The notes beneath the pieces were generated by a model. It was not told the origin of the DNA. It was given only the letters and a program-made list of their open reading frames with translations, and ran no database searches. A stretch of DNA of 64,000 nt from NCBI GenBank assembly GCA_963777605.1, contig CAVZRV010000008.1, forward strand, positions 192,001 through 256,000, given 5' to 3'. Source of the DNA: an uncultured Acidobacteriota bacterium (GTDB lineage Bacteria; Acidobacteriota; UBA6911; RPQK01; JAPXNP01). How positions within the stretch are numbered: position 1 is the stretch's first letter; each line of letters starts with the position of its first letter. Of this stretch, positions 1 through 64,000 are shown in pieces. The position numbers were made by a program, and so were the translations under genes.

Positions 1-1298
1 GTCGCTCGACACATCCTCGAAAGAGGTACCGTTTCGATTTTTCAGCATGGTGTCGTGCTGCGCCGAGTTGTCCCCCAGGTAATCGACATCCCCGTTGGCC
101 GAGTAGATATCCTTCCAGCCGTCATTGTCGTAGTCGATGAAACCGTTGCTCCAGCCAGAGAATCTCCGGCTGAGATTGGCGACATTCGGGGGCGGGACAC
201 ACGTAATCGAAATACTCTGCCGCCCTGGTTCTCGAAACAGCGCCCAGACCTGGTCTGCAGGTTGTTGTAGAAGATGTCCGTCCACCCGTCGTTGTTGTAG
301 TCCTTGACGTCCATGCCCATGCCCGAGACAACGCGTGCGCCTCGGTCGTTGTAGGCCACGCCGAAGAGAGGGAATCCTCGTCGAAGGTGCCGTCTCCCTG
401 GTTCATGTAGAGGAAGTTCTGGGCCGGTGTCGTTGGCAATGAAGACATCGAGCCAGCCGTCGTGGTTGAAATCGGCGATGCCGATGCCCATGCCCTTTGC
501 CGGCCGCCTTGGAAAAGCCGGAAGACTCGGTCACGTCGGCGAACTTGCCCTCCCCAAGGTTGCGGTAGAGGGAATGAGGCACGGCGAGGAGGACTGAGGG
601 TTGCAGTAGAATTCCGCCCGTCCGCCCATGGAGCACAGGCCTTGTCGTCCCGCGGGTTCCAGTAGGTGTACTCGGATATGACAAGGTCGAGCAGGCCGTC
701 CCGGTCGTAGTCGAACCAGGCCGCAACCACGCTGAGCAGATCCTTCGGCTTGGTGTCCAACCCCGAGCCGGCGGTGATGTCGGAGAAGGTTCCGTCACCG
801 TTGTTTCGGTAGAGCGCGTTCGGACCGGCGTTGCAGATGAAAAGATCGGTGTCGCCGTCGTTGTCGTAGTCGCCGGCGGCAACTCCAAAAGAGAAATCCG
901 ATCTGGGCACCTTCGACACCGGCCTGCCTGGTGACGTCCTGGAATCGCCCGTCACCCAGGTTGCGCAGCAGGCAGTTGTAAAACGAAGGATCGCTCTTGA
1001 CCAGCTCCGGAAGCTTGGCCCCGTTGGTGAAGAAGATGTCCTGCTTGCCATCCAGGTCGAAGTCCAGGATTGCGACGCCTCCACACATGGGTTGGGGAAA
1101 GTATTTCCGCCCGGTGAAATCATTATTCGAGGTGTACTGGATTTCGGACCGGGGCGCCACGTTGAGAAACTGAATGGCCGGCGGTTCATCGGCGGTGCCG
1201 CCGAGTGCGACCTGAGCCATCAGGATCGTGGCCATCAGCCCGCCAAGTCTTCGAATCACCACAGGTCCTGCCGCACGGCGGCAGTTTGCTCGGACCAT
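1..1298 (-). CDS. CRTAC1/ASPIC-UnbV family FG-GAP repeat protein, runs off the window start; multiply frameshifted in this sequence
   Basis: FG-GAP-like motifs are spread over all three minus frames: GGVAILDFDLDGKQDIFF (795..1340), GVAAGDYDNDGDTDLF and AAWFDYDRDGLLDL (122..1189), LYRNLGEGKFADVT (403..888), GIGIADFNHDGWLDVFIAND and GMGMDVKDYNNDGWTDIF (42..491). ATG 1298 has GGAGAGG upstream. Confidence 0.8.
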
Positions 1299-1343
1299 CA
1301 ACCTCTCCACTGCGACGGGAATTTCTGAAGAAACCGACAAACC

Positions 1344-1352
1344 ATGATAACA
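1344..1352 (-). promoter_or_regulatory. Putative extended -10 promoter (TGtTATCAT) for the CRTAC1-like gene
   Basis: Minus strand reads TG-T-TATCAT in an AT-rich patch about 45 nt upstream of ATG 1298. Confidence 0.4.
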
Positions 1353-1461
1353 ATTTGCCGTTCACTGCTTCAGATGACGTTTGCAGCGCCCGCTGACCAA
1401 CGTTTCATGGTGAGCCTGGTACACGCCTTTGATTTCAGGCGCCTTGTTCGGACGTGCGCCC

Positions 1462-2829
1462 CTAACTCCAGAGCCGGTCCCAGGACCGAAGCTCGTTCCA
1501 CTCCGGGGTCGGTTCGAAGTACCCAGGCTCGTAGAGATGCTCGCGAATGACTTCTTCGTTCGGCTCGACCCCCAGCCCAGGCTGGTTGGGAACTGTAATG
1601 AAGCCATTCTGAACCAGAGGACGATCGAGGCCCGTGGCGAGCGCCTCCCAATGCTCAACGTCCACCCCGTGGTGTTCCAGGCAAAGGAAGTTCTCGGTAG
1701 CCGCTGCACAGTGGACGCTGGCCATCATCCCAATCGGAGTCCCGGCATAGTGCATCGCCATCACCACTCCGTTCTCCATGGCCATATCCCCGATTTTTTT
1801 GGTCTCGAGCAGGCCGCCGGCGGTCGAGAGGTCAGGGTGAATCACGTCAATCGCCTTGGCCTCGGCGAGGTGTCTGAACTCTTCCTTCAAGTAGATGTCT
1901 TCCCCGGTGCAAAGGGGAATGTTGATCGACTCTTTGATCTCCTTGAGCTGTTCCGTCATTTGCCAGGGAACCATGTCTTCCAGCCAGGCGAGTTGCTGCT
2001 TTTCCATGGCCTTGCCCAGGCGGATGCAGCTGTTCACTCCGATGTGTCCGAAATGGTCAGACGAGAGCGGGATCTCCATCCCGACGATGTCACGGATCCC
2101 GCCGACATAGTCCTGCAGGTAACCCAACCCCTTGTCGGTGATCTCCAGCCCTGTGAACGGGTGCATGACGTTGTTGACGTCCGCCAGCGTTTGGCCGACC
2201 GGGCGATTCAGGGCCCCGGGGATTTTGTCCAGCAGCCGGACCCCAAAGTCGACTTTGAGAAAGCTATACCCCGCGTCCATCCGCTCCTTCAGTCTGTTCC
2301 CTGCGATGCTCGGGTCAGGCGACTGCGTGGTATCGCAGTAGAGTCGGATCTTATCCCGAAACTTCCCCCCGAGCATCTGCCAGGCCGGGACGCCCCAGGC
2401 TTTGCCGGCCAGGTCCCAACAGGCCATCTCAATTGCCACAACACCCCCGGCCTGGCGTGCGTGGTGCCCGAACTGCTTGATTCGTCGGAAGATCTTATCG
2501 ACATTGCAGGGATTTTCCCCGAGAATCCGGCTCTTCAGCATCAGCGGGTAAAGCTTGTCCGCCCCATCTCTGACTTCTCCATAGCCGGAGATTCCCTGAT
2601 TCGTGTCGATGCGTACGATCGGGCTCTTCATCGGAGATGGACCTACCACGGCCACCCGGAGATCGGTGATCTTCAGGTCCGACGGACTACTGTTCCGGTT
2701 GACATTCTGGAGACCCGCTTCGAGTTTCTCAGAGAGGCTCCAGGCGGTTGCCAGGCCTCCGGCGGCGGCTCCGCGGGAGAAGAACGATCGGCGGTTGAAC
2801 AGGTTCGATTTCGGGCGCTTTCCTTGCAC
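1462..2829 (-). CDS. Mandelate racemase/muconate lactonizing enzyme (enolase superfamily) protein with Tat signal; probable sugar-acid dehydratase
   Basis: LKITDLR...IDTNQGISGYGE capping domain, IEMACWDLAGKAWGVP, FLKVD, WLED, CTGED, DVIHPD; N-terminal NRRSFF twin-arginine motif followed by a hydrophobic segment. Confidence 0.9.
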   Translation of the reverse strand: MQGKRPKSNLFNRRSFFSRGAAAGGLATAWSLSEKLEAGLQNVNRNSSPSDLKITDLRVAVVGPSPMKSPIVRIDTNQGISGYGEVRDGADKLYPLMLKSRILGENPCNVDKIFRRIKQFGHHARQAGGVVAIEMACWDLAGKAWGVPAWQMLGGKFRDKIRLYCDTTQSPDPSIAGNRLKERMDAGYSFLKVDFGVRLLDKIPGALNRPVGQTLADVNNVMHPFTGLEITDKGLGYLQDYVGGIRDIVGMEIPLSSDHFGHIGVNSCIRLGKAMEKQQLAWLEDMVPWQMTEQLKEIKESINIPLCTGEDIYLKEEFRHLAEAKAIDVIHPDLSTAGGLLETKKIGDMAMENGVVMAMHYAGTPIGMMASVHCAAATENFLCLEHHGVDVEHWEALATGLDRPLVQNGFITVPNQPGLGVEPNEEVIREHLYEPGYFEPTPEWNELRSWDRLWS

Positions 2830-2859
2830 GGCAATTCCCCTTTCCAGACAGTTCGGGCA

Positions 2860-2887
2860 ACTCTAGCACAGCCTTCCAGGCTGCCAA
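2860..2887 (-). promoter_or_regulatory. Putative sigma70 promoter TTGGCA-N16-TAGAGT with extended -10 TG
   Basis: Read directly on the minus strand 30 nt upstream of the GTG start at 2829. Confidence 0.5.
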
Positions 2888-3001
2888 AGTCTCGATTCGG
2901 GCTCGACCAGCTGTCCCCAGGAGAAGGCGCAGTCTTCGAGCAGTGGCTCCACTCCGGCGGGCGGCAGCGGATAAACGACTTGCTCGGAAGTTGATGTTGC
3001 T

Positions 3002-6000
3002 TCAATCGGAAGGAATTACCAGGACGAAGACGCTGCCCTTTTTAGGAGTGCTCCGGTATTTCATCCAGCCTCCCAGCAACGAGGCGCGCTCACGAATGCT
3101 GAAAAGACCAAAACCTTCTGTCCGCCCGATACTCTCGGGATCGAACCCGCTTCCGGCATCGACGACCGTCAGACGCACCTTCCCGTTCCGATGGCGCAGC
3201 CTGACTCGGGCTTCGCTCACCCCGGCATGTTTGACGACGTTGAAGAGCAGTTCCTGGGCCGCCTTGTAGACAAAAGACCGCAGCGTCTCCGACCCGAAAT
3301 CCGCTCCCTGGTCCACGTCCACGGTCACGTTCAAGCCACAGGTTTCCTGCATGCGTCGCCCGAGCCAGATCAAGGCGTCCCTCAAGCCACTTTGGTACAG
3401 GGCGGGCGGACTCAACTCGTGGGAGAGTCCGCGGGACTTATCGATCGATTCCAGGATCAAATGCCGAAGGCGTGCCATCAGGTCCTCGGCATCCTCGGAC
3501 GTCGCCAGCTTGTTGCCCAGTAAGTCCAGGTGGAGTTTCGCTCCTACCAGCAACTGTTGGAGGTCATCGTGCAGGATCCGGGCGAGCCGTCGCCTCTCCC
3601 GGTCTTCGACTTCGGAGAGTTCCATGGTCAGCCGCTGCAACTGAAGGGCGCGCTCTTCAAGCTCCCGAATCGTCCGAGCCAGCTCCTCCGTCCGTTCCGA
3701 AACCATCTGCTCGAGGCCTTCGGTCAGGGCGAGCAGGTCCGCCTCCATTTTCTTGCGCTGGGAAATATCGTAGAGAACGCCGATGATGCGCGGGCCGCCG
3801 TTTTCCTCGCTCACCACCCGGGCGCGCGCAGCAAGCCATATCGCGTTCCCGTTAGGGCGGGCTACCCGGAATTCCCCGTTGAACTCGGTCCGTTCCTCGA
3901 CAGCCCGCTTCATGAGGGACTGGAGGCGAGGCCGGTCCTCGGGATGCACGAATTGCAGAATTCCCCCGGCCGTCAGCTCTGGCGCCAGTCCCGGATCAAG
4001 GCCCAGCAGGTCAAAAACGCGATCACTCCACACGTTGGCTCCCGTTTCAATATCGACCTGCCACGTTCCCATGCGGCCTCCTTCCAGGGCCAACCGGAGA
4101 CGGTGTTCGTTCTCTCGCAGGGCCTGCTCCGCCAGTTTTCGCTCGGTGTCGTCGTAAACATAGCCTTTCAGCTGTGTCAGTTGCCCACGGTCGTCGAAGA
4201 TCCCGACAATGTTCTCGACAATGTGGAGGGGACTGCCGTCGATGCATCTACGTTCGCACTCGTACTGTTCGAGAACCTTCTTCTCCTGGATGAGCTTGAG
4301 GAACTCCTGCCACGAGTCCAAAGACGTGTGCAGACTGACCATGTCGCTCGCGAGCGCCTCTTCGAAACTGCCGAAATGAAACAGCTTCACAAACGAAGGG
4401 TTGCAGAACAGGATCCTGCCCTCCGGTGTTGCCAGAAAATCGCCAGTCAGGTCATCTTCGAAGAATCGACGGTACCTCTCCTCGCTCCTGATCACGGCCT
4501 CCTGGGCTTCAGCATGCGCTGCTCGAAGCCGAATTGCCGAAATGCCCTGGGAAAGGTCGTTGGCGAGCTCCATCAGCAGGCGCACCTCGTCATCGGAGAA
4601 GGGGTCCGCCTCCCGGGAATAAATCGAAATCGCTCCCAGGACATCGCCGGCAAATGCCAAAGGCAGAGAGATCGAAGATGCATACCCCCTCTTGAGGGCT
4701 TCATCTCGCCAGGGGGTGAACTTTGGATCTGTCCCTATATTCCGGCAGAGACTGGGCAACGCGGTGCGAATGGCGCTGCCGGCAGGCCCGAAGCCTCGTT
4801 CATTCGCCGACCAGGTAACCCGAAGTGTTTCCAGGTACCCCTCGTCAAATCCGGCTGATGCCACCGGACGCACGGTCTGCTCCGGATCGGCCTCTGCGTA
4901 GCCGATCCAGACCATGGCATACCCGCACTCTTCTACGACAATTCGGCAGATCTCCTGGAGAAGTGAACGCTCATCGGATTCACGTGTCAGTATATGGTTG
5001 CTGTCGCTCAGGGCCCTGAGCATCCGGTTTCGGGTCTGGAGTTCCAGTGCCGTGGATCGGAGCGAATCTTCGGCCTGCTTTCTGGCCGTGATGTCGTGGA
5101 TAATTCCGAGCGTCGAGATTGGCAAGCCGGCACGGTCCCCAACCAAGGTGACGGAAACGTCGACCCAGACCTCGCGGCCATCGTCAACCAGGTAGCGTTT
5201 CTCTCGTCTGTACTCCGAGAGCTTTCCGTCGAGAAGATCGCGGAAGTTTTTCGCGTCAACAATCCGATCGTCCGGATGGGTGATGTCCGCGAAAGTGCTG
5301 CGGAGCAACTCTTCGCGGGTTCTGCCCGCAATCTGGCAAAAGCGATCGTTGACCATAACAAATCGACCCGTCGCCGGGTCCGCCTGGGCCATGCCGACGG
5401 CGGCGAGTTCAAAGACCTTCCTGAATCGCTCCTCGCTCAGCCGGAGCTGCTCCTGGACGGCTTTGCGCGCAGTGATGTCCTGTCCCACCGCGATGTTCGC
5501 GACAACTCTCCCACTTGAATCCCTGACGGCCCGGTTCCGCCAAGACACCCAGACCCTTCTTCCGTCCTTCAGAACGTTCTCATTGACCGATTCGGAATAG
5601 CGATCCGGGCTCTCCTGCACGTCTTTTACGAGGTGTTCAAGGTTCCGGCCCGTACTTTCCACTCGAGGAAGCAGGATCGAAGTATCCTTTCCGATGATTT
5701 CGGCTTCTTCGTAACCGAAGAATTCCTGTGCTGCCCGGTTGAAGAATTCGATCTTCCCGTCGCGGCCGAACCTCAGAATGATGCTGTTGACATTTTCGAC
5801 CAGATCCTTGTATCTCTCCTCGCTGTTCTTCAGGGCCACCCATCTGCGACTGCGGACAACGGCGCCGGCAATCTGTTCGCCCACAGTCCGCATCAAGGTC
5901 AAGTCCTCCAAGGTGAAGTCAGCGCGATCGGTGGCCCCGAAGAGGAGAATCCCGATCAAGGAGGTGCCCACTTTCAAGGGGTGACACGAGCAGGTACGGA

Positions 6001-6406
6001 GGGACTTCGACCTGCAGAATTCCGCCCAATTGGAACAGTCCGTCGCCCGGGTCGAACATTCGAGTGTCGCGTCCGGGCGGTGGCCTTCGCCGTCACACCG
6101 GAGAATTCCGGGATCGACCGATTCAATGACAGGGTCCAGTCTGGGGTCGACCCCCGCAAAGGAACTCAGCTTGAGCTCGGCGGAATCCCCGTCGGACAGG
6201 TAGCAGAGAAAGACCCTGCAATCGAGATAGTGCAGGAGCTCTCGACAGATTTCACCAATGATGTCTTGCGGCCGATCGGTTGCATGAAGGCGCGAAGCCG
6301 CTGCAGCCACGACCTCCAAATGTCCTCTGGTCTGGTCCAAGAATTTACAGTCTACGCTCGGACTTTCCAAATCTCCAGCCTGCCAGAAAAGGCAGTGACA
6401 CTCCAC
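3002..6406 (-). CDS. Soluble GAF/PAS multi-sensor histidine kinase (HisKA_3, NarX/UhpB type)
   Basis: GAF-PAS-PAS-GAF-PAS-PAS order with repeated SEERYR/DITARK linkers; ERRRLARILHDDLQQ H-box; QELLFNVVKHA N-box; DAGSGFD and GFGLFSIRERA G-boxes; no transmembrane segment. Confidence 0.92.
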   Translation of the reverse strand: MECHCLFWQAGDLESPSVDCKFLDQTRGHLEVVAAAASRLHATDRPQDIIGEICRELLHYLDCRVFLCYLSDGDSAELKLSSFAGVDPRLDPVIESVDPGILRCDGEGHRPDATLECSTRATDCSNWAEFCRSKSLRTCSCHPLKVGTSLIGILLFGATDRADFTLEDLTLMRTVGEQIAGAVVRSRRWVALKNSEERYKDLVENVNSIILRFGRDGKIEFFNRAAQEFFGYEEAEIIGKDTSILLPRVESTGRNLEHLVKDVQESPDRYSESVNENVLKDGRRVWVSWRNRAVRDSSGRVVANIAVGQDITARKAVQEQLRLSEERFRKVFELAAVGMAQADPATGRFVMVNDRFCQIAGRTREELLRSTFADITHPDDRIVDAKNFRDLLDGKLSEYRREKRYLVDDGREVWVDVSVTLVGDRAGLPISTLGIIHDITARKQAEDSLRSTALELQTRNRMLRALSDSNHILTRESDERSLLQEICRIVVEECGYAMVWIGYAEADPEQTVRPVASAGFDEGYLETLRVTWSANERGFGPAGSAIRTALPSLCRNIGTDPKFTPWRDEALKRGYASSISLPLAFAGDVLGAISIYSREADPFSDDEVRLLMELANDLSQGISAIRLRAAHAEAQEAVIRSEERYRRFFEDDLTGDFLATPEGRILFCNPSFVKLFHFGSFEEALASDMVSLHTSLDSWQEFLKLIQEKKVLEQYECERRCIDGSPLHIVENIVGIFDDRGQLTQLKGYVYDDTERKLAEQALRENEHRLRLALEGGRMGTWQVDIETGANVWSDRVFDLLGLDPGLAPELTAGGILQFVHPEDRPRLQSLMKRAVEERTEFNGEFRVARPNGNAIWLAARARVVSEENGGPRIIGVLYDISQRKKMEADLLALTEGLEQMVSERTEELARTIRELEERALQLQRLTMELSEVEDRERRRLARILHDDLQQLLVGAKLHLDLLGNKLATSEDAEDLMARLRHLILESIDKSRGLSHELSPPALYQSGLRDALIWLGRRMQETCGLNVTVDVDQGADFGSETLRSFVYKAAQELLFNVVKHAGVSEARVRLRHRNGKVRLTVVDAGSGFDPESIGRTEGFGLFSIRERASLLGGWMKYRSTPKKGSVFVLVIPSD

Positions 6407-6498
6407 GGCTCAAAGAGCCGCCCTGAGGTCCGCTCGGGCATCAGACAACGTACCGGGTCAGGAACCGCGAAATCGTCCGATGGTGGAGCCAGGGGCTG

Positions 6499-6816
6499 AT
6501 GCACTGGATCACACTGGGATACCTGGTTTTCCTTGGACTTGGGTGTGCGGCTTTCGGGCGCTCGGTCTGGGAAACGGTCAAACTCGTCCGGTCCTCTTCT
6601 CAGATCGAGATTGCAGATCTCGAAAGCATTCCGCGAGACCTCCTGGGGAGGATCCAAACGCGGCAGGCCATCGGACTCGGACTGGAGGAGGAGGCACGGG
6701 ATGAAATCGAGCAGAATTGGCGATTTGAGCCGGCCAAACTCGATGGCAAACCGGTCAATGTAAATGCCACTATCGAGGTTCAGTTCGCGCTGAGGGACAA
6801 GTCTCCCAAGGAGTAG
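6499..6816 (+). pseudogene. Short ORF with an N-terminal TM helix and only the distal part of a TonB C-terminal domain; probable internally deleted remnant
   Basis: GLGLEEEARDEIEQNWRFEPAKLDGKPVNVNATIEVQF matches the end of TonB_C; the first TonB_C strands and the proline-rich linker are absent. Confidence 0.55.
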
Positions 6817-6884
6817 TCTGCCCGCGGCGAGGGGAGGGGTTCGGATGACCGGTCTTCCTTGTTCATAGGCTGAGGGGTTCTGCT

Positions 6885-8714
6885 TCAATAACCATTGCTG
6901 TCGCGATTCCTGCAAAACGCACCGATCGCCTCGAGCAGCTTATCGCCGAACTTCCGGACCTTCACTTTGCCCATCCCGTAGGTAGCTAGAAGGGCGCCGT
7001 TTGACGCCGGTCGGCAGCGCGCCAGTTCCCGCAGCGTTTTGTCACTGAAGATCTGAAATGCCGGCACGTTTTCTGCGTTCGCCAAATCCTTGCGCAATCG
7101 GCGAAGTTCCTCGAACAGTAAATGATCAACCCCCGCCCATGCCTCTTCTTCCCCAGCGGTCTTGGAGAGGCTCCATCCTTCGGGTTTGCGAAGCTGGACA
7201 TTTTGGGATCCACGCAGCACTTCGAGCGAGGTGTGATTCAGCTGTAACACCGGCAAGTTGCCCGACGTGCGCTCCAGGACGCCTCGGTCAATGAGCTGGA
7301 GGCAGAATTCCCGAATGAATCGGGCGGGAAGGTCGGCAAGTGCACCATAAGTCTTGATCCGTTGATGCCCATTCCTGCGAATTCTCTCCGTGTCCGCCCC
7401 TTTTAGAAACTCAACCACATAGGTAATGCCGAATCGCTGGTCCAACCGGTAAACCGCTGAAAGGATCTTCTCTGCAATCGTAACGGACTCGGGTACCGTG
7501 TCGACCTCCTCCAGGCAGACGTCGCATGCGCCGCACGATTGTTTCCCGTAAGCCTGGCCAAAGTACTCCGAAATTGCCGAATGACGGCATCGGTTCCGGG
7601 TGCAAAATGATTGCATCTCGTTGAGCAGTGCCTGCTGCGCGGAAAGGATCTCGGGAGGGGTCTCTAAATTCGAGGTGAGGAGAGATTGCCAGCGCGCAAC
7701 ATCGGAATACGAATAAAAGAGAACACATTCTGCTTCAAGACTGTCCCGACCGGCTCTTCCAGTCTCCTGCTGGTATTGTTCGATCGACCTCGGCATCGAC
7801 GCATGCACAATGCATCGAACATTGCTCCGGTCGATACCCATTCCAAAAGCGACCGTTGCAACAACCACGTTGAGCTTCTCGGTCGAAAAGGCGTCCTGGA
7901 TTCGTGCGCGGTCTTCCGGTTCGAGGCCGGCGTGATAGGCTTCGGCCTCCACGCCCGATTCCCGAAGGTATGAAGCCACGCTCTCTGTGTTACTTCTGCT
8001 CAGGCAGTAAACGATCACCGCTTCCCGGGGATGCCGGCCGATGACTTCAAGGACACGTTTATTAATCTGCGTCTTCGGTAGGATCCGGTACGTGAGGTTC
8101 GGACGATCGAATTGACCGACCAGCTCAACCACGTCGCGCAGCCCGAGTTGCTCGACAATGTCACTCCTGACCCGCGGTGTGGCCGTTGCGGTGAACGCGT
8201 GAAGGGTGGCATCGGGAAATTGCTGGCGGAGGAGGGACAGGCGACGGTAGTCATGGCGAAAATCATGGCCCCAATGACTGATGCAATGGGCCTCGTCGAT
8301 TGCGAAGCTCCCGATCTCGAGGCGACGCGCCAGGTTCAGAAATGCTTCTGTTTGTACCCGTTCCGGGGATACAAACAGAAGTCGATATTCCCCCTCGAGA
8401 GCCTTCTCCAGCACGCTTCGTTGTTCCGCGGGCCGCATTCCACTGTGAACTGAGGCCGCCGGATAACCGACCAGCTTCAGTCCATCGACCTGGTCCTTCA
8501 TCAGCGAAATGAGCGGAGAAACGACAATGTCTGTCTGTTTCTTGATCAGCGGCGGGATTTGGTAGCAGAGTGATTTCCCGCCCCCGGTCGGGAGTACCAC
8601 GAGAGAGTCCTTGCCGTGCAGCCTCGCTTTGACCGCGTCAAGTTGAAGCGGTCGAAGCGAATCGTAGCCCCATATTCTCTTGACGAGCTTCCCCACCTGA
8701 CTTTCGAGACTCAT
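6885..8714 (-). CDS. recQ: ATP-dependent DNA helicase RecQ
   Basis: LPTGGGKSLCYQ, VSPLISLMKDQV, IDEAHCISHWGHDFR, TATAT, ATVAFGMGID, YQQETGRAGRD, Zn motif CRH...CGACDVC, RQC and C-terminal HRDC (LFEELRRLRKDLA...VPAFQIFSDKTL). Confidence 0.96.
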   Translation of the reverse strand: MSLESQVGKLVKRIWGYDSLRPLQLDAVKARLHGKDSLVVLPTGGGKSLCYQIPPLIKKQTDIVVSPLISLMKDQVDGLKLVGYPAASVHSGMRPAEQRSVLEKALEGEYRLLFVSPERVQTEAFLNLARRLEIGSFAIDEAHCISHWGHDFRHDYRRLSLLRQQFPDATLHAFTATATPRVRSDIVEQLGLRDVVELVGQFDRPNLTYRILPKTQINKRVLEVIGRHPREAVIVYCLSRSNTESVASYLRESGVEAEAYHAGLEPEDRARIQDAFSTEKLNVVVATVAFGMGIDRSNVRCIVHASMPRSIEQYQQETGRAGRDSLEAECVLFYSYSDVARWQSLLTSNLETPPEILSAQQALLNEMQSFCTRNRCRHSAISEYFGQAYGKQSCGACDVCLEEVDTVPESVTIAEKILSAVYRLDQRFGITYVVEFLKGADTERIRRNGHQRIKTYGALADLPARFIREFCLQLIDRGVLERTSGNLPVLQLNHTSLEVLRGSQNVQLRKPEGWSLSKTAGEEEAWAGVDHLLFEELRRLRKDLANAENVPAFQIFSDKTLRELARCRPASNGALLATYGMGKVKVRKFGDKLLEAIGAFCRNRDSNGY

Positions 8715-8787
8715 ACTTCCGACACTCCCACACAATCTAACGTCCGACCTCGGAGATGTTCCGAGATTGAGCCCAGTCGTCAGTGCA

Positions 8788-9715
8788 TTAGCGACGCAGT
8801 TTTTTCGGATCGAACGCTACCGTCGCTCGTTTGTAAGAACACTGAACTGCATTGCCGGCAAAGGACTCATAGGGTGTCGAGACACAGTTGCCGGAGAGGA
8901 TATTCTGCACGCAGGCGATTTGTTCCTGCACGAACTCAGAGTCGAGCGGTTCTCCATGGCCGGGAAGAATTGTCTCAAACTCGCCGCTTCGATTGTCAAG
9001 CTGTTTCGAGAGACTGGAGATAGGTTTCGAGCGGCAAGCTGGCATCAAGAAACATCCAGACCAGAACGTTGTTGTTGTCGCCGGAAAAGAGGAGTTTTTT
9101 TTCGGCGTCCAGCAAGCAGATGCTGCCCCTCGTATGGCCAGGAACGGCAATAACTTCGAGCGACCTGTGCCCGAGGTCAAATCGAGTTCCCTCCTCGACA
9201 GGCACAAGGTCCGTCGAATCGAATACCAACCCATCCTGCAGGACCAGAGCACGAAACTGGGGAGTCTCTGTGAGCACTCGCCGGATGGTTTCGAAGTGAT
9301 ACTCCCTCGAACTGAACTGCCGGGCCATTGGAAAGTCGGAAGGGTGCGCATGAACTCTCCGAAACTGAAAATTTCCTCCCGCGTGGTCGGGGTGCCCGTG
9401 CGTATTGACAACGAGCAGGGGCTTGTCGGTCGGAGTGCGGACGAATCCCGCCAAGTCGGCAACCCCAGTACCTGTATCGATCAACAGTGCCTTTTCGTCC
9501 CCTTCGACGAGGTAGATGTTGTCTCCACCGTGATCGTCTATTTTCCAGACCCCTTCCGCCACAGGTGTCGTAGTAAACCAGTCCGCAGGAGCCGGCTCAC
9601 TGTTTTCCGTGATCAGATCATCGTCTGCCTGCTGGTCTCGCGGTTCCATGCAGCCGGGAGAGAGGCAGTATAGGAGCACGCCAAAGACGCTCAACCAGTT
9701 TCGATTATTTCTCAC
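8788..9715 (-). CDS. MBL-fold metallo-hydrolase lipoprotein with a 1-nt frameshift near 9004-9006
   Basis: LIDTG, THGHPDHAGG, PGHTRGS and LFSGD lie in 8996..9787; the terminal ILPGHG motif lies in the 8788 frame. Removing one A from CTC GAA ACAG joins them. Lipobox-like LSPGC. Confidence 0.8.
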
Positions 9716-9797
9716 GATAGTCCCTGTAGAAGTTGTTTGACCCAGTTCCCATGACGATTCCCGTGTTTGCCGAGGCCCTGCGTCCACTTGCCGTGAC

Positions 9798-11468
9798 TCA
9801 GCGGGCCAAACGAGCGGCCTGATCCGGAGTCAGGACCTGTCCGTCTGCAAGCAGTCGATCCCGAAGTTGCTCGTATTCGATCTCCTGTACACCCAGTTGC
9901 TCATCAATCGCCATTGCAGCGATCGTCGCAGCAGATTGGCCCAGGATCATAAAGACCGGCTCCATCCGAATGGATCCATACGCGATATGCGAGGAAGACA
10001 AGCAGACCGGAACGACCAGGTTCGTGCACTGGTCGGACTCTGGGACGAGGCTTCCGTAATCGATCTGATACTCCCCCGTCGGCACCCCAATGTCTCCTTC
10101 GTTTTGTACGAAGCCCTCGGGAGTCACATAACGCTGCACATTGTGCGAGTCCATGGTGTAAGAACCCATCCCAACTGGATCGGGCGTCGTGCGCTCGCCG
10201 AGGCAGTCTTTTTCAGTCATCACGTAACGACCAACCATGCGGCGAGCCTCCCTGATATAGAGTTGGTAAGGCCAGTTTCCATTGTCCTCAAATTCGTCTT
10301 TTGCCAATCCCCACCCCGACATGGGACTCCGAACGTCTTCAGGGACCCTGTCGTCATTGGCCAGGAAATACATGAGCCCTTTCTGGTAACGCTCATGCTC
10401 CGCCACGATCTCCTGACGTCTCGAATAGGATGCTTCGGGATAGTCGTAGTTCATCCCAATATTGTCGGTACTGAACGGTCCGTGGTTATTGGTGTCCGTC
10501 TTGAGGTTGGGGATTGGGTCGAACTTCTCGAAAACTTCCCGCCATCCCGAATTCAAGACCCGGAGCAGTAATTCGTATTGTGACGCGTCATATCCTTCTG
10601 GTCTTGGAAATGGTACGCGGTTCTCCGGAACCCGAGTCAGACACATCCGAAAGCAGTATGCCTGGATGCGGCGGTCGCCCTCACCATTTTCCCCGGGGTC
10701 TGCCGCACTGATCCTGGGAAGAAGTCCGCTTTTCGGATCCCCGGGGCGAACATACGGGTCGATCTGATTCTTGAAGTAGTGCCCGTGATGGCGTGCGTCC
10801 TTCTGTACCCCGTTCCACTTTTCTCCGTATGCCTGGTTCGATTCCCGCCCCACGTGGTAGTTGACGCCGGCCGCGGCCATCAGGTCCCCCTCGTAGGTAG
10901 CGTCGATAAAAGTCTTCCCGCTGAACCTTTTCCCGTTGAGCATTAATATCGAGACGATGCGGTTGCCTTCCATCTCGACGCCGTGCTCCCGGTCAAGCCA
11001 ATTTCCCCGGAAAACAGAGACACTGTTTTCGGCCACGAAGCCCTCGAAGACTGTTTCGGCGACATGGGGCTCGAAAATCCACATCGTCCTCTGAGCACCG
11101 TCAATAGCCGGCGTGCCCTGTCCCTTGTTCCCATAATCGGCCTGGCTTTGCCATCGCCACGCATCCGGGCTCGCATACTGTTGCCACACGCGTTGGTAGA
11201 ATTCCCGGGCGATTCCCCCGATGACCGCCTTGTTGCCGGTGTCGGTCCAGCCCAGTCCGCCACTGGTCATCCCTCCCAGATGGGACTCGGGACAGATCAA
11301 GACAACCGACTTTCCCATGCGCGCCGCCTGGACTGCGGCAATTACTCCGGCACTCGTTCCGCCGTAGACCACGACGTCATATTCAGCCGGTTCATCACTT
11401 TCGCGCCCGGGAGTTGTTCCACACCCAAATACCACTGCCAGCGCCAACAGAATTGCCAAATGTCTCAT
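9798..11468 (-). CDS. FAD-dependent oxidoreductase lipoprotein (FAD_oxidored family, often annotated xanthan-lyase-like)
   Basis: YDVVVYGGTSAG Rossmann motif, HLGGMTSGGLG, FIDATYEGDL, YIREARRM, SHIAYGSIRMEP; lipobox VVFGC. Confidence 0.88.
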   Translation of the reverse strand: MRHLAILLALAVVFGCGTTPGRESDEPAEYDVVVYGGTSAGVIAAVQAARMGKSVVLICPESHLGGMTSGGLGWTDTGNKAVIGGIAREFYQRVWQQYASPDAWRWQSQADYGNKGQGTPAIDGAQRTMWIFEPHVAETVFEGFVAENSVSVFRGNWLDREHGVEMEGNRIVSILMLNGKRFSGKTFIDATYEGDLMAAAGVNYHVGRESNQAYGEKWNGVQKDARHHGHYFKNQIDPYVRPGDPKSGLLPRISAADPGENGEGDRRIQAYCFRMCLTRVPENRVPFPRPEGYDASQYELLLRVLNSGWREVFEKFDPIPNLKTDTNNHGPFSTDNIGMNYDYPEASYSRRQEIVAEHERYQKGLMYFLANDDRVPEDVRSPMSGWGLAKDEFEDNGNWPYQLYIREARRMVGRYVMTEKDCLGERTTPDPVGMGSYTMDSHNVQRYVTPEGFVQNEGDIGVPTGEYQIDYGSLVPESDQCTNLVVPVCLSSSHIAYGSIRMEPVFMILGQSAATIAAMAIDEQLGVQEIEYEQLRDRLLADGQVLTPDQAARLAR

Positions 11469-11640
11469 ATGTTTTTCTCTTTGAGTATCTAACCGGCAGC
11501 TCATGTTGGCAAGGTGCTCCGGCTGCCCGAGGCGATCAGCATGCAGCGAACCCGGTCCACACATCGCGCCTCTCTCGAAATGCCGACGCCGGGATAAAAG
11601 GGGGGATGCGGAATACGAGTCTGTCCCTTATTCTCTAGCT

Positions 11641-13374
11641 ATGAGCAAGAGGATTCACTGGCTGGGATGGATTTATTTCCTGGTGAGTCTGGGATCGGGT
11701 TGTGGAACCCCCGTTGATCGCCCCAACATCGTCCTCATCATGACCGATGATCAGGGCTATGGAGACGTCGGCTTCCACGGCAATCCACGGGTCCGAACGC
11801 CCAATCTCGACCGGTTTGCCGACCAGTCGCTCGAGATGACTCATTTCTACGTATCGCCCGTCTGCGCCCCCACCCGGGCCAGCCTGATGACCGGTCGTTA
11901 CAATTATCGGACGGGAGTTGTGGACACCTATCTGGGACGTGCCATGATGCGGGCGGACGAGGTGACCATCGCGGAAGCTCTCCGATCTGGAGGTTACCGG
12001 ACCGGGATTTTCGGCAAGTGGCATCTGGGGGATAATTACCCGCTGAGAGCGATGGATCAGGGATTCGACGAGAGCCTGGTCCACCGGGGAGGAGGGATCG
12101 GGCAACCGGCGGACCCGCCCGGCAACCGATATCTCGATCCCGTTCTCCTGCATAACGGCAAGGAATTTCAGGGGAAGGGATACTGCACCGATATCTTCTT
12201 CGAAGCGGCCAGGCGATTCATCGAGCAGAACCAGTCGTCCCCCTTCTTCGTCTATCTCCCGACCAACGCTCCGCACACTCCGCTCCAGGTGCCCGACGAG
12301 TACAGTGCACCTTATCTTCGTGACGGTCTCGACGAAGACACTGCGCGTGTCTACGGGATGGTGACCAACATCGACGACAACGTGGGAAGATTCCTCTCAT
12401 TCCTCGAGAAGACAGGCCTGGACGAAAAGACGATCGTCATCTTCATGACTGACAACGGGCCACAGCAGGATCGCTACCGCGATGGTCTGCACGGCCTGAA
12501 GGCGTCTGTGTACGAAGGGGGCATCCGCGTTCCGTTCCTGGTTCGCTGGCCAGGCAAGGTAACGGCGGCGAGGAAGGTCGAAACACCGGCAGCTCACATC
12601 GACATACTCCCGACACTGCTCGAAGTCGTCGGCGTCCCCCTGCCGGAAGGGCGCAAGATCGACGGCACCAGTCTGTTGGCGGTCTGGGAAGACGCCGGCG
12701 TGACGTTGCCCGAACGCCTGCTCTTCTTCCAATCTCACCGGGGAGATGTGCCCGACCTGGGTCGATGCTGTGCCGTTCGGGGGCCGCGCTACAAACTGGT
12801 CCAGGCCAGGGGTTGGAGCCCGGGCCCGCCACCTTCCGATCCGTCATGGGAATTGTTCGACCTGGTTTCGGATCCGGGTGAAACCAAAGACGTCGCGAAA
12901 GAACGGCCGGAACTCGTGGAGACGATGCACCAGAGCTACGTTGGCTGGTTCGAGGATGTCTCCCAAGATGGCTACAGGCCGCCCCGCCCCGTGGTCGGCA
13001 CCGAACATGAGAACCCGGTCACTCTGACCCGCCAGGACTGGCGCGGACCCGACGCCAACTGGAGTGAGACCGGAAACGGCTACTGGGACATCACCATTGC
13101 GACCGAGAGCGACTACGAAATCACCCTGGATTTTCCCGCTCTCGACTCTCCTGGATCTGCCCGACTCCAGATCGGCGCGGAATCCTGGGCCGCAGAGGTA
13201 CCTTCAGGTGAGGTGTCGGCAACGTTCACGGCTGCGCACCTCGTCCCGGGGGATTTCCGCCTCTGGGCAATGATCTCCAAGTCCGGGCAACGGAACCGGG
13301 GCGCCCATTACGTGCACCTTCGCCGAGTCGCGGACGCTACCGGTTCAGGAGCCTCTCCGCCCGAATCCCGCTGA
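11641..13374 (+). CDS. Arylsulfatase (formylglycine-dependent, S1), probable lipoprotein
   Basis: PNIVLIMTDDQG, CAPTRASLMTG (CxPxR), GYRTGIFGKWHLG, NAPH, MTDNG, YEGGIRVP; signal peptide ending LGSGC. Confidence 0.93.
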   Translation: MSKRIHWLGWIYFLVSLGSGCGTPVDRPNIVLIMTDDQGYGDVGFHGNPRVRTPNLDRFADQSLEMTHFYVSPVCAPTRASLMTGRYNYRTGVVDTYLGRAMMRADEVTIAEALRSGGYRTGIFGKWHLGDNYPLRAMDQGFDESLVHRGGGIGQPADPPGNRYLDPVLLHNGKEFQGKGYCTDIFFEAARRFIEQNQSSPFFVYLPTNAPHTPLQVPDEYSAPYLRDGLDEDTARVYGMVTNIDDNVGRFLSFLEKTGLDEKTIVIFMTDNGPQQDRYRDGLHGLKASVYEGGIRVPFLVRWPGKVTAARKVETPAAHIDILPTLLEVVGVPLPEGRKIDGTSLLAVWEDAGVTLPERLLFFQSHRGDVPDLGRCCAVRGPRYKLVQARGWSPGPPPSDPSWELFDLVSDPGETKDVAKERPELVETMHQSYVGWFEDVSQDGYRPPRPVVGTEHENPVTLTRQDWRGPDANWSETGNGYWDITIATESDYEITLDFPALDSPGSARLQIGAESWAAEVPSGEVSATFTAAHLVPGDFRLWAMISKSGQRNRGAHYVHLRRVADATGSGASPPESR

Positions 13375-16300
13375 TCGCATCGGTGGCCCGGATTGTCCAC
13401 GTTCCCGGTGAATCATTGAGTGCGAACGGGATTTCGAGATGGCCGACCCCGTTGACCAGGTCGACGTTCTTCGAATAGTAAGGAATCGGCTGCCCGGACG
13501 GAGAAATCACCTCGACCTGAATTACCGAACGGTCAACGGGTTGGCCGGCCTCGTCCTTGAGCCTGAGTTCGAGATTGTCGGAGATCTGCAGAGAATCGAT
13601 CCTCGACGGCCGTTCCAGGATCAGGGCGGGCCGGGAGGGATCGATTTCGATCGTGGGCCCGAAAGTGCCTTGAGTCCAGAGGTCGTATCGCACCCGATCG
13701 GTCGACGGCAGCGTGAGGGTTGTCGCTGATTCCGGCAAGAGGCCGATCAACTTCGAAGTCCCGAAGTTTCTCACCGTGGTGAGGTGATCGCCTGAAATCC
13801 CGAGCGCTCGGGGAATGCCCAGGTCAGTCGGGCCGGAATTCCGGAAACCTGCCGGGGGATCCTGCCAGAGCTGTTTCGTTCGCCAGCGGCACTTCTCGTT
13901 CATTCGCCCCGTCTGCTCGTCGATGTATACCATGCCGCCAGACGCCGCAAACTCTTCGATCTCAGTAACTTCCTTGTCCGAGAGTGCGATCGAGTAAGGG
14001 AGGATGAGGACCTTGTAATTTCGAAGGTCCCCAGCCTCAATCTGGGGGCTTGCCAAAAAACGGAACTGGACTCCCTGTTTCTCCAGTTCCTTCACCCAGA
14101 GATTCCTCCGTTGCATCAACTCCCGGAAGTTCTGCGACGTCCGTTGGGCCGAAGCAACCCCTTCCTCGATGGTGCCGTCGGTAATCCAGGCTCCCCGAAT
14201 CGACGCCATCGAAAAATGGATCGCCACGCCGTCCTCGGCGACCCCTGAATTCATGAAGATCCGCCCGACGCCCGACTGCATCTTCCCGAAGGCCCTGGAG
14301 AGACCTTCCCCCTGTTCACTCAGTGTGAGGTCGGGGTTCATCAAGGTGTAATGCCAGAATATCGAAGCCCCGGAGTGGCCGTAAAAGAGCCTTCTCCAGA
14401 CCTCCTGCTGGACGTCGTGGGTGCGGCCGTACCCGGTGAAGCCGGTCAGCCGGAGATTCGGATTGAAGAGGTAGTGCATCGCATCCTGGTTGCCGCCCGA
14501 ATAGGGTTGCAGGTAGTCAGCGATCTGATCGATTTCGTACCAGTTGCAGCCGTTGTGGGGAGTCGGTATCTGGGTACCCGAAAAGGAAGCCCGGGCTCCG
14601 GGATCGATTTCGTGGGCGAGTTTCCCGGCATCCCGTATTCTCTGGACGAAAGCCTCCTCCATGAACACGCGATGGTCCGACCAGGGAGCGAAGTTGCCAT
14701 GCTCCTGGGCCTGCTTCGTGGTCATGGGAAGCACCTGATCCCAAGACTCGAACCGGGTAGACCAGTTCTCGTTGAGGTTGGCCACGGTGCCGTAGCGGGT
14801 TTTCAGCCAGGCTCGAAAGGCTGTCAAGTCGGCCGAGGACCAATCCACGTCAAATGCGTCGGCGTAGCATGTCACCGAAGACTCGTCGGCAAGGTAGTAG
14901 GCGAAGGGTTCGAGGGGAACCATGTCTCCGACTCGCTCTTCGAATCGATCTCTCATGTCACGCTCCAGGTTCGGGGCATGGAGCGAGATATTGCGGGTCA
15001 CGAAGGAGGTATCACCGGTTTCGAGAAACCTGGCTTTCCTTTCCACATAGGACTCCCGATTGTACCAGTAGATCCCGAAAACCGGCTCGTGAACGCTGGC
15101 AATGATCCTAAAGTTCCTTTCCGGGTCCTCCAACGTCGTGACCCCGATCTTTCGGAGTTGGGCGTCAAGTGCCGGAATCCAGGGCTGGTAGGAGTTGGGT
15201 CCGTACCAGGGAAGAATCACTTCGTAGTCGTTCCATTCCCGGGAGAAGGCGGCAAACCGGACCTGTTCCGTGACCTCCGCTGTCCCCACTCTGACCCTCA
15301 GGAAGCCGCCATGGGTCAAAGGGGGTGATTTCAGCGGCAACGTTGCCTGCCGAGATCCGGCCTGGTCGGTCTTCGCTCGACCCAACAGGCGTCCGAATCC
15401 GTCTTCTACCGTTATCTCTGCCGGCCCGGTCGCATCAAAGCGTACCTTTACGCTTTCTCCGGCGTGCATGACCCGGGGTTCAATGCTCTCGATCCGGGCC
15501 GAGTTTGGTTGGGAAATGTTGATTGCGCTGATCTCCCAGTCCGCCGATCCATGCTGTTCCAGGAAGTAGCGCCCGGGAGGCAGGTCGCCGAAGGAGTCGG
15601 CGGGACCGGTTCCTTCCGAGACGATTACGCCCTTCTCACTTCTGAGAAGCCAACGTTCCCATCGCTGGCGGGCGACCGGTTCCGGTTCCCGACCGGCCGC
15701 ATACATAATGGACCTGCCCAGCATGGCGTAGAAGTACTCCCAGTAAACATCGACAGGCTGGCCGAGTGCCCGCATCGGCATTCGCCAACTGAGGCCGATG
15801 TTCCGGAATCCGAATGCCACCACAGTTCCCTTTCCGAATTTCCGGGTTGCCAGGACCGGCGAGCCCGATCCCGTGATGACCAGCGCCTTCGAGTCGGGAG
15901 CGAGGCGGTACTTGTAGTCCTCGAGCAGGTCGAACGGGAAACTCTCGATCGGAATCGCCCGAGTCAGGTAGTGGTCTTCCACAGTGCTCCAGGAGGACGA
16001 CTCGAATTCGGGTTCCATCGGCTCGTAGGGTTGGGGTGGCACTTTGACCGGGACCGCGGGAACCAGAGGCGACAATTCTGATTCGAACGGGCGGATCAGC
16101 ACGAGGCCGCACCCTTCCTTCACCCGGTCGATGAGCGCCTGTCGGCTCCTCGGGCTGAGTGCTTCCCAGCCGTGATGAAGCGGAAGGAGAATGACGTCGA
16201 ACTGCTTGTCACTGGTCAACTCCTGTTCGAGGTAGCCGTAGATCAAGTTCAGGTCGCCCTGTTCGGCCCGGGCACCATAGTCTTTGCCAAACGCCATCGT

Positions 16301-16624
16301 CCACTTGTTGATATCCCAGGCCGGGTCAATACTCACGGTGGTCAGGTCCAGTTCGAACCGTTCCGCGAGCTCGACCAGGGTACGTCCCTCCTGGACGCTG
16401 GGAACGGCCAGGAGCCGAATCGGCCCCCCGGGCATTGGCTTCGCCCAAACCACATGAGGGGTCTCAATTTGAAGCGTGTAGGGCTCTTCAAATCGTCTTC
16501 CGGTCCCTTCTCTCTGCCCCATGCCCACGTCCTGAGCGAGGAGCGGCGCAGGCACAAGCAGGAGGACCGCAAGCACTGACAATAGAGACAAGATCAGTTC
16601 GTTGGAAAAGGTTTTGCGGTGCAT
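13337..16624 (-). CDS. Large secreted GH42-like beta-galactosidase-family protein with GATase-like trimerization domain
   Basis: Signal peptide; FRAWLKTRYGTVANLNENWSTRFESWDQV typical of GH42-like catalytic regions; YKVLILPYSIALSD...IEEFAASGG trimerization domain; C-terminal IPFALNDSPGTWTIRATD beta-sandwich; GGAGG upstream of ATG 16624. Confidence 0.7.
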   Translation of the reverse strand: MHRKTFSNELILSLLSVLAVLLLVPAPLLAQDVGMGQREGTGRRFEEPYTLQIETPHVVWAKPMPGGPIRLLAVPSVQEGRTLVELAERFELDLTTVSIDPAWDINKWTMAFGKDYGARAEQGDLNLIYGYLEQELTSDKQFDVILLPLHHGWEALSPRSRQALIDRVKEGCGLVLIRPFESELSPLVPAVPVKVPPQPYEPMEPEFESSSWSTVEDHYLTRAIPIESFPFDLLEDYKYRLAPDSKALVITGSGSPVLATRKFGKGTVVAFGFRNIGLSWRMPMRALGQPVDVYWEYFYAMLGRSIMYAAGREPEPVARQRWERWLLRSEKGVIVSEGTGPADSFGDLPPGRYFLEQHGSADWEISAINISQPNSARIESIEPRVMHAGESVKVRFDATGPAEITVEDGFGRLLGRAKTDQAGSRQATLPLKSPPLTHGGFLRVRVGTAEVTEQVRFAAFSREWNDYEVILPWYGPNSYQPWIPALDAQLRKIGVTTLEDPERNFRIIASVHEPVFGIYWYNRESYVERKARFLETGDTSFVTRNISLHAPNLERDMRDRFEERVGDMVPLEPFAYYLADESSVTCYADAFDVDWSSADLTAFRAWLKTRYGTVANLNENWSTRFESWDQVLPMTTKQAQEHGNFAPWSDHRVFMEEAFVQRIRDAGKLAHEIDPGARASFSGTQIPTPHNGCNWYEIDQIADYLQPYSGGNQDAMHYLFNPNLRLTGFTGYGRTHDVQQEVWRRLFYGHSGASIFWHYTLMNPDLTLSEQGEGLSRAFGKMQSGVGRIFMNSGVAEDGVAIHFSMASIRGAWITDGTIEEGVASAQRTSQNFRELMQRRNLWVKELEKQGVQFRFLASPQIEAGDLRNYKVLILPYSIALSDKEVTEIEEFAASGGMVYIDEQTGRMNEKCRWRTKQLWQDPPAGFRNSGPTDLGIPRALGISGDHLTTVRNFGTSKLIGLLPESATTLTLPSTDRVRYDLWTQGTFGPTIEIDPSRPALILERPSRIDSLQISDNLELRLKDEAGQPVDRSVIQVEVISPSGQPIPYYSKNVDLVNGVGHLEIPFALNDSPGTWTIRATDAISGIRAERLLNR

Positions 16625-16681
16625 TACCCTCCATTCTCTGACAGGGTGACGGAAATGGATAGGTGTGTTAGTTTCTTGCCT

Positions 16682-16921
16682 ATGACGAGTTGCAGAATCG
16701 AATGCGACCGGTGTGGCCGCGAGTTTGATTCCCCACTTCAATTCGAAGACGAGCAGTCCTTCCTTGAATCTTCGCTCGTAGGCACCATGGTGCCCTGCGA
16801 CAAGTGCGGGCTGCTGAGTAACTGCAGCCCCAAGAACATGATCTTCGTCGGGGCCGAGCAGGACGAGGCAGAAGTAGAGGAGTCTGACGACTGGCAGAAC
16901 TACGCCGGACGTGATTTCTAG
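16682..16921 (+). CDS. Small zinc-ribbon protein with acidic tail (hypothetical)
   Basis: CDRC...CDKC pairs plus additional Cys; promoter-like GTGACG-N17-TAGTTT ends 7 nt before the ATG; GC-rich hairpin follows the stop. Confidence 0.65.
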   Translation: MTSCRIECDRCGREFDSPLQFEDEQSFLESSLVGTMVPCDKCGLLSNCSPKNMIFVGAEQDEAEVEESDDWQNYAGRDF

Positions 16922-16984
16922 ATCGACCCCCCGGTTTGAGCGGCCGGGGCCGGATTACCGATCGACCTGGGTTGCCTGTCGTAC

Positions 16985-19237
16985 TCACCTGGTTTGGCGG
17001 GTGGCTTCCTGAAATTTTGTCTGGGCGAGTGCTCCGTAAACATCCTGAAAGGAACGTTCGGGAGCGCGATCCACGATTACCAGTTCGTCCGTGGCATCGA
17101 AAAGGCTGTACGCCGACTTGGCGAGCCCATACTCTTTCTTCACCTGGCCCGAGAGAATCGGGTGCCCGAGTCGATCGACCGTGCTGGAAAGGATGAGCTG
17201 TCTTGGTGCGAGGGCTGCCGCGAGTTCGGGAAGGTCGAATCCTTGGAGACCGCCGTTGATCACGTTGTCCAGTTGGCCCCTGTGAAAGGTCCCGTCAACT
17301 ACATCCTGCCAGGAAATTACCCCGCCTTCGATGAGCACCTGGGATATCCTGTCGTCCAGGACGGCGGCGTGAAGAAGGGGAACCGACGCGGAACCTTTCG
17401 CAACCGCCAGAACGCCTTTCGCCGACCCCGGGGTAAGAGCTTCCAGAAGATCGACGGATCGCATGATGTCGACTGCACGCATGCCGGCCAGGGGACGGTT
17501 GACAAGAAGTGCTTTCATGGCAATCACGTAGTCGGGAGAGAACCAGGCCGTGAAGCGCTCATTCCGATCGCCACCGCGTGCCGTTTCGCCTTTGCCTCTA
17601 AGGTCGGGGACAAGAACGACATTCCCACCTTCGACGAGGGAGCGAACGTCGGTTCCCAGATCCTGACTCTTTGATTGGTCCGGAAGATAGAGCACGGACC
17701 GTCCGGTCGAAGGCATTGCCGAATCGGGCCGGGCCAGAAGGACCGGCAGGGTAATTCCAGGTTCGACGTCGAAGGTGAGCATCTGAACATGCATCCCATC
17801 GAGGGAAGAACTCCCGTAGTCCTGGATGTTGAGGGCGGTCGGAACAGGATTGTATACTGCTCTCTCGCGAATCTCTGAAATCAGGTGTTCCCGGAACCGC
17901 CTGAAGGCGGTTGTGTCCTGGAGCCTGGTCGGCGTTGATCGGAGTGTTCGCGAGTATGCTGCATTGAGCGAATTGATGGTTTCAGCGCGGGGAAACTCGG
18001 TGGAAACCTGGCCTGATTCCGTTACTTGGAGAACCTGGTCGGGTTCCGGGTTGAGGGGCTCCTCATCCCAGGGTCCCGACAGCCCAAGCAGGTGTTTCCC
18101 CAGCCAACGATAGGCGGCTTCCCGTCTCGGCCGGGTGTAGCCATGTTGGTCGTCTGCCTCGAACTGTTCAAGGTTCTCGGACCGGCCCAGCACTTCATAG
18201 ATCCGCCGCCCTTCCGCCACCGAAGCCCGGGCACCGAGAATGGGGAAGAAATCCCGGATCGCCGTGTTGACCAGGTAAGGTTTAGGGGCGAACGCAAAGA
18301 TGAAATCCGAGAAATCGAGCCCCTCGGCAATGAAGGGAACCAGGCACTGTTCGGAGTCCTGCGGACCTATGGTCGTCCAGAGTCGGTCCCAGCGGGTGAT
18401 GTAGCAACTCGGGACGGCGACCTTGACGCGGTCATCGACCGCGGCGATGTAGGCCGTTAGCGTACCTCCGCCTGAGTTGCCGGTGGCACCGATCCGCTCG
18501 GGATCGACTTCGGGTCGGCTGACCAGGTAGTCAATCCCCCGAATGCCGTCCCACACAAAGTAGTTGGCCACATTAGATCCGGTCAGCAGACACTGGACTC
18601 CGGCCATCGTGTGCTCAATCGTCGTCGGCCACTCGGGCTCGAGCTCAGACTCACCGAGCTTCGGGTCGTAGTAGAGGAATCGCTCGCCCTGTCCGGGAGG
18701 ATCGTAGACGAGGACGACAAACCCGAGCCGGGCAAGGCCCGCGAAGACACGCTGGTAGACGGTCGACGCTTTCCCGTTATTGGAGTGCCCGCAGGAACCC
18801 AGGATCGCCGGGAACGGCCCCTTTCCGGAACCGGTCGGGAGGTACAGGTTTGCCGTCACATAGTTTCCGGGACGACTCTCGTAGATCACGTTTTCGACCC
18901 GATAGCCCTTTCGTTCGAAGCTTCCCGTGACGTGAGGATTCAAAGGGGACTTGGGAGGAAAGGGTCCCAGCATCCGAAGCATTTTCTGGCGGATTTCGGC
19001 CTGCCGTGCCTCCACCTGGTCCGGTCCCGTCATCGCTGTGAGCCGGTCGGCCCGGGACTTCCAGAACTGCTCGGCGATCCCGGTCAGATAACGGTCGAGC
19101 ATCTCGGACGCCAGCCGAGTCTCAGCCTCGGAACGGTAGACATTCAGGCTCTGTCCCAGCGCTCCCCCCTCAACGAGAAACAGCACCAGGGCCAGGAAGT
19201 GAAGGGGATTCACACGAAAACGTGATTGCACGGCCAT
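16985..19237 (-). CDS. Secreted acetylxylan-esterase-like alpha/beta hydrolase with two hydrolase-like halves
   Basis: YRVENVIYESRPG, PFPAILGSCGH, YDPPGQGER, WDGIRGIDYL, nucleophile GNSGGG, HGY; degenerate second half (PDLRGKGE, DLPELAAALAPR). Confidence 0.85.
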   Translation of the reverse strand: MAVQSRFRVNPLHFLALVLFLVEGGALGQSLNVYRSEAETRLASEMLDRYLTGIAEQFWKSRADRLTAMTGPDQVEARQAEIRQKMLRMLGPFPPKSPLNPHVTGSFERKGYRVENVIYESRPGNYVTANLYLPTGSGKGPFPAILGSCGHSNNGKASTVYQRVFAGLARLGFVVLVYDPPGQGERFLYYDPKLGESELEPEWPTTIEHTMAGVQCLLTGSNVANYFVWDGIRGIDYLVSRPEVDPERIGATGNSGGGTLTAYIAAVDDRVKVAVPSCYITRWDRLWTTIGPQDSEQCLVPFIAEGLDFSDFIFAFAPKPYLVNTAIRDFFPILGARASVAEGRRIYEVLGRSENLEQFEADDQHGYTRPRREAAYRWLGKHLLGLSGPWDEEPLNPEPDQVLQVTESGQVSTEFPRAETINSLNAAYSRTLRSTPTRLQDTTAFRRFREHLISEIRERAVYNPVPTALNIQDYGSSSLDGMHVQMLTFDVEPGITLPVLLARPDSAMPSTGRSVLYLPDQSKSQDLGTDVRSLVEGGNVVLVPDLRGKGETARGGDRNERFTAWFSPDYVIAMKALLVNRPLAGMRAVDIMRSVDLLEALTPGSAKGVLAVAKGSASVPLLHAAVLDDRISQVLIEGGVISWQDVVDGTFHRGQLDNVINGGLQGFDLPELAAALAPRQLILSSTVDRLGHPILSGQVKKEYGLAKSAYSLFDATDELVIVDRAPERSFQDVYGALAQTKFQEATRQTR

Positions 19238-19377
19238 TTCGATCCTCCCAAATTCGCAGACGGGCCAGAACAGAGTCCGTCTGGGAGCAGGATACAGAAA
19301 ACTGGCGACAGGGGACAGGAAACCGGAAACTGCCCCCTACACATCCCACTCCCGAGAACCTAGAATCAACAGTTGCG

Positions 19378-20880
19378 ATGAACTTTCGCCCATTCGTGCT
19401 GACTTCAATCGTCTCGTTTCTCTTCGTTGCAGCTTGCTCCAGCAAACCGCCGGTCGAATCCGCACCCGCGAAAAACCTGGATCGGCCGAACCTCCTGCTC
19501 GCGATTGCCGATGACTGGAGTTGGCCACATGCCGGGGCCTATGGAGACCCTGCAGTAAAGACTCCAACATTTGACCGAGTAGCTCGTGAAGGGGTTCTGT
19601 TCAGCAATGCCTACGTTGCATCACCTTCCTGTACGCCAAGCCGCGCGGCCTTATTGACCGGCCAGTGGCACTGGAGGCTGGAAGAGAGCGCCAACCTCTG
19701 GAGTACTCTGCAGACCCGGTTTGCGGTCTATCCCGATATTCTCGAAGCGGCGGGATATTATGTCGGCTTCAGCGGAAAGGGATGGGGACCCGGTAAATGG
19801 GAAGTCGGAGGGAGAACGCGAAATCCGGCTGGTACCGAGTATGCCGATTTTGAGACCTTTCTCAAAGAACGGCCAGAAAGTGAACCCTTCTGTTACTGGT
19901 TCGGGAGCTTCGATCCGCACCGGCCCTACGAGGAGGGCACCGGGATCGCCTCGGGCATCGACCCGAAAGCGATTCGGCTTTTCGACATCTTTCCCGATGT
20001 TCCCGAGGTGCGAAGCGACGTCGCCGACTACATGTACGAGGTGCAGCGGTTCGATCGCGACGTTGGCAAGATGCTGGAGCTGCTCGAGTCAAGAGGCGAA
20101 CTCGACCGGACTCTCATCGTCGTCACGGGTGACAATGGAATGCCCTTCCCGCGGTGCAAGGGAAATCTGTACGACGGTGGGACCCGGGTACCCCTCGCGA
20201 TCCGCTGGTCCGGGCGGGTTGCTGCCGACCGGACGTCGGACGATCTCGTCAGCCTTACGGACCTGGCGCCGACATTCCTGGAGGCGGCGGGCATCGCGGT
20301 TCCGACTGAAATGACTGGCCGGAGCCTCGTGCCGATCCTGGCCTCGGCAAAGAGTGGCCAGGTGGATCCCGACCGGGAATCCGTACTTCTGGGAAAGGAG
20401 AGGCACGTTCCGTGTCAGGAAGCCCCGGATTCCGGCGGAACGCCAATGCGGGCGATTCGCACTCACGACTATCTCTACGTTCGAAACTTCCGGCCCGACC
20501 GGTGGCCGGCGGGGACGCCCAACTACGAGAAGGCGACCTTTCCCGGATCCTGGTACGGCGACGTGGACAACGGCCCAACCAAGCTTTACATGGTGGAGAA
20601 TCAGGATCGGGACGAGCGGAATCGCCATCTCTTCGAACTCGCCTTCGAAAAACGTCCGTCCGAGGAACTCTATGACCTCCGCACGGATCCTCAGCAGATG
20701 AAGAACGTCGTCGCTGATCCGGAATACCAAGAGATCCGCGAAAGACTGGCCGCGCAATTGACCGCCGAACTGGAGAAGTCACAAGACCCCCGGCTCGGCA
20801 GCGAGCCCTCCCGACTGGAGCGGTACCCCTATTACGGGGGAAGCCCGCTGAAACCCGGGTACAAACCCCCAAAGAAGTGA
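19378..20880 (+). CDS. Sulfatase (N-sulfoglucosamine sulfohydrolase-like), lipoprotein
   Basis: PNLLLAIADD, CTPSRAALLTG, GKGWGPG, DPHRPY, GDNGMPFPRCKGNLYD, EELYDL; lipobox FVAAC. Confidence 0.92.
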   Translation: MNFRPFVLTSIVSFLFVAACSSKPPVESAPAKNLDRPNLLLAIADDWSWPHAGAYGDPAVKTPTFDRVAREGVLFSNAYVASPSCTPSRAALLTGQWHWRLEESANLWSTLQTRFAVYPDILEAAGYYVGFSGKGWGPGKWEVGGRTRNPAGTEYADFETFLKERPESEPFCYWFGSFDPHRPYEEGTGIASGIDPKAIRLFDIFPDVPEVRSDVADYMYEVQRFDRDVGKMLELLESRGELDRTLIVVTGDNGMPFPRCKGNLYDGGTRVPLAIRWSGRVAADRTSDDLVSLTDLAPTFLEAAGIAVPTEMTGRSLVPILASAKSGQVDPDRESVLLGKERHVPCQEAPDSGGTPMRAIRTHDYLYVRNFRPDRWPAGTPNYEKATFPGSWYGDVDNGPTKLYMVENQDRDERNRHLFELAFEKRPSEELYDLRTDPQQMKNVVADPEYQEIRERLAAQLTAELEKSQDPRLGSEPSRLERYPYYGGSPLKPGYKPPKK

Positions 20881-21023
20881 AATGGCGATCGGTCGGTGTT
20901 CAGAATGCGAGAGTCGGCGAGTGCGTCGCCAGACGTTCTTCTGTTGCTTCGCCTGATGTTGACTCCACCAGCTGATTCAAACCCTCCAGGGCCGCCAGTT
21001 CATCCAAGGGAGCAACCTGACGA

Positions 21024-21770
21024 TCACCGCAGTAACCGCCCACCGTTGACGTCGATGGTGCTGCCGGTCATGAACCGGCACAGTGGGCTGGCCACAAACG
21101 TGATCATCCGGGCAATCTCTTCAGGTTCAGCGTAGGCTGAAACCAGCAGTTTCTTCTTCAGGTAGTCCGCCGGAAGATGTGAAGCGGTCAACTGGCCCAT
21201 CTCGGTCAGGGTCATTCCGGGTGCGACACAGTTGACCCGAACGCGCGGCGCAAGAGCCCGGGCCGCACTTTTGGTCAGGTTGATGACGCCTGCCTTGGAG
21301 GCAGCGTAGTGGGCATGGTGCGGAGCCCCGGTGTGTCCTGAGACGCTTGAAACGATGGTTATCGAGGAGCCGTCGCGCAGCCGGGGGATGGACTCGCGGA
21401 GCACGCGAAAGGGCCCGTTCAAGTTGGTGTCGATGACCTGCTCCCACTCCTCGGCGGAGAGTTCCTCGAACGGGGTGACCAGGTTGAGCCCGGCACAGAT
21501 AATGAGAAGGTCGATGCCGGCGGTTACCTCGTCCAGCGATTTGAACAGTTGCGCCACTTGCGACGAACTCGAAATGTCAACGGGGAATTCCCGGACCTCT
21601 CTACCCGACCTCCCCAGTTCGGACGCCAGTTTTTTCGCCTGCTGTCGACTCGAGCGGTACGTCAAAGCCAGGTGAGCCCCTTCCTCGACCAGGATCCGGC
21701 AGGTGGCTGCCCCGATCCCTTTTGAGCCCCCGATAACCAGTGCGAACTTGTCCTCGAGTTGGAGATCCAT
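21024..21770 (-). CDS. Short-chain dehydrogenase/reductase (FabG-like)
   Basis: GGSKGIG, TNLNG, VSSVS, YAASK, RVNCVAPG, TGSTIDVNGG. Confidence 0.93.
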   Translation of the reverse strand: MDLQLEDKFALVIGGSKGIGAATCRILVEEGAHLALTYRSSRQQAKKLASELGRSGREVREFPVDISSSSQVAQLFKSLDEVTAGIDLLIICAGLNLVTPFEELSAEEWEQVIDTNLNGPFRVLRESIPRLRDGSSITIVSSVSGHTGAPHHAHYAASKAGVINLTKSAARALAPRVRVNCVAPGMTLTEMGQLTASHLPADYLKKKLLVSAYAEPEEIARMITFVASPLCRFMTGSTIDVNGGRLLR

Positions 21771-22144
21771 TCTGGGAGTATAGAGAACATTCTCGATCTT
21801 CGGAGTGTGTTGCCGGAATCGCCATCGGAGCAAATTCTGACTCGTCTAACCGTGCCCAATCCGCCCGCGGGCGCACGAAGCCCCCGGGCAAAGCCTCCGG
21901 CGGGGGCCAAACCCCTAACCCCATACTAGTAATTACGAACGTGTCGGGAAAAGTGCGAAGACCGCGGGAAGAAAGTGGAAAAGGCTTGGTTTGCAGGGTG
22001 TGCCTGGTATGGCGGCCGGGCAGCTTGCCCGGCGGAAGTGAACATTCTCAATCCAGGATTCTTGATTTCCGGTTTGTTCTGAAACAGTCCGCCACCGGGA
22101 CTGAATCGCACTTTCAGTGCTGCAATGCAGCCTCGGATCGGATT

Positions 22145-22191
22145 CCCGGGGCGTTGCCGCCGGGCTGGAAATGACCCTGCGCCGTTGGCGC
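22145..22191. repeat. REP-like double hairpin (CCCGG-GGC-GTT-GCC-G-CCGGG ... GCGCC-GTT-GGCGC)
   Basis: Two GC-rich stem-loops, both with GTT loops, in an intergenic region; the form resembles extragenic palindromic units. Only one copy was seen in this window. Confidence 0.45.
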
Positions 22192-22296
22192 GCTCATCTG
22201 GCGATGCTTCACCAGTTTCAATTACTGAATGATCCGGCGCCGCCGGGGGCGCCCCTGACTTGGGCTCCGTCGTGCGGGGAGGGTGGCAGAAGCTGG

Positions 22297-22305
22297 TGCT
22301 ATAGT
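22297..22305 (+). promoter_or_regulatory. Extended -10 promoter TGcTATAGT for the nuclease/ATPase pair
   Basis: Near-consensus extended -10 located 70 nt upstream of ATG 22376. Confidence 0.55.
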
Positions 22306-22375
22306 CGGAACTTCCACTGCTGTTCGTCCCGGCGTTCGAACGGCGGACGTTTTTCAGCCTGATCAAGGGCGCCCT

Positions 22376-23683
22376 ATGGCAGAACCTGTTGTTCCAGACA
22401 ACGAGTTGGTCTTAGTACTGAGCGGTGACCTCCACCTGGGCAGGGCATCCAGCCAGGTGCCCGGACAGGTCCATCGTGATGAACTGCGGGCAACGGGTGC
22501 CTGGGGCCGAATCGTCGAACTGGCCATCCGAGGGCGAGCTGCAGCAGTCTGCCTGAGTGGAGACGTCGTTGACCAGGACAATCGCTTCTGGGAGGCCATC
22601 GGTCCCCTCGAGAGAGGCATTCAGCGCCTTTCCTCAGAGGGCGTGCGCACCGTGGCGGTCGCGGGAAACCATGACCACGAAGTCCTGGCGAGGCTGGCTG
22701 ACCAATTTACGCCGGAGGCGTTCCAACTCCTCGGCAGGAACGGGAACTGGGAGCGACTCACGCTCAAACAGGACGGCCACGCAATCCTGCACGTCGATGG
22801 GTGGTCGTTTCCGAAGTCGCGGGTACAGACCAGCCCCCTCGACAGTTACGACTTTGCACGCGATCCCAACATTCCCACGTTGGGACTCGTGCACGGCGAT
22901 CTGGATACGTTTTCCAGCCCTTACGGCCCCCTCGACCAGGCGAGCCTGAAGGGTATTGGGCCGTCCGCTTGGTTGTTGGGACACGTCCACGCTCCCCGAT
23001 TGATCGCGGAACAGGGCCTCCCCTGGATTCTCTACCCCGGCTCGCCCCAGGCACTGGATCCGGGAGAAGCGGGTGTGCACGGGCCCTGGACCTGCCGGGT
23101 CGGATCCGGAGTGCTGGAGACGCCTGTGCAGGTTCCGACTTCCAGCGTTGGCTATGTAGGCCTCACTATTGATCTGGAAGGGGTTGGTGATGAAGCCGAA
23201 TTACAGGTTCGAATACTGGAGCGGATCAGGGAGGAGGCGGAAGAGATCATCAGGATTTGTGGAGATGATCTGTTCTGCCTGAGCCTGAGGCTGCGACTTT
23301 CCGGGCGGACCCGACTTTCCGGGTCGCTTCCGGACCTCGTGCCGACGATCAAGGACGATTTGGCACTGTCCGTCGATGGAGTCATGGTGGTCGTGGAGAG
23401 GCTGGACGTGGAAACTCTGCCGGCGATCGAACTGGCGGAGTACGCCCGGTCGTCCTCTGCGCCGGGCGCCGTGGCCCGACTGATCACTGAACTCGAAGGG
23501 GACGATCTTTCCGAGGACACGCGAGAGTTGGTTCGCCTGGTTCGCCGCGGGATCGAAGAACAGGATCGCCAGAAAGGTTTTGCGGGACTTCCCAGGCCAT
23601 CCATATCGGAGGCGCTCGCACGGGACTACCTCCTTTCCCAGGCCCGGGGACTGCTGGCCCGGTTGGTGGAGCAGTCAGAATGA
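22376..23683 (+). CDS. Mre11/SbcD-like metallophosphoesterase nuclease (YhaO-type)
   Basis: All five phosphoesterase motifs: GDLHLG, SGDVVD, AGNHD, LVHG, LGHVH; also YPGSPQ. The stop overlaps the ATPase start (ATGA). Confidence 0.9.
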   Translation: MAEPVVPDNELVLVLSGDLHLGRASSQVPGQVHRDELRATGAWGRIVELAIRGRAAAVCLSGDVVDQDNRFWEAIGPLERGIQRLSSEGVRTVAVAGNHDHEVLARLADQFTPEAFQLLGRNGNWERLTLKQDGHAILHVDGWSFPKSRVQTSPLDSYDFARDPNIPTLGLVHGDLDTFSSPYGPLDQASLKGIGPSAWLLGHVHAPRLIAEQGLPWILYPGSPQALDPGEAGVHGPWTCRVGSGVLETPVQVPTSSVGYVGLTIDLEGVGDEAELQVRILERIREEAEEIIRICGDDLFCLSLRLRLSGRTRLSGSLPDLVPTIKDDLALSVDGVMVVVERLDVETLPAIELAEYARSSSAPGAVARLITELEGDDLSEDTRELVRLVRRGIEEQDRQKGFAGLPRPSISEALARDYLLSQARGLLARLVEQSE

Positions 23684-26600
23684 ATCAACCGGCAGTGCGA
23701 TTCCAAAAGCTCGAGGTCGATCGCGTGCTCGGTATCCGGAGGGGAGACCGGTTCACCCTGAACGAACTTTCGGAGGAGTTCAACCTGATTTGCGGACCGA
23801 ACGGTTCGGGCAAGAGCACTACCGCCAAAGTGATCCAGGAACTCCTCTGGCCGGGAAGAACCGGGCTGGTCAGGCCTTCTGCCGGCGGAGTCTTTCGGCT
23901 CGCCGACGAGGAATGGTCCGTCCTGCTCGATGCGGGACATCCTGAGTTCTTTTGCGATGGCCGCAACGGAAACCTCCCGTCCGTTGGACCGCCTGAGAAT
24001 CGGTACCGGTATCGTCTGGCTCTCGACGAACTCCTGGGAGAAGACAATGCCGAGTTCGCCAAGGCGATTGCCGATGCCAGCCAGGGTGGTTTCGACCTCG
24101 AGTCTGCTGCCCGGAAAGCGGGCTTTCGCGAAAAGCCACCTTCCCGTACCTCGGAACGCAAAAAGGTCGAGGAGGCCCGCAGCCTGGTCGATAAGGCCCG
24201 CTCGCGCCAGCGGGACATCGAGGGGGAGGCTGCCAAGCTGGATGGACTGAGAACGGATCGGGACCGTTCCATCACAGCCCAGAAGGAATTGGAGGCGTTG
24301 CAGGAAGTTCTCCTGTATAGAAAGGCGGCAGGGAATCTCGAGCGTCTTGAGTCTGAACTCGCCCAGTTCCCGCGGCGACTCGAACTCCTCAAAGGAGAAG
24401 AACTCGAAGAACTCGATCGCTCGGACGAAGTGATTGCCCGCCTCGAAAATGACCGGATCGAGCAGGAGAAACGGATAACCAAGGCCATCGACGAACTCAA
24501 GGCTGCAGGTCTCGATCAGGCAGTCGCCGATCCCAAAATTGTTACCGGCCTGAGGGCTCTCGAACGCCAGATCGGAACGAGAGAGAGTGACCTGCGGCAG
24601 CACGAATCCCGGTTATCCGAGGCTGAAGCGGCCGCAGAGAAAGTCCTGCAACGGCTCGGTTCCCACTTCGACAGGGATCAACTGGTTGCGATCGAGACGG
24701 TCGAAATTGAGCCGGCGACCGGCTTTGCCAGAGAATCAGTTCGCTTGCGGGCGGAGGAGCGAGCCGCCCGTGAGATGCAACGGTGGCTGGCGCCCGAGTC
24801 CGGTGCGGATAATGCGGCTCCCTCTTCTGACGAGCTCAAAGAGGGGATCCGCCTGCTTGGTCGATGGCTGTCGTCTGGGGTCGGAACCGAACCGGCCGGC
24901 CGGACCGATGGGTTTTTGATCGCGGCTTCGGTGCTGGTTGCCGCTCTTGGCCTGGTGCTCGCTTTCATGGTTCACCCGGCCTGGGGGATCATGGCCCTGG
25001 TCGCGATTGCTCTCGTGCTGATGCGAGGGCGGCGGGAGCGTCAGGGCCATCGGAGCGAAATTGCGGACCCCAGGCGGATCCATCGTGACGACTATTCCCG
25101 GATGGATCTTCCCCAGCCGGAGGCCTGGGAAGAAGCCGAGGTCAACCGACTGCTGTCGAGGCTCGTTCGATTGACCGGCGAGACCAGTCTTGAGGAGGAG
25201 AGGAAGCGTCGTCGAGAGGATGTCGCGGCCCAGTTGGACGAACTCGGCGGACGGCTCCGCGAGATGGAGATGCATCGGGACGAAATTCAGCACAGGTTGG
25301 GCCTTCGTGCAGAAATTGGCGAGGAATGGCTTCCCCTATTGATTGACAATGTCGGCGAATGGCAGAAGCATCACACGACGGCCGTTTCCCTGCGGAGTGC
25401 CGTTGCGAAACTTAAAGACAAGCGGGAGGCTCTACTCCAGGATGCGGCTGAACTCCTGGTTCCCTTCGGCGTCGCTTCCGTCGATTCATCGGAGAGACTG
25501 GCTGGCGTCATCGACGAATTGGCAAATCGGCAGGAGCGGTTTCGAAATGCTTCCCGGGAGATCAAGGAGGCGAAGAGTCAGCTCGACCGTGCCCTGAGGG
25601 ACCTGGAGGATGTGGCCTCCCAGAAGCAGAAGGTCCTGGATCTGCTGAAGCTCGCTGACGGCGATCGGCACACCCTGCAGGAGTGGCTGCGGCTTCGGCC
25701 CCGGTTTCTCGAACTGCGGGATCAAGCTACCGAGGCCCGTGCCGTCGTCCAGGAGCGCCGCCGGTCGCTGGAGACCCGCGGTGACCTCCTGGAAATGGAT
25801 TCCGTTGCGATTAAGCAGCGGATCGAGACGCAGAATGAGATGGCGTCGATGCGGGACCAGCTCAGTGAGAGGATTGCCGCCATCAACCATGCGATCAAGG
25901 CGGCAAAAGAAGGCCACGAGCTGTCCGACGCGCTGGAGGAGCAGCAGGCGGCGCTCGCTGAGTTGGAGCAGGCTCGCGACGAAAATCGGCACATGGTGGT
26001 TGGCAGCATCCTGAAGGACTGGGTGCGCGGGGTATCGATTGAACGCTCGCGGCCGGAGGTCTTTCGCCGGGCCAACGAGTTGCTGGCCCGTTTCACCCGC
26101 GGCTCCCTGCAGATCGAACTCGAGGACCGGGAGAATCCCCCCAAGTTTCTGGCCCGCGAGGGCAAATTGCCCGCGCGCCCCTTGGACGAACTCTCGACCG
26201 GGGAGCGGATCCAGACCCTGATTGCGGTTCGAATCGCCTTCATCGAACAGGACGAACCGGTGGCATTGCCTCTTCTCCTGGACGAGACACTCGGCGCCAG
26301 TGACGATTCCCGGGCCGCGGTGATCATGGACTCGGTGATCGAGATCGCCCGGGGCGGCCGGCAGGTCTTCTATTTCACCGCCCAGGAAGACGAAGTTGGA
26401 AAGTGGAAGGCAAGGCTCGAGTCGTCTGGTGTCTCGTTCAAGTTGATAAATCTCGCCCAGGTCCGTCAGCTCGAGTCCGCCACGGCCGGTTCTCTCGACA
26501 TTGCACCGGTACCCTCGACGAGTGCGCCCTCCCCCCGGGGATTGAGCTACACGGAGTACGGACGGCTGCTCGCTCCTCCTCCCATTGACCCGTTCGCGGA

Positions 26601-27141
26601 ATCGCCAGACGGGATCCACCTCTGGCATCTCCTGAACGACACTCTGGTGTTGTTTGAACTCCTCTCCAAGGACATCAACACCCTGGGGCAGTTGAGAACT
26701 CTCGTCGATCACGGCGGTGCGGGTCTGATCGAGGGCCGGTTCGAATCTGCGCTGGCGGCGGCGAAGGCTGTTGACGCGGCCTGCCGGGCCTGGCGAATCG
26801 GGCGCGCCCGGGCAATCGGCCGGTCGGATTTGGAGGAGTCAGGGGCTGTGTCCGACGTCTTTATCAACCAGGTCGCGGAACTCGCCAGGTCTCTCAAGGG
26901 GAATGCAGGTGCCCTGATACGGGCACTGGAGGAACCGGGAAGGGTGTCCCGCTGGCGAGGAGACAAGACTGAGGCGCTGCGTGCCTTTTTTGATCAGTCC
27001 GGATTTCTTCCTGACACCGAGCCGCTCCCGGTCGCTGATGTCCGACTCCGAGCAATGGCTGAAGTAGCCGCGGAACTGAAAGAGGGCATCATCAGCCAGG
27101 ATCTTGTAGACCGCATCGTTGTGTCATTGCCACGAGATTAG
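23680..27141 (+). CDS. Rad50/SbcC-like ABC ATPase with long coiled coil and internal TM hairpin (YhaN/SbcE-type)
   Basis: Walker A GPNGSGKST, long heptad region, hydrophobic hairpin at about residues 412-448, signature LSTGE, Walker B LLLDE, D-loop LGASD, then an extra C-terminal domain of about 220 aa. Confidence 0.88.
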   Translation: MNQPAVRFQKLEVDRVLGIRRGDRFTLNELSEEFNLICGPNGSGKSTTAKVIQELLWPGRTGLVRPSAGGVFRLADEEWSVLLDAGHPEFFCDGRNGNLPSVGPPENRYRYRLALDELLGEDNAEFAKAIADASQGGFDLESAARKAGFREKPPSRTSERKKVEEARSLVDKARSRQRDIEGEAAKLDGLRTDRDRSITAQKELEALQEVLLYRKAAGNLERLESELAQFPRRLELLKGEELEELDRSDEVIARLENDRIEQEKRITKAIDELKAAGLDQAVADPKIVTGLRALERQIGTRESDLRQHESRLSEAEAAAEKVLQRLGSHFDRDQLVAIETVEIEPATGFARESVRLRAEERAAREMQRWLAPESGADNAAPSSDELKEGIRLLGRWLSSGVGTEPAGRTDGFLIAASVLVAALGLVLAFMVHPAWGIMALVAIALVLMRGRRERQGHRSEIADPRRIHRDDYSRMDLPQPEAWEEAEVNRLLSRLVRLTGETSLEEERKRRREDVAAQLDELGGRLREMEMHRDEIQHRLGLRAEIGEEWLPLLIDNVGEWQKHHTTAVSLRSAVAKLKDKREALLQDAAELLVPFGVASVDSSERLAGVIDELANRQERFRNASREIKEAKSQLDRALRDLEDVASQKQKVLDLLKLADGDRHTLQEWLRLRPRFLELRDQATEARAVVQERRRSLETRGDLLEMDSVAIKQRIETQNEMASMRDQLSERIAAINHAIKAAKEGHELSDALEEQQAALAELEQARDENRHMVVGSILKDWVRGVSIERSRPEVFRRANELLARFTRGSLQIELEDRENPPKFLAREGKLPARPLDELSTGERIQTLIAVRIAFIEQDEPVALPLLLDETLGASDDSRAAVIMDSVIEIARGGRQVFYFTAQEDEVGKWKARLESSGVSFKLINLAQVRQLESATAGSLDIAPVPSTSAPSPRGLSYTEYGRLLAPPPIDPFAESPDGIHLWHLLNDTLVLFELLSKDINTLGQLRTLVDHGGAGLIEGRFESALAAAKAVDAACRAWRIGRARAIGRSDLEESGAVSDVFINQVAELARSLKGNAGALIRALEEPGRVSRWRGDKTEALRAFFDQSGFLPDTEPLPVADVRLRAMAEVAAELKEGIISQDLVDRIVVSLPRD

Positions 27142-27153
27142 AGCGGGTCGGAC

Positions 27154-28692
27154 GTGTTTGCCAGGTCCGGCCGGTCCGAGAGAGTGGCGGTTGACAACAA
27201 CAGCCTCAGTTGGCGAAATACGGGGGTGGCAACTGATGTCAAGGACACTCAACTGGAACTGAGTGGCGCCGACCTCCGTGAGATCCTGCAGGAGGTCGCT
27301 TCTCGACTGGCGTCCTTCGTAGACTCGATCCCGGAACTGGTCACGCCGTCTCTCGAAGATGCTGAGCAGTGGGTGCCGGGTCTGCGCGAGCCTCTCCCCG
27401 AACAGGGGACCCCGTTGACCTCGTTGCTGGACCAACTGTTCGGTCCTGTGAATCAAATGGACGGGCTGGTCCACAAGTCCTTCAACACGACAGGTCCCGG
27501 CTACCTGGCCTATATCCCGGGGGGAGGGATCCTCCACGCGGCGGTGGCCGACTTGATTGCCGACACGGTCAATCGCTACGTCGGGCTCTGGCTTCCGGCT
27601 CCCGGACTGGTCCAACTCGAGGCCAACGTCATCCGATGGTTCTGCGCTGTCGCAGGATACCCTTCCGGGTCACTGGGCGTGCTGACTACGGGTGGTTCCC
27701 AGGCGAACCTCTTCTCCGCCATCATGGCGAGGAGCGAGAGACTGGGAGAGGAACTCGGAAGTGGAGTCGCCTACGTCAGCGACCAGGTCCATCACTCGGT
27801 CGAGAAAGCCCTGGTCCTCGCTGGAATCCGCCGGTCCAACGTGCGCCGCGTACCGAGCGACGACCTGTTCCGGATGAGCCTCGATGACCTCCGCGAGATG
27901 ATCTCCACGGACCGAGAATCTGGACGGGTTCCTTTTCTGGTAGTCGGCAGTGGCGGGACTACGAATACCGGTGCGGTGGACAGCCTTGACGAACTGGCTC
28001 GGATCGCCCGTGACGAAGGCCTCTGGTTTCACGTCGATGCCGCCTACGGCGGGTTCTTCACCCTCACCGACCGGGGCCGCCAGGCCCTTCGTGGTATTGA
28101 GAAATCCGATTCGGTGACTCTCGATCCGCACAAGGGGCTGTTCCTCCCGTATGGAACGGGTCTTCTCCTGGTGAGAGAGGCCGCCGCCATGCGGAGGACG
28201 TTTTCCAGTGACGCTTCCTACTTGCCGGCGATCCAACATGACGATGACCGCATCGATTTCTGCGAGATCTCTCCAGAACTCTCGCGAGATTTTCGGGGCC
28301 TCAGGGTCTGGCTACCCATCAAGATGGCGGGAATCGACCCTTTCCGTCGCTGTCTCGATGAGAAACTGGACCTTGCCGATTGGGCGGCCGACCGATTGAG
28401 GTCCATTCCAGGGATCCGAATCGTTGCGGAACCGCAATTGTCTACTGTCGCGTTCCGGCTGGATCCCCCAGGATGTACTGTCGAAGAAACCAATGATCTC
28501 AACCGGATCCTGCTCGAGGAGGTTAACCGTGCCGGCAGAATCTTCATCTCGGGTACCATGTTGAGAGAGCGTTTTACACTCCGTTTTTGTGTTCTCTCGT
28601 TCAGGACGCACCGCGAGCACATGGAAGAAGCAGTGAAACTGGTCAGCCAATACTCCGCCTCTATTCTTGCGAAACGGCCCGGTACCCGATGA
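27154..28692 (+). CDS. Group II PLP-dependent decarboxylase (aromatic-L-amino-acid decarboxylase-like); real start may be GTG 27226
   Basis: YLAYIPGGG, TTGGSQAN, HHSVEKA, GTTNTGAVD, WFHVDAAYGG, DSVTLDPHKGL (PLP lysine), ELSRDFRGLRVW. Confidence 0.9.
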   Translation: MFARSGRSERVAVDNNSLSWRNTGVATDVKDTQLELSGADLREILQEVASRLASFVDSIPELVTPSLEDAEQWVPGLREPLPEQGTPLTSLLDQLFGPVNQMDGLVHKSFNTTGPGYLAYIPGGGILHAAVADLIADTVNRYVGLWLPAPGLVQLEANVIRWFCAVAGYPSGSLGVLTTGGSQANLFSAIMARSERLGEELGSGVAYVSDQVHHSVEKALVLAGIRRSNVRRVPSDDLFRMSLDDLREMISTDRESGRVPFLVVGSGGTTNTGAVDSLDELARIARDEGLWFHVDAAYGGFFTLTDRGRQALRGIEKSDSVTLDPHKGLFLPYGTGLLLVREAAAMRRTFSSDASYLPAIQHDDDRIDFCEISPELSRDFRGLRVWLPIKMAGIDPFRRCLDEKLDLADWAADRLRSIPGIRIVAEPQLSTVAFRLDPPGCTVEETNDLNRILLEEVNRAGRIFISGTMLRERFTLRFCVLSFRTHREHMEEAVKLVSQYSASILAKRPGTR

Positions 28693-31600
28693 CGAGGGTC
28701 GTGCGCCTGCTCGTCCTGCTGGCAATGGTGACTTCCTTCGGCGTGGGGGAGGGCCGCCTGTGGGCCCAGACGTTATTGGCTTGCGGCGATCGCGTCGAGG
28801 GAGAGATCGCTGCGGCGGGCGAACTGGATCGGTACAGGTTCCAGGCCGAGGTCGGAGAGGCGATCCAGTTGGTCGGAGAGAGTCTCGATCGGGGTCTGCA
28901 ACTCGAGATACGTCTCCGCGACCCGTCCGGGCAACTGGTCTTCACCAAGCTGCTTGCGTTACCCCGATCGGGGTCGATCGAGCTGTCCGAGACCGGCGAA
29001 TACACCCTGGAAGTTCACGACTACGTTGATCAGAATACGGGGAGATATGCGCTCAGCCTGCAGTTTACGACCGGCCGGTGTGCTGAATCGATCGGATGCG
29101 GAGACAGCCGGGAAGGGGCGGTTTCCGTCCGTGCAGAGCAAAGAGCCTTCAGGTTTGAGGGTTCGTCCGTGAGAGGTGGTTCGCGTCATTTCCGGGCTCG
29201 CCTCATCCCCTGAACGGTTTCCGGTAGCGGAACTCTTCGGCCCGGGTGGGGACCTCGTGGACGCGGATCAGACCGGGGACTCGGGCAGCGTAGTCCTGCA
29301 GGAGGACGGCCGCTACACTTTGCTCCTGAGTCGCTTTTTCAGCTTTTTCGAGCAGCCTCGCCTCGACACGTTCGGGGTCAGCCTCCAGTCCCCTTCCGGG
29401 CATTGCTCGGCCCACGTGGGCGATGGTGAGGTCATTGAGCGGCAAGTGACCTCCATTGTCCAGCAGGAGGCGCTCAGCTTCCCGGGGAGTGCAGGATCCT
29501 GGGCCAATATCGACGCCGAGGCGTTGGATTACGATGCCTGGGAGCCGGAAATCACGCTGTTCGACCAACTGGGTACGGAGATCGGAGTCGCGACCGGGCC
29601 GAAGGCGGACTTCTTCATCCCCTGGAATAGCGAGTTCACGGCAATCGTGGCAACCCGCGAGGATCGCCCCCGTGCCTACAGGGCGATGGTCAACCTTCCA
29701 GCCTCCCGGCAGGCGTTGGTGACCAATCGGCTCTACCAGTCTCCTGTTCTTTCCTCCGCCGCAGCATTCAACTCCCGGAGCAACCAGTTCGTCGAGGTCT
29801 ACGCCCTTGATGTCTCGGGATATGGGGAGTACGAGATCTATGGACGGAGGCTCGACGGAGAAACACTCGAGCCGATTGGAGAGGAAATCAGGATCAGTCG
29901 AATGGGTCCGGACGGCGACCCCAGATTCCAGGCGACCGATCCGGACGTCTCCTATGATCCCGTTGGCGACCGGTACCTGGTTGTCTGGTCGGGTGAGAAA
30001 TCGGTTGACGGCAGGTTCGAGGTTTACGGGCAGTTTCTGGGTGGAGGGACGGGGGCGGAAATCGGCCAGGATGACTTCCGGATTACCTATTCCGGGGCGG
30101 AGGGAACCCCGGCTTTCGGGGCGTTCCGACCGCGGGTGACCGCTCTGGGATCGAGTGGGCAATACTACCTCTGCTGGCACGCCGACACGAGAGTTGATGG
30201 AGCCTTCGACGTGTTCGGTCAGCGACTGGGAGACGACGGTCTGCCGCTGGGCAGTCCCTTGAGGCTCAACAGCGTCTCCGCCGCAGGCCTTGCGTCTTCG
30301 GCAAGGAATCCCGCACTGGCGTACAACCCGGATCGGGGAGAAGTACTGGTTGCCTGGCAGGGACCGGGCCTGGGCGGTGCCGAACCCCGGGTTTTGGCAG
30401 CCCGCTTCAATGCTTCGACAGGTGCTGCTCTTGGCGGCGGGGCGGTGGTGGTTGGCCCGGGCGCGGATGAGAAATTACCTGCCGGAAGTGACTCGCCGCC
30501 GGCCGTGTGCCTGGCGCGCCAAAAGGGCGAGTACCTGGTGACGTGGTCGTCCTTCGAGGGCAGGATTCTTGGAAGACGGGTCGATGCGGCAACCGGAGAG
30601 CTTCTTGGTTATGGTTCAATTCCAATCAGCGCGGGCGTCGGCGGGTCCCATCCGGCCGTGTCCCAAAGTGACGGGAGCGACAAGTTCCTCGTAGTGTGGC
30701 AGCAGGATGTCGGAGGCGGTAAACAGGAGATTGCCGGTCAGCGGATCGACGCCCTTCGCGGGCTCAGGTCGGGGGAATTGACCTTTCCGGTCAGCCGGAC
30801 CGGCCCGGAGGGAAACAGTAGCTATTCCGCGCGCCTCCCCAACCTGGTCCGCCAGAGTCACGGGGGACGGTACCTGGTAAGTTGGGCGGGGAACGCTCAA
30901 GCAGTGGGGGGGAACTACCTGGTTGCGTCAGGTCTGCCGGTTCTCGAGGGGGCGAGCGCGGGCCACCTGAACTGGATCATAGGCGCCCGGGAGACCCTGT
31001 TGGGACAGAGCGGGTTCCACTTTTCGGGAGCGGTTTCGTCGGCCGGGAGCGATGGTGTCGTCGTGGTCGGCGGATTTGGAGCCTTGACCAGGATTGACTC
31101 GAATGGAGCTGTCCAGTGGAAGCTGGCATCCAGTCAATTCGTGTCCACGCCGGTGGCCTTCCCTCTGACGACACTCGGGGGCAATTTCCTCATCCCTGGC
31201 CAGGCAGGATCGAGTGAAACCGCGGGGTCGCTCAACGCCGTCAGTGCTGGAGGCAGTCAACTCTGGCACCGAGCGGCAGAGGCAGGCGGCTGGGGGCCCC
31301 TTGCGGAAAGTCCGGATTCCGTCTTGTACGGGATCACCTCCGACGGGCACCTCACGGCTGTCGACGGGGAAGGTCAGGAAGTCTGGTCGTTCTCGACAGG
31401 AGAATTCACTCCCACGGCGGCACCCGTCATCGATCCTGGAGGTCGAATCCTGCTTGCAGCGCGGAAGAGTGAGAGCCCGGGTGAAAGTCGCCTCTTTGAG
31501 CTCGACCTCTCTGGGACCCTCGACTGGTCGCTGGATCTCGGCTGGGATATTCCCGACGATTACGCCGTTGCTCTCGGTCCTGACGGAACGGCTTACGTAG

Positions 31601-33537
31601 GAGGGAACTACCTGGGCGCCGTCGGTGCTGACGGCACCCTTGAGTGGAAAACACCCCTCGCAACCAGCGATGGCTCAGCTCCCTGTCGGCCCGCAGTCGG
31701 GCTTCAGGGACAGGTGATCTGCTCTTCGGGCAACGGCGTGCAGGCATTCGGTCCGGCCGGGGACAGGATCTGGACCTTTCAGGCGGATGACGAGGCCGAA
31801 ACGTTTGGCCCGTACCCGGCCCTGGACGGAAACGGTGGACTTTACGCTGTCTCGACCCGGGAGACAGTTACAGGTCCCGCCGGCCGGCTTTACTGCCTGA
31901 ACGGCATGGGGAAACTTCAATGGAAGAGAAGCCTGGGGGGCCAGGGATTCGAACAGTCCGTGCCTTCCTTTGACGAGCAGGGGAGCCTCTACCTGGTTTC
32001 CGACCAGGGGAGCCTTCTCTCTTTCCGGACGGACACCTACCCGGGGACAGCTGGCGTCTGGTCGGCAGCCGGGGGTGACGAACGGCATGCGGGGCGGCGC
32101 GCCGTCACGGAGCCTCAACGGCTTTACTTCGCCCAGTTCGCGGATGGGGCGGGAGCCCTCGCGAGTCAGGTGATCCTCCTCAACCCCAACGCGAACCGGG
32201 ACGTTGGAGCACGGATCGAGTTGCGTGACGACGCCGGGCAGCCTTTGACGATCGATCTGAATGGACAGGTCGTCCAGGGTGCGACGGTACTTGCTGTTCC
32301 CGCCCAGGGGCTGCGGACGCTCCAGACCGATTCGTTGGGGGAACTCCAGGCCGGGTCGGCGCTGGTCGAGTCGAACGATCGACTTGCCGGACTGATTCTT
32401 TTCGGGGGCAGCGTGGGCCTGGCGGGAGTCGGGGCCAGTGCGGCACAGCTCTCGCGATTTCTGGTCCCGATCGAGACTGCCTCGGGGAAGGGCTTGAACA
32501 CGGGCGTTGCCATGATGAATCTCGAAGACACGGATCTTGCTGTCGGCCTGAGGCTGACTGACGGTGAAGGCCGCCCGCTGGCCCGGGCGACGCTATCCGG
32601 CAGTGACAGCCTGCCCGCGGGAGGCCACCTGGCCCGCTTCGTAGACGGGTTCGACTGGGACGAACCGGTCGATTTTTCCGCGTTCGCCGGCCTGCTCGAG
32701 GTTTCGGCAGCGGGCCGCCTGTCCGCGACCGCGATCCAGACCCGACCCGGGCAGTTCGCCACCATGCCCGTCACTTCATGGTCGGATCGCCAGTGGGGGA
32801 AATTGCTCAGTGAAGGAATCCAGGCCCAGGTATCCGCGGGGACCGATTCTCCGTTTCACCTTCAGTTCGCGCAGTTTGCCGACGGGGCCGATGCCCTGTT
32901 CAGCGAGATCCTCCTCTTCAACCCTGATGAATCGTTCACTGCCCGGGCAACTCTTCAGCTCAGGGACGACTCAGGATTGCCGATTGAAGTCGATCTCAAC
33001 GGGCAGGTCGTTGACGGATCATTGGAGGTGATTTTGCCCCCCCTTGGGATGAGGGTTCTCAAGACCGATGGGCAGGGTGACCTGGTCTCTGGTTCTGTCA
33101 CGGTGGAGTCCGATCTGCCGTTGTCCGGTGTCATTGTTTTCGGCGGAGTCGTAGGCCTGGCCGGGGTGGGGTCTAGCCAGGAGATGGTAGACGGTTTTGT
33201 CGCTCCAATCGAGACGAATGCAGCGCTGAAGACCGACACCGGGCTCGCCTTCATCAACCTTGAAGAACGGGAAACCTCCCTGGAGATGACGCTTCTCGAC
33301 CAGGATGGTGGAGTTGTGGCCGTGGCAAATCTGTCCGGGGATCAGGCGCTTCGCCCCGAAGGGCATCGGGCGCTTTTCGCAACGGAAATTGAGTGGGACC
33401 ATGTTGTTGACTTTACAAGTTTTCTCGGAACCTTGGAGGTACGGTCGGACGGGGCAATTGCGGCGACTGTGATTCAGACGCGGCCGGGCCAGTTCGCGAC
33501 AATGCCGGTCGTCCCGATAGCAACCCGCCAGAACTGA
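28690..33537 (+). CDS. Large secreted multidomain protein of about 1600 aa (PPC-like Ig repeats, beta-propeller regions, tandem duplicated C-terminal domain); 1-nt frameshift near 29170
   Basis: Signal peptide MTRVVRLLVLLAMV...; deleting T29170 gives FRFEGSSGEVVRV, which parallels the first repeat YRFQAEVGEAIQL; YLVVW/GQR repeats; PQQ-like G..W repeats; two 217-aa C-terminal units. Confidence 0.75.
32122..33510 (+). repeat. Intragenic tandem domain duplication (32122-32772 and 32860-33510, 651 nt each)
   Basis: Both units start L(Y/Q)FAQFADGA(G/D)AL and end IQTRPGQFATMPV, sharing LRDD.G.P...DLNGQVV.G, FGG.VGLAGVG, PIET, TG.A..NLE, GH.A.F and W...VDF. Confidence 0.9.
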
Positions 33538-33825
33538 TATGGTTTCTTTGACGCCGGGCCGCGAAACGACCTCCTGACGGATCGAAGTGACAATGAAGCG
33601 TATTGTCGAGCCCGTCCCGGGCATCTGTACATTGTCTATTTTCCGGACGGCGGCTCGGTAAATCTTGAAGGTGCGGAGACTCGCTCCTCGTTCTCTCTGA
33701 GATGGCTTGATGTCATGGCTGCCCCTTGGACCGACCCCCGAATTGTGGAGAGTGGAAACCTTGAGTTGGTCGCCCCGGGAGATGGAGATTGGGTAGCGGT
33801 TATTGAGCCGCCTGCTTCGCAGTAG
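33538..33825 (+). pseudogene. Start-less 95-codon open frame resembling the C-terminal putative collagen-binding beta-domain of secreted glycoside-hydrolase-like proteins
   Basis: Manual translation: YGFFDAGPRNDLLTDRSDNEAYCRARPGHLYIVYFPDGGSVNL...SLRWLDV...LVAPGDGDWVAVIEPPASQ*. It is in frame directly after the upstream TGA and is absent from the ORF track. Confidence 0.6.
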
Positions 33826-35131
33826 AGTCTTCCAGTGTGATCTCGACGACGTTGTCCACAGCCTCGCGATCGAGCGACGGCAGGTGAAGGGTGGTCTGCG
33901 CGTCGCCATTTTCAAAGGAGACGGACGTCCCGGTTCCGTACATCTGAGCGGAAATCGGTCTCCTGGGGAGCCCTTCGAGGACGAGTGACGCGTCGTCCTG
34001 TTTGAGAATGTGCACGAAGACGGTATCACCCCGTTGGGTGGTAACGCCCCAGTCGGCCGGCGGCACCGGGCCTCCCCGGGTGCGATAGACGGTGTCCCCG
34101 TACTTCTCCAGCCACCTCCCGATGTCCCGCAGGATCAGAACCTGGCGCTCTTCAATGGTTCCTTCCGGCGTCGGCCCTACATTCAGGAGCAGGTTGCCGT
34201 CACCTCCGACTGTCTGAAGCAGAATCCGGATACAGTCGTTTGCCGACTTGAGCTTGTCGTTCGGCTTCCACGCCCACTGCTCTCCCAGAGTGATACAGGT
34301 CTCCCAGGGGGTTTCGGTGTTAAATGCCCCGACCTGCTGCTCGGGGGTCTCGAAGTCGCCTGCGTACTGAGCCCCCAGGCTCTTCCCCTCCATGCCCTGC
34401 CGTCCCTTGTCCACCCGATTGTTAATCAGAAGATCGGGTTTCAGCCCCCGCAACCAGGCGTAGAGATCCATCCCCATCTGGTGAGTCCAGGGCTTCTCCC
34501 ACTCCCCGTCAAACCAGAGGATCTGAGTTCCGTAGCGGTTCACCAGTTCTTCGAGCTGCATTTTCATAAAGGGGATGTACCGATCCATCGACGCTCCCGA
34601 CTTTTGAACGTCTCCGGTGTAGCGAATTGGATAGTCGGGGTGGTACCAGTCCAGAATCGAGTAGTAAGTGCCGAACAGAATGCCGCCCTGCTTGCATGCC
34701 TTCGAGACCTCCCCGACGATGTCGCGTCCGAAGGGAGTCCCGGCTACGTCGTAATCGGTCGCAGCCGAATCCCAGAGCGAAAAGCCATCGTGGTGCTTGG
34801 TGACCAGTACCAGGTAGCGCATCCCGGACTGGCGGGCGATTCGGACCCATTGGTCAGCATCAAAGTCAACGGGATTGAAGCGTTCGTAGAGCTGATCGTA
34901 CTCGGATGCCGGGACTTCGCGATCCCGGGACCAGCCGATTTCGGTGCCCTTGAGGGCCACCGGTCCCCAATGAATGAACATGCCGAACCGGAGGGCACGC
35001 CAGCGTTGAAGAGCCGGTTGGTTGGTCGTGAGTTGCGGGTAGGCTTCCCCTCCCCCTCTCAGGGCCTGCGCCCATCCACCACCGGGAAGGAGAAGACACA
35101 CTGCGATCAGCAAACCAGGTACTTTCCCCAT
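33800..35131 (-). CDS. Alpha-L-fucosidase (GH29), secreted
   Basis: RFGMFIHWG, FNPVDFDADQW, LVTKHHDGF, YYSILDW, LWFDGEW (nucleophile Asp), INNR, TPEQ, WETC, GNLLLNVGP. Confidence 0.94.
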   Translation of the reverse strand: MGKVPGLLIAVCLLLPGGGWAQALRGGGEAYPQLTTNQPALQRWRALRFGMFIHWGPVALKGTEIGWSRDREVPASEYDQLYERFNPVDFDADQWVRIARQSGMRYLVLVTKHHDGFSLWDSAATDYDVAGTPFGRDIVGEVSKACKQGGILFGTYYSILDWYHPDYPIRYTGDVQKSGASMDRYIPFMKMQLEELVNRYGTQILWFDGEWEKPWTHQMGMDLYAWLRGLKPDLLINNRVDKGRQGMEGKSLGAQYAGDFETPEQQVGAFNTETPWETCITLGEQWAWKPNDKLKSANDCIRILLQTVGGDGNLLLNVGPTPEGTIEERQVLILRDIGRWLEKYGDTVYRTRGGPVPPADWGVTTQRGDTVFVHILKQDDASLVLEGLPRRPISAQMYGTGTSVSFENGDAQTTLHLPSLDREAVDNVVEITLEDSTAKQAAQ

Positions 35132-35137
35132 ACCGGG

Positions 35138-35166
35138 AGAGTATGCAGATACGGAGAATTCCGCAA
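35138..35166 (-). promoter_or_regulatory. Sigma70 promoter TTGCGG-N17-TACTCT ending 6 nt before the fucosidase ATG (leaderless geometry)
   Basis: Read directly on the minus strand; no SD between the -10 and the ATG. Confidence 0.55.
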
Positions 35167-35229
35167 GTCTGCCCGCCGAGGAGATGCGTCCCCGCACGCT
35201 TCGCCGGTCAGGCCCGATTGCCCAGGGGT

Positions 35230-38200
35230 TCAGAATGTCAGCCGGAAGCCGAACTGGATCTGCCGCGGGTCGAAAGCCGAGGTGAAACCGAAGGGCCGGT
35301 TCGAAGCGACGTCGCTGCTGCCGGTCACGTGGCCGCTGTTGATCACCGTCGTGCCGATGACGTTGTTGACTCCCGAGTAGTTGACATTGTTGAAGAGGTT
35401 GAACGCCTCGAAAATCAGGTCGACGGCGACACTCTCCTGTGCCAGGGGCAGTCGTCTCGAGATGCGGAGATCCGTAGTCACATAGGCGGGTCCAGTTCCG
35501 GTGTTGCGCCCGACATTGCCGCCGCTTGAAGTCACCGGGCGATCGGTTTCCTCGTGAGTGTCCTCGTTTGCGTCGAACCCGAGGAGTAGATTGAACGGGC
35601 GCCCGCTTCCAATCGTGACGATCGGAGCCATCGTCCAGTCGGCAAGCAGATTCCGGACGAAGCCATTGTCGATCATTGGGCTGTGCGGGCTCTGGTAGAT
35701 GCCGCTGATGACGAACCTCTGCCGCTGGTCGAACGAGGAGAGGGAGCGCTCTGCCCTGAGATCGCGCTGGTTGTTTGGCTGGAGTTGGGTAATAAAGTCG
35801 GTAGTGTCGTCAATTCCCTTGCCGAAGGTGTAGGAGCCGCTGACGCTGTAACTCTGGCTGAACCGCTTCTTTAGCGAAGCCGTGAACCCGTGGTAGATCG
35901 AGCTGCCACTGGTCTCGATCATGTTCACCTGAACATAGCGAGGATCGAGTCCCGGAAGCGTGAACAGGTTGTCTCCGATCTGACGGACATTGACATCCCG
36001 GGATCGAATCAACCCAAGCCCCCGATTGAGCATGTAGTCGAGCGAAAGCGCCCAGTCCCTGGCCAGGCGACGCTCGATTCCGAAGCTTGCCTGGTGGCTA
36101 TAAGGGTTCTGGACGTTGGCCGCCCCGGGGAGGATTACGGAAGGAGTCGTTCCCGGCTGAAGACCCAGGCTTGCCAGAACACTCTCGTCGATCTTCCCGG
36201 CGGCTCGGAAAGCCCCGTAAACCTCCCTGGAGGTCGCGCTGATTCCCGGAAGGCCGGTCAGAGGCAGGAAGACCTGGGAGATTTGCCCGGAGAGCACCTG
36301 TGAGACAAAGGCGATCGCCTGGAAGAAATTCTGATAGAAGATTCCATACCCGGCGCGGATCACGGTTCCACCCGTACCATCCGGGTTCCAGGCCAGGCCG
36401 ACGCGAGGAGCAAAATTATTGTGGTCGGTGACGGCGAAGCGGTCAAGCGTAAATGGGGCGCTCTCGGAGGAAATCACGTTGAGAGTCTCCGGCCGCCAGT
36501 CGGTGTCATAGCGGACTCCCAGGTTCAGGGTGAAGGTGTTGGAGACCCTCCATGTGTCCTGGAGAAAGAGCGCCATCTGGGTGTAGTTGATGTCGGTTGT
36601 CGGATCCCCGAAGCCCTGGAAGTAGGTGATCGGGAGTCCGAGGTTGTACGACTGGACCGACGTGATCGGTTCGGTCAGGTTCGGGATCAGGTCGGGGCGC
36701 CCCAGTCCGCCCGCGCTCTGTGGGGTGCCCAGCAACGTTGCAACGGTCTGGGTGGTTCCGGTTCCCCCCGCCTGGTCAATGATCAGCCCGAGAGGAATGG
36801 CTTCCCCGAAACTGAACTGCCCCCCCAGGAAGACTTCGGCGTATCCGCCGATATTCAGGAGGTTCACATCTGCACCGGCCTTGAGGGTGTGGTTCCCCCG
36901 GATGAAGGTTGCCGCGTCGGTAACCTGAAACAACCTCTGATCGTAGCCACTCGGATTGAAGAACTCTCTCCCGAACTGGGCGACCCCGGCGAGGATGATC
37001 TCGGGTCCGTTGGGATCGTTGGTCATCGCCTTGAATTTGCGATCACCGTACTGGAACTTGGCGTCGTTGAGAGTGTTGGGGGAGAAGATGTGAGAGTCGG
37101 AAAAGACCAGCGAGAAATCGCGGGTGTCAAAACTCATGCCGTTACTGACACCCTGGAGGGCTCCAAAGTCAGCCCCGTCATTGAATGAGTTGGAGTAGCT
37201 CACCCGGGTGAAGAAATCATTGTTGTCCGAAAAGCGGTGGTCCAGCTTGACCGAGAAGAGATTCTGGTCTGCCCGGAACGGGAAGATCCCGCTTTCGTTT
37301 TCGAAGAGATTCAACGTTCCCGGAAAATTCAGCTTGGTCGTATTCAGGATTCCCACCTGAGGATTTATGAACGCCGCCGAAAGGGCGGCCAGTTTCGGGT
37401 CGCCGACAGCGCCAAGGAACCCGAACAAGGCGTTCTGAGACGAGGTTGCCTGGAAGATGGAAGGGTTATCGAGAAAGGTCACGAAATTCGACTCGTGGCG
37501 ATCCAGTCGTTCGAAGCTGCCAAAGAAGAAAGTTCGATCGCGGACGATCGGGCCGCCCAGCGTTCCTCCGTATTCGTACCGCTTGAAGGGAGGATCTTCC
37601 AGCCGGGCGAAGGCATTCCGGGCATCGAGGGCGTTGTTGCGGAAAAAGAAGAATCCGCTTCCGTGAAACGCGTTCGTCCCCGATTTGCTGACGATATTGA
37701 TAACGCCACCACGTGCCCGGCCGAATTCAGCGGAGAACGAATTCCGGCTGATCTGGAACTCCTGGATTGCGGCCTGACTCATCGTCGCGCGCACGCCGTT
37801 CGAAACGACATCGACATTGTCCGCCCCGTCGATCGTCACGTAGTTACTGCGCATATCCTGGCCGCCGAAGGAGATGCCCGAGGAGGGTGTCTGTGGCGCC
37901 GAGAAATTCACCAGGGAGTTCTTGGTGGTCGAACCCGGCGTGAGCAAGGAGAAGTCAAGGTAACTCCGTCCGTTGATCGGAAGGTTCTCGATCTGTTGTT
38001 CCTCGATCGTGGAGGCCTGCACCGTCTTCTGGCGCTCGACTATCTCGGTGCTGCCGGAGACCGTGATCGCAGTGTCCTGGGTGGAAACGACCAGGTCGAT
38101 GACGATTTCGGCGTACTGCCCGACCGTTAACTTGATTCCCTGGACTACTTTGGTGCCAAACCCCGGCATCTCGGCCCTGACCTCGTACTCGCCGGGAGGG

Positions 38201-38418
38201 AGCAGGAGAAGTTGGAAATTTCCCTCATCATCAGTTACGGAATTACGTTCGAGTCCGGTCGCTACATTGGTCGTCGTAACCGAGACTCCCGGCACGACTG
38301 CGCCCGAGGGGTCCTGCACGACGCCCCGGAGATTCGCCGTGTTCGACTGGGACTGGGCGTAACCACCCACGACCGTCACAAAAGCCAGAAGCCCTGCAAG
38401 AAACCAACTCCTTAGCAT
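35230..38418 (-). CDS. TonB-dependent receptor, Oar-like, with N-terminal carboxypeptidase-regulatory-like domain
   Basis: GVVQDPSGAVVPG, LPINGRSYLDF, AIQEFQI...SAEFGR..GG.INIVSKSGTN, LNLGVRYD, NNFAPRVGLAW, EAFNLFN, terminal PRQIQFGFRLTF; GGAGGG SD. Confidence 0.93.
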   Translation of the reverse strand: MLRSWFLAGLLAFVTVVGGYAQSQSNTANLRGVVQDPSGAVVPGVSVTTTNVATGLERNSVTDDEGNFQLLLLPPGEYEVRAEMPGFGTKVVQGIKLTVGQYAEIVIDLVVSTQDTAITVSGSTEIVERQKTVQASTIEEQQIENLPINGRSYLDFSLLTPGSTTKNSLVNFSAPQTPSSGISFGGQDMRSNYVTIDGADNVDVVSNGVRATMSQAAIQEFQISRNSFSAEFGRARGGVINIVSKSGTNAFHGSGFFFFRNNALDARNAFARLEDPPFKRYEYGGTLGGPIVRDRTFFFGSFERLDRHESNFVTFLDNPSIFQATSSQNALFGFLGAVGDPKLAALSAAFINPQVGILNTTKLNFPGTLNLFENESGIFPFRADQNLFSVKLDHRFSDNNDFFTRVSYSNSFNDGADFGALQGVSNGMSFDTRDFSLVFSDSHIFSPNTLNDAKFQYGDRKFKAMTNDPNGPEIILAGVAQFGREFFNPSGYDQRLFQVTDAATFIRGNHTLKAGADVNLLNIGGYAEVFLGGQFSFGEAIPLGLIIDQAGGTGTTQTVATLLGTPQSAGGLGRPDLIPNLTEPITSVQSYNLGLPITYFQGFGDPTTDINYTQMALFLQDTWRVSNTFTLNLGVRYDTDWRPETLNVISSESAPFTLDRFAVTDHNNFAPRVGLAWNPDGTGGTVIRAGYGIFYQNFFQAIAFVSQVLSGQISQVFLPLTGLPGISATSREVYGAFRAAGKIDESVLASLGLQPGTTPSVILPGAANVQNPYSHQASFGIERRLARDWALSLDYMLNRGLGLIRSRDVNVRQIGDNLFTLPGLDPRYVQVNMIETSGSSIYHGFTASLKKRFSQSYSVSGSYTFGKGIDDTTDFITQLQPNNQRDLRAERSLSSFDQRQRFVISGIYQSPHSPMIDNGFVRNLLADWTMAPIVTIGSGRPFNLLLGFDANEDTHEETDRPVTSSGGNVGRNTGTGPAYVTTDLRISRRLPLAQESVAVDLIFEAFNLFNNVNYSGVNNVIGTTVINSGHVTGSSDVASNRPFGFTSAFDPRQIQFGFRLTF

Positions 38419-38633
38419 GAACCCTCCACACTCTCCAAGTTCAGGGGGGCATCCGGTTGCCACCCCCCCAAAGACAAAAACACCCCACACAACCCGTTTC
38501 GAGCGTCGGCCATACTTGCCTCGGGCGGCAAACAAGCCGGCTCGAGCATTTCCCACAAAACTCAACCAAAAACGGAAGTTTCCCTGCGCGGGAAAGTAAA
38601 CGAAATCGTGCCCAAGGTCAAAGAAAAAACGGT

Positions 38634-39947
38634 TCAGCCCCGGAGGGCCCATCGCAGGATTGTGCGGATCCGAGGCGGTTGACCCTGCATCAGGATGCCG
38701 ACACGAAAGATCCTTCCCCCGGCCCACACCGCCAGTGAGGTCATCAGCAGGACACCGATCAAGCCCACCCAGGGTTGCCACCCTGGAATGTTCCCGGCCG
38801 TGCTGAGGCGCATCGTCATCAGCATGGGAGTGAACGGCGGTATGAACGACATCCAGGTCGAGAAAGCACTGTTCGGCTCCTGCATGACAGGGACCAGCAG
38901 GAGCATGGGGATCATCACCGGGAACATCCCTGGCATGGTCAGGTTCTGGGCATCCTTGGCGTCGCTGCAGGCAGCACCGAGGGAGGCCAGGATCGAACCC
39001 ATCATCAAGATTGCCAGCACCATGAATACCAGGAACCAGGGGAAAACCCGGAAAGGGATGAGTCCGGCAAAGCCGAGGTTGGAAAGCGCCAGCACTCCTG
39101 CGGCAATGTAGACCGTCGAAGCGGTCAGCGAAACACTAACTCCGCCAAGGACCTTTCCCATCATGAATTCGAATGGGCCTACCGAACCCAGCATGACCTC
39201 CGCGATGCCCTGGGTCTTCTCCTCCATGACTGCATTGAGCAAAGGAACTGCCCCCATCATCACCATCATGAACATGAGGAAAGTGATCCCCATCGGAACT
39301 CCGATGGCACGTCCTTCACTGGTTTCTGTCGCAGGCCCAACAGTGCCGTCCCTGCCTTGAGAAACGAGATCGGTCGGCTGAACGTCGTACCAGGCGAACA
39401 GGTAGTCCAGGTCTTTCTCGTCCACTCCGAGAGAAGCCAGTCGCGCTTTCCTGACCTCTCGATTTATTCGCTGGTTGAACCAGTTGCGGGTGTTGTCAAG
39501 AGCGGGGTTGGATGCGAAGTAACGGGGCCGTTCGACATCCCGGCCGGGATCCGCCGTCAGCAGGCCGGTCGGCAATTCCAGGAAGGCATGCAACTCCCGG
39601 TGCCGGACCTGGTTGCTCAACTCCAGCCTCAACTGATCCCGGTCGCGGCCGGCGGGGTCAATCTGCTCGAGGATGTAACGGGGTCGGACCTGGGCGCCGC
39701 TTTCTTCGTCAAAGATCTCGTTCTGGTTCCGCTTCTCCGCGGCTGCGATGAGAGAATCGGCCAGCTGTCCCGTGTAGTCGACAATGACAATCTTCTCATC
39801 GCTCAGGTCCACCTGGTCTTCGAACAGGGCCATTACGATAAAACTGCCTCCCATCAGAATCGGAGCCAACAGCAAACCAATAATGAAGCCCTTCGTCTTA
39901 ACGGCGGCAAGGTACTCCCGGCGTGCGATCTTAAGCGCCCGTTCCAT
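38634..39947 (-). CDS. ABC-2 type transporter permease (NatB/YhaP-like)
   Basis: IARREYLAAVKTKGF, large extracytoplasmic loop, VMEEKTQGIAEVMLGSV...MMGKVLG, IPPFTPMLM, multiple TM helices. Confidence 0.9.
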   Translation of the reverse strand: MERALKIARREYLAAVKTKGFIIGLLLAPILMGGSFIVMALFEDQVDLSDEKIVIVDYTGQLADSLIAAAEKRNQNEIFDEESGAQVRPRYILEQIDPAGRDRDQLRLELSNQVRHRELHAFLELPTGLLTADPGRDVERPRYFASNPALDNTRNWFNQRINREVRKARLASLGVDEKDLDYLFAWYDVQPTDLVSQGRDGTVGPATETSEGRAIGVPMGITFLMFMMVMMGAVPLLNAVMEEKTQGIAEVMLGSVGPFEFMMGKVLGGVSVSLTASTVYIAAGVLALSNLGFAGLIPFRVFPWFLVFMVLAILMMGSILASLGAACSDAKDAQNLTMPGMFPVMIPMLLLVPVMQEPNSAFSTWMSFIPPFTPMLMTMRLSTAGNIPGWQPWVGLIGVLLMTSLAVWAGGRIFRVGILMQGQPPRIRTILRWALRG

Positions 39948-40851
39948 TGACTTCCTCCCCTGATGGCTCGCCGGCGATCCGGACAAAAATGTCGTGAAGC
40001 GACGGGTGTACGACTTCGAACCTTCGCACGCGGGCCTTCGGTACGAGCCGGACCAGGATGTCCTGGGGGTCGGCCCCGGCCAAGAGGCGAACTTCCTGGA
40101 CCTGGCCGTAATCCCGGACTCGTTCGACCTCGGGCATTCCGCGAAGCAAATCCGTTCCGCCGTCACACGCGACCCGCACGGTATCGACGCCATAGCTGGC
40201 CTGGATGTTCTCGAGCGTTCCGTCCAGCACCTTTTCCCCTTTGAAAATCATGAAGATGAAATCACAAAGGCGTTCGGCGACATTCATGTCGTGGGTGCTG
40301 AAGATGACCGTCGTGCCAGAACGCCTCAGATCAAGGATGGCTTCCCGCAAGGTTTCCGCGTTGACCGGGTCCAGTCCGGAGAATGGTTCATCCAGAATGA
40401 GCAGCCTCGGACGGGCGACGACCGTGGCAATAAATTGGACCTTCTGGCTCATGCCCTTGCTCAGCGCCTCTACTTTCCGGGAGGCCCACTTGGCGAGCCC
40501 AAGCCGATCGAGCCAGTAATCCACTTCACGGGAAACGTTCTCGCCATTCTTCAGGTGCCCGAAAAAGAGCAGGAGATCGCGGACCTTCATCTTCCGATAA
40601 AGGCCCCTTTCCTCGGGAAGGTAACCAATGTAATCGGAGGGCGAGGTCCCGGGGGACTGCTGAAAAACGCGAATCGATCCTCGATCCGGGTAGTAGATAT
40701 TCATGATCATTCGGAGCGTGGTCGTTTTGCCCGAGCCGTTTGGTCCGATGAATCCGTAGACGGAACCCTCCGGCACTACCAGCGAAAGGTCATCGACGGC
40801 GGTCACGTCCCCGAAGGTCTTGGTCACCCTGTTCAGTTCGACAATATTCAT
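39931..40851 (-). CDS. ABC transporter ATP-binding protein (NatA/YhaQ-like)
   Basis: GPNGSGKTT, GYLPEERGLY, LSKGM, LILDEPFSGLDP, STH, C-terminal PSLHDIF. Confidence 0.94.
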   Translation of the reverse strand: MNIVELNRVTKTFGDVTAVDDLSLVVPEGSVYGFIGPNGSGKTTTLRMIMNIYYPDRGSIRVFQQSPGTSPSDYIGYLPEERGLYRKMKVRDLLLFFGHLKNGENVSREVDYWLDRLGLAKWASRKVEALSKGMSQKVQFIATVVARPRLLILDEPFSGLDPVNAETLREAILDLRRSGTTVIFSTHDMNVAERLCDFIFMIFKGEKVLDGTLENIQASYGVDTVRVACDGGTDLLRGMPEVERVRDYGQVQEVRLLAGADPQDILVRLVPKARVRRFEVVHPSLHDIFVRIAGEPSGEEVNGTGA

Positions 40852-41167
40852 TTATGACTCCGGCGTTCAACATTACGCGGAAGCACCAGTTTTGTTCACA
40901 GTTGGCAAGTGGCGCAAGTCCGCTCTTCGACGCTCGAGCCGGCCCGGAGTCAACCAGGGAAGCGGCCGAAAGCTTATGGATTCCTGAGTCGGCGCATAGT
41001 CTAATGACAACGGGACTGCGAGTTCGTGACGACCCCGGCTCCAGGAGGCTTTGCGGAGAAATGCCGTTCGCCTTACAAGCTGGCGTGAGAATCGTGCGAG
41101 GCCGGCGGTCCGGTGGGCAACGTTCTGTGCGGGAAACTGAAACTGCAGGCAACTGAGGGGACAGGAA

Positions 41168-43309
41168 ATGGGTTTGATCAATCGTCGTGATTTCGTCAAG
41201 GCAACTTCCGCCGGAGGGGCAACAATCGGCTTGGCCTTTGGCCCGGTTTCACAGGCCCGGGGGAACGGTCCCGGTTCGAAGGGCGCGGGAACCTCTGATT
41301 TGAGATTTAGACAGGTCCATCTCGATTTCCACACCAGCGAGTTGATCGAGGGAATCGGAGCGGCGTTTGACCCAGAGGAGTTTGCCGATACCCTGGCATC
41401 AGCCCACGTAGACTCGATCACCTGCTTCGGACGTGGCCACCACGGCTACATCTACTATGACACCGGCCTTTTCCCGGAAAGGCGCCATCCTCACATGGAT
41501 AAGGCCCTTTTGCCCCGCCAGATCGAGGCCTGTCACAAAAGAGGGATCCGGGTACCGATCTACACGACCATCCAGTGGGACCACTTCACAGCTCAGGCCC
41601 ACCCAGAGTGGTTGATCCTCGATGGAGAAGGGAGACCGATCGGAACTCCCATCTACGAGGCCGGTTTCTATCGTTTTCTTTGTGTGAATTCCCCTTATCG
41701 GGAGTTCCTCAGACAACACATCCGGGAGATTTTCGGCCAGGTTCCGGTCGATGGGTTGTTTCTCGATATCGTCCAGGAACGAGAGTGTTCCTGTCCTTAT
41801 TGCCGGAAACGGATGTTTGAAGCGGGAATGGATCCCTCCAACCCGGCAGACCGCAGCCACTTCGCAGAACTCACCGTCAATGGCTTCAAGGAAGAGATGA
41901 CCGATCTCATTCGCGGATTCAGTAGTGACTGCACAATTTTTTACAACGCGGGACACGTGGGCCCTTACATTCGTGGAAGTGCCGATTCTTACACCCACTT
42001 CGAACTGGAGTCCCTGCCCAGTGGGAGTTGGGGATACCTGCACTTTCCCCTGACCGCTCGCTATGCTCGGACCCTCGGAAAAAGCATTCTCGGAATGACC
42101 GGGAAGTTTCACACCTCCTGGGGAGACTTCCATTCCTACAAGAACTCTGCGGCTCTCCAGTTTGAGTGTTTTTCGATGCTGGCCCTCGGGGCGTACTGCT
42201 CGATCGGCGATCAGCTCCATCCTTCGGGCCGGCTCGACCCGGCGACTTATGACTTGATCGGGTCGGTCTACGGGGAAGTGGCTGAAAAGGAACCCTGGTG
42301 TGCGGGGGCCAAACCGGTGACCGAAATCGCGGTTCTGTCTCCGGAAGAGTTTGTCGGCGGGCGACTTCCATCGGCAGCCCTTGGAGCGGTTCGCATTCTT
42401 CAGGAAGGCCGTCAGCAGTTCGACGTGGTCGATTCCCGGAGTGATCTGACCCCCTACAAGCTGCTGATTCTTCCCGATGTGATCCCCTGCGATGCAGCCC
42501 TCACCGAAAAACTGGAGGAGTTCGTGGAGCTGGGCGGGGCGCTGCTGGCATCCTTTGAGTCGGGGCTCTCTCCGGACAAAGCCGATTTCGCGTTGAAGTC
42601 ACTGGGCGTTCAGAAAGTCAGCGACGGTCCCCGGGACAGCGATGGCAATCTCGCCCGCGGCCGCTACTACCCGCGCCACGACTACGCGGAGTACGTCCTG
42701 CCGTCCGGCCCCCTTGGGGATGGCCTGCCTGCGGTTGAGCACGTCATGTACATCCGGGGACTCGACGTCGCTCCCATGGGAGGGACCGAGATTCTCATGT
42801 TCAAGATTGAACCCTATTTCGACCGGACCTGGCGTCACTTCTGCTCCCACCGGCAGACGCCGTCGTCGGGGCGAAAAGGCCGGCCGGCGGCGATTCGCAA
42901 GGGGCGTTGTATCTACTTTTCTCACCCCGTCTTCTCCCAGTACGACCGGAATGCGCCCAGATGGTGCCGCCAGTTGGTGCTCAATGCTCTGAACCTGGTC
43001 GTGCGGGAACCCCTGCTCCGGGCGAGTGGACCGACGACGATGATCGCGACCGTCACCGAGCAGCCGGAGCAGCAGCGCCGGGTGATTCACCTCCTCAACT
43101 ACATCCCGGAACGCCGCGGGGAGGATTTCGACATCATTGAGGATGTGCTTCCTGTCTACGAGATCGGAATCTCCCTCAGGGCTGACCTGAAACCAACCCG
43201 GGTTCGATCGGTGCCGGCGGACCAGGACCTTCCGTTCGAAGTCATCCAGGGACGGATCAATTTCCGGCTTCCGCGGCTCAAAGGACACCAGATGATCGAG
43301 ATCAGTTGA
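41168..43309 (+). CDS. Tat-exported putative glycoside hydrolase (GHL6-like) with beta-galactosidase trimerization domain
   Basis: NRRDFVK Tat motif, RQVHLDFHTS, HHGYIYY, VDGLFLD, HFELESLP, GMTGKFHTSWGDF, IGDQLHP, YKLLILPD. Confidence 0.8.
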   Translation: MGLINRRDFVKATSAGGATIGLAFGPVSQARGNGPGSKGAGTSDLRFRQVHLDFHTSELIEGIGAAFDPEEFADTLASAHVDSITCFGRGHHGYIYYDTGLFPERRHPHMDKALLPRQIEACHKRGIRVPIYTTIQWDHFTAQAHPEWLILDGEGRPIGTPIYEAGFYRFLCVNSPYREFLRQHIREIFGQVPVDGLFLDIVQERECSCPYCRKRMFEAGMDPSNPADRSHFAELTVNGFKEEMTDLIRGFSSDCTIFYNAGHVGPYIRGSADSYTHFELESLPSGSWGYLHFPLTARYARTLGKSILGMTGKFHTSWGDFHSYKNSAALQFECFSMLALGAYCSIGDQLHPSGRLDPATYDLIGSVYGEVAEKEPWCAGAKPVTEIAVLSPEEFVGGRLPSAALGAVRILQEGRQQFDVVDSRSDLTPYKLLILPDVIPCDAALTEKLEEFVELGGALLASFESGLSPDKADFALKSLGVQKVSDGPRDSDGNLARGRYYPRHDYAEYVLPSGPLGDGLPAVEHVMYIRGLDVAPMGGTEILMFKIEPYFDRTWRHFCSHRQTPSSGRKGRPAAIRKGRCIYFSHPVFSQYDRNAPRWCRQLVLNALNLVVREPLLRASGPTTMIATVTEQPEQQRRVIHLLNYIPERRGEDFDIIEDVLPVYEIGISLRADLKPTRVRSVPADQDLPFEVIQGRINFRLPRLKGHQMIEIS

Positions 43310-43365
43310 CGCCGGATCTTTTTGCAATCCCGCAGGATCGTTCGGTATCTTTGCCCCTATATTGG

Positions 43366-43374
43366 TGTTAGAAT
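43366..43374 (+). promoter_or_regulatory. Extended -10 promoter TGtTAGAAT for the methyltransferase
   Basis: Followed by a CGGAAC-N8-GTTCCG hairpin and a GGAGGAGG SD before TTG 43414. Confidence 0.5.
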
Positions 43375-43413
43375 CGGAACGTTTAGGGGTTCCGAAGTGG
43401 GAGGAGGCTGCTC

Positions 43414-44040
43414 TTGGGCGTTGGTGTAGAACACGTCGAGAAGGTTTATAATCGCTATTCTCGTTTTTACGACCTGATCTTCGGACCGTTCTTCGACAGC
43501 GGTCGAGAAGTGGCTCCGCTCCTGCTCGATCTGGGGCCCGGTATGGAGTTGCTTGAGGTCGGAGTGGGCACGGGCCTTTCCTTGCCGAGACTCCCGCGAA
43601 ATATCCAGATCACCGGGATCGATCTGTCGGAGAAGATGCTCCAGTACGCAGCCAAGCGACTGGAAGCGGAAGATCTCACCCAGAATGTGAAGCTTCTCAA
43701 GATGGATGCTACCCACCTGGAGTTTGAAGACAACTCCTTCGATCGTGTGTTGGCGGCGTACTTCATTTCGACCGTGCCCGACCCGATCAAGGTGATCCAT
43801 GAGATGAGGCGGGTGTGCCGGCCCGGTGGACACCTGGTCTTCCTCAACCATTTCCGAACCGAGAATCCGGTGATCGGTTTCTTTGAGAAAATCCTGTCAC
43901 CGCTGTTTTACCGGATTGGCTTCCGGACCGACCTGGAAGCCCATACCTTGATGGCGCAGTGCGGCCTGGAGATTGAAACGCTGGAGAGAATTGACTTCCT
44001 GGGACACTGGAAGGCAGTCCGGTGTGTCAACCCGGAATGA
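43414..44040 (+). CDS. Class I SAM-dependent methyltransferase, PmtA (phosphatidylethanolamine N-methyltransferase)-like
   Basis: VYNRYSRFYDLIFG, LLEVGVGTG, GIDLS, MDA, STVPDP...EMRRVCRPGG, LNHF. Confidence 0.85.
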   Translation: MGVGVEHVEKVYNRYSRFYDLIFGPFFDSGREVAPLLLDLGPGMELLEVGVGTGLSLPRLPRNIQITGIDLSEKMLQYAAKRLEAEDLTQNVKLLKMDATHLEFEDNSFDRVLAAYFISTVPDPIKVIHEMRRVCRPGGHLVFLNHFRTENPVIGFFEKILSPLFYRIGFRTDLEAHTLMAQCGLEIETLERIDFLGHWKAVRCVNPE

Positions 44041-44268
44041 TCAATCCCCGGCAGTGAGGGTCTCCGGAGTGGTCATCTGGCCGATGACGTCGTCCTCTCC
44101 GGTAACGCGAGGGGAATATTTCTGGGAGAGTTCGTACCGATAGGTCAAGGCCTCTTCCAGGCTGTGAAAAGCGGCCAGTTCGACCTGCTCCATGACCTTT
44201 GTATCCTGGTTGCTCTCTTCGTCGACCTGCTCAACCGTCAGCCAGACCCGGTAGAACCGCTTAGTCAT
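44041..44268 (-). CDS. Hypothetical 75-aa acidic protein, divergent from the OFOR-Rnf operon
   Basis: ATG with GAGGAG upstream; fills the gap convergent with the methyltransferase; no recognisable motif. Confidence 0.6.
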   Translation of the reverse strand: MTKRFYRVWLTVEQVDEESNQDTKVMEQVELAAFHSLEEALTYRYELSQKYSPRVTGEDDVIGQMTTPETLTAGD

Positions 44269-44373
44269 AAAGGAGTCTCCTCAGAACGGAAATTGGGTAT
44301 TCGTCGATCTCAGGCAGATTATCGGCGCTTCCCCGGCAAATAGCAATTCCTGCGTCTATGAACCCAAAAGGAT

Positions 44374-44387
44374 GGGGCAATTGCCCC
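44374..44387. promoter_or_regulatory. Perfect 14-bp palindrome GGGGCAATTGCCCC (candidate operator)
   Basis: Located in the divergent intergenic region upstream of the OFOR-Rnf operon. Confidence 0.4.
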
Positions 44388-44733
44388 TAGATTGCCGGTT
44401 TATGCAGGGTTCGGCTGAGGAGAGGACGATCGGAGACGAAACCGGGATTTCTCCTCAGTATGGGATGCTCGCCACCTGAAACGCTTCGATCAGAAGCTCT
44501 TTGAGAACCCGCATGGCTGGCCCGACTGCTGAGATCTGCAACCGTTTGGGGTAACTCGTATCAGAGAAGTGTGGAGATTCTGAACTGGAATGGATGTTGC
44601 GTTTTCCACACGCACGCTTAGTCAGATTAGCGCTTTAGTTATTGACACGTAGTTTTTCCAGGGAACAGTTGATTTTTGTCGTGGGGCTAAACTTGGAGCG
44701 AAAGCCGCTGTTGCCTCAGCGGAGTCTTTGCCA

Positions 44734-46644
44734 ATGAATTCAACCAGCAACCTAATTGAGTCATCCGGTGCATCCTCTGGTCAGATTGAGACCAGACGAG
44801 TCAAAGAGCAGATCATCGAGATCGTCAGCGACTCCGGCGAGGGTGCGCAAACTTGCGGCCAGATGTTCGGGACCATTTGCGCAAAAATGGGGAACGGCGT
44901 CTGGACCGTTGAAATCATACCTGCCGAAATCGAGCCTCCCTATCGGTCGCGGGCCGGAGCGTCGGGGAACCGAATTCGTGTTGGTGCCAAGATGGTGACC
45001 AATGCCGGCGATGAAGCCGACGTGGTCATCGCCTTTAACGAACAGGTGCTTTACAGTCGAATCGACGTCGGTGCGCTTCGCCCCGGGACGATTGTTTTCC
45101 TGGATCAGGTCTGGAAGAACGATCCCTCTGAGGCTGTGCAGCGAGCATACGCCGATGCCTTTAAGGACTTCGAGGAGAAGGGTTACATCGTCATCGAGAT
45201 TCCTCTCCACGAAGAGACCCTCAATTTCACCGACGATCCCCGAAAGGGGAAGAACATGTGGGCGTTGGGGTTGCTCTGCTGCCTGTACAACTGCGACATG
45301 GATATCGCTCGCAGCGAGGTCCGTAAGAAATTCACGCGCAAGGGCGAGCAGGTGATCAACGTCAACCTGGAGATCCTCGAATCAGGCTACCAGTGGGCGC
45401 AGGAATTCATGACAGTTCGTTTCAGCGTCCCTCCTGAAATGCCTTCTACGCCGATGGTGGTCATGAACGGAAACCAGGCTGTCGGGCTGGGTGTCATGGC
45501 GGCCGGGATGGAACTTTGCGCCATGTACCCCATCACGCCGGCCACCTCCGCTTCCCATTACCTCTCGGCAGTGTTCAACACGGTTGGTGGATTCGTCCAT
45601 CAGGCCGAAGACGAAATCGCCGCAATAGGCTTCGCAATCGGCGCATCCTACGCCGGAAAAACCGCAGTGACCATCACCTCGGGCCCAGGCCTCGCACTGA
45701 AGACCGAGTTTTTGGGGCTGGCCGTGATGGCTGAAGTCCCCCTGGTGGTCGTGGTGGTTCAGAGGGGAGGCCCGTCAACCGGGTTGCCGACCAAGATTGA
45801 GCAGGGAGACCTGCTGGCGGTGCTCTTCGCCTCTCCAGGCGACAGCCCGAAAATCGTGATGGCCCCGGCGACGATCGAAGAGTGCTTTCACTTCATTGTC
45901 ACTGCCCGCAAGCTCGCCGAGGACTTTCGCGGTCCGGTCATGGTTCTGACCGACACGAACCTGGCGACCGGTCAGCAACCCTTCGCCCGCCCGAAGGTGA
46001 AGGAAGAGTGGCTTTCAGCGCCGATTGACCAGTCTGCCTGGGACAAGGAGATTGTTCCTTATGCGTGGGACCAGGAAACCGGTCTCTCCAGCCGGCCTCT
46101 TCCTGGACAGCGAGGTGGAGAGTATGTCCTGACGGGTCTGGCTCACGATGAGCGGAGCAAGGTTGCGTACGAGTCTGGGATCAACCAGCGGGCAATGGCG
46201 ATGCGGAGCCGCAAACTGGCGGCTTTGCACAAGAGTCTGAACCCGCCCGAAGTCTATGGCGACCAGGAAGGCGATTTGCTCCTGGTGACCTGGGGGTCAA
46301 CTCTCGGCGCCGCCCGGGAGGCAGTAGAACGGGTTCGAAATGACGGAGGAAATGTCTCGCACGTGCATTTGCGTTTCCTTTCGCCTCTCGAACCGGGTCT
46401 CAGGGAGATCTTCCGGCGGTTCAAACGGGTGCTGACGATTGAGATTAACTACTCCGACGATGTCGATGGAGTTTACATTACCGAGGAGAACAGACGCCGG
46501 TCACAACTGGCAAGGATATTGCGAGACGCGACCCTGGTGGATGTCGATTGCTGGTCGAAAGTACCGGGCAGCCCACTTCCTCCGGGCCGGATCGAGGAAG
46601 AGATTCGAAAGCGGCTGTCTTCGGCGAAGAAGGGACTGGATTGA
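44734..46644 (+). CDS. korA: 2-oxoacid:ferredoxin oxidoreductase alpha subunit (gamma-alpha fusion)
   Basis: SDSGEGAQ, IIPAEI, GKNMWALG, MNGNQA, YPITPA, QAEDEIAA, TSGPG, QRGGPSTGLPT, WGST; substrate specificity cannot be determined from sequence. Confidence 0.9.
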   Translation: MNSTSNLIESSGASSGQIETRRVKEQIIEIVSDSGEGAQTCGQMFGTICAKMGNGVWTVEIIPAEIEPPYRSRAGASGNRIRVGAKMVTNAGDEADVVIAFNEQVLYSRIDVGALRPGTIVFLDQVWKNDPSEAVQRAYADAFKDFEEKGYIVIEIPLHEETLNFTDDPRKGKNMWALGLLCCLYNCDMDIARSEVRKKFTRKGEQVINVNLEILESGYQWAQEFMTVRFSVPPEMPSTPMVVMNGNQAVGLGVMAAGMELCAMYPITPATSASHYLSAVFNTVGGFVHQAEDEIAAIGFAIGASYAGKTAVTITSGPGLALKTEFLGLAVMAEVPLVVVVVQRGGPSTGLPTKIEQGDLLAVLFASPGDSPKIVMAPATIEECFHFIVTARKLAEDFRGPVMVLTDTNLATGQQPFARPKVKEEWLSAPIDQSAWDKEIVPYAWDQETGLSSRPLPGQRGGEYVLTGLAHDERSKVAYESGINQRAMAMRSRKLAALHKSLNPPEVYGDQEGDLLLVTWGSTLGAAREAVERVRNDGGNVSHVHLRFLSPLEPGLREIFRRFKRVLTIEINYSDDVDGVYITEENRRRSQLARILRDATLVDVDCWSKVPGSPLPPGRIEEEIRKRLSSAKKGLD

Positions 46645-47600
46645 TGTACGGACTCAAGAAGGATTGGGTTCTTGAAAAACAGCCAAGGGTTTGTGTTCTG
46701 GAAGACTACCAGGGAGCGGAAGCGCGTTGGTGTCCGGGATGTGGAGACCATGCGGTACTGAACGCGGTGCAGCGGGTTGCGCGCGACCAGCAACTGCTTC
46801 CGGAGCGTACCGTGGTCGTTTCCGGGATCGGCTGCTCGAGCCGGTTCCCGCACTACATGAAGACCTACGGCTTTCACGGGTTGCACGGAAGAGCTCTGCC
46901 GGTGGCAACCGGAATCAAGAGCCGGCGGCCCGACCTGGAGATCTTCGTGATCACGGGCGACGGTGACTGTTGCGCTATTGGAACCGCTCACTGGATTCAT
47001 GCGATCCGTTACAACATGAACCTGACGGTCCTGCTCCTGGATAACAACATCTACGGGTTGACTAAAGCCCAGACCTCTCCGACGACTCGTACTTCCGAGC
47101 GGTCCAACACCCACCCGAAAGGATCATTTTTCGTTCCCTTGAACCCGATCTCTGTCGTTCTGGGAATCAGTAACGCGTCCTTCGTCGCTCAGACGGTGGA
47201 CTGGAACCCGCCTCATCTGTACGAGACGATCAAGGCAGCAAGGGAGCACAAGGGAACAGCTTTTGTCCGTGTTCTCCAGCGCTGTCCCCATTACACATCC
47301 CACGTGTTTGCAGAGGCACAGCACGACACCTCTCGCATCCTGTACCTCCAGCACCCCGACGGAATCAACGTTCCGGATCAGGTGGCGAAGACATTCAAGA
47401 ATCAGATGGTGCACGATCCCGCCAATTTGTCCGAAGCGCGCGATATCGCCGAGGAGCCGAACGAGGCGTTCCCGGTCGGCCTGATCTACTTGAATCGCCA
47501 TGCACAGCGATACGACGAGGTGACTTGTCAGGGGCTGGGGATGAGCCCGGTGAAGAAGATCGAAGCGATCGACAAGGCCCTCGATCGATTCATGGTCTAG
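46644..47600 (+). CDS. korB: 2-oxoacid:ferredoxin oxidoreductase beta subunit (TPP-binding)
   Basis: WCPGCGDH, SGIGCSSR, HGLHGRA, intact TPP motif GDGD...DNNIYG, LQRCP; TGATG coupling with the alpha subunit. Confidence 0.92.
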   Translation: MYGLKKDWVLEKQPRVCVLEDYQGAEARWCPGCGDHAVLNAVQRVARDQQLLPERTVVVSGIGCSSRFPHYMKTYGFHGLHGRALPVATGIKSRRPDLEIFVITGDGDCCAIGTAHWIHAIRYNMNLTVLLLDNNIYGLTKAQTSPTTRTSERSNTHPKGSFFVPLNPISVVLGISNASFVAQTVDWNPPHLYETIKAAREHKGTAFVRVLQRCPHYTSHVFAEAQHDTSRILYLQHPDGINVPDQVAKTFKNQMVHDPANLSEARDIAEEPNEAFPVGLIYLNRHAQRYDEVTCQGLGMSPVKKIEAIDKALDRFMV

Positions 47601-47627
47601 CCGCTGGGGGTTCGGCCGAGCGTCACA

Positions 47628-50600
47628 ATGGAAAACATTATGGGCAGGACGTCTGCCCGGGAGGCATCTCAGTTGAGAAGAACGCCCGAAATCGCGTCGG
47701 GAGAAGTGCTTGCTTCCGCTTTGGAGTGCGTTGAAGAACTCGAGCGGGCTATCTGCGGCGAGTCTGGGGTGGGGAGTCCCGCCTATGCGTTGGGACGGTC
47801 ACTTTCCGGACTCAGGTCGGCGGGTATCCGCACTGCGGAATGCCGGTGTCCAAATGGCCCCTCGAAGCCGACTCCCGTAGTCATTCACAGTCCGTCGTTC
47901 GCTGGCGTCGCGGAAGATGCCGGCTTGGTCCTCGTATCCGGATCGCACCAGGCGGCTCTCGAAAACTGCATCGTGGCCAGGAGGGTGGCCCAAACCCTGG
48001 GTATTCGTGTCGAGCACGTCATCGCACCCGGGACGGCTGACACCTTGGGTCTCGCTCGACTTCCAGAAACTGGGCAACTCGACAAACTCCTTGCCGAGTC
48101 CGGCGCCGATCCCTCACCGTCGGGCGATTTGGCCGCGGCGGTTGCTGCCGCGTTTGAAACGGTTCGAAGCATCGTGGGGAGCCGCACCTCGGCAGTCCGG
48201 TGCTCGGGCACGACGGACTCTCCGGTCTGTGTTGTAAGCCTGGGTGCCGGCAGTGCCTACTGCGATGAACTGGCTGAACTCCCGGGTGTTTCGATTCGCG
48301 CGATCACGGTAAACCAGTGTCGGCCGTTTCCGGCTGAAGATCTCAAGACTGCTCTTAAAGGTGCGGAGTCCGTGATTTTTGTCGCGGCGGAGGAGTCTCC
48401 TCTCCACCTCTGGTTTTCCAACGAGTTGAATGAACTGGGCGTTACTCCGGTGAAGACGGTGTTGCTTGAAGATCTTCCCGGTTCGGCTGAGGGCTTGGCT
48501 GGACTGCTTTCGGAGAAGCTTCCGCAGGAGCAACGCAAAGCTTTGGCGGCGGCACCGGCCAAGAGGGAAGTTCCCTCCCTGGCGATTGCAGTGCATCCAT
48601 CGGGATCCCGGGCCCGCAAGATCCTCCTGAGGACCGGCGCGACGTTGTGGACTGCACTGGGTCTCCAACCCGGCGATCTCGCCGTTGACGGGTCACGCGG
48701 CTGGACCGCGCTGCGGGCAGGCAAAGACTCTGCGGGACGTGAACTCGATCTGGTAGTTTTGTTCGAAGACCAATTGGCGGACTCAGCCCCGGACTTCGAA
48801 ATGATCCGCCGCGGTGGCGGGGTCATTCTGGTGGCCGGACAGAACCTGGAAGCTTCTTCCTCCTGGAGGAATCTGCCCAGGTCGATACGCACCCAGATCG
48901 AGCAGGGCAACCTTCGGCTCTGGTGGATCAATGTTTCGCAGGAGAATGGTTCGGAGTGCCGGCTCTTGTCCCGGGCGCTCGTGTCTGCGATGGCCTCCGC
49001 CCAAATGATTTCGGTCACCGGCCAGAGCCCGGTTTTTTCCCTTCACCAACTGGACCCGGGTGTGCTTGATTCCAGCGCCGGTCAAGAAATCGACTTCAGG
49101 ACCGGTGCCGGGCTTCCCGGAATGGAACGGCCGCGTGAGGATGCTGAAGCGGCGACGACGCTCCTCCGCCGACTGGTGGAATTTCACCTTGCCGGCACGA
49201 AGCCGGGAGATTCCGTAGCTGCTCCCCAGGTCAGTCCCATGATTCCGGCGGCAGTTCGTGCCGAGTCTCTCGGCGAATCCCATACCGTGTTTCCGTTCTA
49301 CCTTCCCGCTCCCTCTGCGGAGGACCGGCCGAGATCACTCGCGGAGTTATTCTCGGAGGCGCTGGGCAGTTCGGCAGCCACCACCGTGCTGGGAAGAGTG
49401 TTGCCGGATGTGCTGGCTGGACTGACGTCGGAGATTCCCGATGGCGGTTCTCTTTCGATGGATCGGCTGCGCCAGGCCGTAAAGGGACTTGAGGCCCGGA
49501 TTGATGTGAGCGCTGCCGGGAAGGTACAACTCTCGGGAGAACTGAAAACGGTTGAAGAGAGCTTGCCCGCGAAAGGTTCGGTGGTCGGTGTTGATGGCGA
49601 CACCTGGGCCGGCCTCTACCATTGGAGCCTCACACGGGAGCGCAGCGCGGTGCGCAACCGGCTGCTCTTGCAGGTCGAAAGGCTTCTGAACGATCTGGAA
49701 GCGCTCCTTCTCGCTGACGACAAGCTCAAGCCGGAATCGCGCACCGCACCCGCAATTCAGTCCTCGCTCGGGTTCGAGGGGACCCTGTTCATCAATGCAG
49801 GGCGCCTCTCGGGAATCATTCCCCCTGCGCAAGGGTCCCAGGGGCTTACGCCGGAACGGCGAGAGCGGGTCGCCGGGGTTTGTGCCAGCCTTCGCCGATT
49901 CATTGAAGAGTCCGCCCAGACCCCGGACCTGTACGTTTTTCAATCGGGTTCCCTGGAACACGAACTTGCCGGAGTAGTGACGGTGAGGTCTGAAGATCCA
50001 TTCGATGCCGCCCTGGGCCTGTTCGACGGTCTGGCCGCCAAGGTTATCGAAGCCATGAAGGCGGTTCGCGTGGGGAATCTGGAACTTTCGGGGGAATTCA
50101 ATCCGGAGGTCCACCAGCGGATTCTGGAAGGCTTCACCTGGGAGGCACTGAACGAAGATGAAGTGCTCCTGCTGCCGAGCATTCTGGTCGTGGAAAAGAT
50201 TACCGGACTGCCCCGTCGGACCCTTCCCGGGTTCCATCGACTGCTTCAGTCCGGCATGCCCATTCACGTGGCGGTCCTGATCGACGGGGCCGAGTGGTCG
50301 GATGACGACCTGCTGAAGCAGTTGAGGGGTGTTCTTCCGGATCCTGGCTACCTCGGCCTGGCTCACCGTGAAGCGTTCGTGCTGCAGTCGTCGGTCTGCC
50401 GTCCCGATCACCTGCTTGCCGGCCTCGGCCGCATGATGCGGGCACCCGGTCCGGGAGTCCTGGTGCTCGAATTTGCCAGTGCCCCTTCGGATTCGGCGCG
50501 AGCCTGGTCAGGTTGGCTTGCCGCCTGGCTGTCGCGTACGGTACCTTTTTACAGCTATGACCCGTGGAAGGGCGATTCCTGGGCGGACCGCTTCTCGGTC

Positions 50601-51509
50601 GACGGCAACCTCAATCCCGAGAGCGCCTGGGTAGTCACCGAGTTCGAGTGCCAGGATGCCAATGGGTCTGAACAGTCGGTTGCAGAGTCGATCACCTTCG
50701 CCCACTTTGCGGCCCTCGACAGTCGACTCCGGAGCCAGTTCTACGTTCTTCCCCACGAAATTGAGTCCGACCGGCTAATTCCGGTTGCGGAATATCTCGA
50801 TCGCCTCGACGAACTGCCCGAAGGCGCAGTCCCCTTCATATGGGTACTGGCGGACAAAGGTGAGAAAGTTCGTCGCGCCGTCATCACCCGGGACCTGTTG
50901 GCTGGATGCCGGGATCGCTCCCGTGCGTGGAGAATTCTCCAGGAGCTGGCCGGCCTGCGCAATGTTTACGTGGAGCGGGCGGTCAACACTGCTCTGGAAG
51001 AATCAGCTCGAAGGGCGCAAGTCGAACAGGATGCCGCCGTCAAGGCAGCACGCCGGGAAGGGGCGACGGAAGCGGTCGACAAGTTGGTCTCCGCACTTTC
51101 CAACCCCGATGCGCTTGTACGCGGTGCGGCTGTTGACACAGTTGCCCGACCGGCCGTAGCAATGCCGTCCACCGAATCGACTTCGGCGGCCCCCCAGGCG
51201 GAGGAACAATCTGAGCCCGCGGCTCCGGCGGCTGAACCGGAACCGGAAGAAGAAGAGCTTTCCGCCGAGCCCTATATCGATTCCTTTTTGTGCACGAGCT
51301 GCAACGACTGCATCAACCTCAACTCACGAATGTTCGGCTACAACAGTGACCGTCAGGCGTACATCGTGGATCCGTCGCAGGGCACGTTTTCGGAACTGGT
51401 TCGGGCGGCGGAATCGTGTCCGGCGAGTTGCATTCACCCGGGACTGCCTCGTCCCGGTGACAAAACCGCGACGCCTGAGCTCGTGGAACGAGCCAAAGCT
51501 TTTCAGTAG
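47628..51509 (+). CDS. Degenerate PFOR-like protein A with C-terminal single-cluster ferredoxin domain
   Basis: Remnants of PFOR domains I-III (SGSHQAALENCIVA, NQCRPFPAEDL), a TPP-domain-like region without GDG (LLLPSILVVE...AHREAFVLQS), a Pro/Glu/Ala linker, then CTSCNDC...ESCPASCIH. Confidence 0.7.
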   Translation: MENIMGRTSAREASQLRRTPEIASGEVLASALECVEELERAICGESGVGSPAYALGRSLSGLRSAGIRTAECRCPNGPSKPTPVVIHSPSFAGVAEDAGLVLVSGSHQAALENCIVARRVAQTLGIRVEHVIAPGTADTLGLARLPETGQLDKLLAESGADPSPSGDLAAAVAAAFETVRSIVGSRTSAVRCSGTTDSPVCVVSLGAGSAYCDELAELPGVSIRAITVNQCRPFPAEDLKTALKGAESVIFVAAEESPLHLWFSNELNELGVTPVKTVLLEDLPGSAEGLAGLLSEKLPQEQRKALAAAPAKREVPSLAIAVHPSGSRARKILLRTGATLWTALGLQPGDLAVDGSRGWTALRAGKDSAGRELDLVVLFEDQLADSAPDFEMIRRGGGVILVAGQNLEASSSWRNLPRSIRTQIEQGNLRLWWINVSQENGSECRLLSRALVSAMASAQMISVTGQSPVFSLHQLDPGVLDSSAGQEIDFRTGAGLPGMERPREDAEAATTLLRRLVEFHLAGTKPGDSVAAPQVSPMIPAAVRAESLGESHTVFPFYLPAPSAEDRPRSLAELFSEALGSSAATTVLGRVLPDVLAGLTSEIPDGGSLSMDRLRQAVKGLEARIDVSAAGKVQLSGELKTVEESLPAKGSVVGVDGDTWAGLYHWSLTRERSAVRNRLLLQVERLLNDLEALLLADDKLKPESRTAPAIQSSLGFEGTLFINAGRLSGIIPPAQGSQGLTPERRERVAGVCASLRRFIEESAQTPDLYVFQSGSLEHELAGVVTVRSEDPFDAALGLFDGLAAKVIEAMKAVRVGNLELSGEFNPEVHQRILEGFTWEALNEDEVLLLPSILVVEKITGLPRRTLPGFHRLLQSGMPIHVAVLIDGAEWSDDDLLKQLRGVLPDPGYLGLAHREAFVLQSSVCRPDHLLAGLGRMMRAPGPGVLVLEFASAPSDSARAWSGWLAAWLSRTVPFYSYDPWKGDSWADRFSVDGNLNPESAWVVTEFECQDANGSEQSVAESITFAHFAALDSRLRSQFYVLPHEIESDRLIPVAEYLDRLDELPEGAVPFIWVLADKGEKVRRAVITRDLLAGCRDRSRAWRILQELAGLRNVYVERAVNTALEESARRAQVEQDAAVKAARREGATEAVDKLVSALSNPDALVRGAAVDTVARPAVAMPSTESTSAAPQAEEQSEPAAPAAEPEPEEEELSAEPYIDSFLCTSCNDCINLNSRMFGYNSDRQAYIVDPSQGTFSELVRAAESCPASCIHPGLPRPGDKTATPELVERAKAFQ

Positions 51510-51530
51510 AAAAGCCAGGAGCGAATAAAA

Positions 51531-52382
51531 GTGGAACCAGTGATTACGGCTGCAATCATTATGACCGGTCTGGGTGTGGTCTTCGCTTCCATTCTGGCCA
51601 CCGCAGACCATCTCCTCCGAGTCGAAGAAGATCCGAGGCTCGAACAGGTGGAAGGCATGCTCCCGGGAAACAACTGTGGGGCATGCGGCGAGCCCGGTTG
51701 CCAGGCTTTCGCCGGACGTCTTGTCAGGGGGGAAGTCGCTCCTGGCAAGTGTACGGTCAGCACGGAAGAAGCCCTCGTCCAGATCGCCGGGTTTCTGGGC
51801 GTTGATGTCGGCGGTGAAGAGAAGCGTGTCGCACGGCTCAAATGTGCGGGCGGAGAGGGCCTGGTTGCCGATCTGGCAGCGTACAACGGCATTTCGTCCT
51901 GCAGGGGTGCCGTCGTGGTTGACGGCGGAGGACGTGCCTGTACATGGGGCTGCCTGGGACTGGGCGACTGTGAAACCGCCTGCACATTCGATGCGATTCA
52001 CATGAACTGGGAAGGGCTTCCGCAGGTCGATCCGAATCTTTGCACTGCTTGCGGCGACTGCGTGGGCGCCTGCCCCCTCGACCTTTTCACTGTCGTCCCC
52101 ATGTCTCACAATCCGTTCGTACAGTGCAATTCACCGCTGACCGGCGAAGCCGCCCGGTCGCGCTGCCCGGTCGCCTGTGACGCTTGCGGTCGTTGTGCGG
52201 CCGACGCGCCGGCAGGAGTCATCGAGATCGTAAATGGATTGCCGGTGATTCACTACGACCGCGAGGAGAAGCCGACGCAGAGATCCACCTGGCGATGCCC
52301 GACAGGTGCCATTACGTGGATTGAGGGCGAGCAGTTTTCCGAACCTCTAGTTCAAATCAGTAGGGAGCGAATCCGTGCGTAA
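51531..52382 (+). CDS. rnfB: Rnf complex subunit B
   Basis: N-terminal TM, LPGNNCGACGEPGC...C, RLKCAGG, CTWGCLGLGDCETACTFDAI, CTACGDCVGACP, CDACGRC...RCPTGAI. Confidence 0.9.
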   Translation: MEPVITAAIIMTGLGVVFASILATADHLLRVEEDPRLEQVEGMLPGNNCGACGEPGCQAFAGRLVRGEVAPGKCTVSTEEALVQIAGFLGVDVGGEEKRVARLKCAGGEGLVADLAAYNGISSCRGAVVVDGGGRACTWGCLGLGDCETACTFDAIHMNWEGLPQVDPNLCTACGDCVGACPLDLFTVVPMSHNPFVQCNSPLTGEAARSRCPVACDACGRCAADAPAGVIEIVNGLPVIHYDREEKPTQRSTWRCPTGAITWIEGEQFSEPLVQISRERIRA

Positions 52383-55300
52383 TCTCATATCCAAACTCCG
52401 GTTCGAGCGTTTAAGAAAGTTGTTGGGTGCCGGTGCAGCCGACCAGGGGAAAAAGACCGCAAAAACGGAACTTCTGGAGGTTCAGGAAGCTGTAGCTCTG
52501 GCCGAGGCCATGATCTGCGACATGATCGCGCATTGCTCCGGAGAAGAGTCTCCGGGATTCCAGGAGACCTCCAACGGATTCTCCTCGACCAATGCTTTTG
52601 GCCGACAGGTAGTGAGCGTCGATCTTCCCGGCGTGGCTGAGGGGATTGCCGCTGGTGCCGGTATGACCATGAGTGGGCTCCGATCTTCGGTCTTTCTTCC
52701 CGGTGACCACCTTTCCGAGGGTTATGCCCAGCTCCAATCGATCGCGAGCCGCTATGTCCCTTTGGTGTTGCACGCTGCCTTTCGTGAGGGTTTTGGCCCC
52801 GGCAGCAATCATGCCGGCTACCACGGGGCCGCGGACCTGGGCCTTTTCCAGGCAATGCCCCAGACGGTCCAGCAAGCCATCGACCTCACCTTTCTGTTCC
52901 ACTGGGTTGCCGAGCGGACGTTGATCCCCGGGCTCCTGGCCTTCGACCGCCGTGTCGCCGAGATGGCCGCGTTCCCGACGATCGATTCCATTCGGGAGTT
53001 CCTCGGTGCGCCCGATGCCTCGCTCGCGGCACCCAATCCGGCGCAACTGTTGTTGTTCGGACCAGAGCGACCGGGTGTCCCCGGTTGGTTCGACGTGGAC
53101 CGGCCGGTTTCCTTCGGCTCTCTCCAGGGGTCCAACGACGCGGCCAGCGCCGCGGTCGGCAGACAGGCCTTCTTTGCCGGGCACCTGCCCGAATTGCTCG
53201 ACGAGGGCATGGAGCGGCTCTCGAAATTGACCGGTCGTCCCCTCACCTTCCTGGAACAGGACGAGGTTGATCGGGCCGATTTCGTGCTCGTCACCCAGGG
53301 CAGCTCTTACGAAACCGCTCGGGCGGCCGCCTCCTACCTGAGACAGAGCAAGGGGCTGTCGGTTGGCGTCCTCGGCTTGACCTGGCTGCGTCCCTTCCCG
53401 TCGGCCCAACTCGCCCAGGCACTGCGTGGGAAGCGGGGCATTGCCGTACTCGAGTGTTCCTCGGTGGTGCTTTCCGACCAGGGGAGCCTGATGCGGGAGG
53501 TTCGCTCGGCGGCGGGCGCCCAAAGTGGCAACGCGACCTGGATTTCGGCCAGCTTTGGGCTTCACGGCCAACCGCTTTCGGCCGGCCAGGTCGTTGATTT
53601 GACCATGGAGCTGAAGGAAAAGAAGCCGCGCTCCAAAGTCTGGCTGGGGATCGTTTCCGGGCCCTCGAAGATCGGCGACTACCCCAAGCGGGAAAGCCTG
53701 GTGAAGTCCGTAGCGAGCGATTATCCCGAACTGACCCAGAACACGATTACCGGCCACGGCGTAGAAAAGCTAAGCGCCCAGGAACTGAAGACGGTTCAGT
53801 GGGTGGGTTCCTCCAGTCTGGAACCATCCGACGTCATCCGGCAACTCGTTGATCGTTGCTCCGACGTGGCGCGCGCCAAGATCAGGGGTTTCGGCTGGTA
53901 TCCGGAACCGGGCATCCTCTCGGTTCGTGTTTCGATGGGGCCCGACGAAATTCCGATTGCCGAGGCGGGAGCAGGCGTAGACGTGCTGCTTCTGGGACGC
54001 CTCGGCCTCGACCTGATCCACAACCCTCTCGCGGATCTCGGAGCAGGCGCCACGATCGTTGTTGAATCCGACCGTGCGGCCCAGGAAGTTTGGCATCTGA
54101 TGCCCGATTTCTGGAGATCAGAGGTGCGGCGCCTGAAATTGAAAATGTACAAGGTGGAGACGGGCTTCGACCAGTTGGCGGCGGCGGCCGGCGCAATCAT
54201 CTCGGGCTCGGTGGATCTCCCGTTCCCCGAGATTGAATGGAAGAACCTGGAAGACCCAGCGGGCGACCCGGATGACGTTCCGAAGCTCGTCCGTCGGGCC
54301 GGGGACGCCGGTTCGAGTTACAGCAACCTGCCCCGGTTCTGGGGTGAGGTCATGCAGCCGAAACGGGGCGGGATTTCCGAGAATTTTCCAGATCCCCTGG
54401 TTACCGCGGACGCTGTTCCACCGTACACTGCGGCACTGGCGCGCCCGCGGGGAACGGCGCTGCCATCTATGCCGGTTCTCGACCCCGAGAAGTGTACCGG
54501 TTGCGGTCACTGCTGGCCGGTCTGCCCCGATTCCGCGATTGGTGCCACCCTGCTGAGCCTGCAGGACTACCTGGATGTGGCGGCGGATCAGACGGGGGTT
54601 GAAGGGAAAGTGGCGGCCGCCCTCAAGCGCGCCCACCGTCCCATTGCGGCCCGCGTCGCAGTGCTGATTCGCGAGCGCAACCTGAAGACGGTCCCTGAGG
54701 AAATCTGGCTGGAGGCCTTCGCATCGGTGATCGGCAAAATTTCGGTGCCGGATGGAGAAATGCCCCAGTACAAAGCCGCCTTCCAGGCGACTGCAGAGAT
54801 GGCCCACCGCCTGTCTCCGGTAGTCACCGAGCCGCTCTATTCCAAGCTGGAGTCGGAAAGCCAAAGGTAGCGGCCAGATTCTCATTTTGGCCTTTAACCC
54901 GGACGCCTGCCAGGGATGCCAGCTCTGCATCATGAGCTGTCCCGAATCGGCCCTGCTGGCGATGGACCGGGCCGGAACGGTGAAGGAGGATGCCCGGGAA
55001 GGATGGAAAGTCTGGGAGAATCTTCCGGATACTCCGGGTAACGTCATCGAGAAGGTGGAGGCCGACCTGGAACTCGGCCAGCTGGCCGCCCGTTTTCTGA
55101 GCCGCCACAGTTCCCAGGTCCAAGCCGTCGGGAGTTTCGGCGAGCCCGGTTCGGGCGAACGGCTGGCCTGCCGGATTGTGAGTGGAATCGTCGAGTCCCA
55201 GCTCCAGAAACGGCTCGCCGACCAGGCGGCCGAAGCATCGAAACTGGCCGGCCAGTTGCGGGACCAGGTGCAGGGACAATTGGCGAAAGGTCTCACCGAG

Positions 55301-56683
55301 GCCGACCCGAAAGCAATCCAGTCGGCACTCGAGAGCCTGCCTCGCCACCGGGTGAGCCTGAGCGACCTGAGCGAACGCCTCTCCTCGTTTGGAAAGGCGG
55401 TCTCTCTCGATCCCGTCAAGACTCTTCGACTCGCGCAGACCGCGCATGACCTCGAAACGGAAGCCTGGCAGTTGACCGAAGGGCCCAACCGGCTGGGCCG
55501 TTCGCGGTTCAGCGTGGTTATCGTCAGCCATCGAATCGCCCGTTGGGCGGGCCGGTTCCCCAACCATCCCTACAACGCGCCCCTGGTCGTTGAACCTTCT
55601 CCGGAAGGCGCAGGTCTCGCGGTGGGGCTGGCCGAGGCGGCTGCACTGAAGCATGTCGACCGGGTCCGTACCTATCGTCGTGCGAACCTCTACCTGGAGA
55701 ATCCTTCGGATCTTCCGGGGCGGCTCGTCGACCTGGAAAACCTGACCTGGAGTGATCTGACCGCTGAAGAGCGGGCTACTTGCCCGCCGCTGCTCGTGTT
55801 TGCCGATGAGAGTGCCTTGAGGCGGCAGGGCCTTGGAGCCCTGGGCAGCCTGCTTTCGAGCAAGATCCCCGTAAAACTCATTCTCCTCGACACCCGTTTC
55901 GTGAATCTGGCAACCCCGGAACCGGCCCTGTTTGGTCTCGGTTTCCCGGGGGCCTTCGTTCTCAGTGGTTCACTTGGAGCGCTGGTACACCTCGAGAACA
56001 ACCTTGAAGAGGCCATCAAATTCTCCGGTCCGGCCGTGATCCACATTCACGTTCCGATTCCGCAGGAACAGGGTTTCGAACCCTCCAAGACGATTGAGAG
56101 AGCGCGGTTGGCCGTGCAGGCCAGGGTTCAGCCGCTGTTCGTCTTCAATCCCGCAGCAGAAGGTGCGTTCGGTCTTCGGGTCTCTGTCGAAGGCAATCCC
56201 GGGATAGATTCTCCCTGGGGCGGTTGCGATCCGATCCAGTGGGCCTTCGAAGAGGAACGGTTCAAACCGTTCTTCGTTCCCCTGTCCGAGGATGTCCCAT
56301 CCACCGACTGGAGGGAATATGTTGGACTGGCGGAAGAAGATCGCCGGGACACGGTACCTTCCTACGAGGATGCTGGCGGCAACACCTGGAAGATCGACCG
56401 TCGGCTGGCGGCGTTCGCCGAACGTCGAAGTTCGATTTGGGAGATCTACCAGGAAATCGGAGGCATCGCCAGTCCTCACCTGGATCGGCTTCGCTCGGAA
56501 GTCGAGCAGGAAGTCACGGACCAGAGCCGGGCGGAGTTCGAGGAAACGAAGGCGGGATACGAAGCGCGCATCAGCCAACTGGAACAGGAATCCGATACCA
56601 GGCTCGCCGGACAATTGCGAGAGCGTCTCCTGGTTCTGGCCGGGTTCGGCTCCAAAACCCATACGGATGACACTAATGAGTAG
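52375..56683 (+). CDS. Degenerate full-length PFOR-like protein B (about 1435 aa) with two CxxCxxCxxxCP motifs; split by a 1-nt frameshift at AAA 54863-54865
   Basis: PFOR domain order is visible (SGLRSSVF, YVPLVLH, TVQQAIDL, TWLRPFP, SFGL); CTGCGHCWPVCP at 54493 and CQGCQLCIMSCP at 54908; removing one A gives a continuous ESQGSGQILILAFNPDAC. Confidence 0.75.
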
Positions 56684-58013
56684 CGCAGTAACTGCTGAGA
56701 CAGCAACCAAGACTTTCCGTCACGGGGTTCACCCGCCGGAGAGAAAGGACTCGACTGAAGGCCGCCCGATTGAACGGGTTCCCTTCGGGAAGGAGTTCAC
56801 GCTTCCGCTCTCCCAACACATCGGTGCGCCTTCGGTTGCAATCGTGAAGCCGGGTCAGCGCGTGGTCCGGGGGGAGACGATCGCCAATCCGGGCGGATTC
56901 GTCTCCACCTGCCTCCACGCTCCCGTGACCGGAACGGTGACGGCGGTAGAACCCCGCCTGCACCCGAACGGAAAGATGATGCCTGCGATCGTGATCGAGG
57001 CCGATCCCTTTTCCTCTCAGAGAGTCGTTCCTCACAAGGTTCCTGCTCCTGAAGGCCTGAGCAATGGCGACCTGGTCAAGCAGGTCCAGATGTCCGGGCT
57101 GGTCGGACTCGGGGGAGCCGCCTTTCCAAGCCACGTCAAGCTCTCGCTTCCCGAGAAGCGCCGGATCGAGTTTGTGGTGATCAACGGCTGTGAGTGTGAG
57201 CCCTATCTGACCTGTGATCACCGAGTTATGGTGGAGCGCGCGGAGTTGGTCATCCGCGGCACCCAGATCATGATGAACAACCTGGGTGCCAATCGAGCCT
57301 ACATCGGGATCGAGTCAAACAAGCCGGACGCCGCCGAGGCATTGAAAGCCGTTGCCCCGTCAAACATTGAAGTCGTTGTGGTCCAGGTCAAGTATCCCCA
57401 AGGCGCCGAGAAGATGCTGATCGACGCAATTCTCGAGAAAGAGGTCCCGAGCGGGGGCATTCCCCTCGACATCGAAATTTTGACCAATAACGTCGGGACG
57501 ACGGCGGCCCTGGCCGACTGGTTTGACCGCGGCATTCCGCTTCTGGAGCGGGTAGTCACGGTAACCGGACCCGGAATCCCCTACCCGCGAAATCTGCTGG
57601 TCCCGCTCGGCACCCCAGTCTCGGCGATCGTGGACTACTGCGGCGGATTGTCCGCCGAAACCCGTCAGGTGATCATGGGTGGTCCTATGATGGGAATGGC
57701 CCAGAAGACACTGGACGTGCCGGTAATGAAGGGCACATCGGGAATTCTGGCCTTGACCGAAGTATTTCAGGCAGTCGCCCAGGAATATCCCTGCATTCGC
57801 TGTGCCCGCTGTCTCGAGGCCTGTCCCATGTTTCTTAATCCAACACGGTTGGCCCACCTCGCCAAGTTCGAGCGCGTCGATGATTTGAAGGATTATCACG
57901 TTCTCGACTGCTTCGAGTGCGCTTCCTGTTCATTTGTCTGCCCGTCGAATATCCCGCTGGTGCAGTGGATTCGGATGGGTAAGGCGGCGGTTCGAGAGGC
58001 ACAGAAGAAATGA
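56676..58013 (+). CDS. rnfC: Rnf complex subunit C
   Basis: FRHGVHPPERK, LSQHIGAP, HAPVTG, GLVGLGGAAFPSHVK, NGCECEPYLTCD, KYPQGAEK, MGGPMMG, CIRCARCLEACP, CFECASCSFVCP. Confidence 0.96.
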   Translation: MSSAVTAETATKTFRHGVHPPERKDSTEGRPIERVPFGKEFTLPLSQHIGAPSVAIVKPGQRVVRGETIANPGGFVSTCLHAPVTGTVTAVEPRLHPNGKMMPAIVIEADPFSSQRVVPHKVPAPEGLSNGDLVKQVQMSGLVGLGGAAFPSHVKLSLPEKRRIEFVVINGCECEPYLTCDHRVMVERAELVIRGTQIMMNNLGANRAYIGIESNKPDAAEALKAVAPSNIEVVVVQVKYPQGAEKMLIDAILEKEVPSGGIPLDIEILTNNVGTTAALADWFDRGIPLLERVVTVTGPGIPYPRNLLVPLGTPVSAIVDYCGGLSAETRQVIMGGPMMGMAQKTLDVPVMKGTSGILALTEVFQAVAQEYPCIRCARCLEACPMFLNPTRLAHLAKFERVDDLKDYHVLDCFECASCSFVCPSNIPLVQWIRMGKAAVREAQKK

Positions 58014-59041
58014 GTATCGCGCGCAAGCACGACCTGACACTTTCCACTTCACCCTTTCTCCACGCCCAGTCCACGACGCCGCGGATCATGGCCGACGTGC
58101 TGTTGGCGACGGTCCCGGTGATCCTGGCTGCGTGCTGGTTTTTCGGACTGGGCATTCTGCTCGTGGTCGCAGCTGCCACAGCCGGGGCGGTCTTTACCGA
58201 GTGGATCTTTACCCGGGGGCAACACCCCAGCCCTCTAGTCGACAACAGCGCGTTGCTCACCGGAGTTCTTTTGGGATTGGTATTGCCGCCGAGCTTTCCA
58301 CTCTGGATGGCCTTTCTCGGCGGAGTGGCCGCAATCGGGCTGGGCAAACTGATCTGGGGTGGACTCGGACAGAATGTTTTCAATCCGGCGCTGGTAGGAA
58401 GGGCCTTCCTCCAGGCGTCGTTTCCGACCGCCATTACCAGCTGGACGGCCCCGTCTCAGGGGCTCTTCTCCGTGCCCGCGAAGATCTTCACGGTTCCGCT
58501 CATGCAATCGACGGCGGACACGGTGTCGGCGGCGACTCCACTGGGTTTGTTCAAATTCTCCAGCGAGTTCACCGATGTCGTGTCGCTTTTTATCGGAAAG
58601 ATCGGCGGCTCAATTGGCGAGACGAGTGCCCTGATTCTGATCCTGTGCGGTCTTTGGCTCGGATTCAAGCGAATTTTCGACTGGCGGCTCCCGGCCAGCA
58701 CCCTTTTGTCCGTCGCCGTATTCAGTGGAATCTTCTGGGCCTGGAACCCGAGCAAATTTCCGAGTCCTCTGTTCATGTTGTTTTCCGGCGGAATTCTGTT
58801 TGCCGCGGTATTTATGGTGACCGATCCAGTCTCGACTCCGACTACCCGTAAGGGCGCCTGGATATTCGGGATTGGTGTCGGATTCCTGGTTGTGATCATC
58901 CGGCTCTTCGGCGGACTCCCGGAAGGTGTCATGTACGCGATTCTCTTGATGAACGCGGTGAACCCTTATATCAATCATTACACTCAGCCTCGCATTTTCG
59001 GCGGGGCCAAGAAGAAGTTGGCCGGAGCCGAAGGGAAATGA
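58010..59041 (+). CDS. rnfD: Rnf complex subunit D
   Basis: SPFLH...IMADV, DNSALLTG, GGLGQNVFNPA, FMN site SAATP, GSIGETS, MVTDPVS, PEGVMYAILLMN. Confidence 0.96.
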   Translation: MSIARKHDLTLSTSPFLHAQSTTPRIMADVLLATVPVILAACWFFGLGILLVVAAATAGAVFTEWIFTRGQHPSPLVDNSALLTGVLLGLVLPPSFPLWMAFLGGVAAIGLGKLIWGGLGQNVFNPALVGRAFLQASFPTAITSWTAPSQGLFSVPAKIFTVPLMQSTADTVSAATPLGLFKFSSEFTDVVSLFIGKIGGSIGETSALILILCGLWLGFKRIFDWRLPASTLLSVAVFSGIFWAWNPSKFPSPLFMLFSGGILFAAVFMVTDPVSTPTTRKGAWIFGIGVGFLVVIIRLFGGLPEGVMYAILLMNAVNPYINHYTQPRIFGGAKKKLAGAEGK

Positions 59042-59098
59042 TGATGCGCTCCAGTAGTTGCACAGGTTGGACGCGCTGATTTGAGAGGAGCGTGAATA

Positions 59099-59740
59099 AT
59101 GAGTTCAGCAAAACGACCAGGACCGGCACGGCTGATTCTGACCCTCGGGGGGGCCGGATTCATCTCGGGGTTGCTCCTGGTAACCGTATACCTGGCCACC
59201 AAGCCGATCATCGAGCGAAACCAGGCCGAAGCTCTGGAGGCCGCAATCTATCGAGTTGTCCCGGGATCAACTACGCGAAAGGCATTTGAGCTGAAAGACG
59301 GCAAGCTGGTTGCCGTTGAGTCGAGCGGAAACGCGCTGCCTTCCGGCGAGGTGATCTACGGGGCCTACAATGACCAGGACCAGTTGCTCGGCTATGCCAT
59401 CCCGACCGAAGGAGCCGGTTTCCAGGACACCATCAAGCTTATCTACGGATTTGATCCCCACGACCAGAAGATTGTTGGAATGGAAGTCCTGGACAGTCGG
59501 GAGACTCCGGGACTTGGCGACAAGATCAGCAAGGATCAGCACTTCCTGGACAACTTCAAGGACCTTGCCGTGGAACCAGAGGTGGTCGCGGTGAAATCGG
59601 GGACAAAGACCAAGCAGAATGAAGTCGACTCGATCAGCGGTGCCACGATTTCGTCCAAGGCCGTAGCCAAGATTATCGAACAGGCCAATCTCCGCTACCT
59701 TCCGGCTATTAACGCGGCCCCACAGGAGCAATCGAAATGA
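59099..59740 (+). CDS. rnfG: Rnf complex subunit G (FMN-binding)
   Basis: N-terminal TM, GFQDTI, ETPGLG, covalent FMN motif DSISGATISS. Confidence 0.93.
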   Translation: MSSAKRPGPARLILTLGGAGFISGLLLVTVYLATKPIIERNQAEALEAAIYRVVPGSTTRKAFELKDGKLVAVESSGNALPSGEVIYGAYNDQDQLLGYAIPTEGAGFQDTIKLIYGFDPHDQKIVGMEVLDSRETPGLGDKISKDQHFLDNFKDLAVEPEVVAVKSGTKTKQNEVDSISGATISSKAVAKIIEQANLRYLPAINAAPQEQSK

Positions 59741-60378
59741 GTACGCGAGAGAGGTTATACGACGAGACGGTCAAGGGATTCTGGAAAGAGAACCCGGTTT
59801 TCGTACAGTTGCTGGGCCTGTGTCCTGCCCTGGCCGTCACGAATTCGGCAATAAACGGGCTCGCCATGGGCTCGGCTACAACGTTCGTTCTGGTGGGTTC
59901 CAGTTTCCTGGTTGGATTGCTGAGGAACCAGATCCCCAAACAGGTCCGGATTACCAGCTTTATCGTTATCATCGCGACCTTTGTAACTGTTGCCGACCTG
60001 ACCCTCCAGGCCATGTTGCCCACCGTTCACAAAGAACTGGGTGCGTTCATCGCGCTGATCGTCGTCAACTGCATCATCCTTGGCCGCCAGGAAGCGTTTG
60101 CGTCGCGCAACCCGCTCGGCCTGGCCTTAGGAGATGCCTTCGGAATGTCTCTGGGGTTCACCTTTGCCCTGCTGACCGTGGGCAGCATCCGTGAAATCCT
60201 TGGATCCGGATCCCTGTTCGGTTATGACCTCTTCGCGGGCCACTTCGAGCCCTGGGTCATCATGATCCTGCCCCCGGGCGGATTTCTCACCCTGGGAGTG
60301 CTGCTCATAATCTTTGCGCAGGTCAAGAAGAACCGCGCCCTCAAGGCTGCCATGCGACTCGAGAAGGAGGCCGCATAA
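59737..60378 (+). CDS. rnfE: Rnf complex subunit E
   Basis: ENPVFVQLLGLCPALAVT, LIVVNCIILGRQEAFA, IREILGSG, ILPPGGF. Confidence 0.96.
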   Translation: MSTRERLYDETVKGFWKENPVFVQLLGLCPALAVTNSAINGLAMGSATTFVLVGSSFLVGLLRNQIPKQVRITSFIVIIATFVTVADLTLQAMLPTVHKELGAFIALIVVNCIILGRQEAFASRNPLGLALGDAFGMSLGFTFALLTVGSIREILGSGSLFGYDLFAGHFEPWVIMILPPGGFLTLGVLLIIFAQVKKNRALKAAMRLEKEAA

Positions 60379-60956
60379 TGGGAAACTACCTCTGGATTTT
60401 CGTCTCGGCGGCGATTATCAACAACTTCACCCTGGCCTACTTTCTCGGGCTCTGTCCATTTTTCGGAGTCAGCAAGAAGATTGAGACCGCCTTTCGACTC
60501 GGCCTTGCGAACATCTTTGTCATGGTGATCACGTCGGTTTGCGCCTGGGCGCTGAACACGTTCGTGCTCCCCTACGCGCCATATCTCCGGCTGATGACCT
60601 TCATTGTGGTTATCGCGAGTACCGTTCAGTTCGTGGAGATGGTGATCAAGAAGCTGAGCCCCGCACTGTTCAAGGCGCTTGGGATCTACCTTCCCCTGAT
60701 CACGACGAACTGTGCCATCCTGGCGCTGGCGCTGTTTCAGACCAACCGGGGCTACGGGTTCGGCGAAGGCCTCGTGTTCGCGGTCGGTGCCGGCGTTGGC
60801 CTGACCCTCGCTCTGGTTCTCATGGCGGGTGTCCGGGAGGAAGCCGAACTCTCGACTATCCCTGACGTTCTGCAGGGCGCCGGCATGGCTTTTCTGATTG
60901 CCGGGATCCTCTCCATGGCCTTCATGGGCTTTGCCGGGCTTTTCAGCGGAGCTTAG
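60378..60956 (+). CDS. rnfA: Rnf complex subunit A
   Basis: NNFTLAYFLGLCPFFGVS, VQFVEM, LGIYLPLITTNCAIL, AGILSMAFMGF. Confidence 0.96.
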   Translation: MGNYLWIFVSAAIINNFTLAYFLGLCPFFGVSKKIETAFRLGLANIFVMVITSVCAWALNTFVLPYAPYLRLMTFIVVIASTVQFVEMVIKKLSPALFKALGIYLPLITTNCAILALALFQTNRGYGFGEGLVFAVGAGVGLTLALVLMAGVREEAELSTIPDVLQGAGMAFLIAGILSMAFMGFAGLFSGA

Positions 60957-60960
60957 CAAG

Positions 60961-61167
60961 ATGTGGAGCTACCTGATCGTCGCTGTTCTCCTGGGGCTTG
61001 CCTGCATCGTTTTCGGACTCCTGCGGGCGGACGTCAGCGAGGACGAAGATAGCCACTGTGAACCGGGTGATTGCCACGGCTGCTCGGAACACCACCGGTG
61101 CGGAGATGACTTTTCGTTCCATCAGCCGATGACTGATCCGAGGGAACTGTTTCGAAACCGAAAGTGA
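60961..61167 (+). CDS. Small membrane-anchored Cys/His-rich protein (68 aa) closing the Rnf operon
   Basis: MWSYLIVAVLLGLACIVFGLL TM helix followed by HCEPGDCHGCSEHHRC; starts 4 nt after the rnfA stop. Confidence 0.6.
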   Translation: MWSYLIVAVLLGLACIVFGLLRADVSEDEDSHCEPGDCHGCSEHHRCGDDFSFHQPMTDPRELFRNRK

Positions 61168-61209
61168 TTTCCACGGCCGCCTGACTCGGCGCCCGTGCGG
61201 GAGATGACA

Positions 61210-61605
61210 CTAGCCGTTGACCAGATATTCGTCGATGAGGGCCTTGGCTTCGGCGATCTGGTCGGTTCCTATTGCCACGAAGGCGAAGTCGTGCTCCCGA
61301 CGGATGAATCGGACACTCCTCAGGTCGATGTTGGCCTCTTTGAGGCGCATCGCAACTTTAGCCAGTGCGCCCGGCTCATCTTTGAGCCGAACCAGCAGTG
61401 CGTCCTCGGTGATTGCCTGAAATCCGGCGTCGCGGAGACTTTCGAGTGCGTCGTTGTAGCGATCGACGGTCAGTTCTACGATGGCGGTGTCTTGAACTTC
61501 CTCAGCGTCGATCGTCTCAATGTTGATCCCCCGCGCAGCCAGCACAGCAGAGATATCCGCCAACAGCCCGGCACGGTTCGCGGTGACCACCGCTATCGAT
61601 CTCAT
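61210..61605 (-). CDS. Tandem ACT-domain protein
   Basis: NRAGLLADISAVLAARGINI and DEPGALAKVAMRLKEANIDL; AGGAG SD. Confidence 0.9.
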   Translation of the reverse strand: MRSIAVVTANRAGLLADISAVLAARGINIETIDAEEVQDTAIVELTVDRYNDALESLRDAGFQAITEDALLVRLKDEPGALAKVAMRLKEANIDLRSVRFIRREHDFAFVAIGTDQIAEAKALIDEYLVNG

Positions 61606-61629
61606 TTCGTTCTCCTGTCTGCTTCTTTC

Positions 61630-62805
61630 TTAATCGACCAGAGAAGCGGCGCGGTCTCTAACGGCATCCTCCGCAGCCTGGGCTGCGACAATCTCCTCGA
61701 TCAATCGGGTAATCTGTTCTCGGGAAATTGTCTGCATCACGACGATGTGAGCACGATTGCCCTGAACCGCAATCTGCCATTTGGCCAGAACGGATGCGGG
61801 TGGCCGCTCGAACACCACCGTGATGGAGTAGGGGTTCATCCAGGCCTTGATTCCATTTTCCAGGAACCGCTCGACCGCCCAAGCCGCCTTCTCGCGGCAT
61901 TCCTTCACTTCGCGCCGAAACCCCACCTCGCCGATAGTCCGGACGGCGTACCAGAGGAAAAGCGGCGCCAGGCCGTTCCGGGACCCGGTCAAGGTCGTGT
62001 CGAGGGTCCCGACGTATTCGATCGAACGGGCAATTCGATTCACGTATTCCTTCTTCGCCAGAACAATGCCACACGGGAACGGGGAGCCGATGAACTTGTG
62101 CCCGCTGACCGACACGCTGTCGATCCCGGCGCGGAAATCGAAGACGGGGGCGTCATCAATGAACGGAAGTGTCATCCCGCAGAGGGCGGCATCGACATGA
62201 ACGTAGTAGAGGTGGATTGCCAGGTCCTTGAGCATCCGTTGGATGCGCCTGATGTCGTCCTTCGCCTCGGTCATCGTGGTTCCGACGTTGGCGAATATGA
62301 TCGGGGGGACGTCCCGGTGGATCTCCAGGGTCCGATACAGGTCCTCGTAGTCGATTTCTCCGTTCGGCTGCGCCTTGATCATGATGTGTCGCATGTTCAG
62401 CACGCGAAGGTTCTTGGAAACGCTGTAATGGGTGTCCTCCGAGTAGTAGACGACTCCCTGCGGGAACAGCTCCCGGGCCAGAAAGAGCCCGTAGATGTTC
62501 CCTTCCGTGCCCCCGTTGGTCACGTAACCCCAAAAGGAGCCCTCTTCAACGTGGTGGAGACGGGCAAACCATTCCAGCACCTCCCTCTCGATCTCCCGGG
62601 TGTGGACCCGATAGCTGCACGGCGCAAAGGGATCTCCCAGGTTGTTGACGGGATAGTAGAGGAAGTCGAACAACTCGGAGTAGTCGAAGTAGCCGCGACA
62701 GGGGTATCCCACAAAAGTACCGGCCTGCTCGCGAATGTAATCGAGCATCCGATCCAGGCGATCGCGATCTTCCGGCGACAGGGAAGTTCCTCCGGCGCGT
62801 GTCAT
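61630..62805 (-). CDS. PLP-dependent histidine decarboxylase family protein (HDC/serine-decarboxylase clade)
   Basis: FVGYP, NNLGDPF, WGYVTNGGTEGN, DTHYSV, ANVGTTM, HVDAALCG, SVSGHKFIGSPFPCG, TLTGSRNG. Confidence 0.9.
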   Translation of the reverse strand: MTRAGGTSLSPEDRDRLDRMLDYIREQAGTFVGYPCRGYFDYSELFDFLYYPVNNLGDPFAPCSYRVHTREIEREVLEWFARLHHVEEGSFWGYVTNGGTEGNIYGLFLARELFPQGVVYYSEDTHYSVSKNLRVLNMRHIMIKAQPNGEIDYEDLYRTLEIHRDVPPIIFANVGTTMTEAKDDIRRIQRMLKDLAIHLYYVHVDAALCGMTLPFIDDAPVFDFRAGIDSVSVSGHKFIGSPFPCGIVLAKKEYVNRIARSIEYVGTLDTTLTGSRNGLAPLFLWYAVRTIGEVGFRREVKECREKAAWAVERFLENGIKAWMNPYSITVVFERPPASVLAKWQIAVQGNRAHIVVMQTISREQITRLIEEIVAAQAAEDAVRDRAASLVD

Positions 62806-62845
62806 CCTCGGCTCCTTCCGAATTCACTGGTTCGATCCCAGCATA

Positions 62846-62862
62846 GCCGATTTCAAATCGGC
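62846..62862. promoter_or_regulatory. 17-bp palindrome GCCGATTT-C-AAATCGGC abutting a minus-strand -10 (TATGCT, 62840-62845)
   Basis: Perfect 8-bp inverted repeat in the divergent region between the decarboxylase and the symporter. Confidence 0.5.
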
Positions 62863-62997
62863 CGCCTAGTGACAGGACGCCGGCCTGCCTGCGTGCCTGT
62901 TGATTAAATCCGGCTGCTGTCGGAGGATGATCGAAATGGAATGGTTCTGCGCTGAGCAAAGGGATCTCACTGACGGGACAAACGGGCGCTGTCACTC

Positions 62998-64000
62998 ATG
63001 GAACTGAGCTTCTCCGATCTGATTGTTTTCGCCGTCTTTTACGGGTTGATCATCGCGGTCAGCATCTTCAAAAGCCGCCGGGAAAGGGACAGCACGGACT
63101 ATTTCCTGGCGGGGCATTCTCTCTCCTGGCCGCTGATTGGCATCTCGATTGTGGCAGCGAATCTCTCCACCGAGCAGTTCGTAGGGATGGCCGGACAGGG
63201 TGCCGGAGATGTCGGACTGGCCGTCAGCGCGTGGCAACTCACCGGGTCCGTCGGGATTGTCGTGGTCGCCTTTACCCTCCTGCCCAGGTTCCTGCGGGCG
63301 GGAATCTACACCATGCCCGAGTTTCTTGAATACCGCTACAATGCGACGGCCCGGTCGATCATGGCCTTGACCACCGTTGTGATCTACGTCTGCGTCCTCC
63401 TCACAACGGTGCTCTATTCGGGTGGACTCACGCTACGGACGATCTTCGGCATTCCGCTCACCTGGGGGATTGCCGCGATTGCGCTGATCGCCACGCTCTA
63501 CACGTTCTGGGGAGGACTCAAGGCAGTGGCCTGGGCCGATCTCTTCCAGGGTCTGGCACTCCTGGCGGGAGGCGTTCTGACGTTCTTCCTGGGACTCCAT
63601 GCCTGCGGGGGCTGGGACGTTTTCGCCGCACAGAACGCGGACCGACTCCACATCCTGCTGCCGTCCAACGATGCCCAGCTTCCCTGGACCGGAGTTGCGT
63701 CGGGGATGTGGATCGTCATTCTCTACTACTGCGGACTCAACCAGTTCATCGTCCAGCGCAACCTGGCCGCGCGCAGCCTTCGGGACGGGCAGATCGGCGT
63801 GATCTTTGCCGGTGCGCTCTGGTTGCTGGTCCCGTTTGCGATCGTGATGCCCGGGATCATGGCGGAACAACTCTATGGCGGAGAGATGGCTCGGCCGGAC
63901 GAGGCTTATCCCATGCTCATCAAGAGCCTGGTTCCCGTCGGATGGCGCGGATTCATGTTCGCCGCCATCGCCGGTGCCGTCATTTCATCCCTCGCCTCAA
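62998..64000 (+). CDS. Sodium:solute symporter (SSS family), truncated by the window end
   Basis: Manual translation from ATG 62998: MELSFSDLIVFAVFYGLII...STDYFLAGHSLSWPLIGISIVAANLSTEQFVGMAG...IYTMPEFLEYRY...GGLKAVAWAD...NQFIVQRNLAA; open to the end of the window. Confidence 0.92.
   Translation, partial: MELSFSDLIVFAVFYGLIIAVSIFKSRRERDSTDYFLAGHSLSWPLIGISIVAANLSTEQFVGMAGQGAGDVGLAVSAWQLTGSVGIVVVAFTLLPRFLRAGIYTMPEFLEYRYNATARSIMALTTVVIYVCVLLTTVLYSGGLTLRTIFGIPLTWGIAAIALIATLYTFWGGLKAVAWADLFQGLALLAGGVLTFFLGLHACGGWDVFAAQNADRLHILLPSNDAQLPWTGVASGMWIVILYYCGLNQFIVQRNLAARSLRDGQIGVIFAGALWLLVPFAIVMPGIMAEQLYGGEMARPDEAYPMLIKSLVPVGWRGFMFAAIAGAVISSLAS

Follow-up and report, generated by a model that had tools for sequence, protein, structure and literature searches.

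What can two giant PFOR-type genes contribute to an operon for the ion-translocating Rnf complex, when free ferredoxins normally serve 2-oxoacid oxidoreductases (OFORs) and Rnf alike? In the window, the 64,000-nucleotide stretch of Acidobacteriota DNA analysed here, the genes korA-korB-bigA-rnfB-bigB-rnfCDGEA, followed by one for a small Cys-rich membrane protein, all lie on the plus strand at positions 44734-61167, bigA and bigB being the two PFOR-type genes. The ORFs bear out the gene order, strand and tight junctions given in the first-pass annotation: korA and korB meet in a TGA/ATG with one common base (46642-46646), bigB overlaps rnfB (52375-52382) and rnfC (56676-56683) by 8 nt each, ATGA junctions occur at 58010 and 59737, and base 60378 belongs to both rnfE and rnfA. 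Its count of 11 genes, with bigB as a single ORF, has to be revised to 12 ORFs because one extra base, revealed by DNA alignment with three relatives, splits bigB into pieces of 831 and 598 residues. The canonical Rnf (RnfABCDGE) has the same six subunits, and the order rnfB-CDGEA is typical of many bacteria; here, by contrast, rnfB and rnfC are separated by a PFOR-type gene, and korAB and another such gene lie upstream. To judge from the sequences compared, the arrangement is not due to chance, because the identical order recurs in relatives whose bigA is only ~27-38% identical.

All six Rnf subunit families are encoded together. RnfB (51531-52382) contains Pfam FeS (PF04060) and Fer4 domains, matches the solved Rnf structures 7zc6 and 9eri, and scores 182.5 bits against NF005503 and 67.5 bits against TIGR01944, just under the cut-off of 68.7. 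RnfC (56676-58013; TIGR01945, 526.9 bits, cut-off 245.95), RnfD (58010-59041; TIGR01946, 327.9 bits, cut-off 207.05), RnfG (59099-59740; TIGR01947, 107.8 bits, cut-off 102) and RnfE (59737-60378; TIGR01948, 230.3 bits, cut-off 213.4) exceed their thresholds. RnfA (60378-60956) falls just under that of TIGR01943 (225.7 bits, cut-off 229.3) and is recognized by Pfam Rnf-Nqr with 185.8 bits; the Pfam assignments of both RnfA and RnfB are clear. The small protein of 68 residues (60961-61167) most likely begins at the ATG at 60961 and not at 60898 as first annotated. Its layout, a single transmembrane helix followed by a Cys/His-rich tail, fits the NqrM/FeoB-associated type, and it may resemble NqrM, even though the model scans gave no NqrM family match and the match to Pfam FeoB_associated (PF12669) is weak (E 0.004, 17.8 bits, below the cut-off of 27). 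A similar small ORF follows rnfA in eight of the 13 loci checked, including two Gammaproteobacteria-type contigs.

KorA (44734-46644; the longest ORF starts with a TTG at 44728) is the alpha subunit of a two-subunit 2-oxoacid:acceptor oxidoreductase with the domain order III-I-II (Pfam POR, POR_N and PFOR_II), scores 531.4 bits against TIGR03710 (cut-off 482.75), and carries the motifs YPITP (residue 267) and QAEDE (292). From its motifs CPGC (30), GIGC (61), GDGD (105), DNNIY (133) and CPHY (214), the beta subunit KorB (46644-47600) is predicted to bind TPP and, with four Cys residues, one [4Fe-4S] cluster; Pfam TPP_enzyme_C matches with E 1e-26, and the KorB subfamily model TIGR02177 gives 239 bits, under its cut-off of 261.9. 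The closest solved relative of KorA is 6n2n_A (E 1.4e-86), which we take to be the Magnetococcus 2-oxoglutarate enzyme, and KorB matches 5b48_B (E 4.2e-51) and 6n2n_B (E 3e-50). KorAB is of the same type as these two-subunit OFORs, with all cofactor motifs present; whereas they use free ferredoxin, korAB is normally followed here by bigA with its linker-borne ferredoxin domain. According to a 2026 review (PMC13768988), two-subunit OFORs lack domain V and hold a single cluster only. The substrate of KorAB is predicted to be 2-oxoglutarate on the basis of 6n2n as the closest solved relative and of one related contig, on which sucC-sucD sit between bigB and rnfC. Because SucA was found in four of the five genomes tested, 2-oxoglutarate has a route besides KorAB, which may physiologically run in either direction. 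As the first-pass annotation had proposed, only KorAB keeps the catalytic motifs: YP[IV]TP, GDG and NTGG are absent from bigA and from both pieces of bigB.

The 1293-residue product of bigA (47628-51509) is a full-length yet dead paralog of the long PFORs, proteins of ~1,620-1,760 residues that include a copy from the window genome (G000:C7, L049:2130-7196) and P0004-P0007 and P0097-P0114. Its profile aligns with that of the long PFORs over 1214 collinear columns (hhalign, probability 100%, E 2.4e-95) and matches the solved PFOR 1b0p (E 4.3e-17), and a scan of NCBIfam models gave no match for bigA. Both domain-V motifs, the proximal-cluster Cys residues and GDG...NTGGQ are absent in 14/14 orthologs, so that every cofactor site of an active PFOR is lost, and the homology appears to be one of fold and domain order only. 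What bigA keeps is the C-terminal ferredoxin-like domain (51270-51509), a single-cluster type of ~60 residues with the pattern CxxCxxC...CPxxC (C1222, C1225, C1228, C1264 and C1268), which matches Pfam Fer4_13 at residues 1217-1270 (30.7 bits, cut-off 24.5) and 1dax_A, ferredoxin I. Its Cys residues are invariant in a nine-sequence alignment and present in all 14 orthologs, and the domain is 60-67% identical to that of distant families, compared with ~30% for the rest of bigA. It is preceded by a low-complexity Pro/Ala/Glu-rich linker (51090-51269, residues ~1155-1214). The 60 residues before the ferredoxin domain consist to 68-92% of P/A/E/S/T/G/D/Q in 13 bigA and five long PFOR sequences, one further bigA without the anchor motif used being left out, and the linker sequence itself is not conserved. 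The earlier statement that the operon has no stand-alone ferredoxin gene is thus correct in that none is free, but the C-terminus of bigA is a ferredoxin domain.

In bigB, a different part of the Fe-S equipment remains. The N-terminal piece (52375-54870, 831 residues) comprises PFOR domains I to III in degenerate form and, at 54493-54528, the first Cys motif of domain V (CTGCGHCWPVCP); it aligns to the long PFORs, is matched by Pfam POR_N, PFOR_II and Fer4, and finds 6cin_A with E 1.6e-16. The C-terminal piece (54887-56683, 598 residues) contains the second motif, CQGCQLCIMSCP, at 54908-54943 (Pfam Fer4 at residues 2-23), a dead domain VI and, at its C-terminus, a helical extension. Its residues 355-421 give a PorB-like match, and the alignment to long PFORs reveals the loss of the proximal Cys and of the TPP motif. 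Both CxxCxxCxxxC(P) motifs of domain V are therefore present in the window, one on either side of the frame break. Against the active-PFOR model TIGR02176, bigB reaches 63 bits (cut-off 911) and lacks the catalytic features. Among 87 bigB-type cluster representatives, the TPP/Mg site GDG...N.GG and the domain-I motif YP[IV]TP occur in none and CxGC[GS]E, for the proximal cluster ligands, in one, but both CxxCxxCxxxC motifs are kept in 81.

The long PFORs retain YPITP, both domain-V motifs, the proximal Cys residues and GDG...NTGGQ (the TPP motif in 17 of 18), whereas bigA and bigB each retain only part of the Fe-S set. All three have the domain order, the domain-V insert and the helical C-terminal extension in common, the insert of ~135 residues between the two domain-V motifs being shared by bigB and long PFOR; of the two paralogs, only bigA also has the linker and Fer4_13 domain of the long PFORs. 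In a FastTree phylogeny, bigA, bigB and long PFOR form three separate clades. By these alignments, bigA and bigB derive over their full length, and in collinear order, from a ~1,700-residue long PFOR with its ferredoxin on a flexible C-terminal linker. The suggested PFOR origin of the two large paralogs and the loss of their TPP site thus hold in profile alignments and motif counts, and the proximal cluster has gone as well. The carriers retained appear to be complementary: the domain-V cluster motifs in bigB and the tethered ferredoxin domain in bigA.

Do these sites matter as electron carriers? Domains I, II and VI are kept and constrained despite dead catalysis, and bigB has a specific N-terminal amphipathic basic motif absent from live long PFORs. 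Both observations would suit proteins outside the main electron path, such as regulators or sensors (whose degenerate pocket might bind 2-oxoacids, CoA or TPP-like compounds), Rnf assembly factors, or a new TPP-independent enzyme. We consider such roles improbable: the strictest retention is that of the Fe-S motifs (81/87 in bigB-type proteins) and the ferredoxin domain (14/14 in bigA), whereas the N-terminal domains of bigA, which ranges from 755 to 1367 residues, are wholly absent in several families. Moreover, in genus g8, bigB has lost Cys 1-3 of motif 1 together with the last Cys of motif 2, which is exactly the ligand set of one cluster, the other set being kept; this type is seen in six of the 87 representatives. 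The paired loss indicates that the bigB clusters are under selection as clusters, and, as far as sequences can tell, the bigB Cys residues behave as real cluster ligands.

The break in bigB (54850-54870) consists of one extra base near 54850-54862 relative to the three relatives, causing a +1 frame change and, at 54868-54870, a TAG stop. From 54824 onwards the second frame is open; its translation, ...AKGSGQILILAFNPDAC, matches KGSGRLLLLAFNPDAC of the relatives. In 13 relatives, bigB is one ORF of 1049-1444 residues. Together with the extra base and premature stop, the want of a convincing ribosome-binding site before the TTG at 54887 and the position of the next in-frame ATG (54932) within the Cys motif could mean that bigB is a pseudogene and the block a relic decaying in the window genome. 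A second genome, G004, also has a broken bigB: its block is split within the gene, ~875 kb apart, and neither piece was found to contain the stretch with the two domain-V motifs. Because of these two cases, bigB may be dispensable or the breaks may be assembly faults. Decay nonetheless seems very unlikely to us, since dN/dS against G002 is equal downstream (0.11) and upstream (0.13) of the break, every other gene of the block is intact, and in a relative, G012, a single locus shows several breaks of this kind. As the source is a metagenome-assembled genome of 53 contigs with 5.7% contamination, the extra base may plausibly be an assembly error.

The synteny proposed for examination proved to be conserved. 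Within a sample of 401 Acidobacteriota genomes, the block occurs in nine families and in 17 of the 51 Rnf-bearing genomes, the other 34 being without the insert, and the matching order is found on six metagenome contigs reached via a protein cluster with the NCBI name Gammaproteobacteria. In the RnfC tree, the 23 sequences whose loci have a PFOR-type gene inserted between rnfB and rnfC all group in one clade (100/99), from which the 34 plain RnfC are separate. The PFOR-inserted Rnf lineage thus has, by this phylogeny, a single origin. In two loci, which are intermediates by their gene content, the bigB position is taken by a long PFOR with its catalytic sites intact: L106 consists of rnfB, a live long PFOR (Pfam TPP_enzyme_C, POR and Fer4_13, with YPITP and GDG...NTGGQ) and rnfC, and L093 of korAB, a mini-bigA of 358 residues, rnfB, a live long PFOR and rnfC. 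Purifying selection acts on both large paralogs, with dN/dS well below 1; between G002 and G014, the values, which are rough because dS exceeds 1 in every pair, are 0.18 for bigA, 0.06-0.08 for bigB and 0.03-0.06 for the kor and rnf genes, bigA evolving ~3x faster than its neighbours.

With moderate confidence, we read the block as a conserved, co-inherited module in which the ferredoxin side of Rnf is extended by two PFOR-derived pseudoenzymes acting as a dedicated relay. The physical association, the electron path and the reaction direction are those we infer as follows. KorAB, which like other two-subunit OFORs is equipped for one [4Fe-4S] cluster and lacks a ferredoxin domain, would be the only catalyst (2-oxoglutarate + CoA <-> succinyl-CoA + CO2). 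The products of bigA and bigB would probably form a pseudo-symmetric heterodimer at RnfB, where the tethered ferredoxin domain of bigA may shuttle electrons among the KorB cluster, a surface cluster of bigB and RnfB. The Fe-S wire imagined in the first-pass annotation survives insofar as the retained Fe-S sites fit an electron relay, which looks like a linker-tethered ferredoxin with one or two surface clusters and not like a fixed wire. The whole block could then work as a membrane-coupled 2-oxoglutarate:NAD+ oxidoreductase or, running the other way, as a 2-oxoglutarate synthase driven by the ion gradient, in either case needing little or no free ferredoxin. Weighing against this reading are the variable length and faster evolution of bigA, the 34 Rnf-bearing genomes that lack the insert, the second 2-oxoglutarate route through SucA, the broken bigB genes of the window and G004, and the unlinked korAB of genus g8.

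The shared function might also be achieved with no stable supercomplex, if bigA and bigB were a soluble "giant ferredoxin" diffusing between KorAB and RnfB and the operon served co-regulation in matched amounts. Free ferredoxins generally do this work, RnfB is collinear with plain RnfB proteins and has no extra domain for docking, and, short of a dedicated scan, nothing pointed to a transmembrane segment in either of the large proteins. In genus g8, moreover, korAB is not adjacent to the rest of the block although the ortholog is kept; in G007, korA (70% identity) lies ~0.9 Mb from the rnf block. We rate this arrangement as rather unlikely, for, unless such bulk serves some purpose, a pair of 2,700 residues is a costly stand-in for a 60-residue ferredoxin, rnfB and rnfC each overlap the gene that they flank by 8 nt, and the separate RnfC clade of PFOR-inserted operons fits co-adaptation.

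The proposed relay module has partial parallels in OFORs hard-wired to NAD(P)+, namely the five-subunit phenylglyoxylate:NAD+ oxidoreductase PadEFGHI and the pyruvate:NADP+ oxidoreductase of Euglena, which are soluble and conserve no energy. The common idea is a 2-oxoacid oxidoreductase coupled to a pyridine nucleotide via a dedicated built-in electron module; here, by contrast, the proposed partner is the ion-translocating Rnf and the adaptor a pair of pseudoenzymes, and Pad family models gave weak matches only in the model scan. The literature searched yielded no biochemical or structural work on the PFOR-inserted Rnf type, and the prior art found in it is one sentence in a paper on the Solemya velum symbiont (Dmytrenko et al., 2014; PMC4287430), whose rnf2 operon, as described there, matches the contigs of Gammaproteobacteria type in the present analysis. 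The PFOR-type gene of that operon is treated as an active PFOR with pyruvate as the proposed donor, and the available text makes no mention of catalytic-site loss, bigA or korAB ("oxoglutarate" and "korA" occur zero times). The conserved block analysed here combines a predicted 2-oxoglutarate oxidoreductase and the Rnf pump with two catalytically dead PFOR relatives bearing Fe-S carriers, which suggests a built-in electron link between enzyme and pump.

The ORF map of the window showed a tight run of ORFs on the forward strand between 44.7 and 61.2 kb, in which the gene order and junctions described in the first-pass annotation recurred, an observation that is real and conserved. The block opens with korA (44734–46644; TIGR03710, 531 bits against a cut-off of 483) and korB (46644–47600), encoding the two-subunit 2-oxoacid:acceptor oxidoreductase (OFOR) KorAB. 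They are followed by bigA (47628–51509, 1293 residues), for which the sole Pfam match was a C-terminal Fer4_13 domain, rnfB (51531–52382), the second large gene bigB, and rnfC, rnfD, rnfG, rnfE, and rnfA (56676–60956); korB and the rnf genes were named by Pfam and NCBIfam. KorAB retains the expected catalytic motifs (YPITP and QAEDE in KorA; CPGC, GIGC, GDGD...DNNIY, and CPHY in KorB) and is similar to two-subunit enzymes of known structure (6n2n_A, E 1.4e-86; 5b48_B, E 4.2e-51). The last gene of the block (60961–61167, forward strand) encodes a 68-residue protein that has a single membrane helix and a tail rich in Cys and His, and a similar small ORF was found downstream of rnfA in 8 of 13 loci checked. 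The 68-residue protein may be a maturation factor like NqrM, although its family match is below the cut-off.

The downstream end of the block is at 61167. A 570-residue forward-strand ORF beyond it (61195–62907) was rejected as probably not a gene: it has no family match and lies antisense to a reverse-strand ORF resembling a PLP-dependent decarboxylase (61630–62805). Rfam gave 0 matches at the gathering threshold between 43000 and 64000, and counts from the promoter and terminator scan were at or below shuffle expectation. The genome of the window has a second RnfC-like match (G000:C8:316419–317735, 200 bits, below the cut-off) about 60 kb past the window end, with a similar one in each of four relatives; it may belong to a different complex, as an NqrA-type subunit.

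Both large proteins had been described as dead pyruvate:ferredoxin oxidoreductases (PFORs), a claim that the motif check confirmed and sharpened, as YP[IV]TP, GDG, and NTGG are absent from bigA and bigB alike. The relatives that keep the catalytic motifs are long PFORs, single-chain enzymes of about 1,700 residues with a ferredoxin domain on a C-terminal linker. One of these is encoded elsewhere in the window's own genome (locus L049, 1688 residues) and comprises POR_N, PFOR_II, POR, two domain-V motifs, TPP_enzyme_C, and a C-terminal Fer4_13 domain. The C-terminal 500 residues of bigA match the end of ~1,680-residue PFORs with 33% identity (E 6e-68). Profiles of nine bigA orthologs and of five long PFORs align collinearly across 1214 columns (probability 100%, E 2.4e-95), and the bigA profile also matches the solved PFOR 1b0p (E 4.3e-17). 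A word-based protein search with the whole of bigA returned 4 long PFORs and no orthologs, which reflects a limit of the word-based method.

In 14 of 14 bigA proteins, all cofactor motifs of the long PFORs are lost and only the C-terminal CxxCxxC...CPxxC domain is kept. This ferredoxin domain is the best-conserved part of bigA, with 60–67% identity to distant families versus about 30% elsewhere. The 60 residues preceding it consist to 68–92% of P/A/E/S/T/G/D/Q in 13 bigA proteins and 5 long PFORs, although the sequence of the stretch itself is unconserved; such a composition is the signature of a predicted flexible tether. The length of bigA varies from 755 to 1367 residues because several families lost N-terminal domains.

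Among solved PFORs, bigB matched 6cin (E 1.6e-16), and it also matched the alpha and beta subunits of oxalate oxidoreductase. A column comparison with the long PFORs revealed that the cysteines of the proximal cluster are gone (SCMGCGEK became SFGEPGSGER, and TPC became VPI or VPL), as is GGDGA...DTQVYSNTGGQ. Both domain-V CxxCxxCxxxC motifs are kept in 13 full-length bigB orthologs and in the two bigB pieces of the window. None of the 87 representatives of bigB-type clusters has the TPP motif (0/87) or YP[IV]TP (0/87) and 81 of them carry both complete Cys motifs, whereas the TPP motif is found in 17 of 18 long PFORs. The bigB-type proteins open with a basic amphipathic motif, MRNLISKLRFERLRKLL in the window (52375–52430) and ...ALRLLRQILG or ...WLRRLRG in others, which is absent from live long PFORs, that is, those with catalytic motifs. 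The motif may form a helix for docking or for binding to the membrane.

The second large protein had been taken as the product of one gene, which does not hold for the window, where bigB is split into pieces of 831 and 598 residues. The first frame starts at 52375 and stops at 54868–54870, and the second is open from 54824 and ends at 56683. In 13 relatives, bigB is a single unbroken ORF of 1049–1444 residues (1416–1437 in six relatives of the window's own family). The two pieces abut in the protein alignment with few residues absent between them, and a DNA alignment with three relatives places one extra base near 54850–54862. The public data sets listed as sharing words with the region did so only to a small extent, none of them was RNA, and none of the contigs aligned to it bridges 54808–54860. 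Compared with the relative G002, dN/dS is 0.11 downstream and 0.13 upstream of the break, values that we regard as equal; the break is therefore either a very recent frameshift or a fault in the assembly of this metagenome-assembled genome (MAG), which has 53 contigs. Several frame breaks also occur in the locus of genome G012.

Judged from sequence, the domain-V cysteines of bigB are real cluster ligands. In genus g8, four cysteines are replaced together, namely the first three of motif 1 and the last of motif 2; motif 1 still has its CP and motif 2 its first three cysteines. In the two-cluster ferredoxin fold, precisely those four residues bind one cluster, so their joint loss indicates a clean removal of one cluster, with the surface (distal) one still in place. 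By the Desulfovibrio africanus enzyme, we take the lost cluster to be the medial one, and its removal makes sense in a protein that lacks the proximal cluster. This type accounts for 6 of the 87 bigB-type representatives (P0042, P0044–P0047, and P0053), with loci L016 and L020 in g8. For the closest pair of genomes, G002 and G014, dN/dS is 0.18 for bigA, 0.06–0.08 for bigB, and 0.03–0.06 for korA, korB, rnfB, rnfC, and rnfD, rough values as dS exceeds 1. They lie far under 1, and neither bigA nor bigB is drifting neutrally.

The block order recurs across 9 families of Acidobacteriota and on six Gammaproteobacteria-type contigs, so that the proposed synteny is conserved. Of 15 genomes from the window's family, 12 carry a full-length bigA ortholog, the ten family loci fetched have an identical order as far as their contigs allow, and all ten genome records matched by bigB alignment (10/10) are titled Acidobacteriota MAGs. 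In an evenly drawn sample of 401 genomes of the phylum, 13 matched the N-terminal 791 residues of bigA and 51 had RnfC above the cut-off. Among the 39 remaining rnfC loci fetched, 34 are plain, lacking a PFOR-type insert, and in three others (G172, G270, and G204) a bigB-type gene lies upstream of rnfC; judged by its motifs, the copy in G204 is dead. In total, 17 of the 51 Rnf-bearing genomes, from 9 families, carry a PFOR-type insert.

Two loci hold a live long PFOR at this position. The second rnf locus of G308 (L106; G308:C51, 1292–7024, reverse strand) contains rnfB, a 1617-residue long PFOR with every catalytic motif and a tethered ferredoxin domain, and rnfC, without korAB or bigA. Locus L093 (G133:C11, 1391–11133, reverse strand) reads korA-korB, a 358-residue mini-bigA, rnfB, a live long PFOR, and rnfC. 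The mini-bigA aligns to columns 748–956 of the bigA profile (probability 91.5%) and has no ferredoxin domain; L093 is a possible intermediate between the live-PFOR and dead-paralog forms.

Outside the phylum, bigB-type proteins of 1538–1582 residues occur in clusters named "Gammaproteobacteria bacterium" by NCBI. The six metagenome contigs matched via one such protein have korA-korB-bigA-rnfB-bigB-rnfCDGEA as far as each extends. In L054, a Gammaproteobacteria-type metagenome contig, sucC and sucD, encoding succinyl-CoA synthetase, lie between bigB and rnfC (14714–17190). The protein atlas returned PFOR-like clusters only, from few taxa, a lead toward Gammaproteobacteria and Myxococcota that we did not take as evidence.

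Some observations run counter to a uniform block. In g8, the genus with the one-cluster bigB, korAB is unlinked from bigA, and a korA ortholog (69–70% identity) is found elsewhere, about 0.9 Mb off in G007, a genome without a SucA match. The block of G004 lies in two pieces about 875 kb apart (L015 and L107; G004:C1, ~4.87 and ~4.00 Mb) with the break point inside bigB, and bigB residues ~570–914, including both Cys motifs, were found at neither piece; either the genome is rearranged here or the one-contig MAG is misassembled. SucA was present in 4 of 5 genomes tested, the window's included, and KorAB is hence an alternative rather than the sole route for 2-oxoglutarate.

In a maximum-likelihood tree of 57 RnfC sequences, all 23 from loci where a PFOR-type gene separates rnfB from rnfC form one clade (100/99), and the 34 plain RnfC fall outside it. 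The two live-PFOR RnfC (L106 and L093) pair inside the clade on long branches (95/90). The Gammaproteobacteria-type RnfC nest beside one acidobacterial sequence (100/99), which suggests transfer or mis-binning. A FastTree phylogeny of the PFOR family resolved three clades, namely bigA, the long PFORs with the L106 enzyme, and bigB. As this tree has midpoint rooting only, we infer the order of events from the argument that it is implausible for an enzyme, once dead, to recover every one of its sites. First, a live long PFOR with its tethered ferredoxin would have entered between rnfB and rnfC, a state kept by two loci; it would then have duplicated and died, giving bigA:bigB, a heterodimer of pseudoenzymes onto which KorAB docks. 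Such an assembly would sit in the membrane and, without soluble ferredoxin, couple 2-oxoglutarate:NAD+ oxidoreductase activity to ion translocation, or use the gradient to drive 2-oxoglutarate synthesis. The full stepwise reading, a distinct Rnf class in which a 2-oxoacid oxidoreductase forms an integral peripheral arm, is tentative, and as a joint claim we hold it rather less probable than its negation. The proposed history would parallel that of complex I, which took up a dead formate-dehydrogenase-like module.

Passages of a 2026 review of PFOR diversity describe two-subunit OFORs as having one cluster and no domain V (PMC13768988), so they must pass electrons to a separate carrier. RnfB is where electrons enter Rnf, and the block itself most likely provides exactly the carriers that are missing, as the bigA ferredoxin domain on a swinging linker and the one or two surface clusters of bigB. 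The scaffolds of both proteins derive from an enzyme that is active in the same operon slot in two living examples. As KorAB needs a carrier and bigA and bigB may supply it, the two would form a dedicated relay from KorAB to RnfB, probably as a pseudo-heterodimer resembling the parent PFOR dimer. The whole block would then act as a 2-oxoglutarate:NAD+ oxidoreductase coupled to an ion gradient in either direction, and the sucCD genes embedded in the L054 block support succinyl-CoA as a putative product or substrate. The KorAB–Rnf supercomplex proposed at the outset is putative but reasonable. Complex prediction for KorB with bigA residues 640–1180 scored 0.01 against a mark of 0.32 and returned no answer, which counts neither for nor against binding; comparison of RnfB sequences revealed no clade-specific docking domain. 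One RnfB–bigB fusion and one longer bigB call from a Rosetta-stone search of RnfB against longer proteins were rejected as evidence for binding, as they look like single-base artefacts. P0140 (1653 residues, one contig) has a full RnfB-like part followed by bigB, and P0172 (1792 residues, one contig), from the same 90% cluster, has a bigB-like start and extends ~420 residues past the usual bigB end; the unfused 1375-residue form of this cluster occurs on seven contigs. Stop and start sites of the genes overlap here by a few bases, and an error in a single base would be enough to join them.

In anaerobes, Rnf has a central place in energy conversion, and the usual view is that it draws its electrons from freely diffusing ferredoxin. 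Our literature text searches found one relevant statement, in the genome paper of the Solemya velum symbiont, in which rnfB2 and rnfC2 are described as flanking PFOR genes, with pyruvate as the proposed donor (PMC4287430); the passages concerned do not mention catalytic-site loss, a second paralog, or korAB. In the 2026 review, term look-ups met Rnf solely in the role of a general consumer of ferredoxin and in the title of one reference, and gave nothing on a C-terminal extension, an extra domain, a length of ~1700, or Acidobacteriota (PMC13768988). In the databases, these genes are labelled "pyruvate-ferredoxin/flavodoxin oxidoreductase", "4Fe-4S binding protein", or "hypothetical protein", and our results would correct the annotation of those now labelled "pyruvate-ferredoxin oxidoreductase" or "4Fe-4S binding protein". 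The series from plain Rnf through the live-PFOR form to the form with KorAB and dead PFOR paralogs offers a rare, datable case of an enzyme becoming a structural or electron-transfer subunit. If true, the wiring of an electron donor to the pump via pseudoenzyme subunits would change the view of coupling efficiency and of how reversible 2-oxoacid oxidation and carboxylation are; its carriers are abundant Acidobacteriota of soil and sediment and sulfur-oxidizing Gammaproteobacteria.

Follow-up and report, generated by a model that had tools for sequence, protein, structure and literature searches.

The window, a stretch of 64,000 nucleotides from an uncultured Acidobacteriota bacterium, carries genes for a KorAB-type enzyme, the rnf genes and two large proteins related to pyruvate:ferredoxin oxidoreductase (PFOR), here PFL1 and PFL2 (Table 1). 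The gene order korA-korB-PFL1-rnfB-PFL2-rnfCDGEA is found again in MAGs of Acidobacteriota, Myxococcota/delta and Gammaproteobacteria; assigned by record title, the 45 loci comprise 13 of Acidobacteriota, 10 of delta/Myxococcales, one of Spirochaetales and 21 of Gammaproteobacteria type. A korA ortholog is found upstream in most related loci, korB lies at most 2.5 kb upstream of PFL1 in 24/26, and PFL1 ends at most 400 nt upstream of rnfB in 34/34. The rnfB gene directly precedes PFL2 in 36 of the 37 testable loci and rnfC follows PFL2 within 600 nt in 29 of the 34 testable ones, sucC and sucD being found between them in 4 loci. Of the 20 loci that span 22 kb or more, 16 have all 11 parts. The overlapping placement between rnfB and rnfC described in the original prediction is real: there are 8-nt overlaps at both ends, between GTG 52375, the start of PFL2, and the rnfB stop (52380-52382) and between ATG 56676 of rnfC and the PFL2 stop (56681-56683).

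Table 1. Genes and sequence features of the korAB-rnf locus (positions in the window).
Feature	Position	Strand	Remarks
korA-like, 2-oxoacid:acceptor oxidoreductase alpha subunit	44728..46644	+	NCBIfam TIGR03710, 531 bits, above cut-off 482.75
korB-like, beta subunit	46548..47600	+	TIGR02177, 239 bits, below cut-off 261.9
PFL1	47628..51509	+	1293 aa, more degenerate PFOR-like paralog; body without Fe-S motifs
PFL1 C-terminal single-cluster ferredoxin domain	51276..51437	+	residues 1217-1270, after acidic linker
rnfB	51531..52382	+	Pfam FeS and Fer4 domains
PFL2 N part	52375..54858	+	828 codons, frame 1; PFOR domains I-IV and first half of domain V
HCSGEE	52531..52548	+	N-part residues 53-58; replaces YPITP loop (alignment with long PFOR)
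Val codon	52633..52635	+	position of cofactor-activating Glu, domain I (HMMER alignment to 6cin; long PFOR)
Ferredoxin motif 1, CTGCGHCWPVCP	54493..54528	+	four Cys complete in 29/31 aligned members
Frame break	54850..54862	+	within GAGTCGGAAAGCC; one base more than relatives
PFL2 C part	54860..56683	+	607 aa, frame 2; second half of domain V, domain VI
Ferredoxin motif 2, CQGCQLCIMSCP	54908..54943	+	four Cys complete in 32/34 aligned members
GEPGSGER	55139..55162	+	replaces proximal-cluster CxGCGE
FADESA	55799..55816	+	replaces MGGDGA (TPP/Mg motif)
HVPIP	56048..56062	+	replaces YTPCQ (fourth proximal ligand)
rnfC	56676..58013	+	TIGR01945, 526.9 bits, above cut-off
rnfD	58010-59041	+	
rnfG	59099-59740	+	
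rnfE	59737-60378	+	
rnfA	60378-60956	+	

The KorB-like protein has intact CPGC, GIGCSS, TGDGD...DNN and RCP motifs, and its real start is probably ATG 46644, the family-invariant columns beginning at M33. KorAB probably acts on 2-oxoglutarate, although its match passes the cut-off of the subfamily model only. RnfB matches the NCBIfam RnfB models with E values of 1e-53 to 4e-58 but with scores that fall short of their cut-offs, and the probable start of rnfC is ATG 56676, the longer ORF showing homology from residue 141 onward. Hhalign aligns PFL1 with the PFL2 family (probability 100, E 1.5e-72, 1065 columns) and with a long PFOR of the same genome (probability 100, E 9.9e-77, 1224 columns). 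The sole CxxCxxC motif of PFL1 is C-terminal in 19/19 members; the ferredoxin domain gives a hit to Pfam Fer4_13 (30.7 bits, E 5.1e-7), and the invariant cysteines are C1222, C1225, C1228, C1264 and C1268. PFL1 and the conserved korAB genes had been overlooked previously; in their light PFL2 is better read as a component of a KorAB-Rnf module than as a conduit on its own.

The segment 52375-56683, first described as a full-length gene without mention of a break, is not a single open gene but a pair of ORFs that lie in different frames, with a one-base frame break between them. The first (52375-54870, 831 aa, frame 1) ends at TAG 54868-54870 and the second (54824/54887-56683) is in frame 2. Their reading frames share 47 bases (54824-54870). 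PFL2 becomes colinear with its homologs of ~1430 aa, as a protein of ~1435 aa, only if reading shifts from frame 1 into frame 2 behind the Glu codon 54856-54858. DNA alignment reveals that the extra base in GAGTCGGAAAGCC is missing from 5/5 relatives. The junction lies in a single open frame in 42/43 related loci, the exception coming from an assembly with many breaks. A programmed +1 ribosomal frameshift yielding full-length PFL2, whose one supporting feature is the frame overlap giving a colinear protein, is extremely improbable given these open junctions. It is quite possible, if short of an even chance, that the window copy is a real recent pseudogene, with a genuine frame break and a family member out of use here. 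Beyond the extra base, this would agree with the lack of a convincing ribosome-binding site or start for the second ORF and with other odd genes of the same assembly, such as a truncated porB (122 aa) and a dnaE-like gene that contains two TGA codons in frame. However, dN/dS relative to the nearest relative is equally low in the N part (0.128) and the C part (0.112), all family-invariant residues are kept in both halves, none of the other ten cluster genes is interrupted, and an assembly error would also look like a single-base gain in a short run. The rpoC, rpoB and dnaE genes are open in the same assembly; the pseudogene and assembly-error readings both fit. Being broken, the window's own PFL2 copy may be non-functional here.

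PFL2 has the fold of PFOR over domains I to VI. In comparisons made from predicted models (pLDDT 79.3 for the N part and 84.8 for the C part), the N part superimposes on 6cin_E (Z 39.9, 587 aligned, rmsd 3.8) and 5c4i_A (Z 41.4, 364 aligned, rmsd 2.2), and the C part on 6cin_A (Z 32.5, 363 aligned, rmsd 4.1). In the C part, domain VI carries a helical insert, and a long C-terminal helix and the conserved tail RLLxLAG[FY] are also present. Domain order and fold are those of the homodimeric PFORs of Moorella thermoacetica (6CIN) and Desulfovibrio africanus (1B0P/7PLM); the profile match has an E value of 2.5e-47, and both kinds of protein carry two CxxCxxCxxxCP motifs in domain V. PFL2 differs from homodimeric PFOR by the lack of the YPITP loop, of the activating Glu, of GDG..NN and of any proximal-cluster cysteine, and by a ~125-residue spacer between the ferredoxin motifs, a ~100-residue helical insert in domain VI (model helices 99-206) and the long C-terminal helix. 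Spacer, insert and helix are shared with the long PFOR of the same genome (1688 aa; genome G000, contig C7, L069:1130-6196), to which PFL2 members are 24-29% identical over their full length and which has a C-terminal Fer4_13 ferredoxin in common with PFL1. This protein, uncharacterised as far as our literature search reached, is the opposite of PFL2 in two respects: it lies outside any rnf operon, and its catalytic motifs are all intact (VYPITP, CMGCGEK, STGCSS, GGDG...DTQVYSNTGGQ, TPCQ), with matches to Pfam POR and TPP_enzyme_C. Both ferredoxin motifs of the window PFL2 are intact and 126 residues apart. The long spacer was thus correctly noticed, but it is not special to a pseudoenzyme: its presence in an intact long PFOR with the same inserts makes it a subfamily trait. 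The best explanation is that PFL2 descends from a 'long' one-subunit PFOR whose whole fold it has kept.

Residue-by-residue alignment with this long PFOR reveals the changes at the catalytic sites. In domain I, YPITP is replaced by HCSGE and the Glu by Val; at the proximal cluster, CMGCGEK becomes EPGSGER (GEPGSGER facing SCMGCGEK) and TPCQ becomes VPIP; GCSS is exchanged for RIAR, GGDG for ADES (within PPLLVFADESA, 55784-55816) and DTQVYSNTGGQ for DTRFVNLAT (LLDTRFVN at C-part residue 342). The motif readings of the original prediction were correct and rightly placed. TIGR02176 scores PFL2 at 63 bits for a cut-off of 911, and Pfam POR and TPP_enzyme_C give no match in the PFL2 members tested.

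The losses are family-wide and not the decay of this copy alone, which supports the earlier view of a PFOR-derived pseudoenzyme. The HCSGEE stretch has no conservation across the family and the activating-Glu position is V, P, A or others. In none of 34 aligned relatives is a Cys found at the CxxC site or in the position of the fourth ligand, and both CxxC cysteines occur in 0/147 cluster representatives (147 of the best 150). By alignment, the PFL2 family is devoid of the YPITP loop, the cofactor Glu, GDG..NN and all four proximal-cluster cysteines. PFL2 is predicted to be unable to bind or activate TPP in the manner of PFOR and, also lacking the proximal cluster, would not itself be a 2-oxoacid oxidoreductase. 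The family, large and unnamed (1186 representatives at E<=1e-30), is not decaying: it is under purifying selection, with dN/dS of 0.11-0.26 in the less saturated pairs (0.106 at dS 0.43; 0.257 at dS 0.57).

The replacement residues are themselves conserved. Among the same 147 representatives of the best 150, E..S occupies the two CxxC Cys positions in 127 and Ser the fourth-ligand position in 121, and 32/34 close relatives have E[PA]GSGE[RK] at the former cluster site. The conserved E, S and S with [PA]GSGE[RK] could form a new ligand site instead of a dead one. PFL2 could then be a new kind of enzyme or ligand-binding protein whose remodelled domain I/VI pocket binds another metal, cofactor or metabolite and catalyses or senses something linked to Rnf. 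Purifying selection over the whole 1400-aa fold and an acidic residue at the GDG Asp position in 31/34 closer relatives are compatible with this idea, but that position is acidic in only 69 of the 147 wider-family representatives, the universal TPP-activating Glu is lost, conservation is poor in domain III and around YPITP, and no model of any other enzyme family in Pfam or NCBIfam matched. We consider such a function distinctly improbable.

Retention of PFL2 as a 2[4Fe-4S] conduit is plausible. In one clade (L023, L024, L033; P0020-P0023) one of the two domain-V clusters has none of its four ligands left, and L024 and L033 have no korAB within 10 kb upstream, so that neither two clusters nor adjacent korAB are obligatory. 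The protein without one cluster is still under purifying selection (L023-L024 dN/dS 0.087, though dS 1.48 is near saturation). This, together with a PFL1 body free of clusters and conserved short helices of the docking kind at both PFL2 termini, would suit a purely structural, assembly or regulatory role of PFL2 and PFL1 in an Rnf variant. In that case the Fe-S clusters would stand outside the main electron path, as relics or as sensors of redox state or oxygen, and KorAB would pass electrons directly to RnfB or to the PFL1 ferredoxin. Such a role is unlikely, as the ferredoxin motifs are complete in most members of three phyla (Table 1) and the one-cluster clade retains exactly the four ligands of its other cluster, an indication that at least one cluster is under selection.

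We privilege, with a probability of about 0.5, the hypothesis that PFL2, itself non-catalytic, serves as scaffold and electron wire between KorAB and Rnf. PFL2 would work together with PFL1, whose sole remaining cluster site is the tethered C-terminal ferredoxin, as a platform on which KorAB, a two-subunit enzyme lacking a ferredoxin domain, could dock, and as a short electron wire between it and the RnfB entry of the Rnf complex. Oxidation of a 2-oxoacid, or the reverse reaction, would be linked to NAD(H) and to ion translocation with no need for free ferredoxin. We infer the physical association of these proteins in a PFL1/PFL2/KorAB/Rnf module, the path of the electrons and the substrate. 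Counted against an adaptor is the large investment in two proteins of 1300-1400 aa.

Known systems offer partial parallels. NuoG/Nqo3 of respiratory complex I has a large domain that comes from a molybdopterin enzyme, lost its cofactor and is now a scaffold, with Fe-S clusters that are part of the electron wire; the analogy with PFL2 is one of principle, fold and complex being unrelated. The PorD/KorD delta subunits of four-subunit OFORs and polyferredoxin RnfB, which give weak matches, also have 2x[4Fe-4S] ferredoxin-type modules through which a TPP enzyme, or ferredoxin, exchanges electrons with a partner; they are small proteins or domains, whereas the PFL2 module sits on a dead enzyme body of 1400 aa. 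KorAB-type enzymes are described, in a section of PMC13768988, as having no domain V and one cluster only. The account of the Solemya velum symbiont, a gammaproteobacterial sulfur oxidiser, places a 'Pyruvate:ferredoxin oxidoreductase between rnfB2 and rnfC2' (PMC4287430), the same placement as in the window. In Ca. Endoriftia, according to the expression results of PMC11636981, a 'PFOR-like' gene goes down in parallel with dimeric korAB when sulfide is limiting, a behaviour that fits a korAB partner. In the relevant passages of these two papers the gene is taken as a working PFOR, pyruvate being the donor to Rnf, or its role is left open; judging from placement only, the symbiont genes would belong to the PFL2 family. 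In several bacterial phyla the Rnf operon includes a giant relative of PFOR that has lost its catalytic sites, and this suggests that a 2-oxoacid oxidoreductase is hard-wired to the Rnf pump.

The gene lodged between rnfB and rnfC codes for PFL2, a PFOR-like polypeptide of about 1435 residues that has very probably lost PFOR catalysis (a probability of roughly 0.85-0.9). It was compared residue by residue with the long PFOR of the same genome, a protein with all catalytic motifs intact, in an alignment that includes relatives of PFL2 (24-29% identity). In domain I, VYPITP is replaced by AHCSGE and the cofactor-activating Glu (EGEH) by Val, also found in the alignment to the solved PFOR 6cin, leaving neither the YPITP loop nor the activating residue. 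The HCSGE stretch is itself unconserved within the PFL2 family. Further along, C-M-G-C-G-E-K has become E-P-G-S-G-E-R, G-C-S-S reads R-I-A-R, G-G-D-G reads A-D-E-S, DTQVYSNTGGQ reads DTRFVNLAT and TPCQ reads VPIP. The TPP/Mg motif GDG-X(~27)-N(N) of domain VI is absent and its four proximal [4Fe-4S] cysteine positions are occupied by E, S, I and I. Comparison of the C-terminal part with the KorB family by hhalign reaches a probability of 6% only; it agrees with the alignment on the GDG, DNN and fourth-cysteine positions but is given no weight. Every residue in the motif list of the original prediction matches the alignment, to which the activating Glu and the third proximal cysteine are to be added as further losses.

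The same sites are lost throughout the family. No cysteine occupies the CxxC site or the fourth-ligand site in any of 34 relatives; the former CxxC site reads E[PA]GSGE[RK] in 32 of them, and both glycines flanking the GDG Asp are lost in 32/34. The substitutions are thus common to homologs, a check that the original prediction had proposed. A profile of the C-terminal part retrieves 3506 cluster representatives at E<=1e-3 among 1.84 billion, 2117 at E<=1e-10 and 1186 at E<=1e-30. Counting GGDG and CxxCGE by regular expression in the representatives proved misleading owing to off-site matches, since in gammaproteobacterial members a GGDG directly precedes PGSGE, and ferredoxin motif 1 contains a CxxCGE; these counts were replaced by profile-aligned columns for 147 of the best 150 representatives. 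In none of the 147 are both CxxC cysteines present, and Glu and Ser stand at these positions in 127; Ser holds the fourth-ligand position in 121 of them, and Cys does so in 5. An acidic residue (D/E) is found at the GDG Asp position in 69/147 representatives versus 31/34 closer relatives. It is frequent only among close relatives and so reflects a local peculiarity; on these grounds a preserved metal (Mg) site in PFL2 is rejected. The term pseudoenzyme used in the original prediction therefore applies to the family, the catalytic-site losses being family-wide. In the less saturated pairs, dN/dS is 0.106 (dS 0.43) and 0.257 (dS 0.57). Altogether, PFL2 is a protein family that is maintained but lacks PFOR chemistry. 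A pocket remodelled in this manner, with a conserved E[PA]GSGE[RK] stretch and, in many members, an acidic GDG position, could also form a new ligand site, a reading that competes with the electron-transfer role discussed below.

PFL2 keeps the complete PFOR fold with domain order I-II-III-IV-V-VI. The family profile matches solved PFORs (6cin_A, E 2.5e-47; 7plm_A and 1b0p_A, ~2e-36), with the N-terminal half of domain VI unaligned by sequence. AlphaFold2 models from alignments of 31 relatives for the N-terminal part and 34 for the C-terminal part have pLDDT values of 79.3 and 84.8, respectively. VIA-align places the N-terminal part (model 30-689) on 6cin_E 2-670 (Z 39.9, 587 aligned, rmsd 3.8) and the C-terminal part (model 1-535) on 6cin_A 724-1170 (Z 32.5, 363 aligned, rmsd 4.1); the N-terminal part also fits the alpha subunit of oxalate oxidoreductase, 5c4i_A (Z 41.4, 364 aligned, rmsd 2.2). 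Of the Pfam models, PFOR_II (58.6 bits) and, weakly, POR_N (29.8 bits) match the first ORF; each of the two ORFs in addition has a single Fer4 motif. The PorA-type, PorB-type and PFOR models of NCBIfam are matched, all below threshold; for TIGR02176 (nifJ) the N-terminal part scores 63.1 bits, below the cut-off of 911.35, and the C-terminal part gives no match.

PFL2 has three additions. A ~125-residue spacer parts its ferredoxin motifs, domain VI contains a helical insert (helices 99-206 in the model of the C-terminal part), and the protein closes with a long helix (539-593), at the end of which stands the conserved tail RLLxLAG[FY]. All three are common to the long PFOR. The long spacer singled out by the original prediction is therefore present, but it is ruled out as a trait specific to the pseudoenzyme; as aligned, it is a feature of the long-PFOR subfamily. 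At either end of PFL2 stands a short conserved helix that canonical PFOR lacks. The N-terminal one is basic (MRNLISKLRFERLRKLL; ...RLYRRLFG in gammaproteobacterial members) and modelled at low confidence, and the C-terminal one corresponds to the RLLxLAG[FY] tail. They are possible docking peptides.

Coordinates of the features discussed in the text (window positions unless a locus or contig is named; G000 is the genome of the window and L numbers are DNA loci of related genomes, apart from L069, the long-PFOR region of G000, and L007, also of G000)
Feature	Position	Remarks
korA/korB overlap	46548-46644	97 bases, from the listed korB ORF
korB, probable start	46644	ATG
PFL1	47628-51509	1293 aa
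PFL2, first ORF	52375-54870	frame 1; 831 aa; stop TAG 54868-54870
PFL2, second frame	54824-56683	open; first start codon TTG at 54887
PFL2, extra base	54850-54862	inside GAGTCGGAAAGCC
PFL2, terminal helices	52375-52430; 56620-56683
rnfC start	56676	ATG
ORF just after rnfA	61195-62907	570 aa
Long PFOR	G000 contig C7:980129-985195 (L069:1130-6196)	1688-aa open frame
Short porB	L007:2622-2990 (G000 contig C7, ~907.5 kb)	122 aa
Second dnaE-like gene	G000 contig C8:297542-300475	outside the window
PFL2-containing open frame	L030:7427-14722	2431 aa
sucCD insert	L052:14675-16705
sucCD insert	L057:8413-10457
sucCD insert	L058:10175-12216
sucCD insert	L059:16481-18522

The segment 52375-56683 had been taken for one full-length gene. 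This does not hold for the assembled sequence: ORF listing and translation resolve it into two ORFs in different frames. A word-indexed search with the first ORF returned 40 proteins, including that of the window itself; of the remaining 39, 32 have lengths of 1360-1449 aa and span the query end to end. Both ORFs are colinear with these longer homologs, frame 1 up to ...LYSKLESE and frame 2 from AKGSG, and in a DNA alignment the window exceeds 5/5 relatives by one base. The junction lies in a single open frame in 42 of 43 related loci holding both halves, the exception (L044) belonging to an assembly with many breaks, neighbouring genes included. The window copy alone could be a real pseudogene. 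Against the nearest relative, dN/dS is equally low in its N-terminal (0.128) and C-terminal (0.112) parts, at saturated dS. The remaining genes of the cluster are all open, so the break, if real, would be recent; the assembly also has open rpoC, rpoB and dnaE genes. Four public sequencing runs share a small fraction of words (0.06-0.10) and none holds the same organism over the break site. Among the run contigs compared with 54300-55400, no same-organism contig covers 54832-54859; the sole piece near the break (54860-54999) has 18 differences and comes from a relative. A near-identical genome was not found among 30 relatives, the top nucleotide identity being 71%. Elsewhere in the genome, a four-subunit-type POR cluster has a porB that stops directly behind the GDG motif, only ~270 bases before the next gene, and is either truncated or mis-assembled, and a second dnaE-like gene matches its model end to end with two in-frame TGA codons.

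The two CxxCxxCxxxCP motifs of domain V, which bind the medial and distal clusters in PFOR, are present in PFL2 of the window. Motif 1 is complete in 29/31 relatives and motif 2 in 32/34. In 2x[4Fe-4S] ferredoxin folds the cluster ligands are cross-shared between the two motifs. Proteins P0020-P0023 of the L023/L024 clade keep only the fourth cysteine of motif 1 and only the first three of motif 2. With the usual cross-ligation, this pattern means that all four ligands of one cluster were lost and none of the other, which indicates selection on at least one cluster and that two are not obligatory. A purely structural or sensory role for PFL2 is a competing view; a role as 2[4Fe-4S] electron conduit, as put forward in the original prediction, is plausible. 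In the acidobacterial loci L024 and L033, of the same cluster-loss clade, korAB is not found in the 10 kb upstream of PFL1, and L023 is too short for this comparison.

Scanning a single genome of each species yielded 45 loci, all metagenome-assembled, whose record titles indicate Acidobacteriota (13), delta/Myxococcales (10), Spirochaetales (1) and Gammaproteobacteria-type bacteria (21; Thiohalomonadaceae, Sedimenticola, Chromatiales, Woeseiaceae, Piscirickettsiaceae and others). Searches by tblastn with the window proteins define the gene order korA-korB-PFL1-rnfB-PFL2-rnfC-D-G-E-A. PFL1 ends at most 400 nt from rnfB in 34/34 loci, korB lies upstream of PFL1 in 24/26, and all eleven parts are found in 16 of the 20 loci of at least 22 kb. 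The placement of PFL2 between rnfB and rnfC, with overlaps at both ends, stands: in the window it shares 8 nt with each neighbour, its start lying over the rnfB stop and its stop over the rnfC ATG, and a GGGAG precedes its start by 8 nt; rnfB is directly upstream in 36/37 loci and rnfC at most 600 nt downstream in 29/34. rnfC lies 2.2-3.5 kb downstream in four gammaproteobacterial loci (L052, L057, L058 and L059, the last of them cut) and was not found within the DNA of locus L054. The same four loci carry sucC and sucD, coding for succinyl-CoA synthetase, between PFL2 and rnfC, an insertion that ties the cluster to the 2-oxoglutarate/succinyl-CoA step. L057 also has a glucose/sorbosone dehydrogenase gene between rnfC and rnfD. 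Another exception to the common order is the deltaproteobacterial MAG chromosome of L030, where one fused open frame joins ~800 extra N-terminal residues to the N-terminal part and a portion of the C-terminal part of PFL2, with no rnf or kor genes within 10 kb on either side. In the window, family conservation of korB begins at Met33 of its listed ORF; its start is probably the internal ATG, predicted to overlap the korA stop by one base. The ORF just behind rnfA matches none of the Pfam and NCBIfam models tested, and all 45 loci lack a counterpart of it.

The genome has a single rnfC above the family cut-off. PFL2 shares no homology with RnfA, B, C, D, E, G or H save a ferredoxin-motif match to RnfB (7zc6_B, E 5e-7), its body being that of a PFOR. 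Complex prediction from alignments for RnfB (30-283) with residues 690-1431 of the PFL2 homolog P0003 scored 0.00 against a mark of 0.32, which is no evidence either way.

PFL1, encoded upstream of rnfB, has a C-terminal Fer4_13 domain as its sole family match in Pfam and NCBIfam. hhalign nevertheless relates it with probability 100 both to the PFL2 family (E 1.5e-72, 1065 columns) and to the long PFOR (E 9.9e-77 over 1224 columns, the C-terminal ferredoxin among them). Its CxxCxxC motif is confined to the C-terminal domain in 19/19 members, and the gammaproteobacterial proteins, of ~830 aa, have no N-terminal third. Profile homology identifies PFL1 as a second dead full-length PFOR paralog. 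The iron-sulfur parts of the two proteins are complementary: the tethered Fer4_13 ferredoxin, which PFL1 shares with the long PFOR, is absent from PFL2, which has the domain-V pair. The long PFOR, found by a PFOR-model search of the genome, scores 293.7 bits in its best stretch with TIGR02176, below the cut-off, and is likely the parent type of PFL1 and PFL2. The wider picture, judged from sequence, is that of a pair of complementary dead PFORs in a korAB-rnf operon across phyla.

Electrons enter Rnf via RnfB. In the usual picture Rnf takes them from free ferredoxin, which two-subunit OFORs such as KorAB also need. According to section 5 of a PFOR diversity review (PMC13768988), KorAB-type enzymes have no domain V and one cluster only; an external electron carrier is thus needed. 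Between KorAB and Rnf, and nowhere else, the operon encodes two dead PFOR bodies, one bearing a fixed 2x[4Fe-4S] module, the other a tethered ferredoxin. An association of KorAB with the PFL proteins and an electron path through them are suggested by the order of the genes, their overlaps and the complementary Fe-S retention, and we give even odds to PFL1 and PFL2 being a platform and short wire that join KorAB to Rnf. As PFOR is a homodimer, PFL1 and PFL2 may form a pseudo-symmetric heterodimer. A bolder proposal, which we regard as rather improbable, is that KorAB, PFL1, PFL2 and RnfABCDEG build one membrane-bound, ferredoxin-free machine that acts as an ion-coupled 2-oxoglutarate:NAD+ oxidoreductase or, run backwards, as a 2-oxoglutarate synthase driven by the ion gradient. 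In such a machine the heterodimer, as a dead counterpart of the PFOR homodimer, would provide the platform for docking; PFL2 would contribute its domain-V clusters as the fixed wire, and the tethered ferredoxin of PFL1 would be an arm that swings between KorB and RnfB. Such a division of labour would have left its trace in the complementary Fe-S retention.

The gene placement within an rnf operon is in print once, in the accessible text on the Solemya velum symbiont (PMC4287430). The accessible text of an Endoriftia transcriptome study (PMC11636981) reports that a 'PFOR-like' gene drops together with dimeric korAB under sulfide limitation; the terms 'PFOR-like', 'rnfB' and 'korA' do not occur in the available portion of its supplement text. 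To judge by placement only, both genes may belong to the PFL2 family. KorAB and reverse-TCA genes were described in 2019 for RIFOXYD12_FULL_61_37, the source genome of locus L049 (PMC6315080, available sections). Dead or rnf-embedded PFORs are not described in the accessible parts of an Rnf/Nqr review (PMC12174285) or of the November 2026 PFOR diversity review (PMC13768988), and full-text literature searches returned no description of the pseudoenzyme, of the second paralog or of the conserved eleven-gene cluster.

A conserved operon with two giant dead PFORs in at least three phyla suggests that 2-oxoacid chemistry (~-500 mV) and the NAD(H)/ion-gradient pool are joined by a route of their own, which may be hard-wired. 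It is a clear case of an enzyme fold retained as a scaffold after loss of all catalytic sites, and a warning that 'pyruvate-ferredoxin oxidoreductase' annotations inside rnf operons should not count as PFOR in metabolic reconstructions. The finding bears on extra energy conservation in the TCA cycle of sediment Acidobacteriota and Myxococcota, and on the supply of low-potential electrons in sulfur-oxidising Gammaproteobacteria that have reverse-TCA genes and live under some oxygen.
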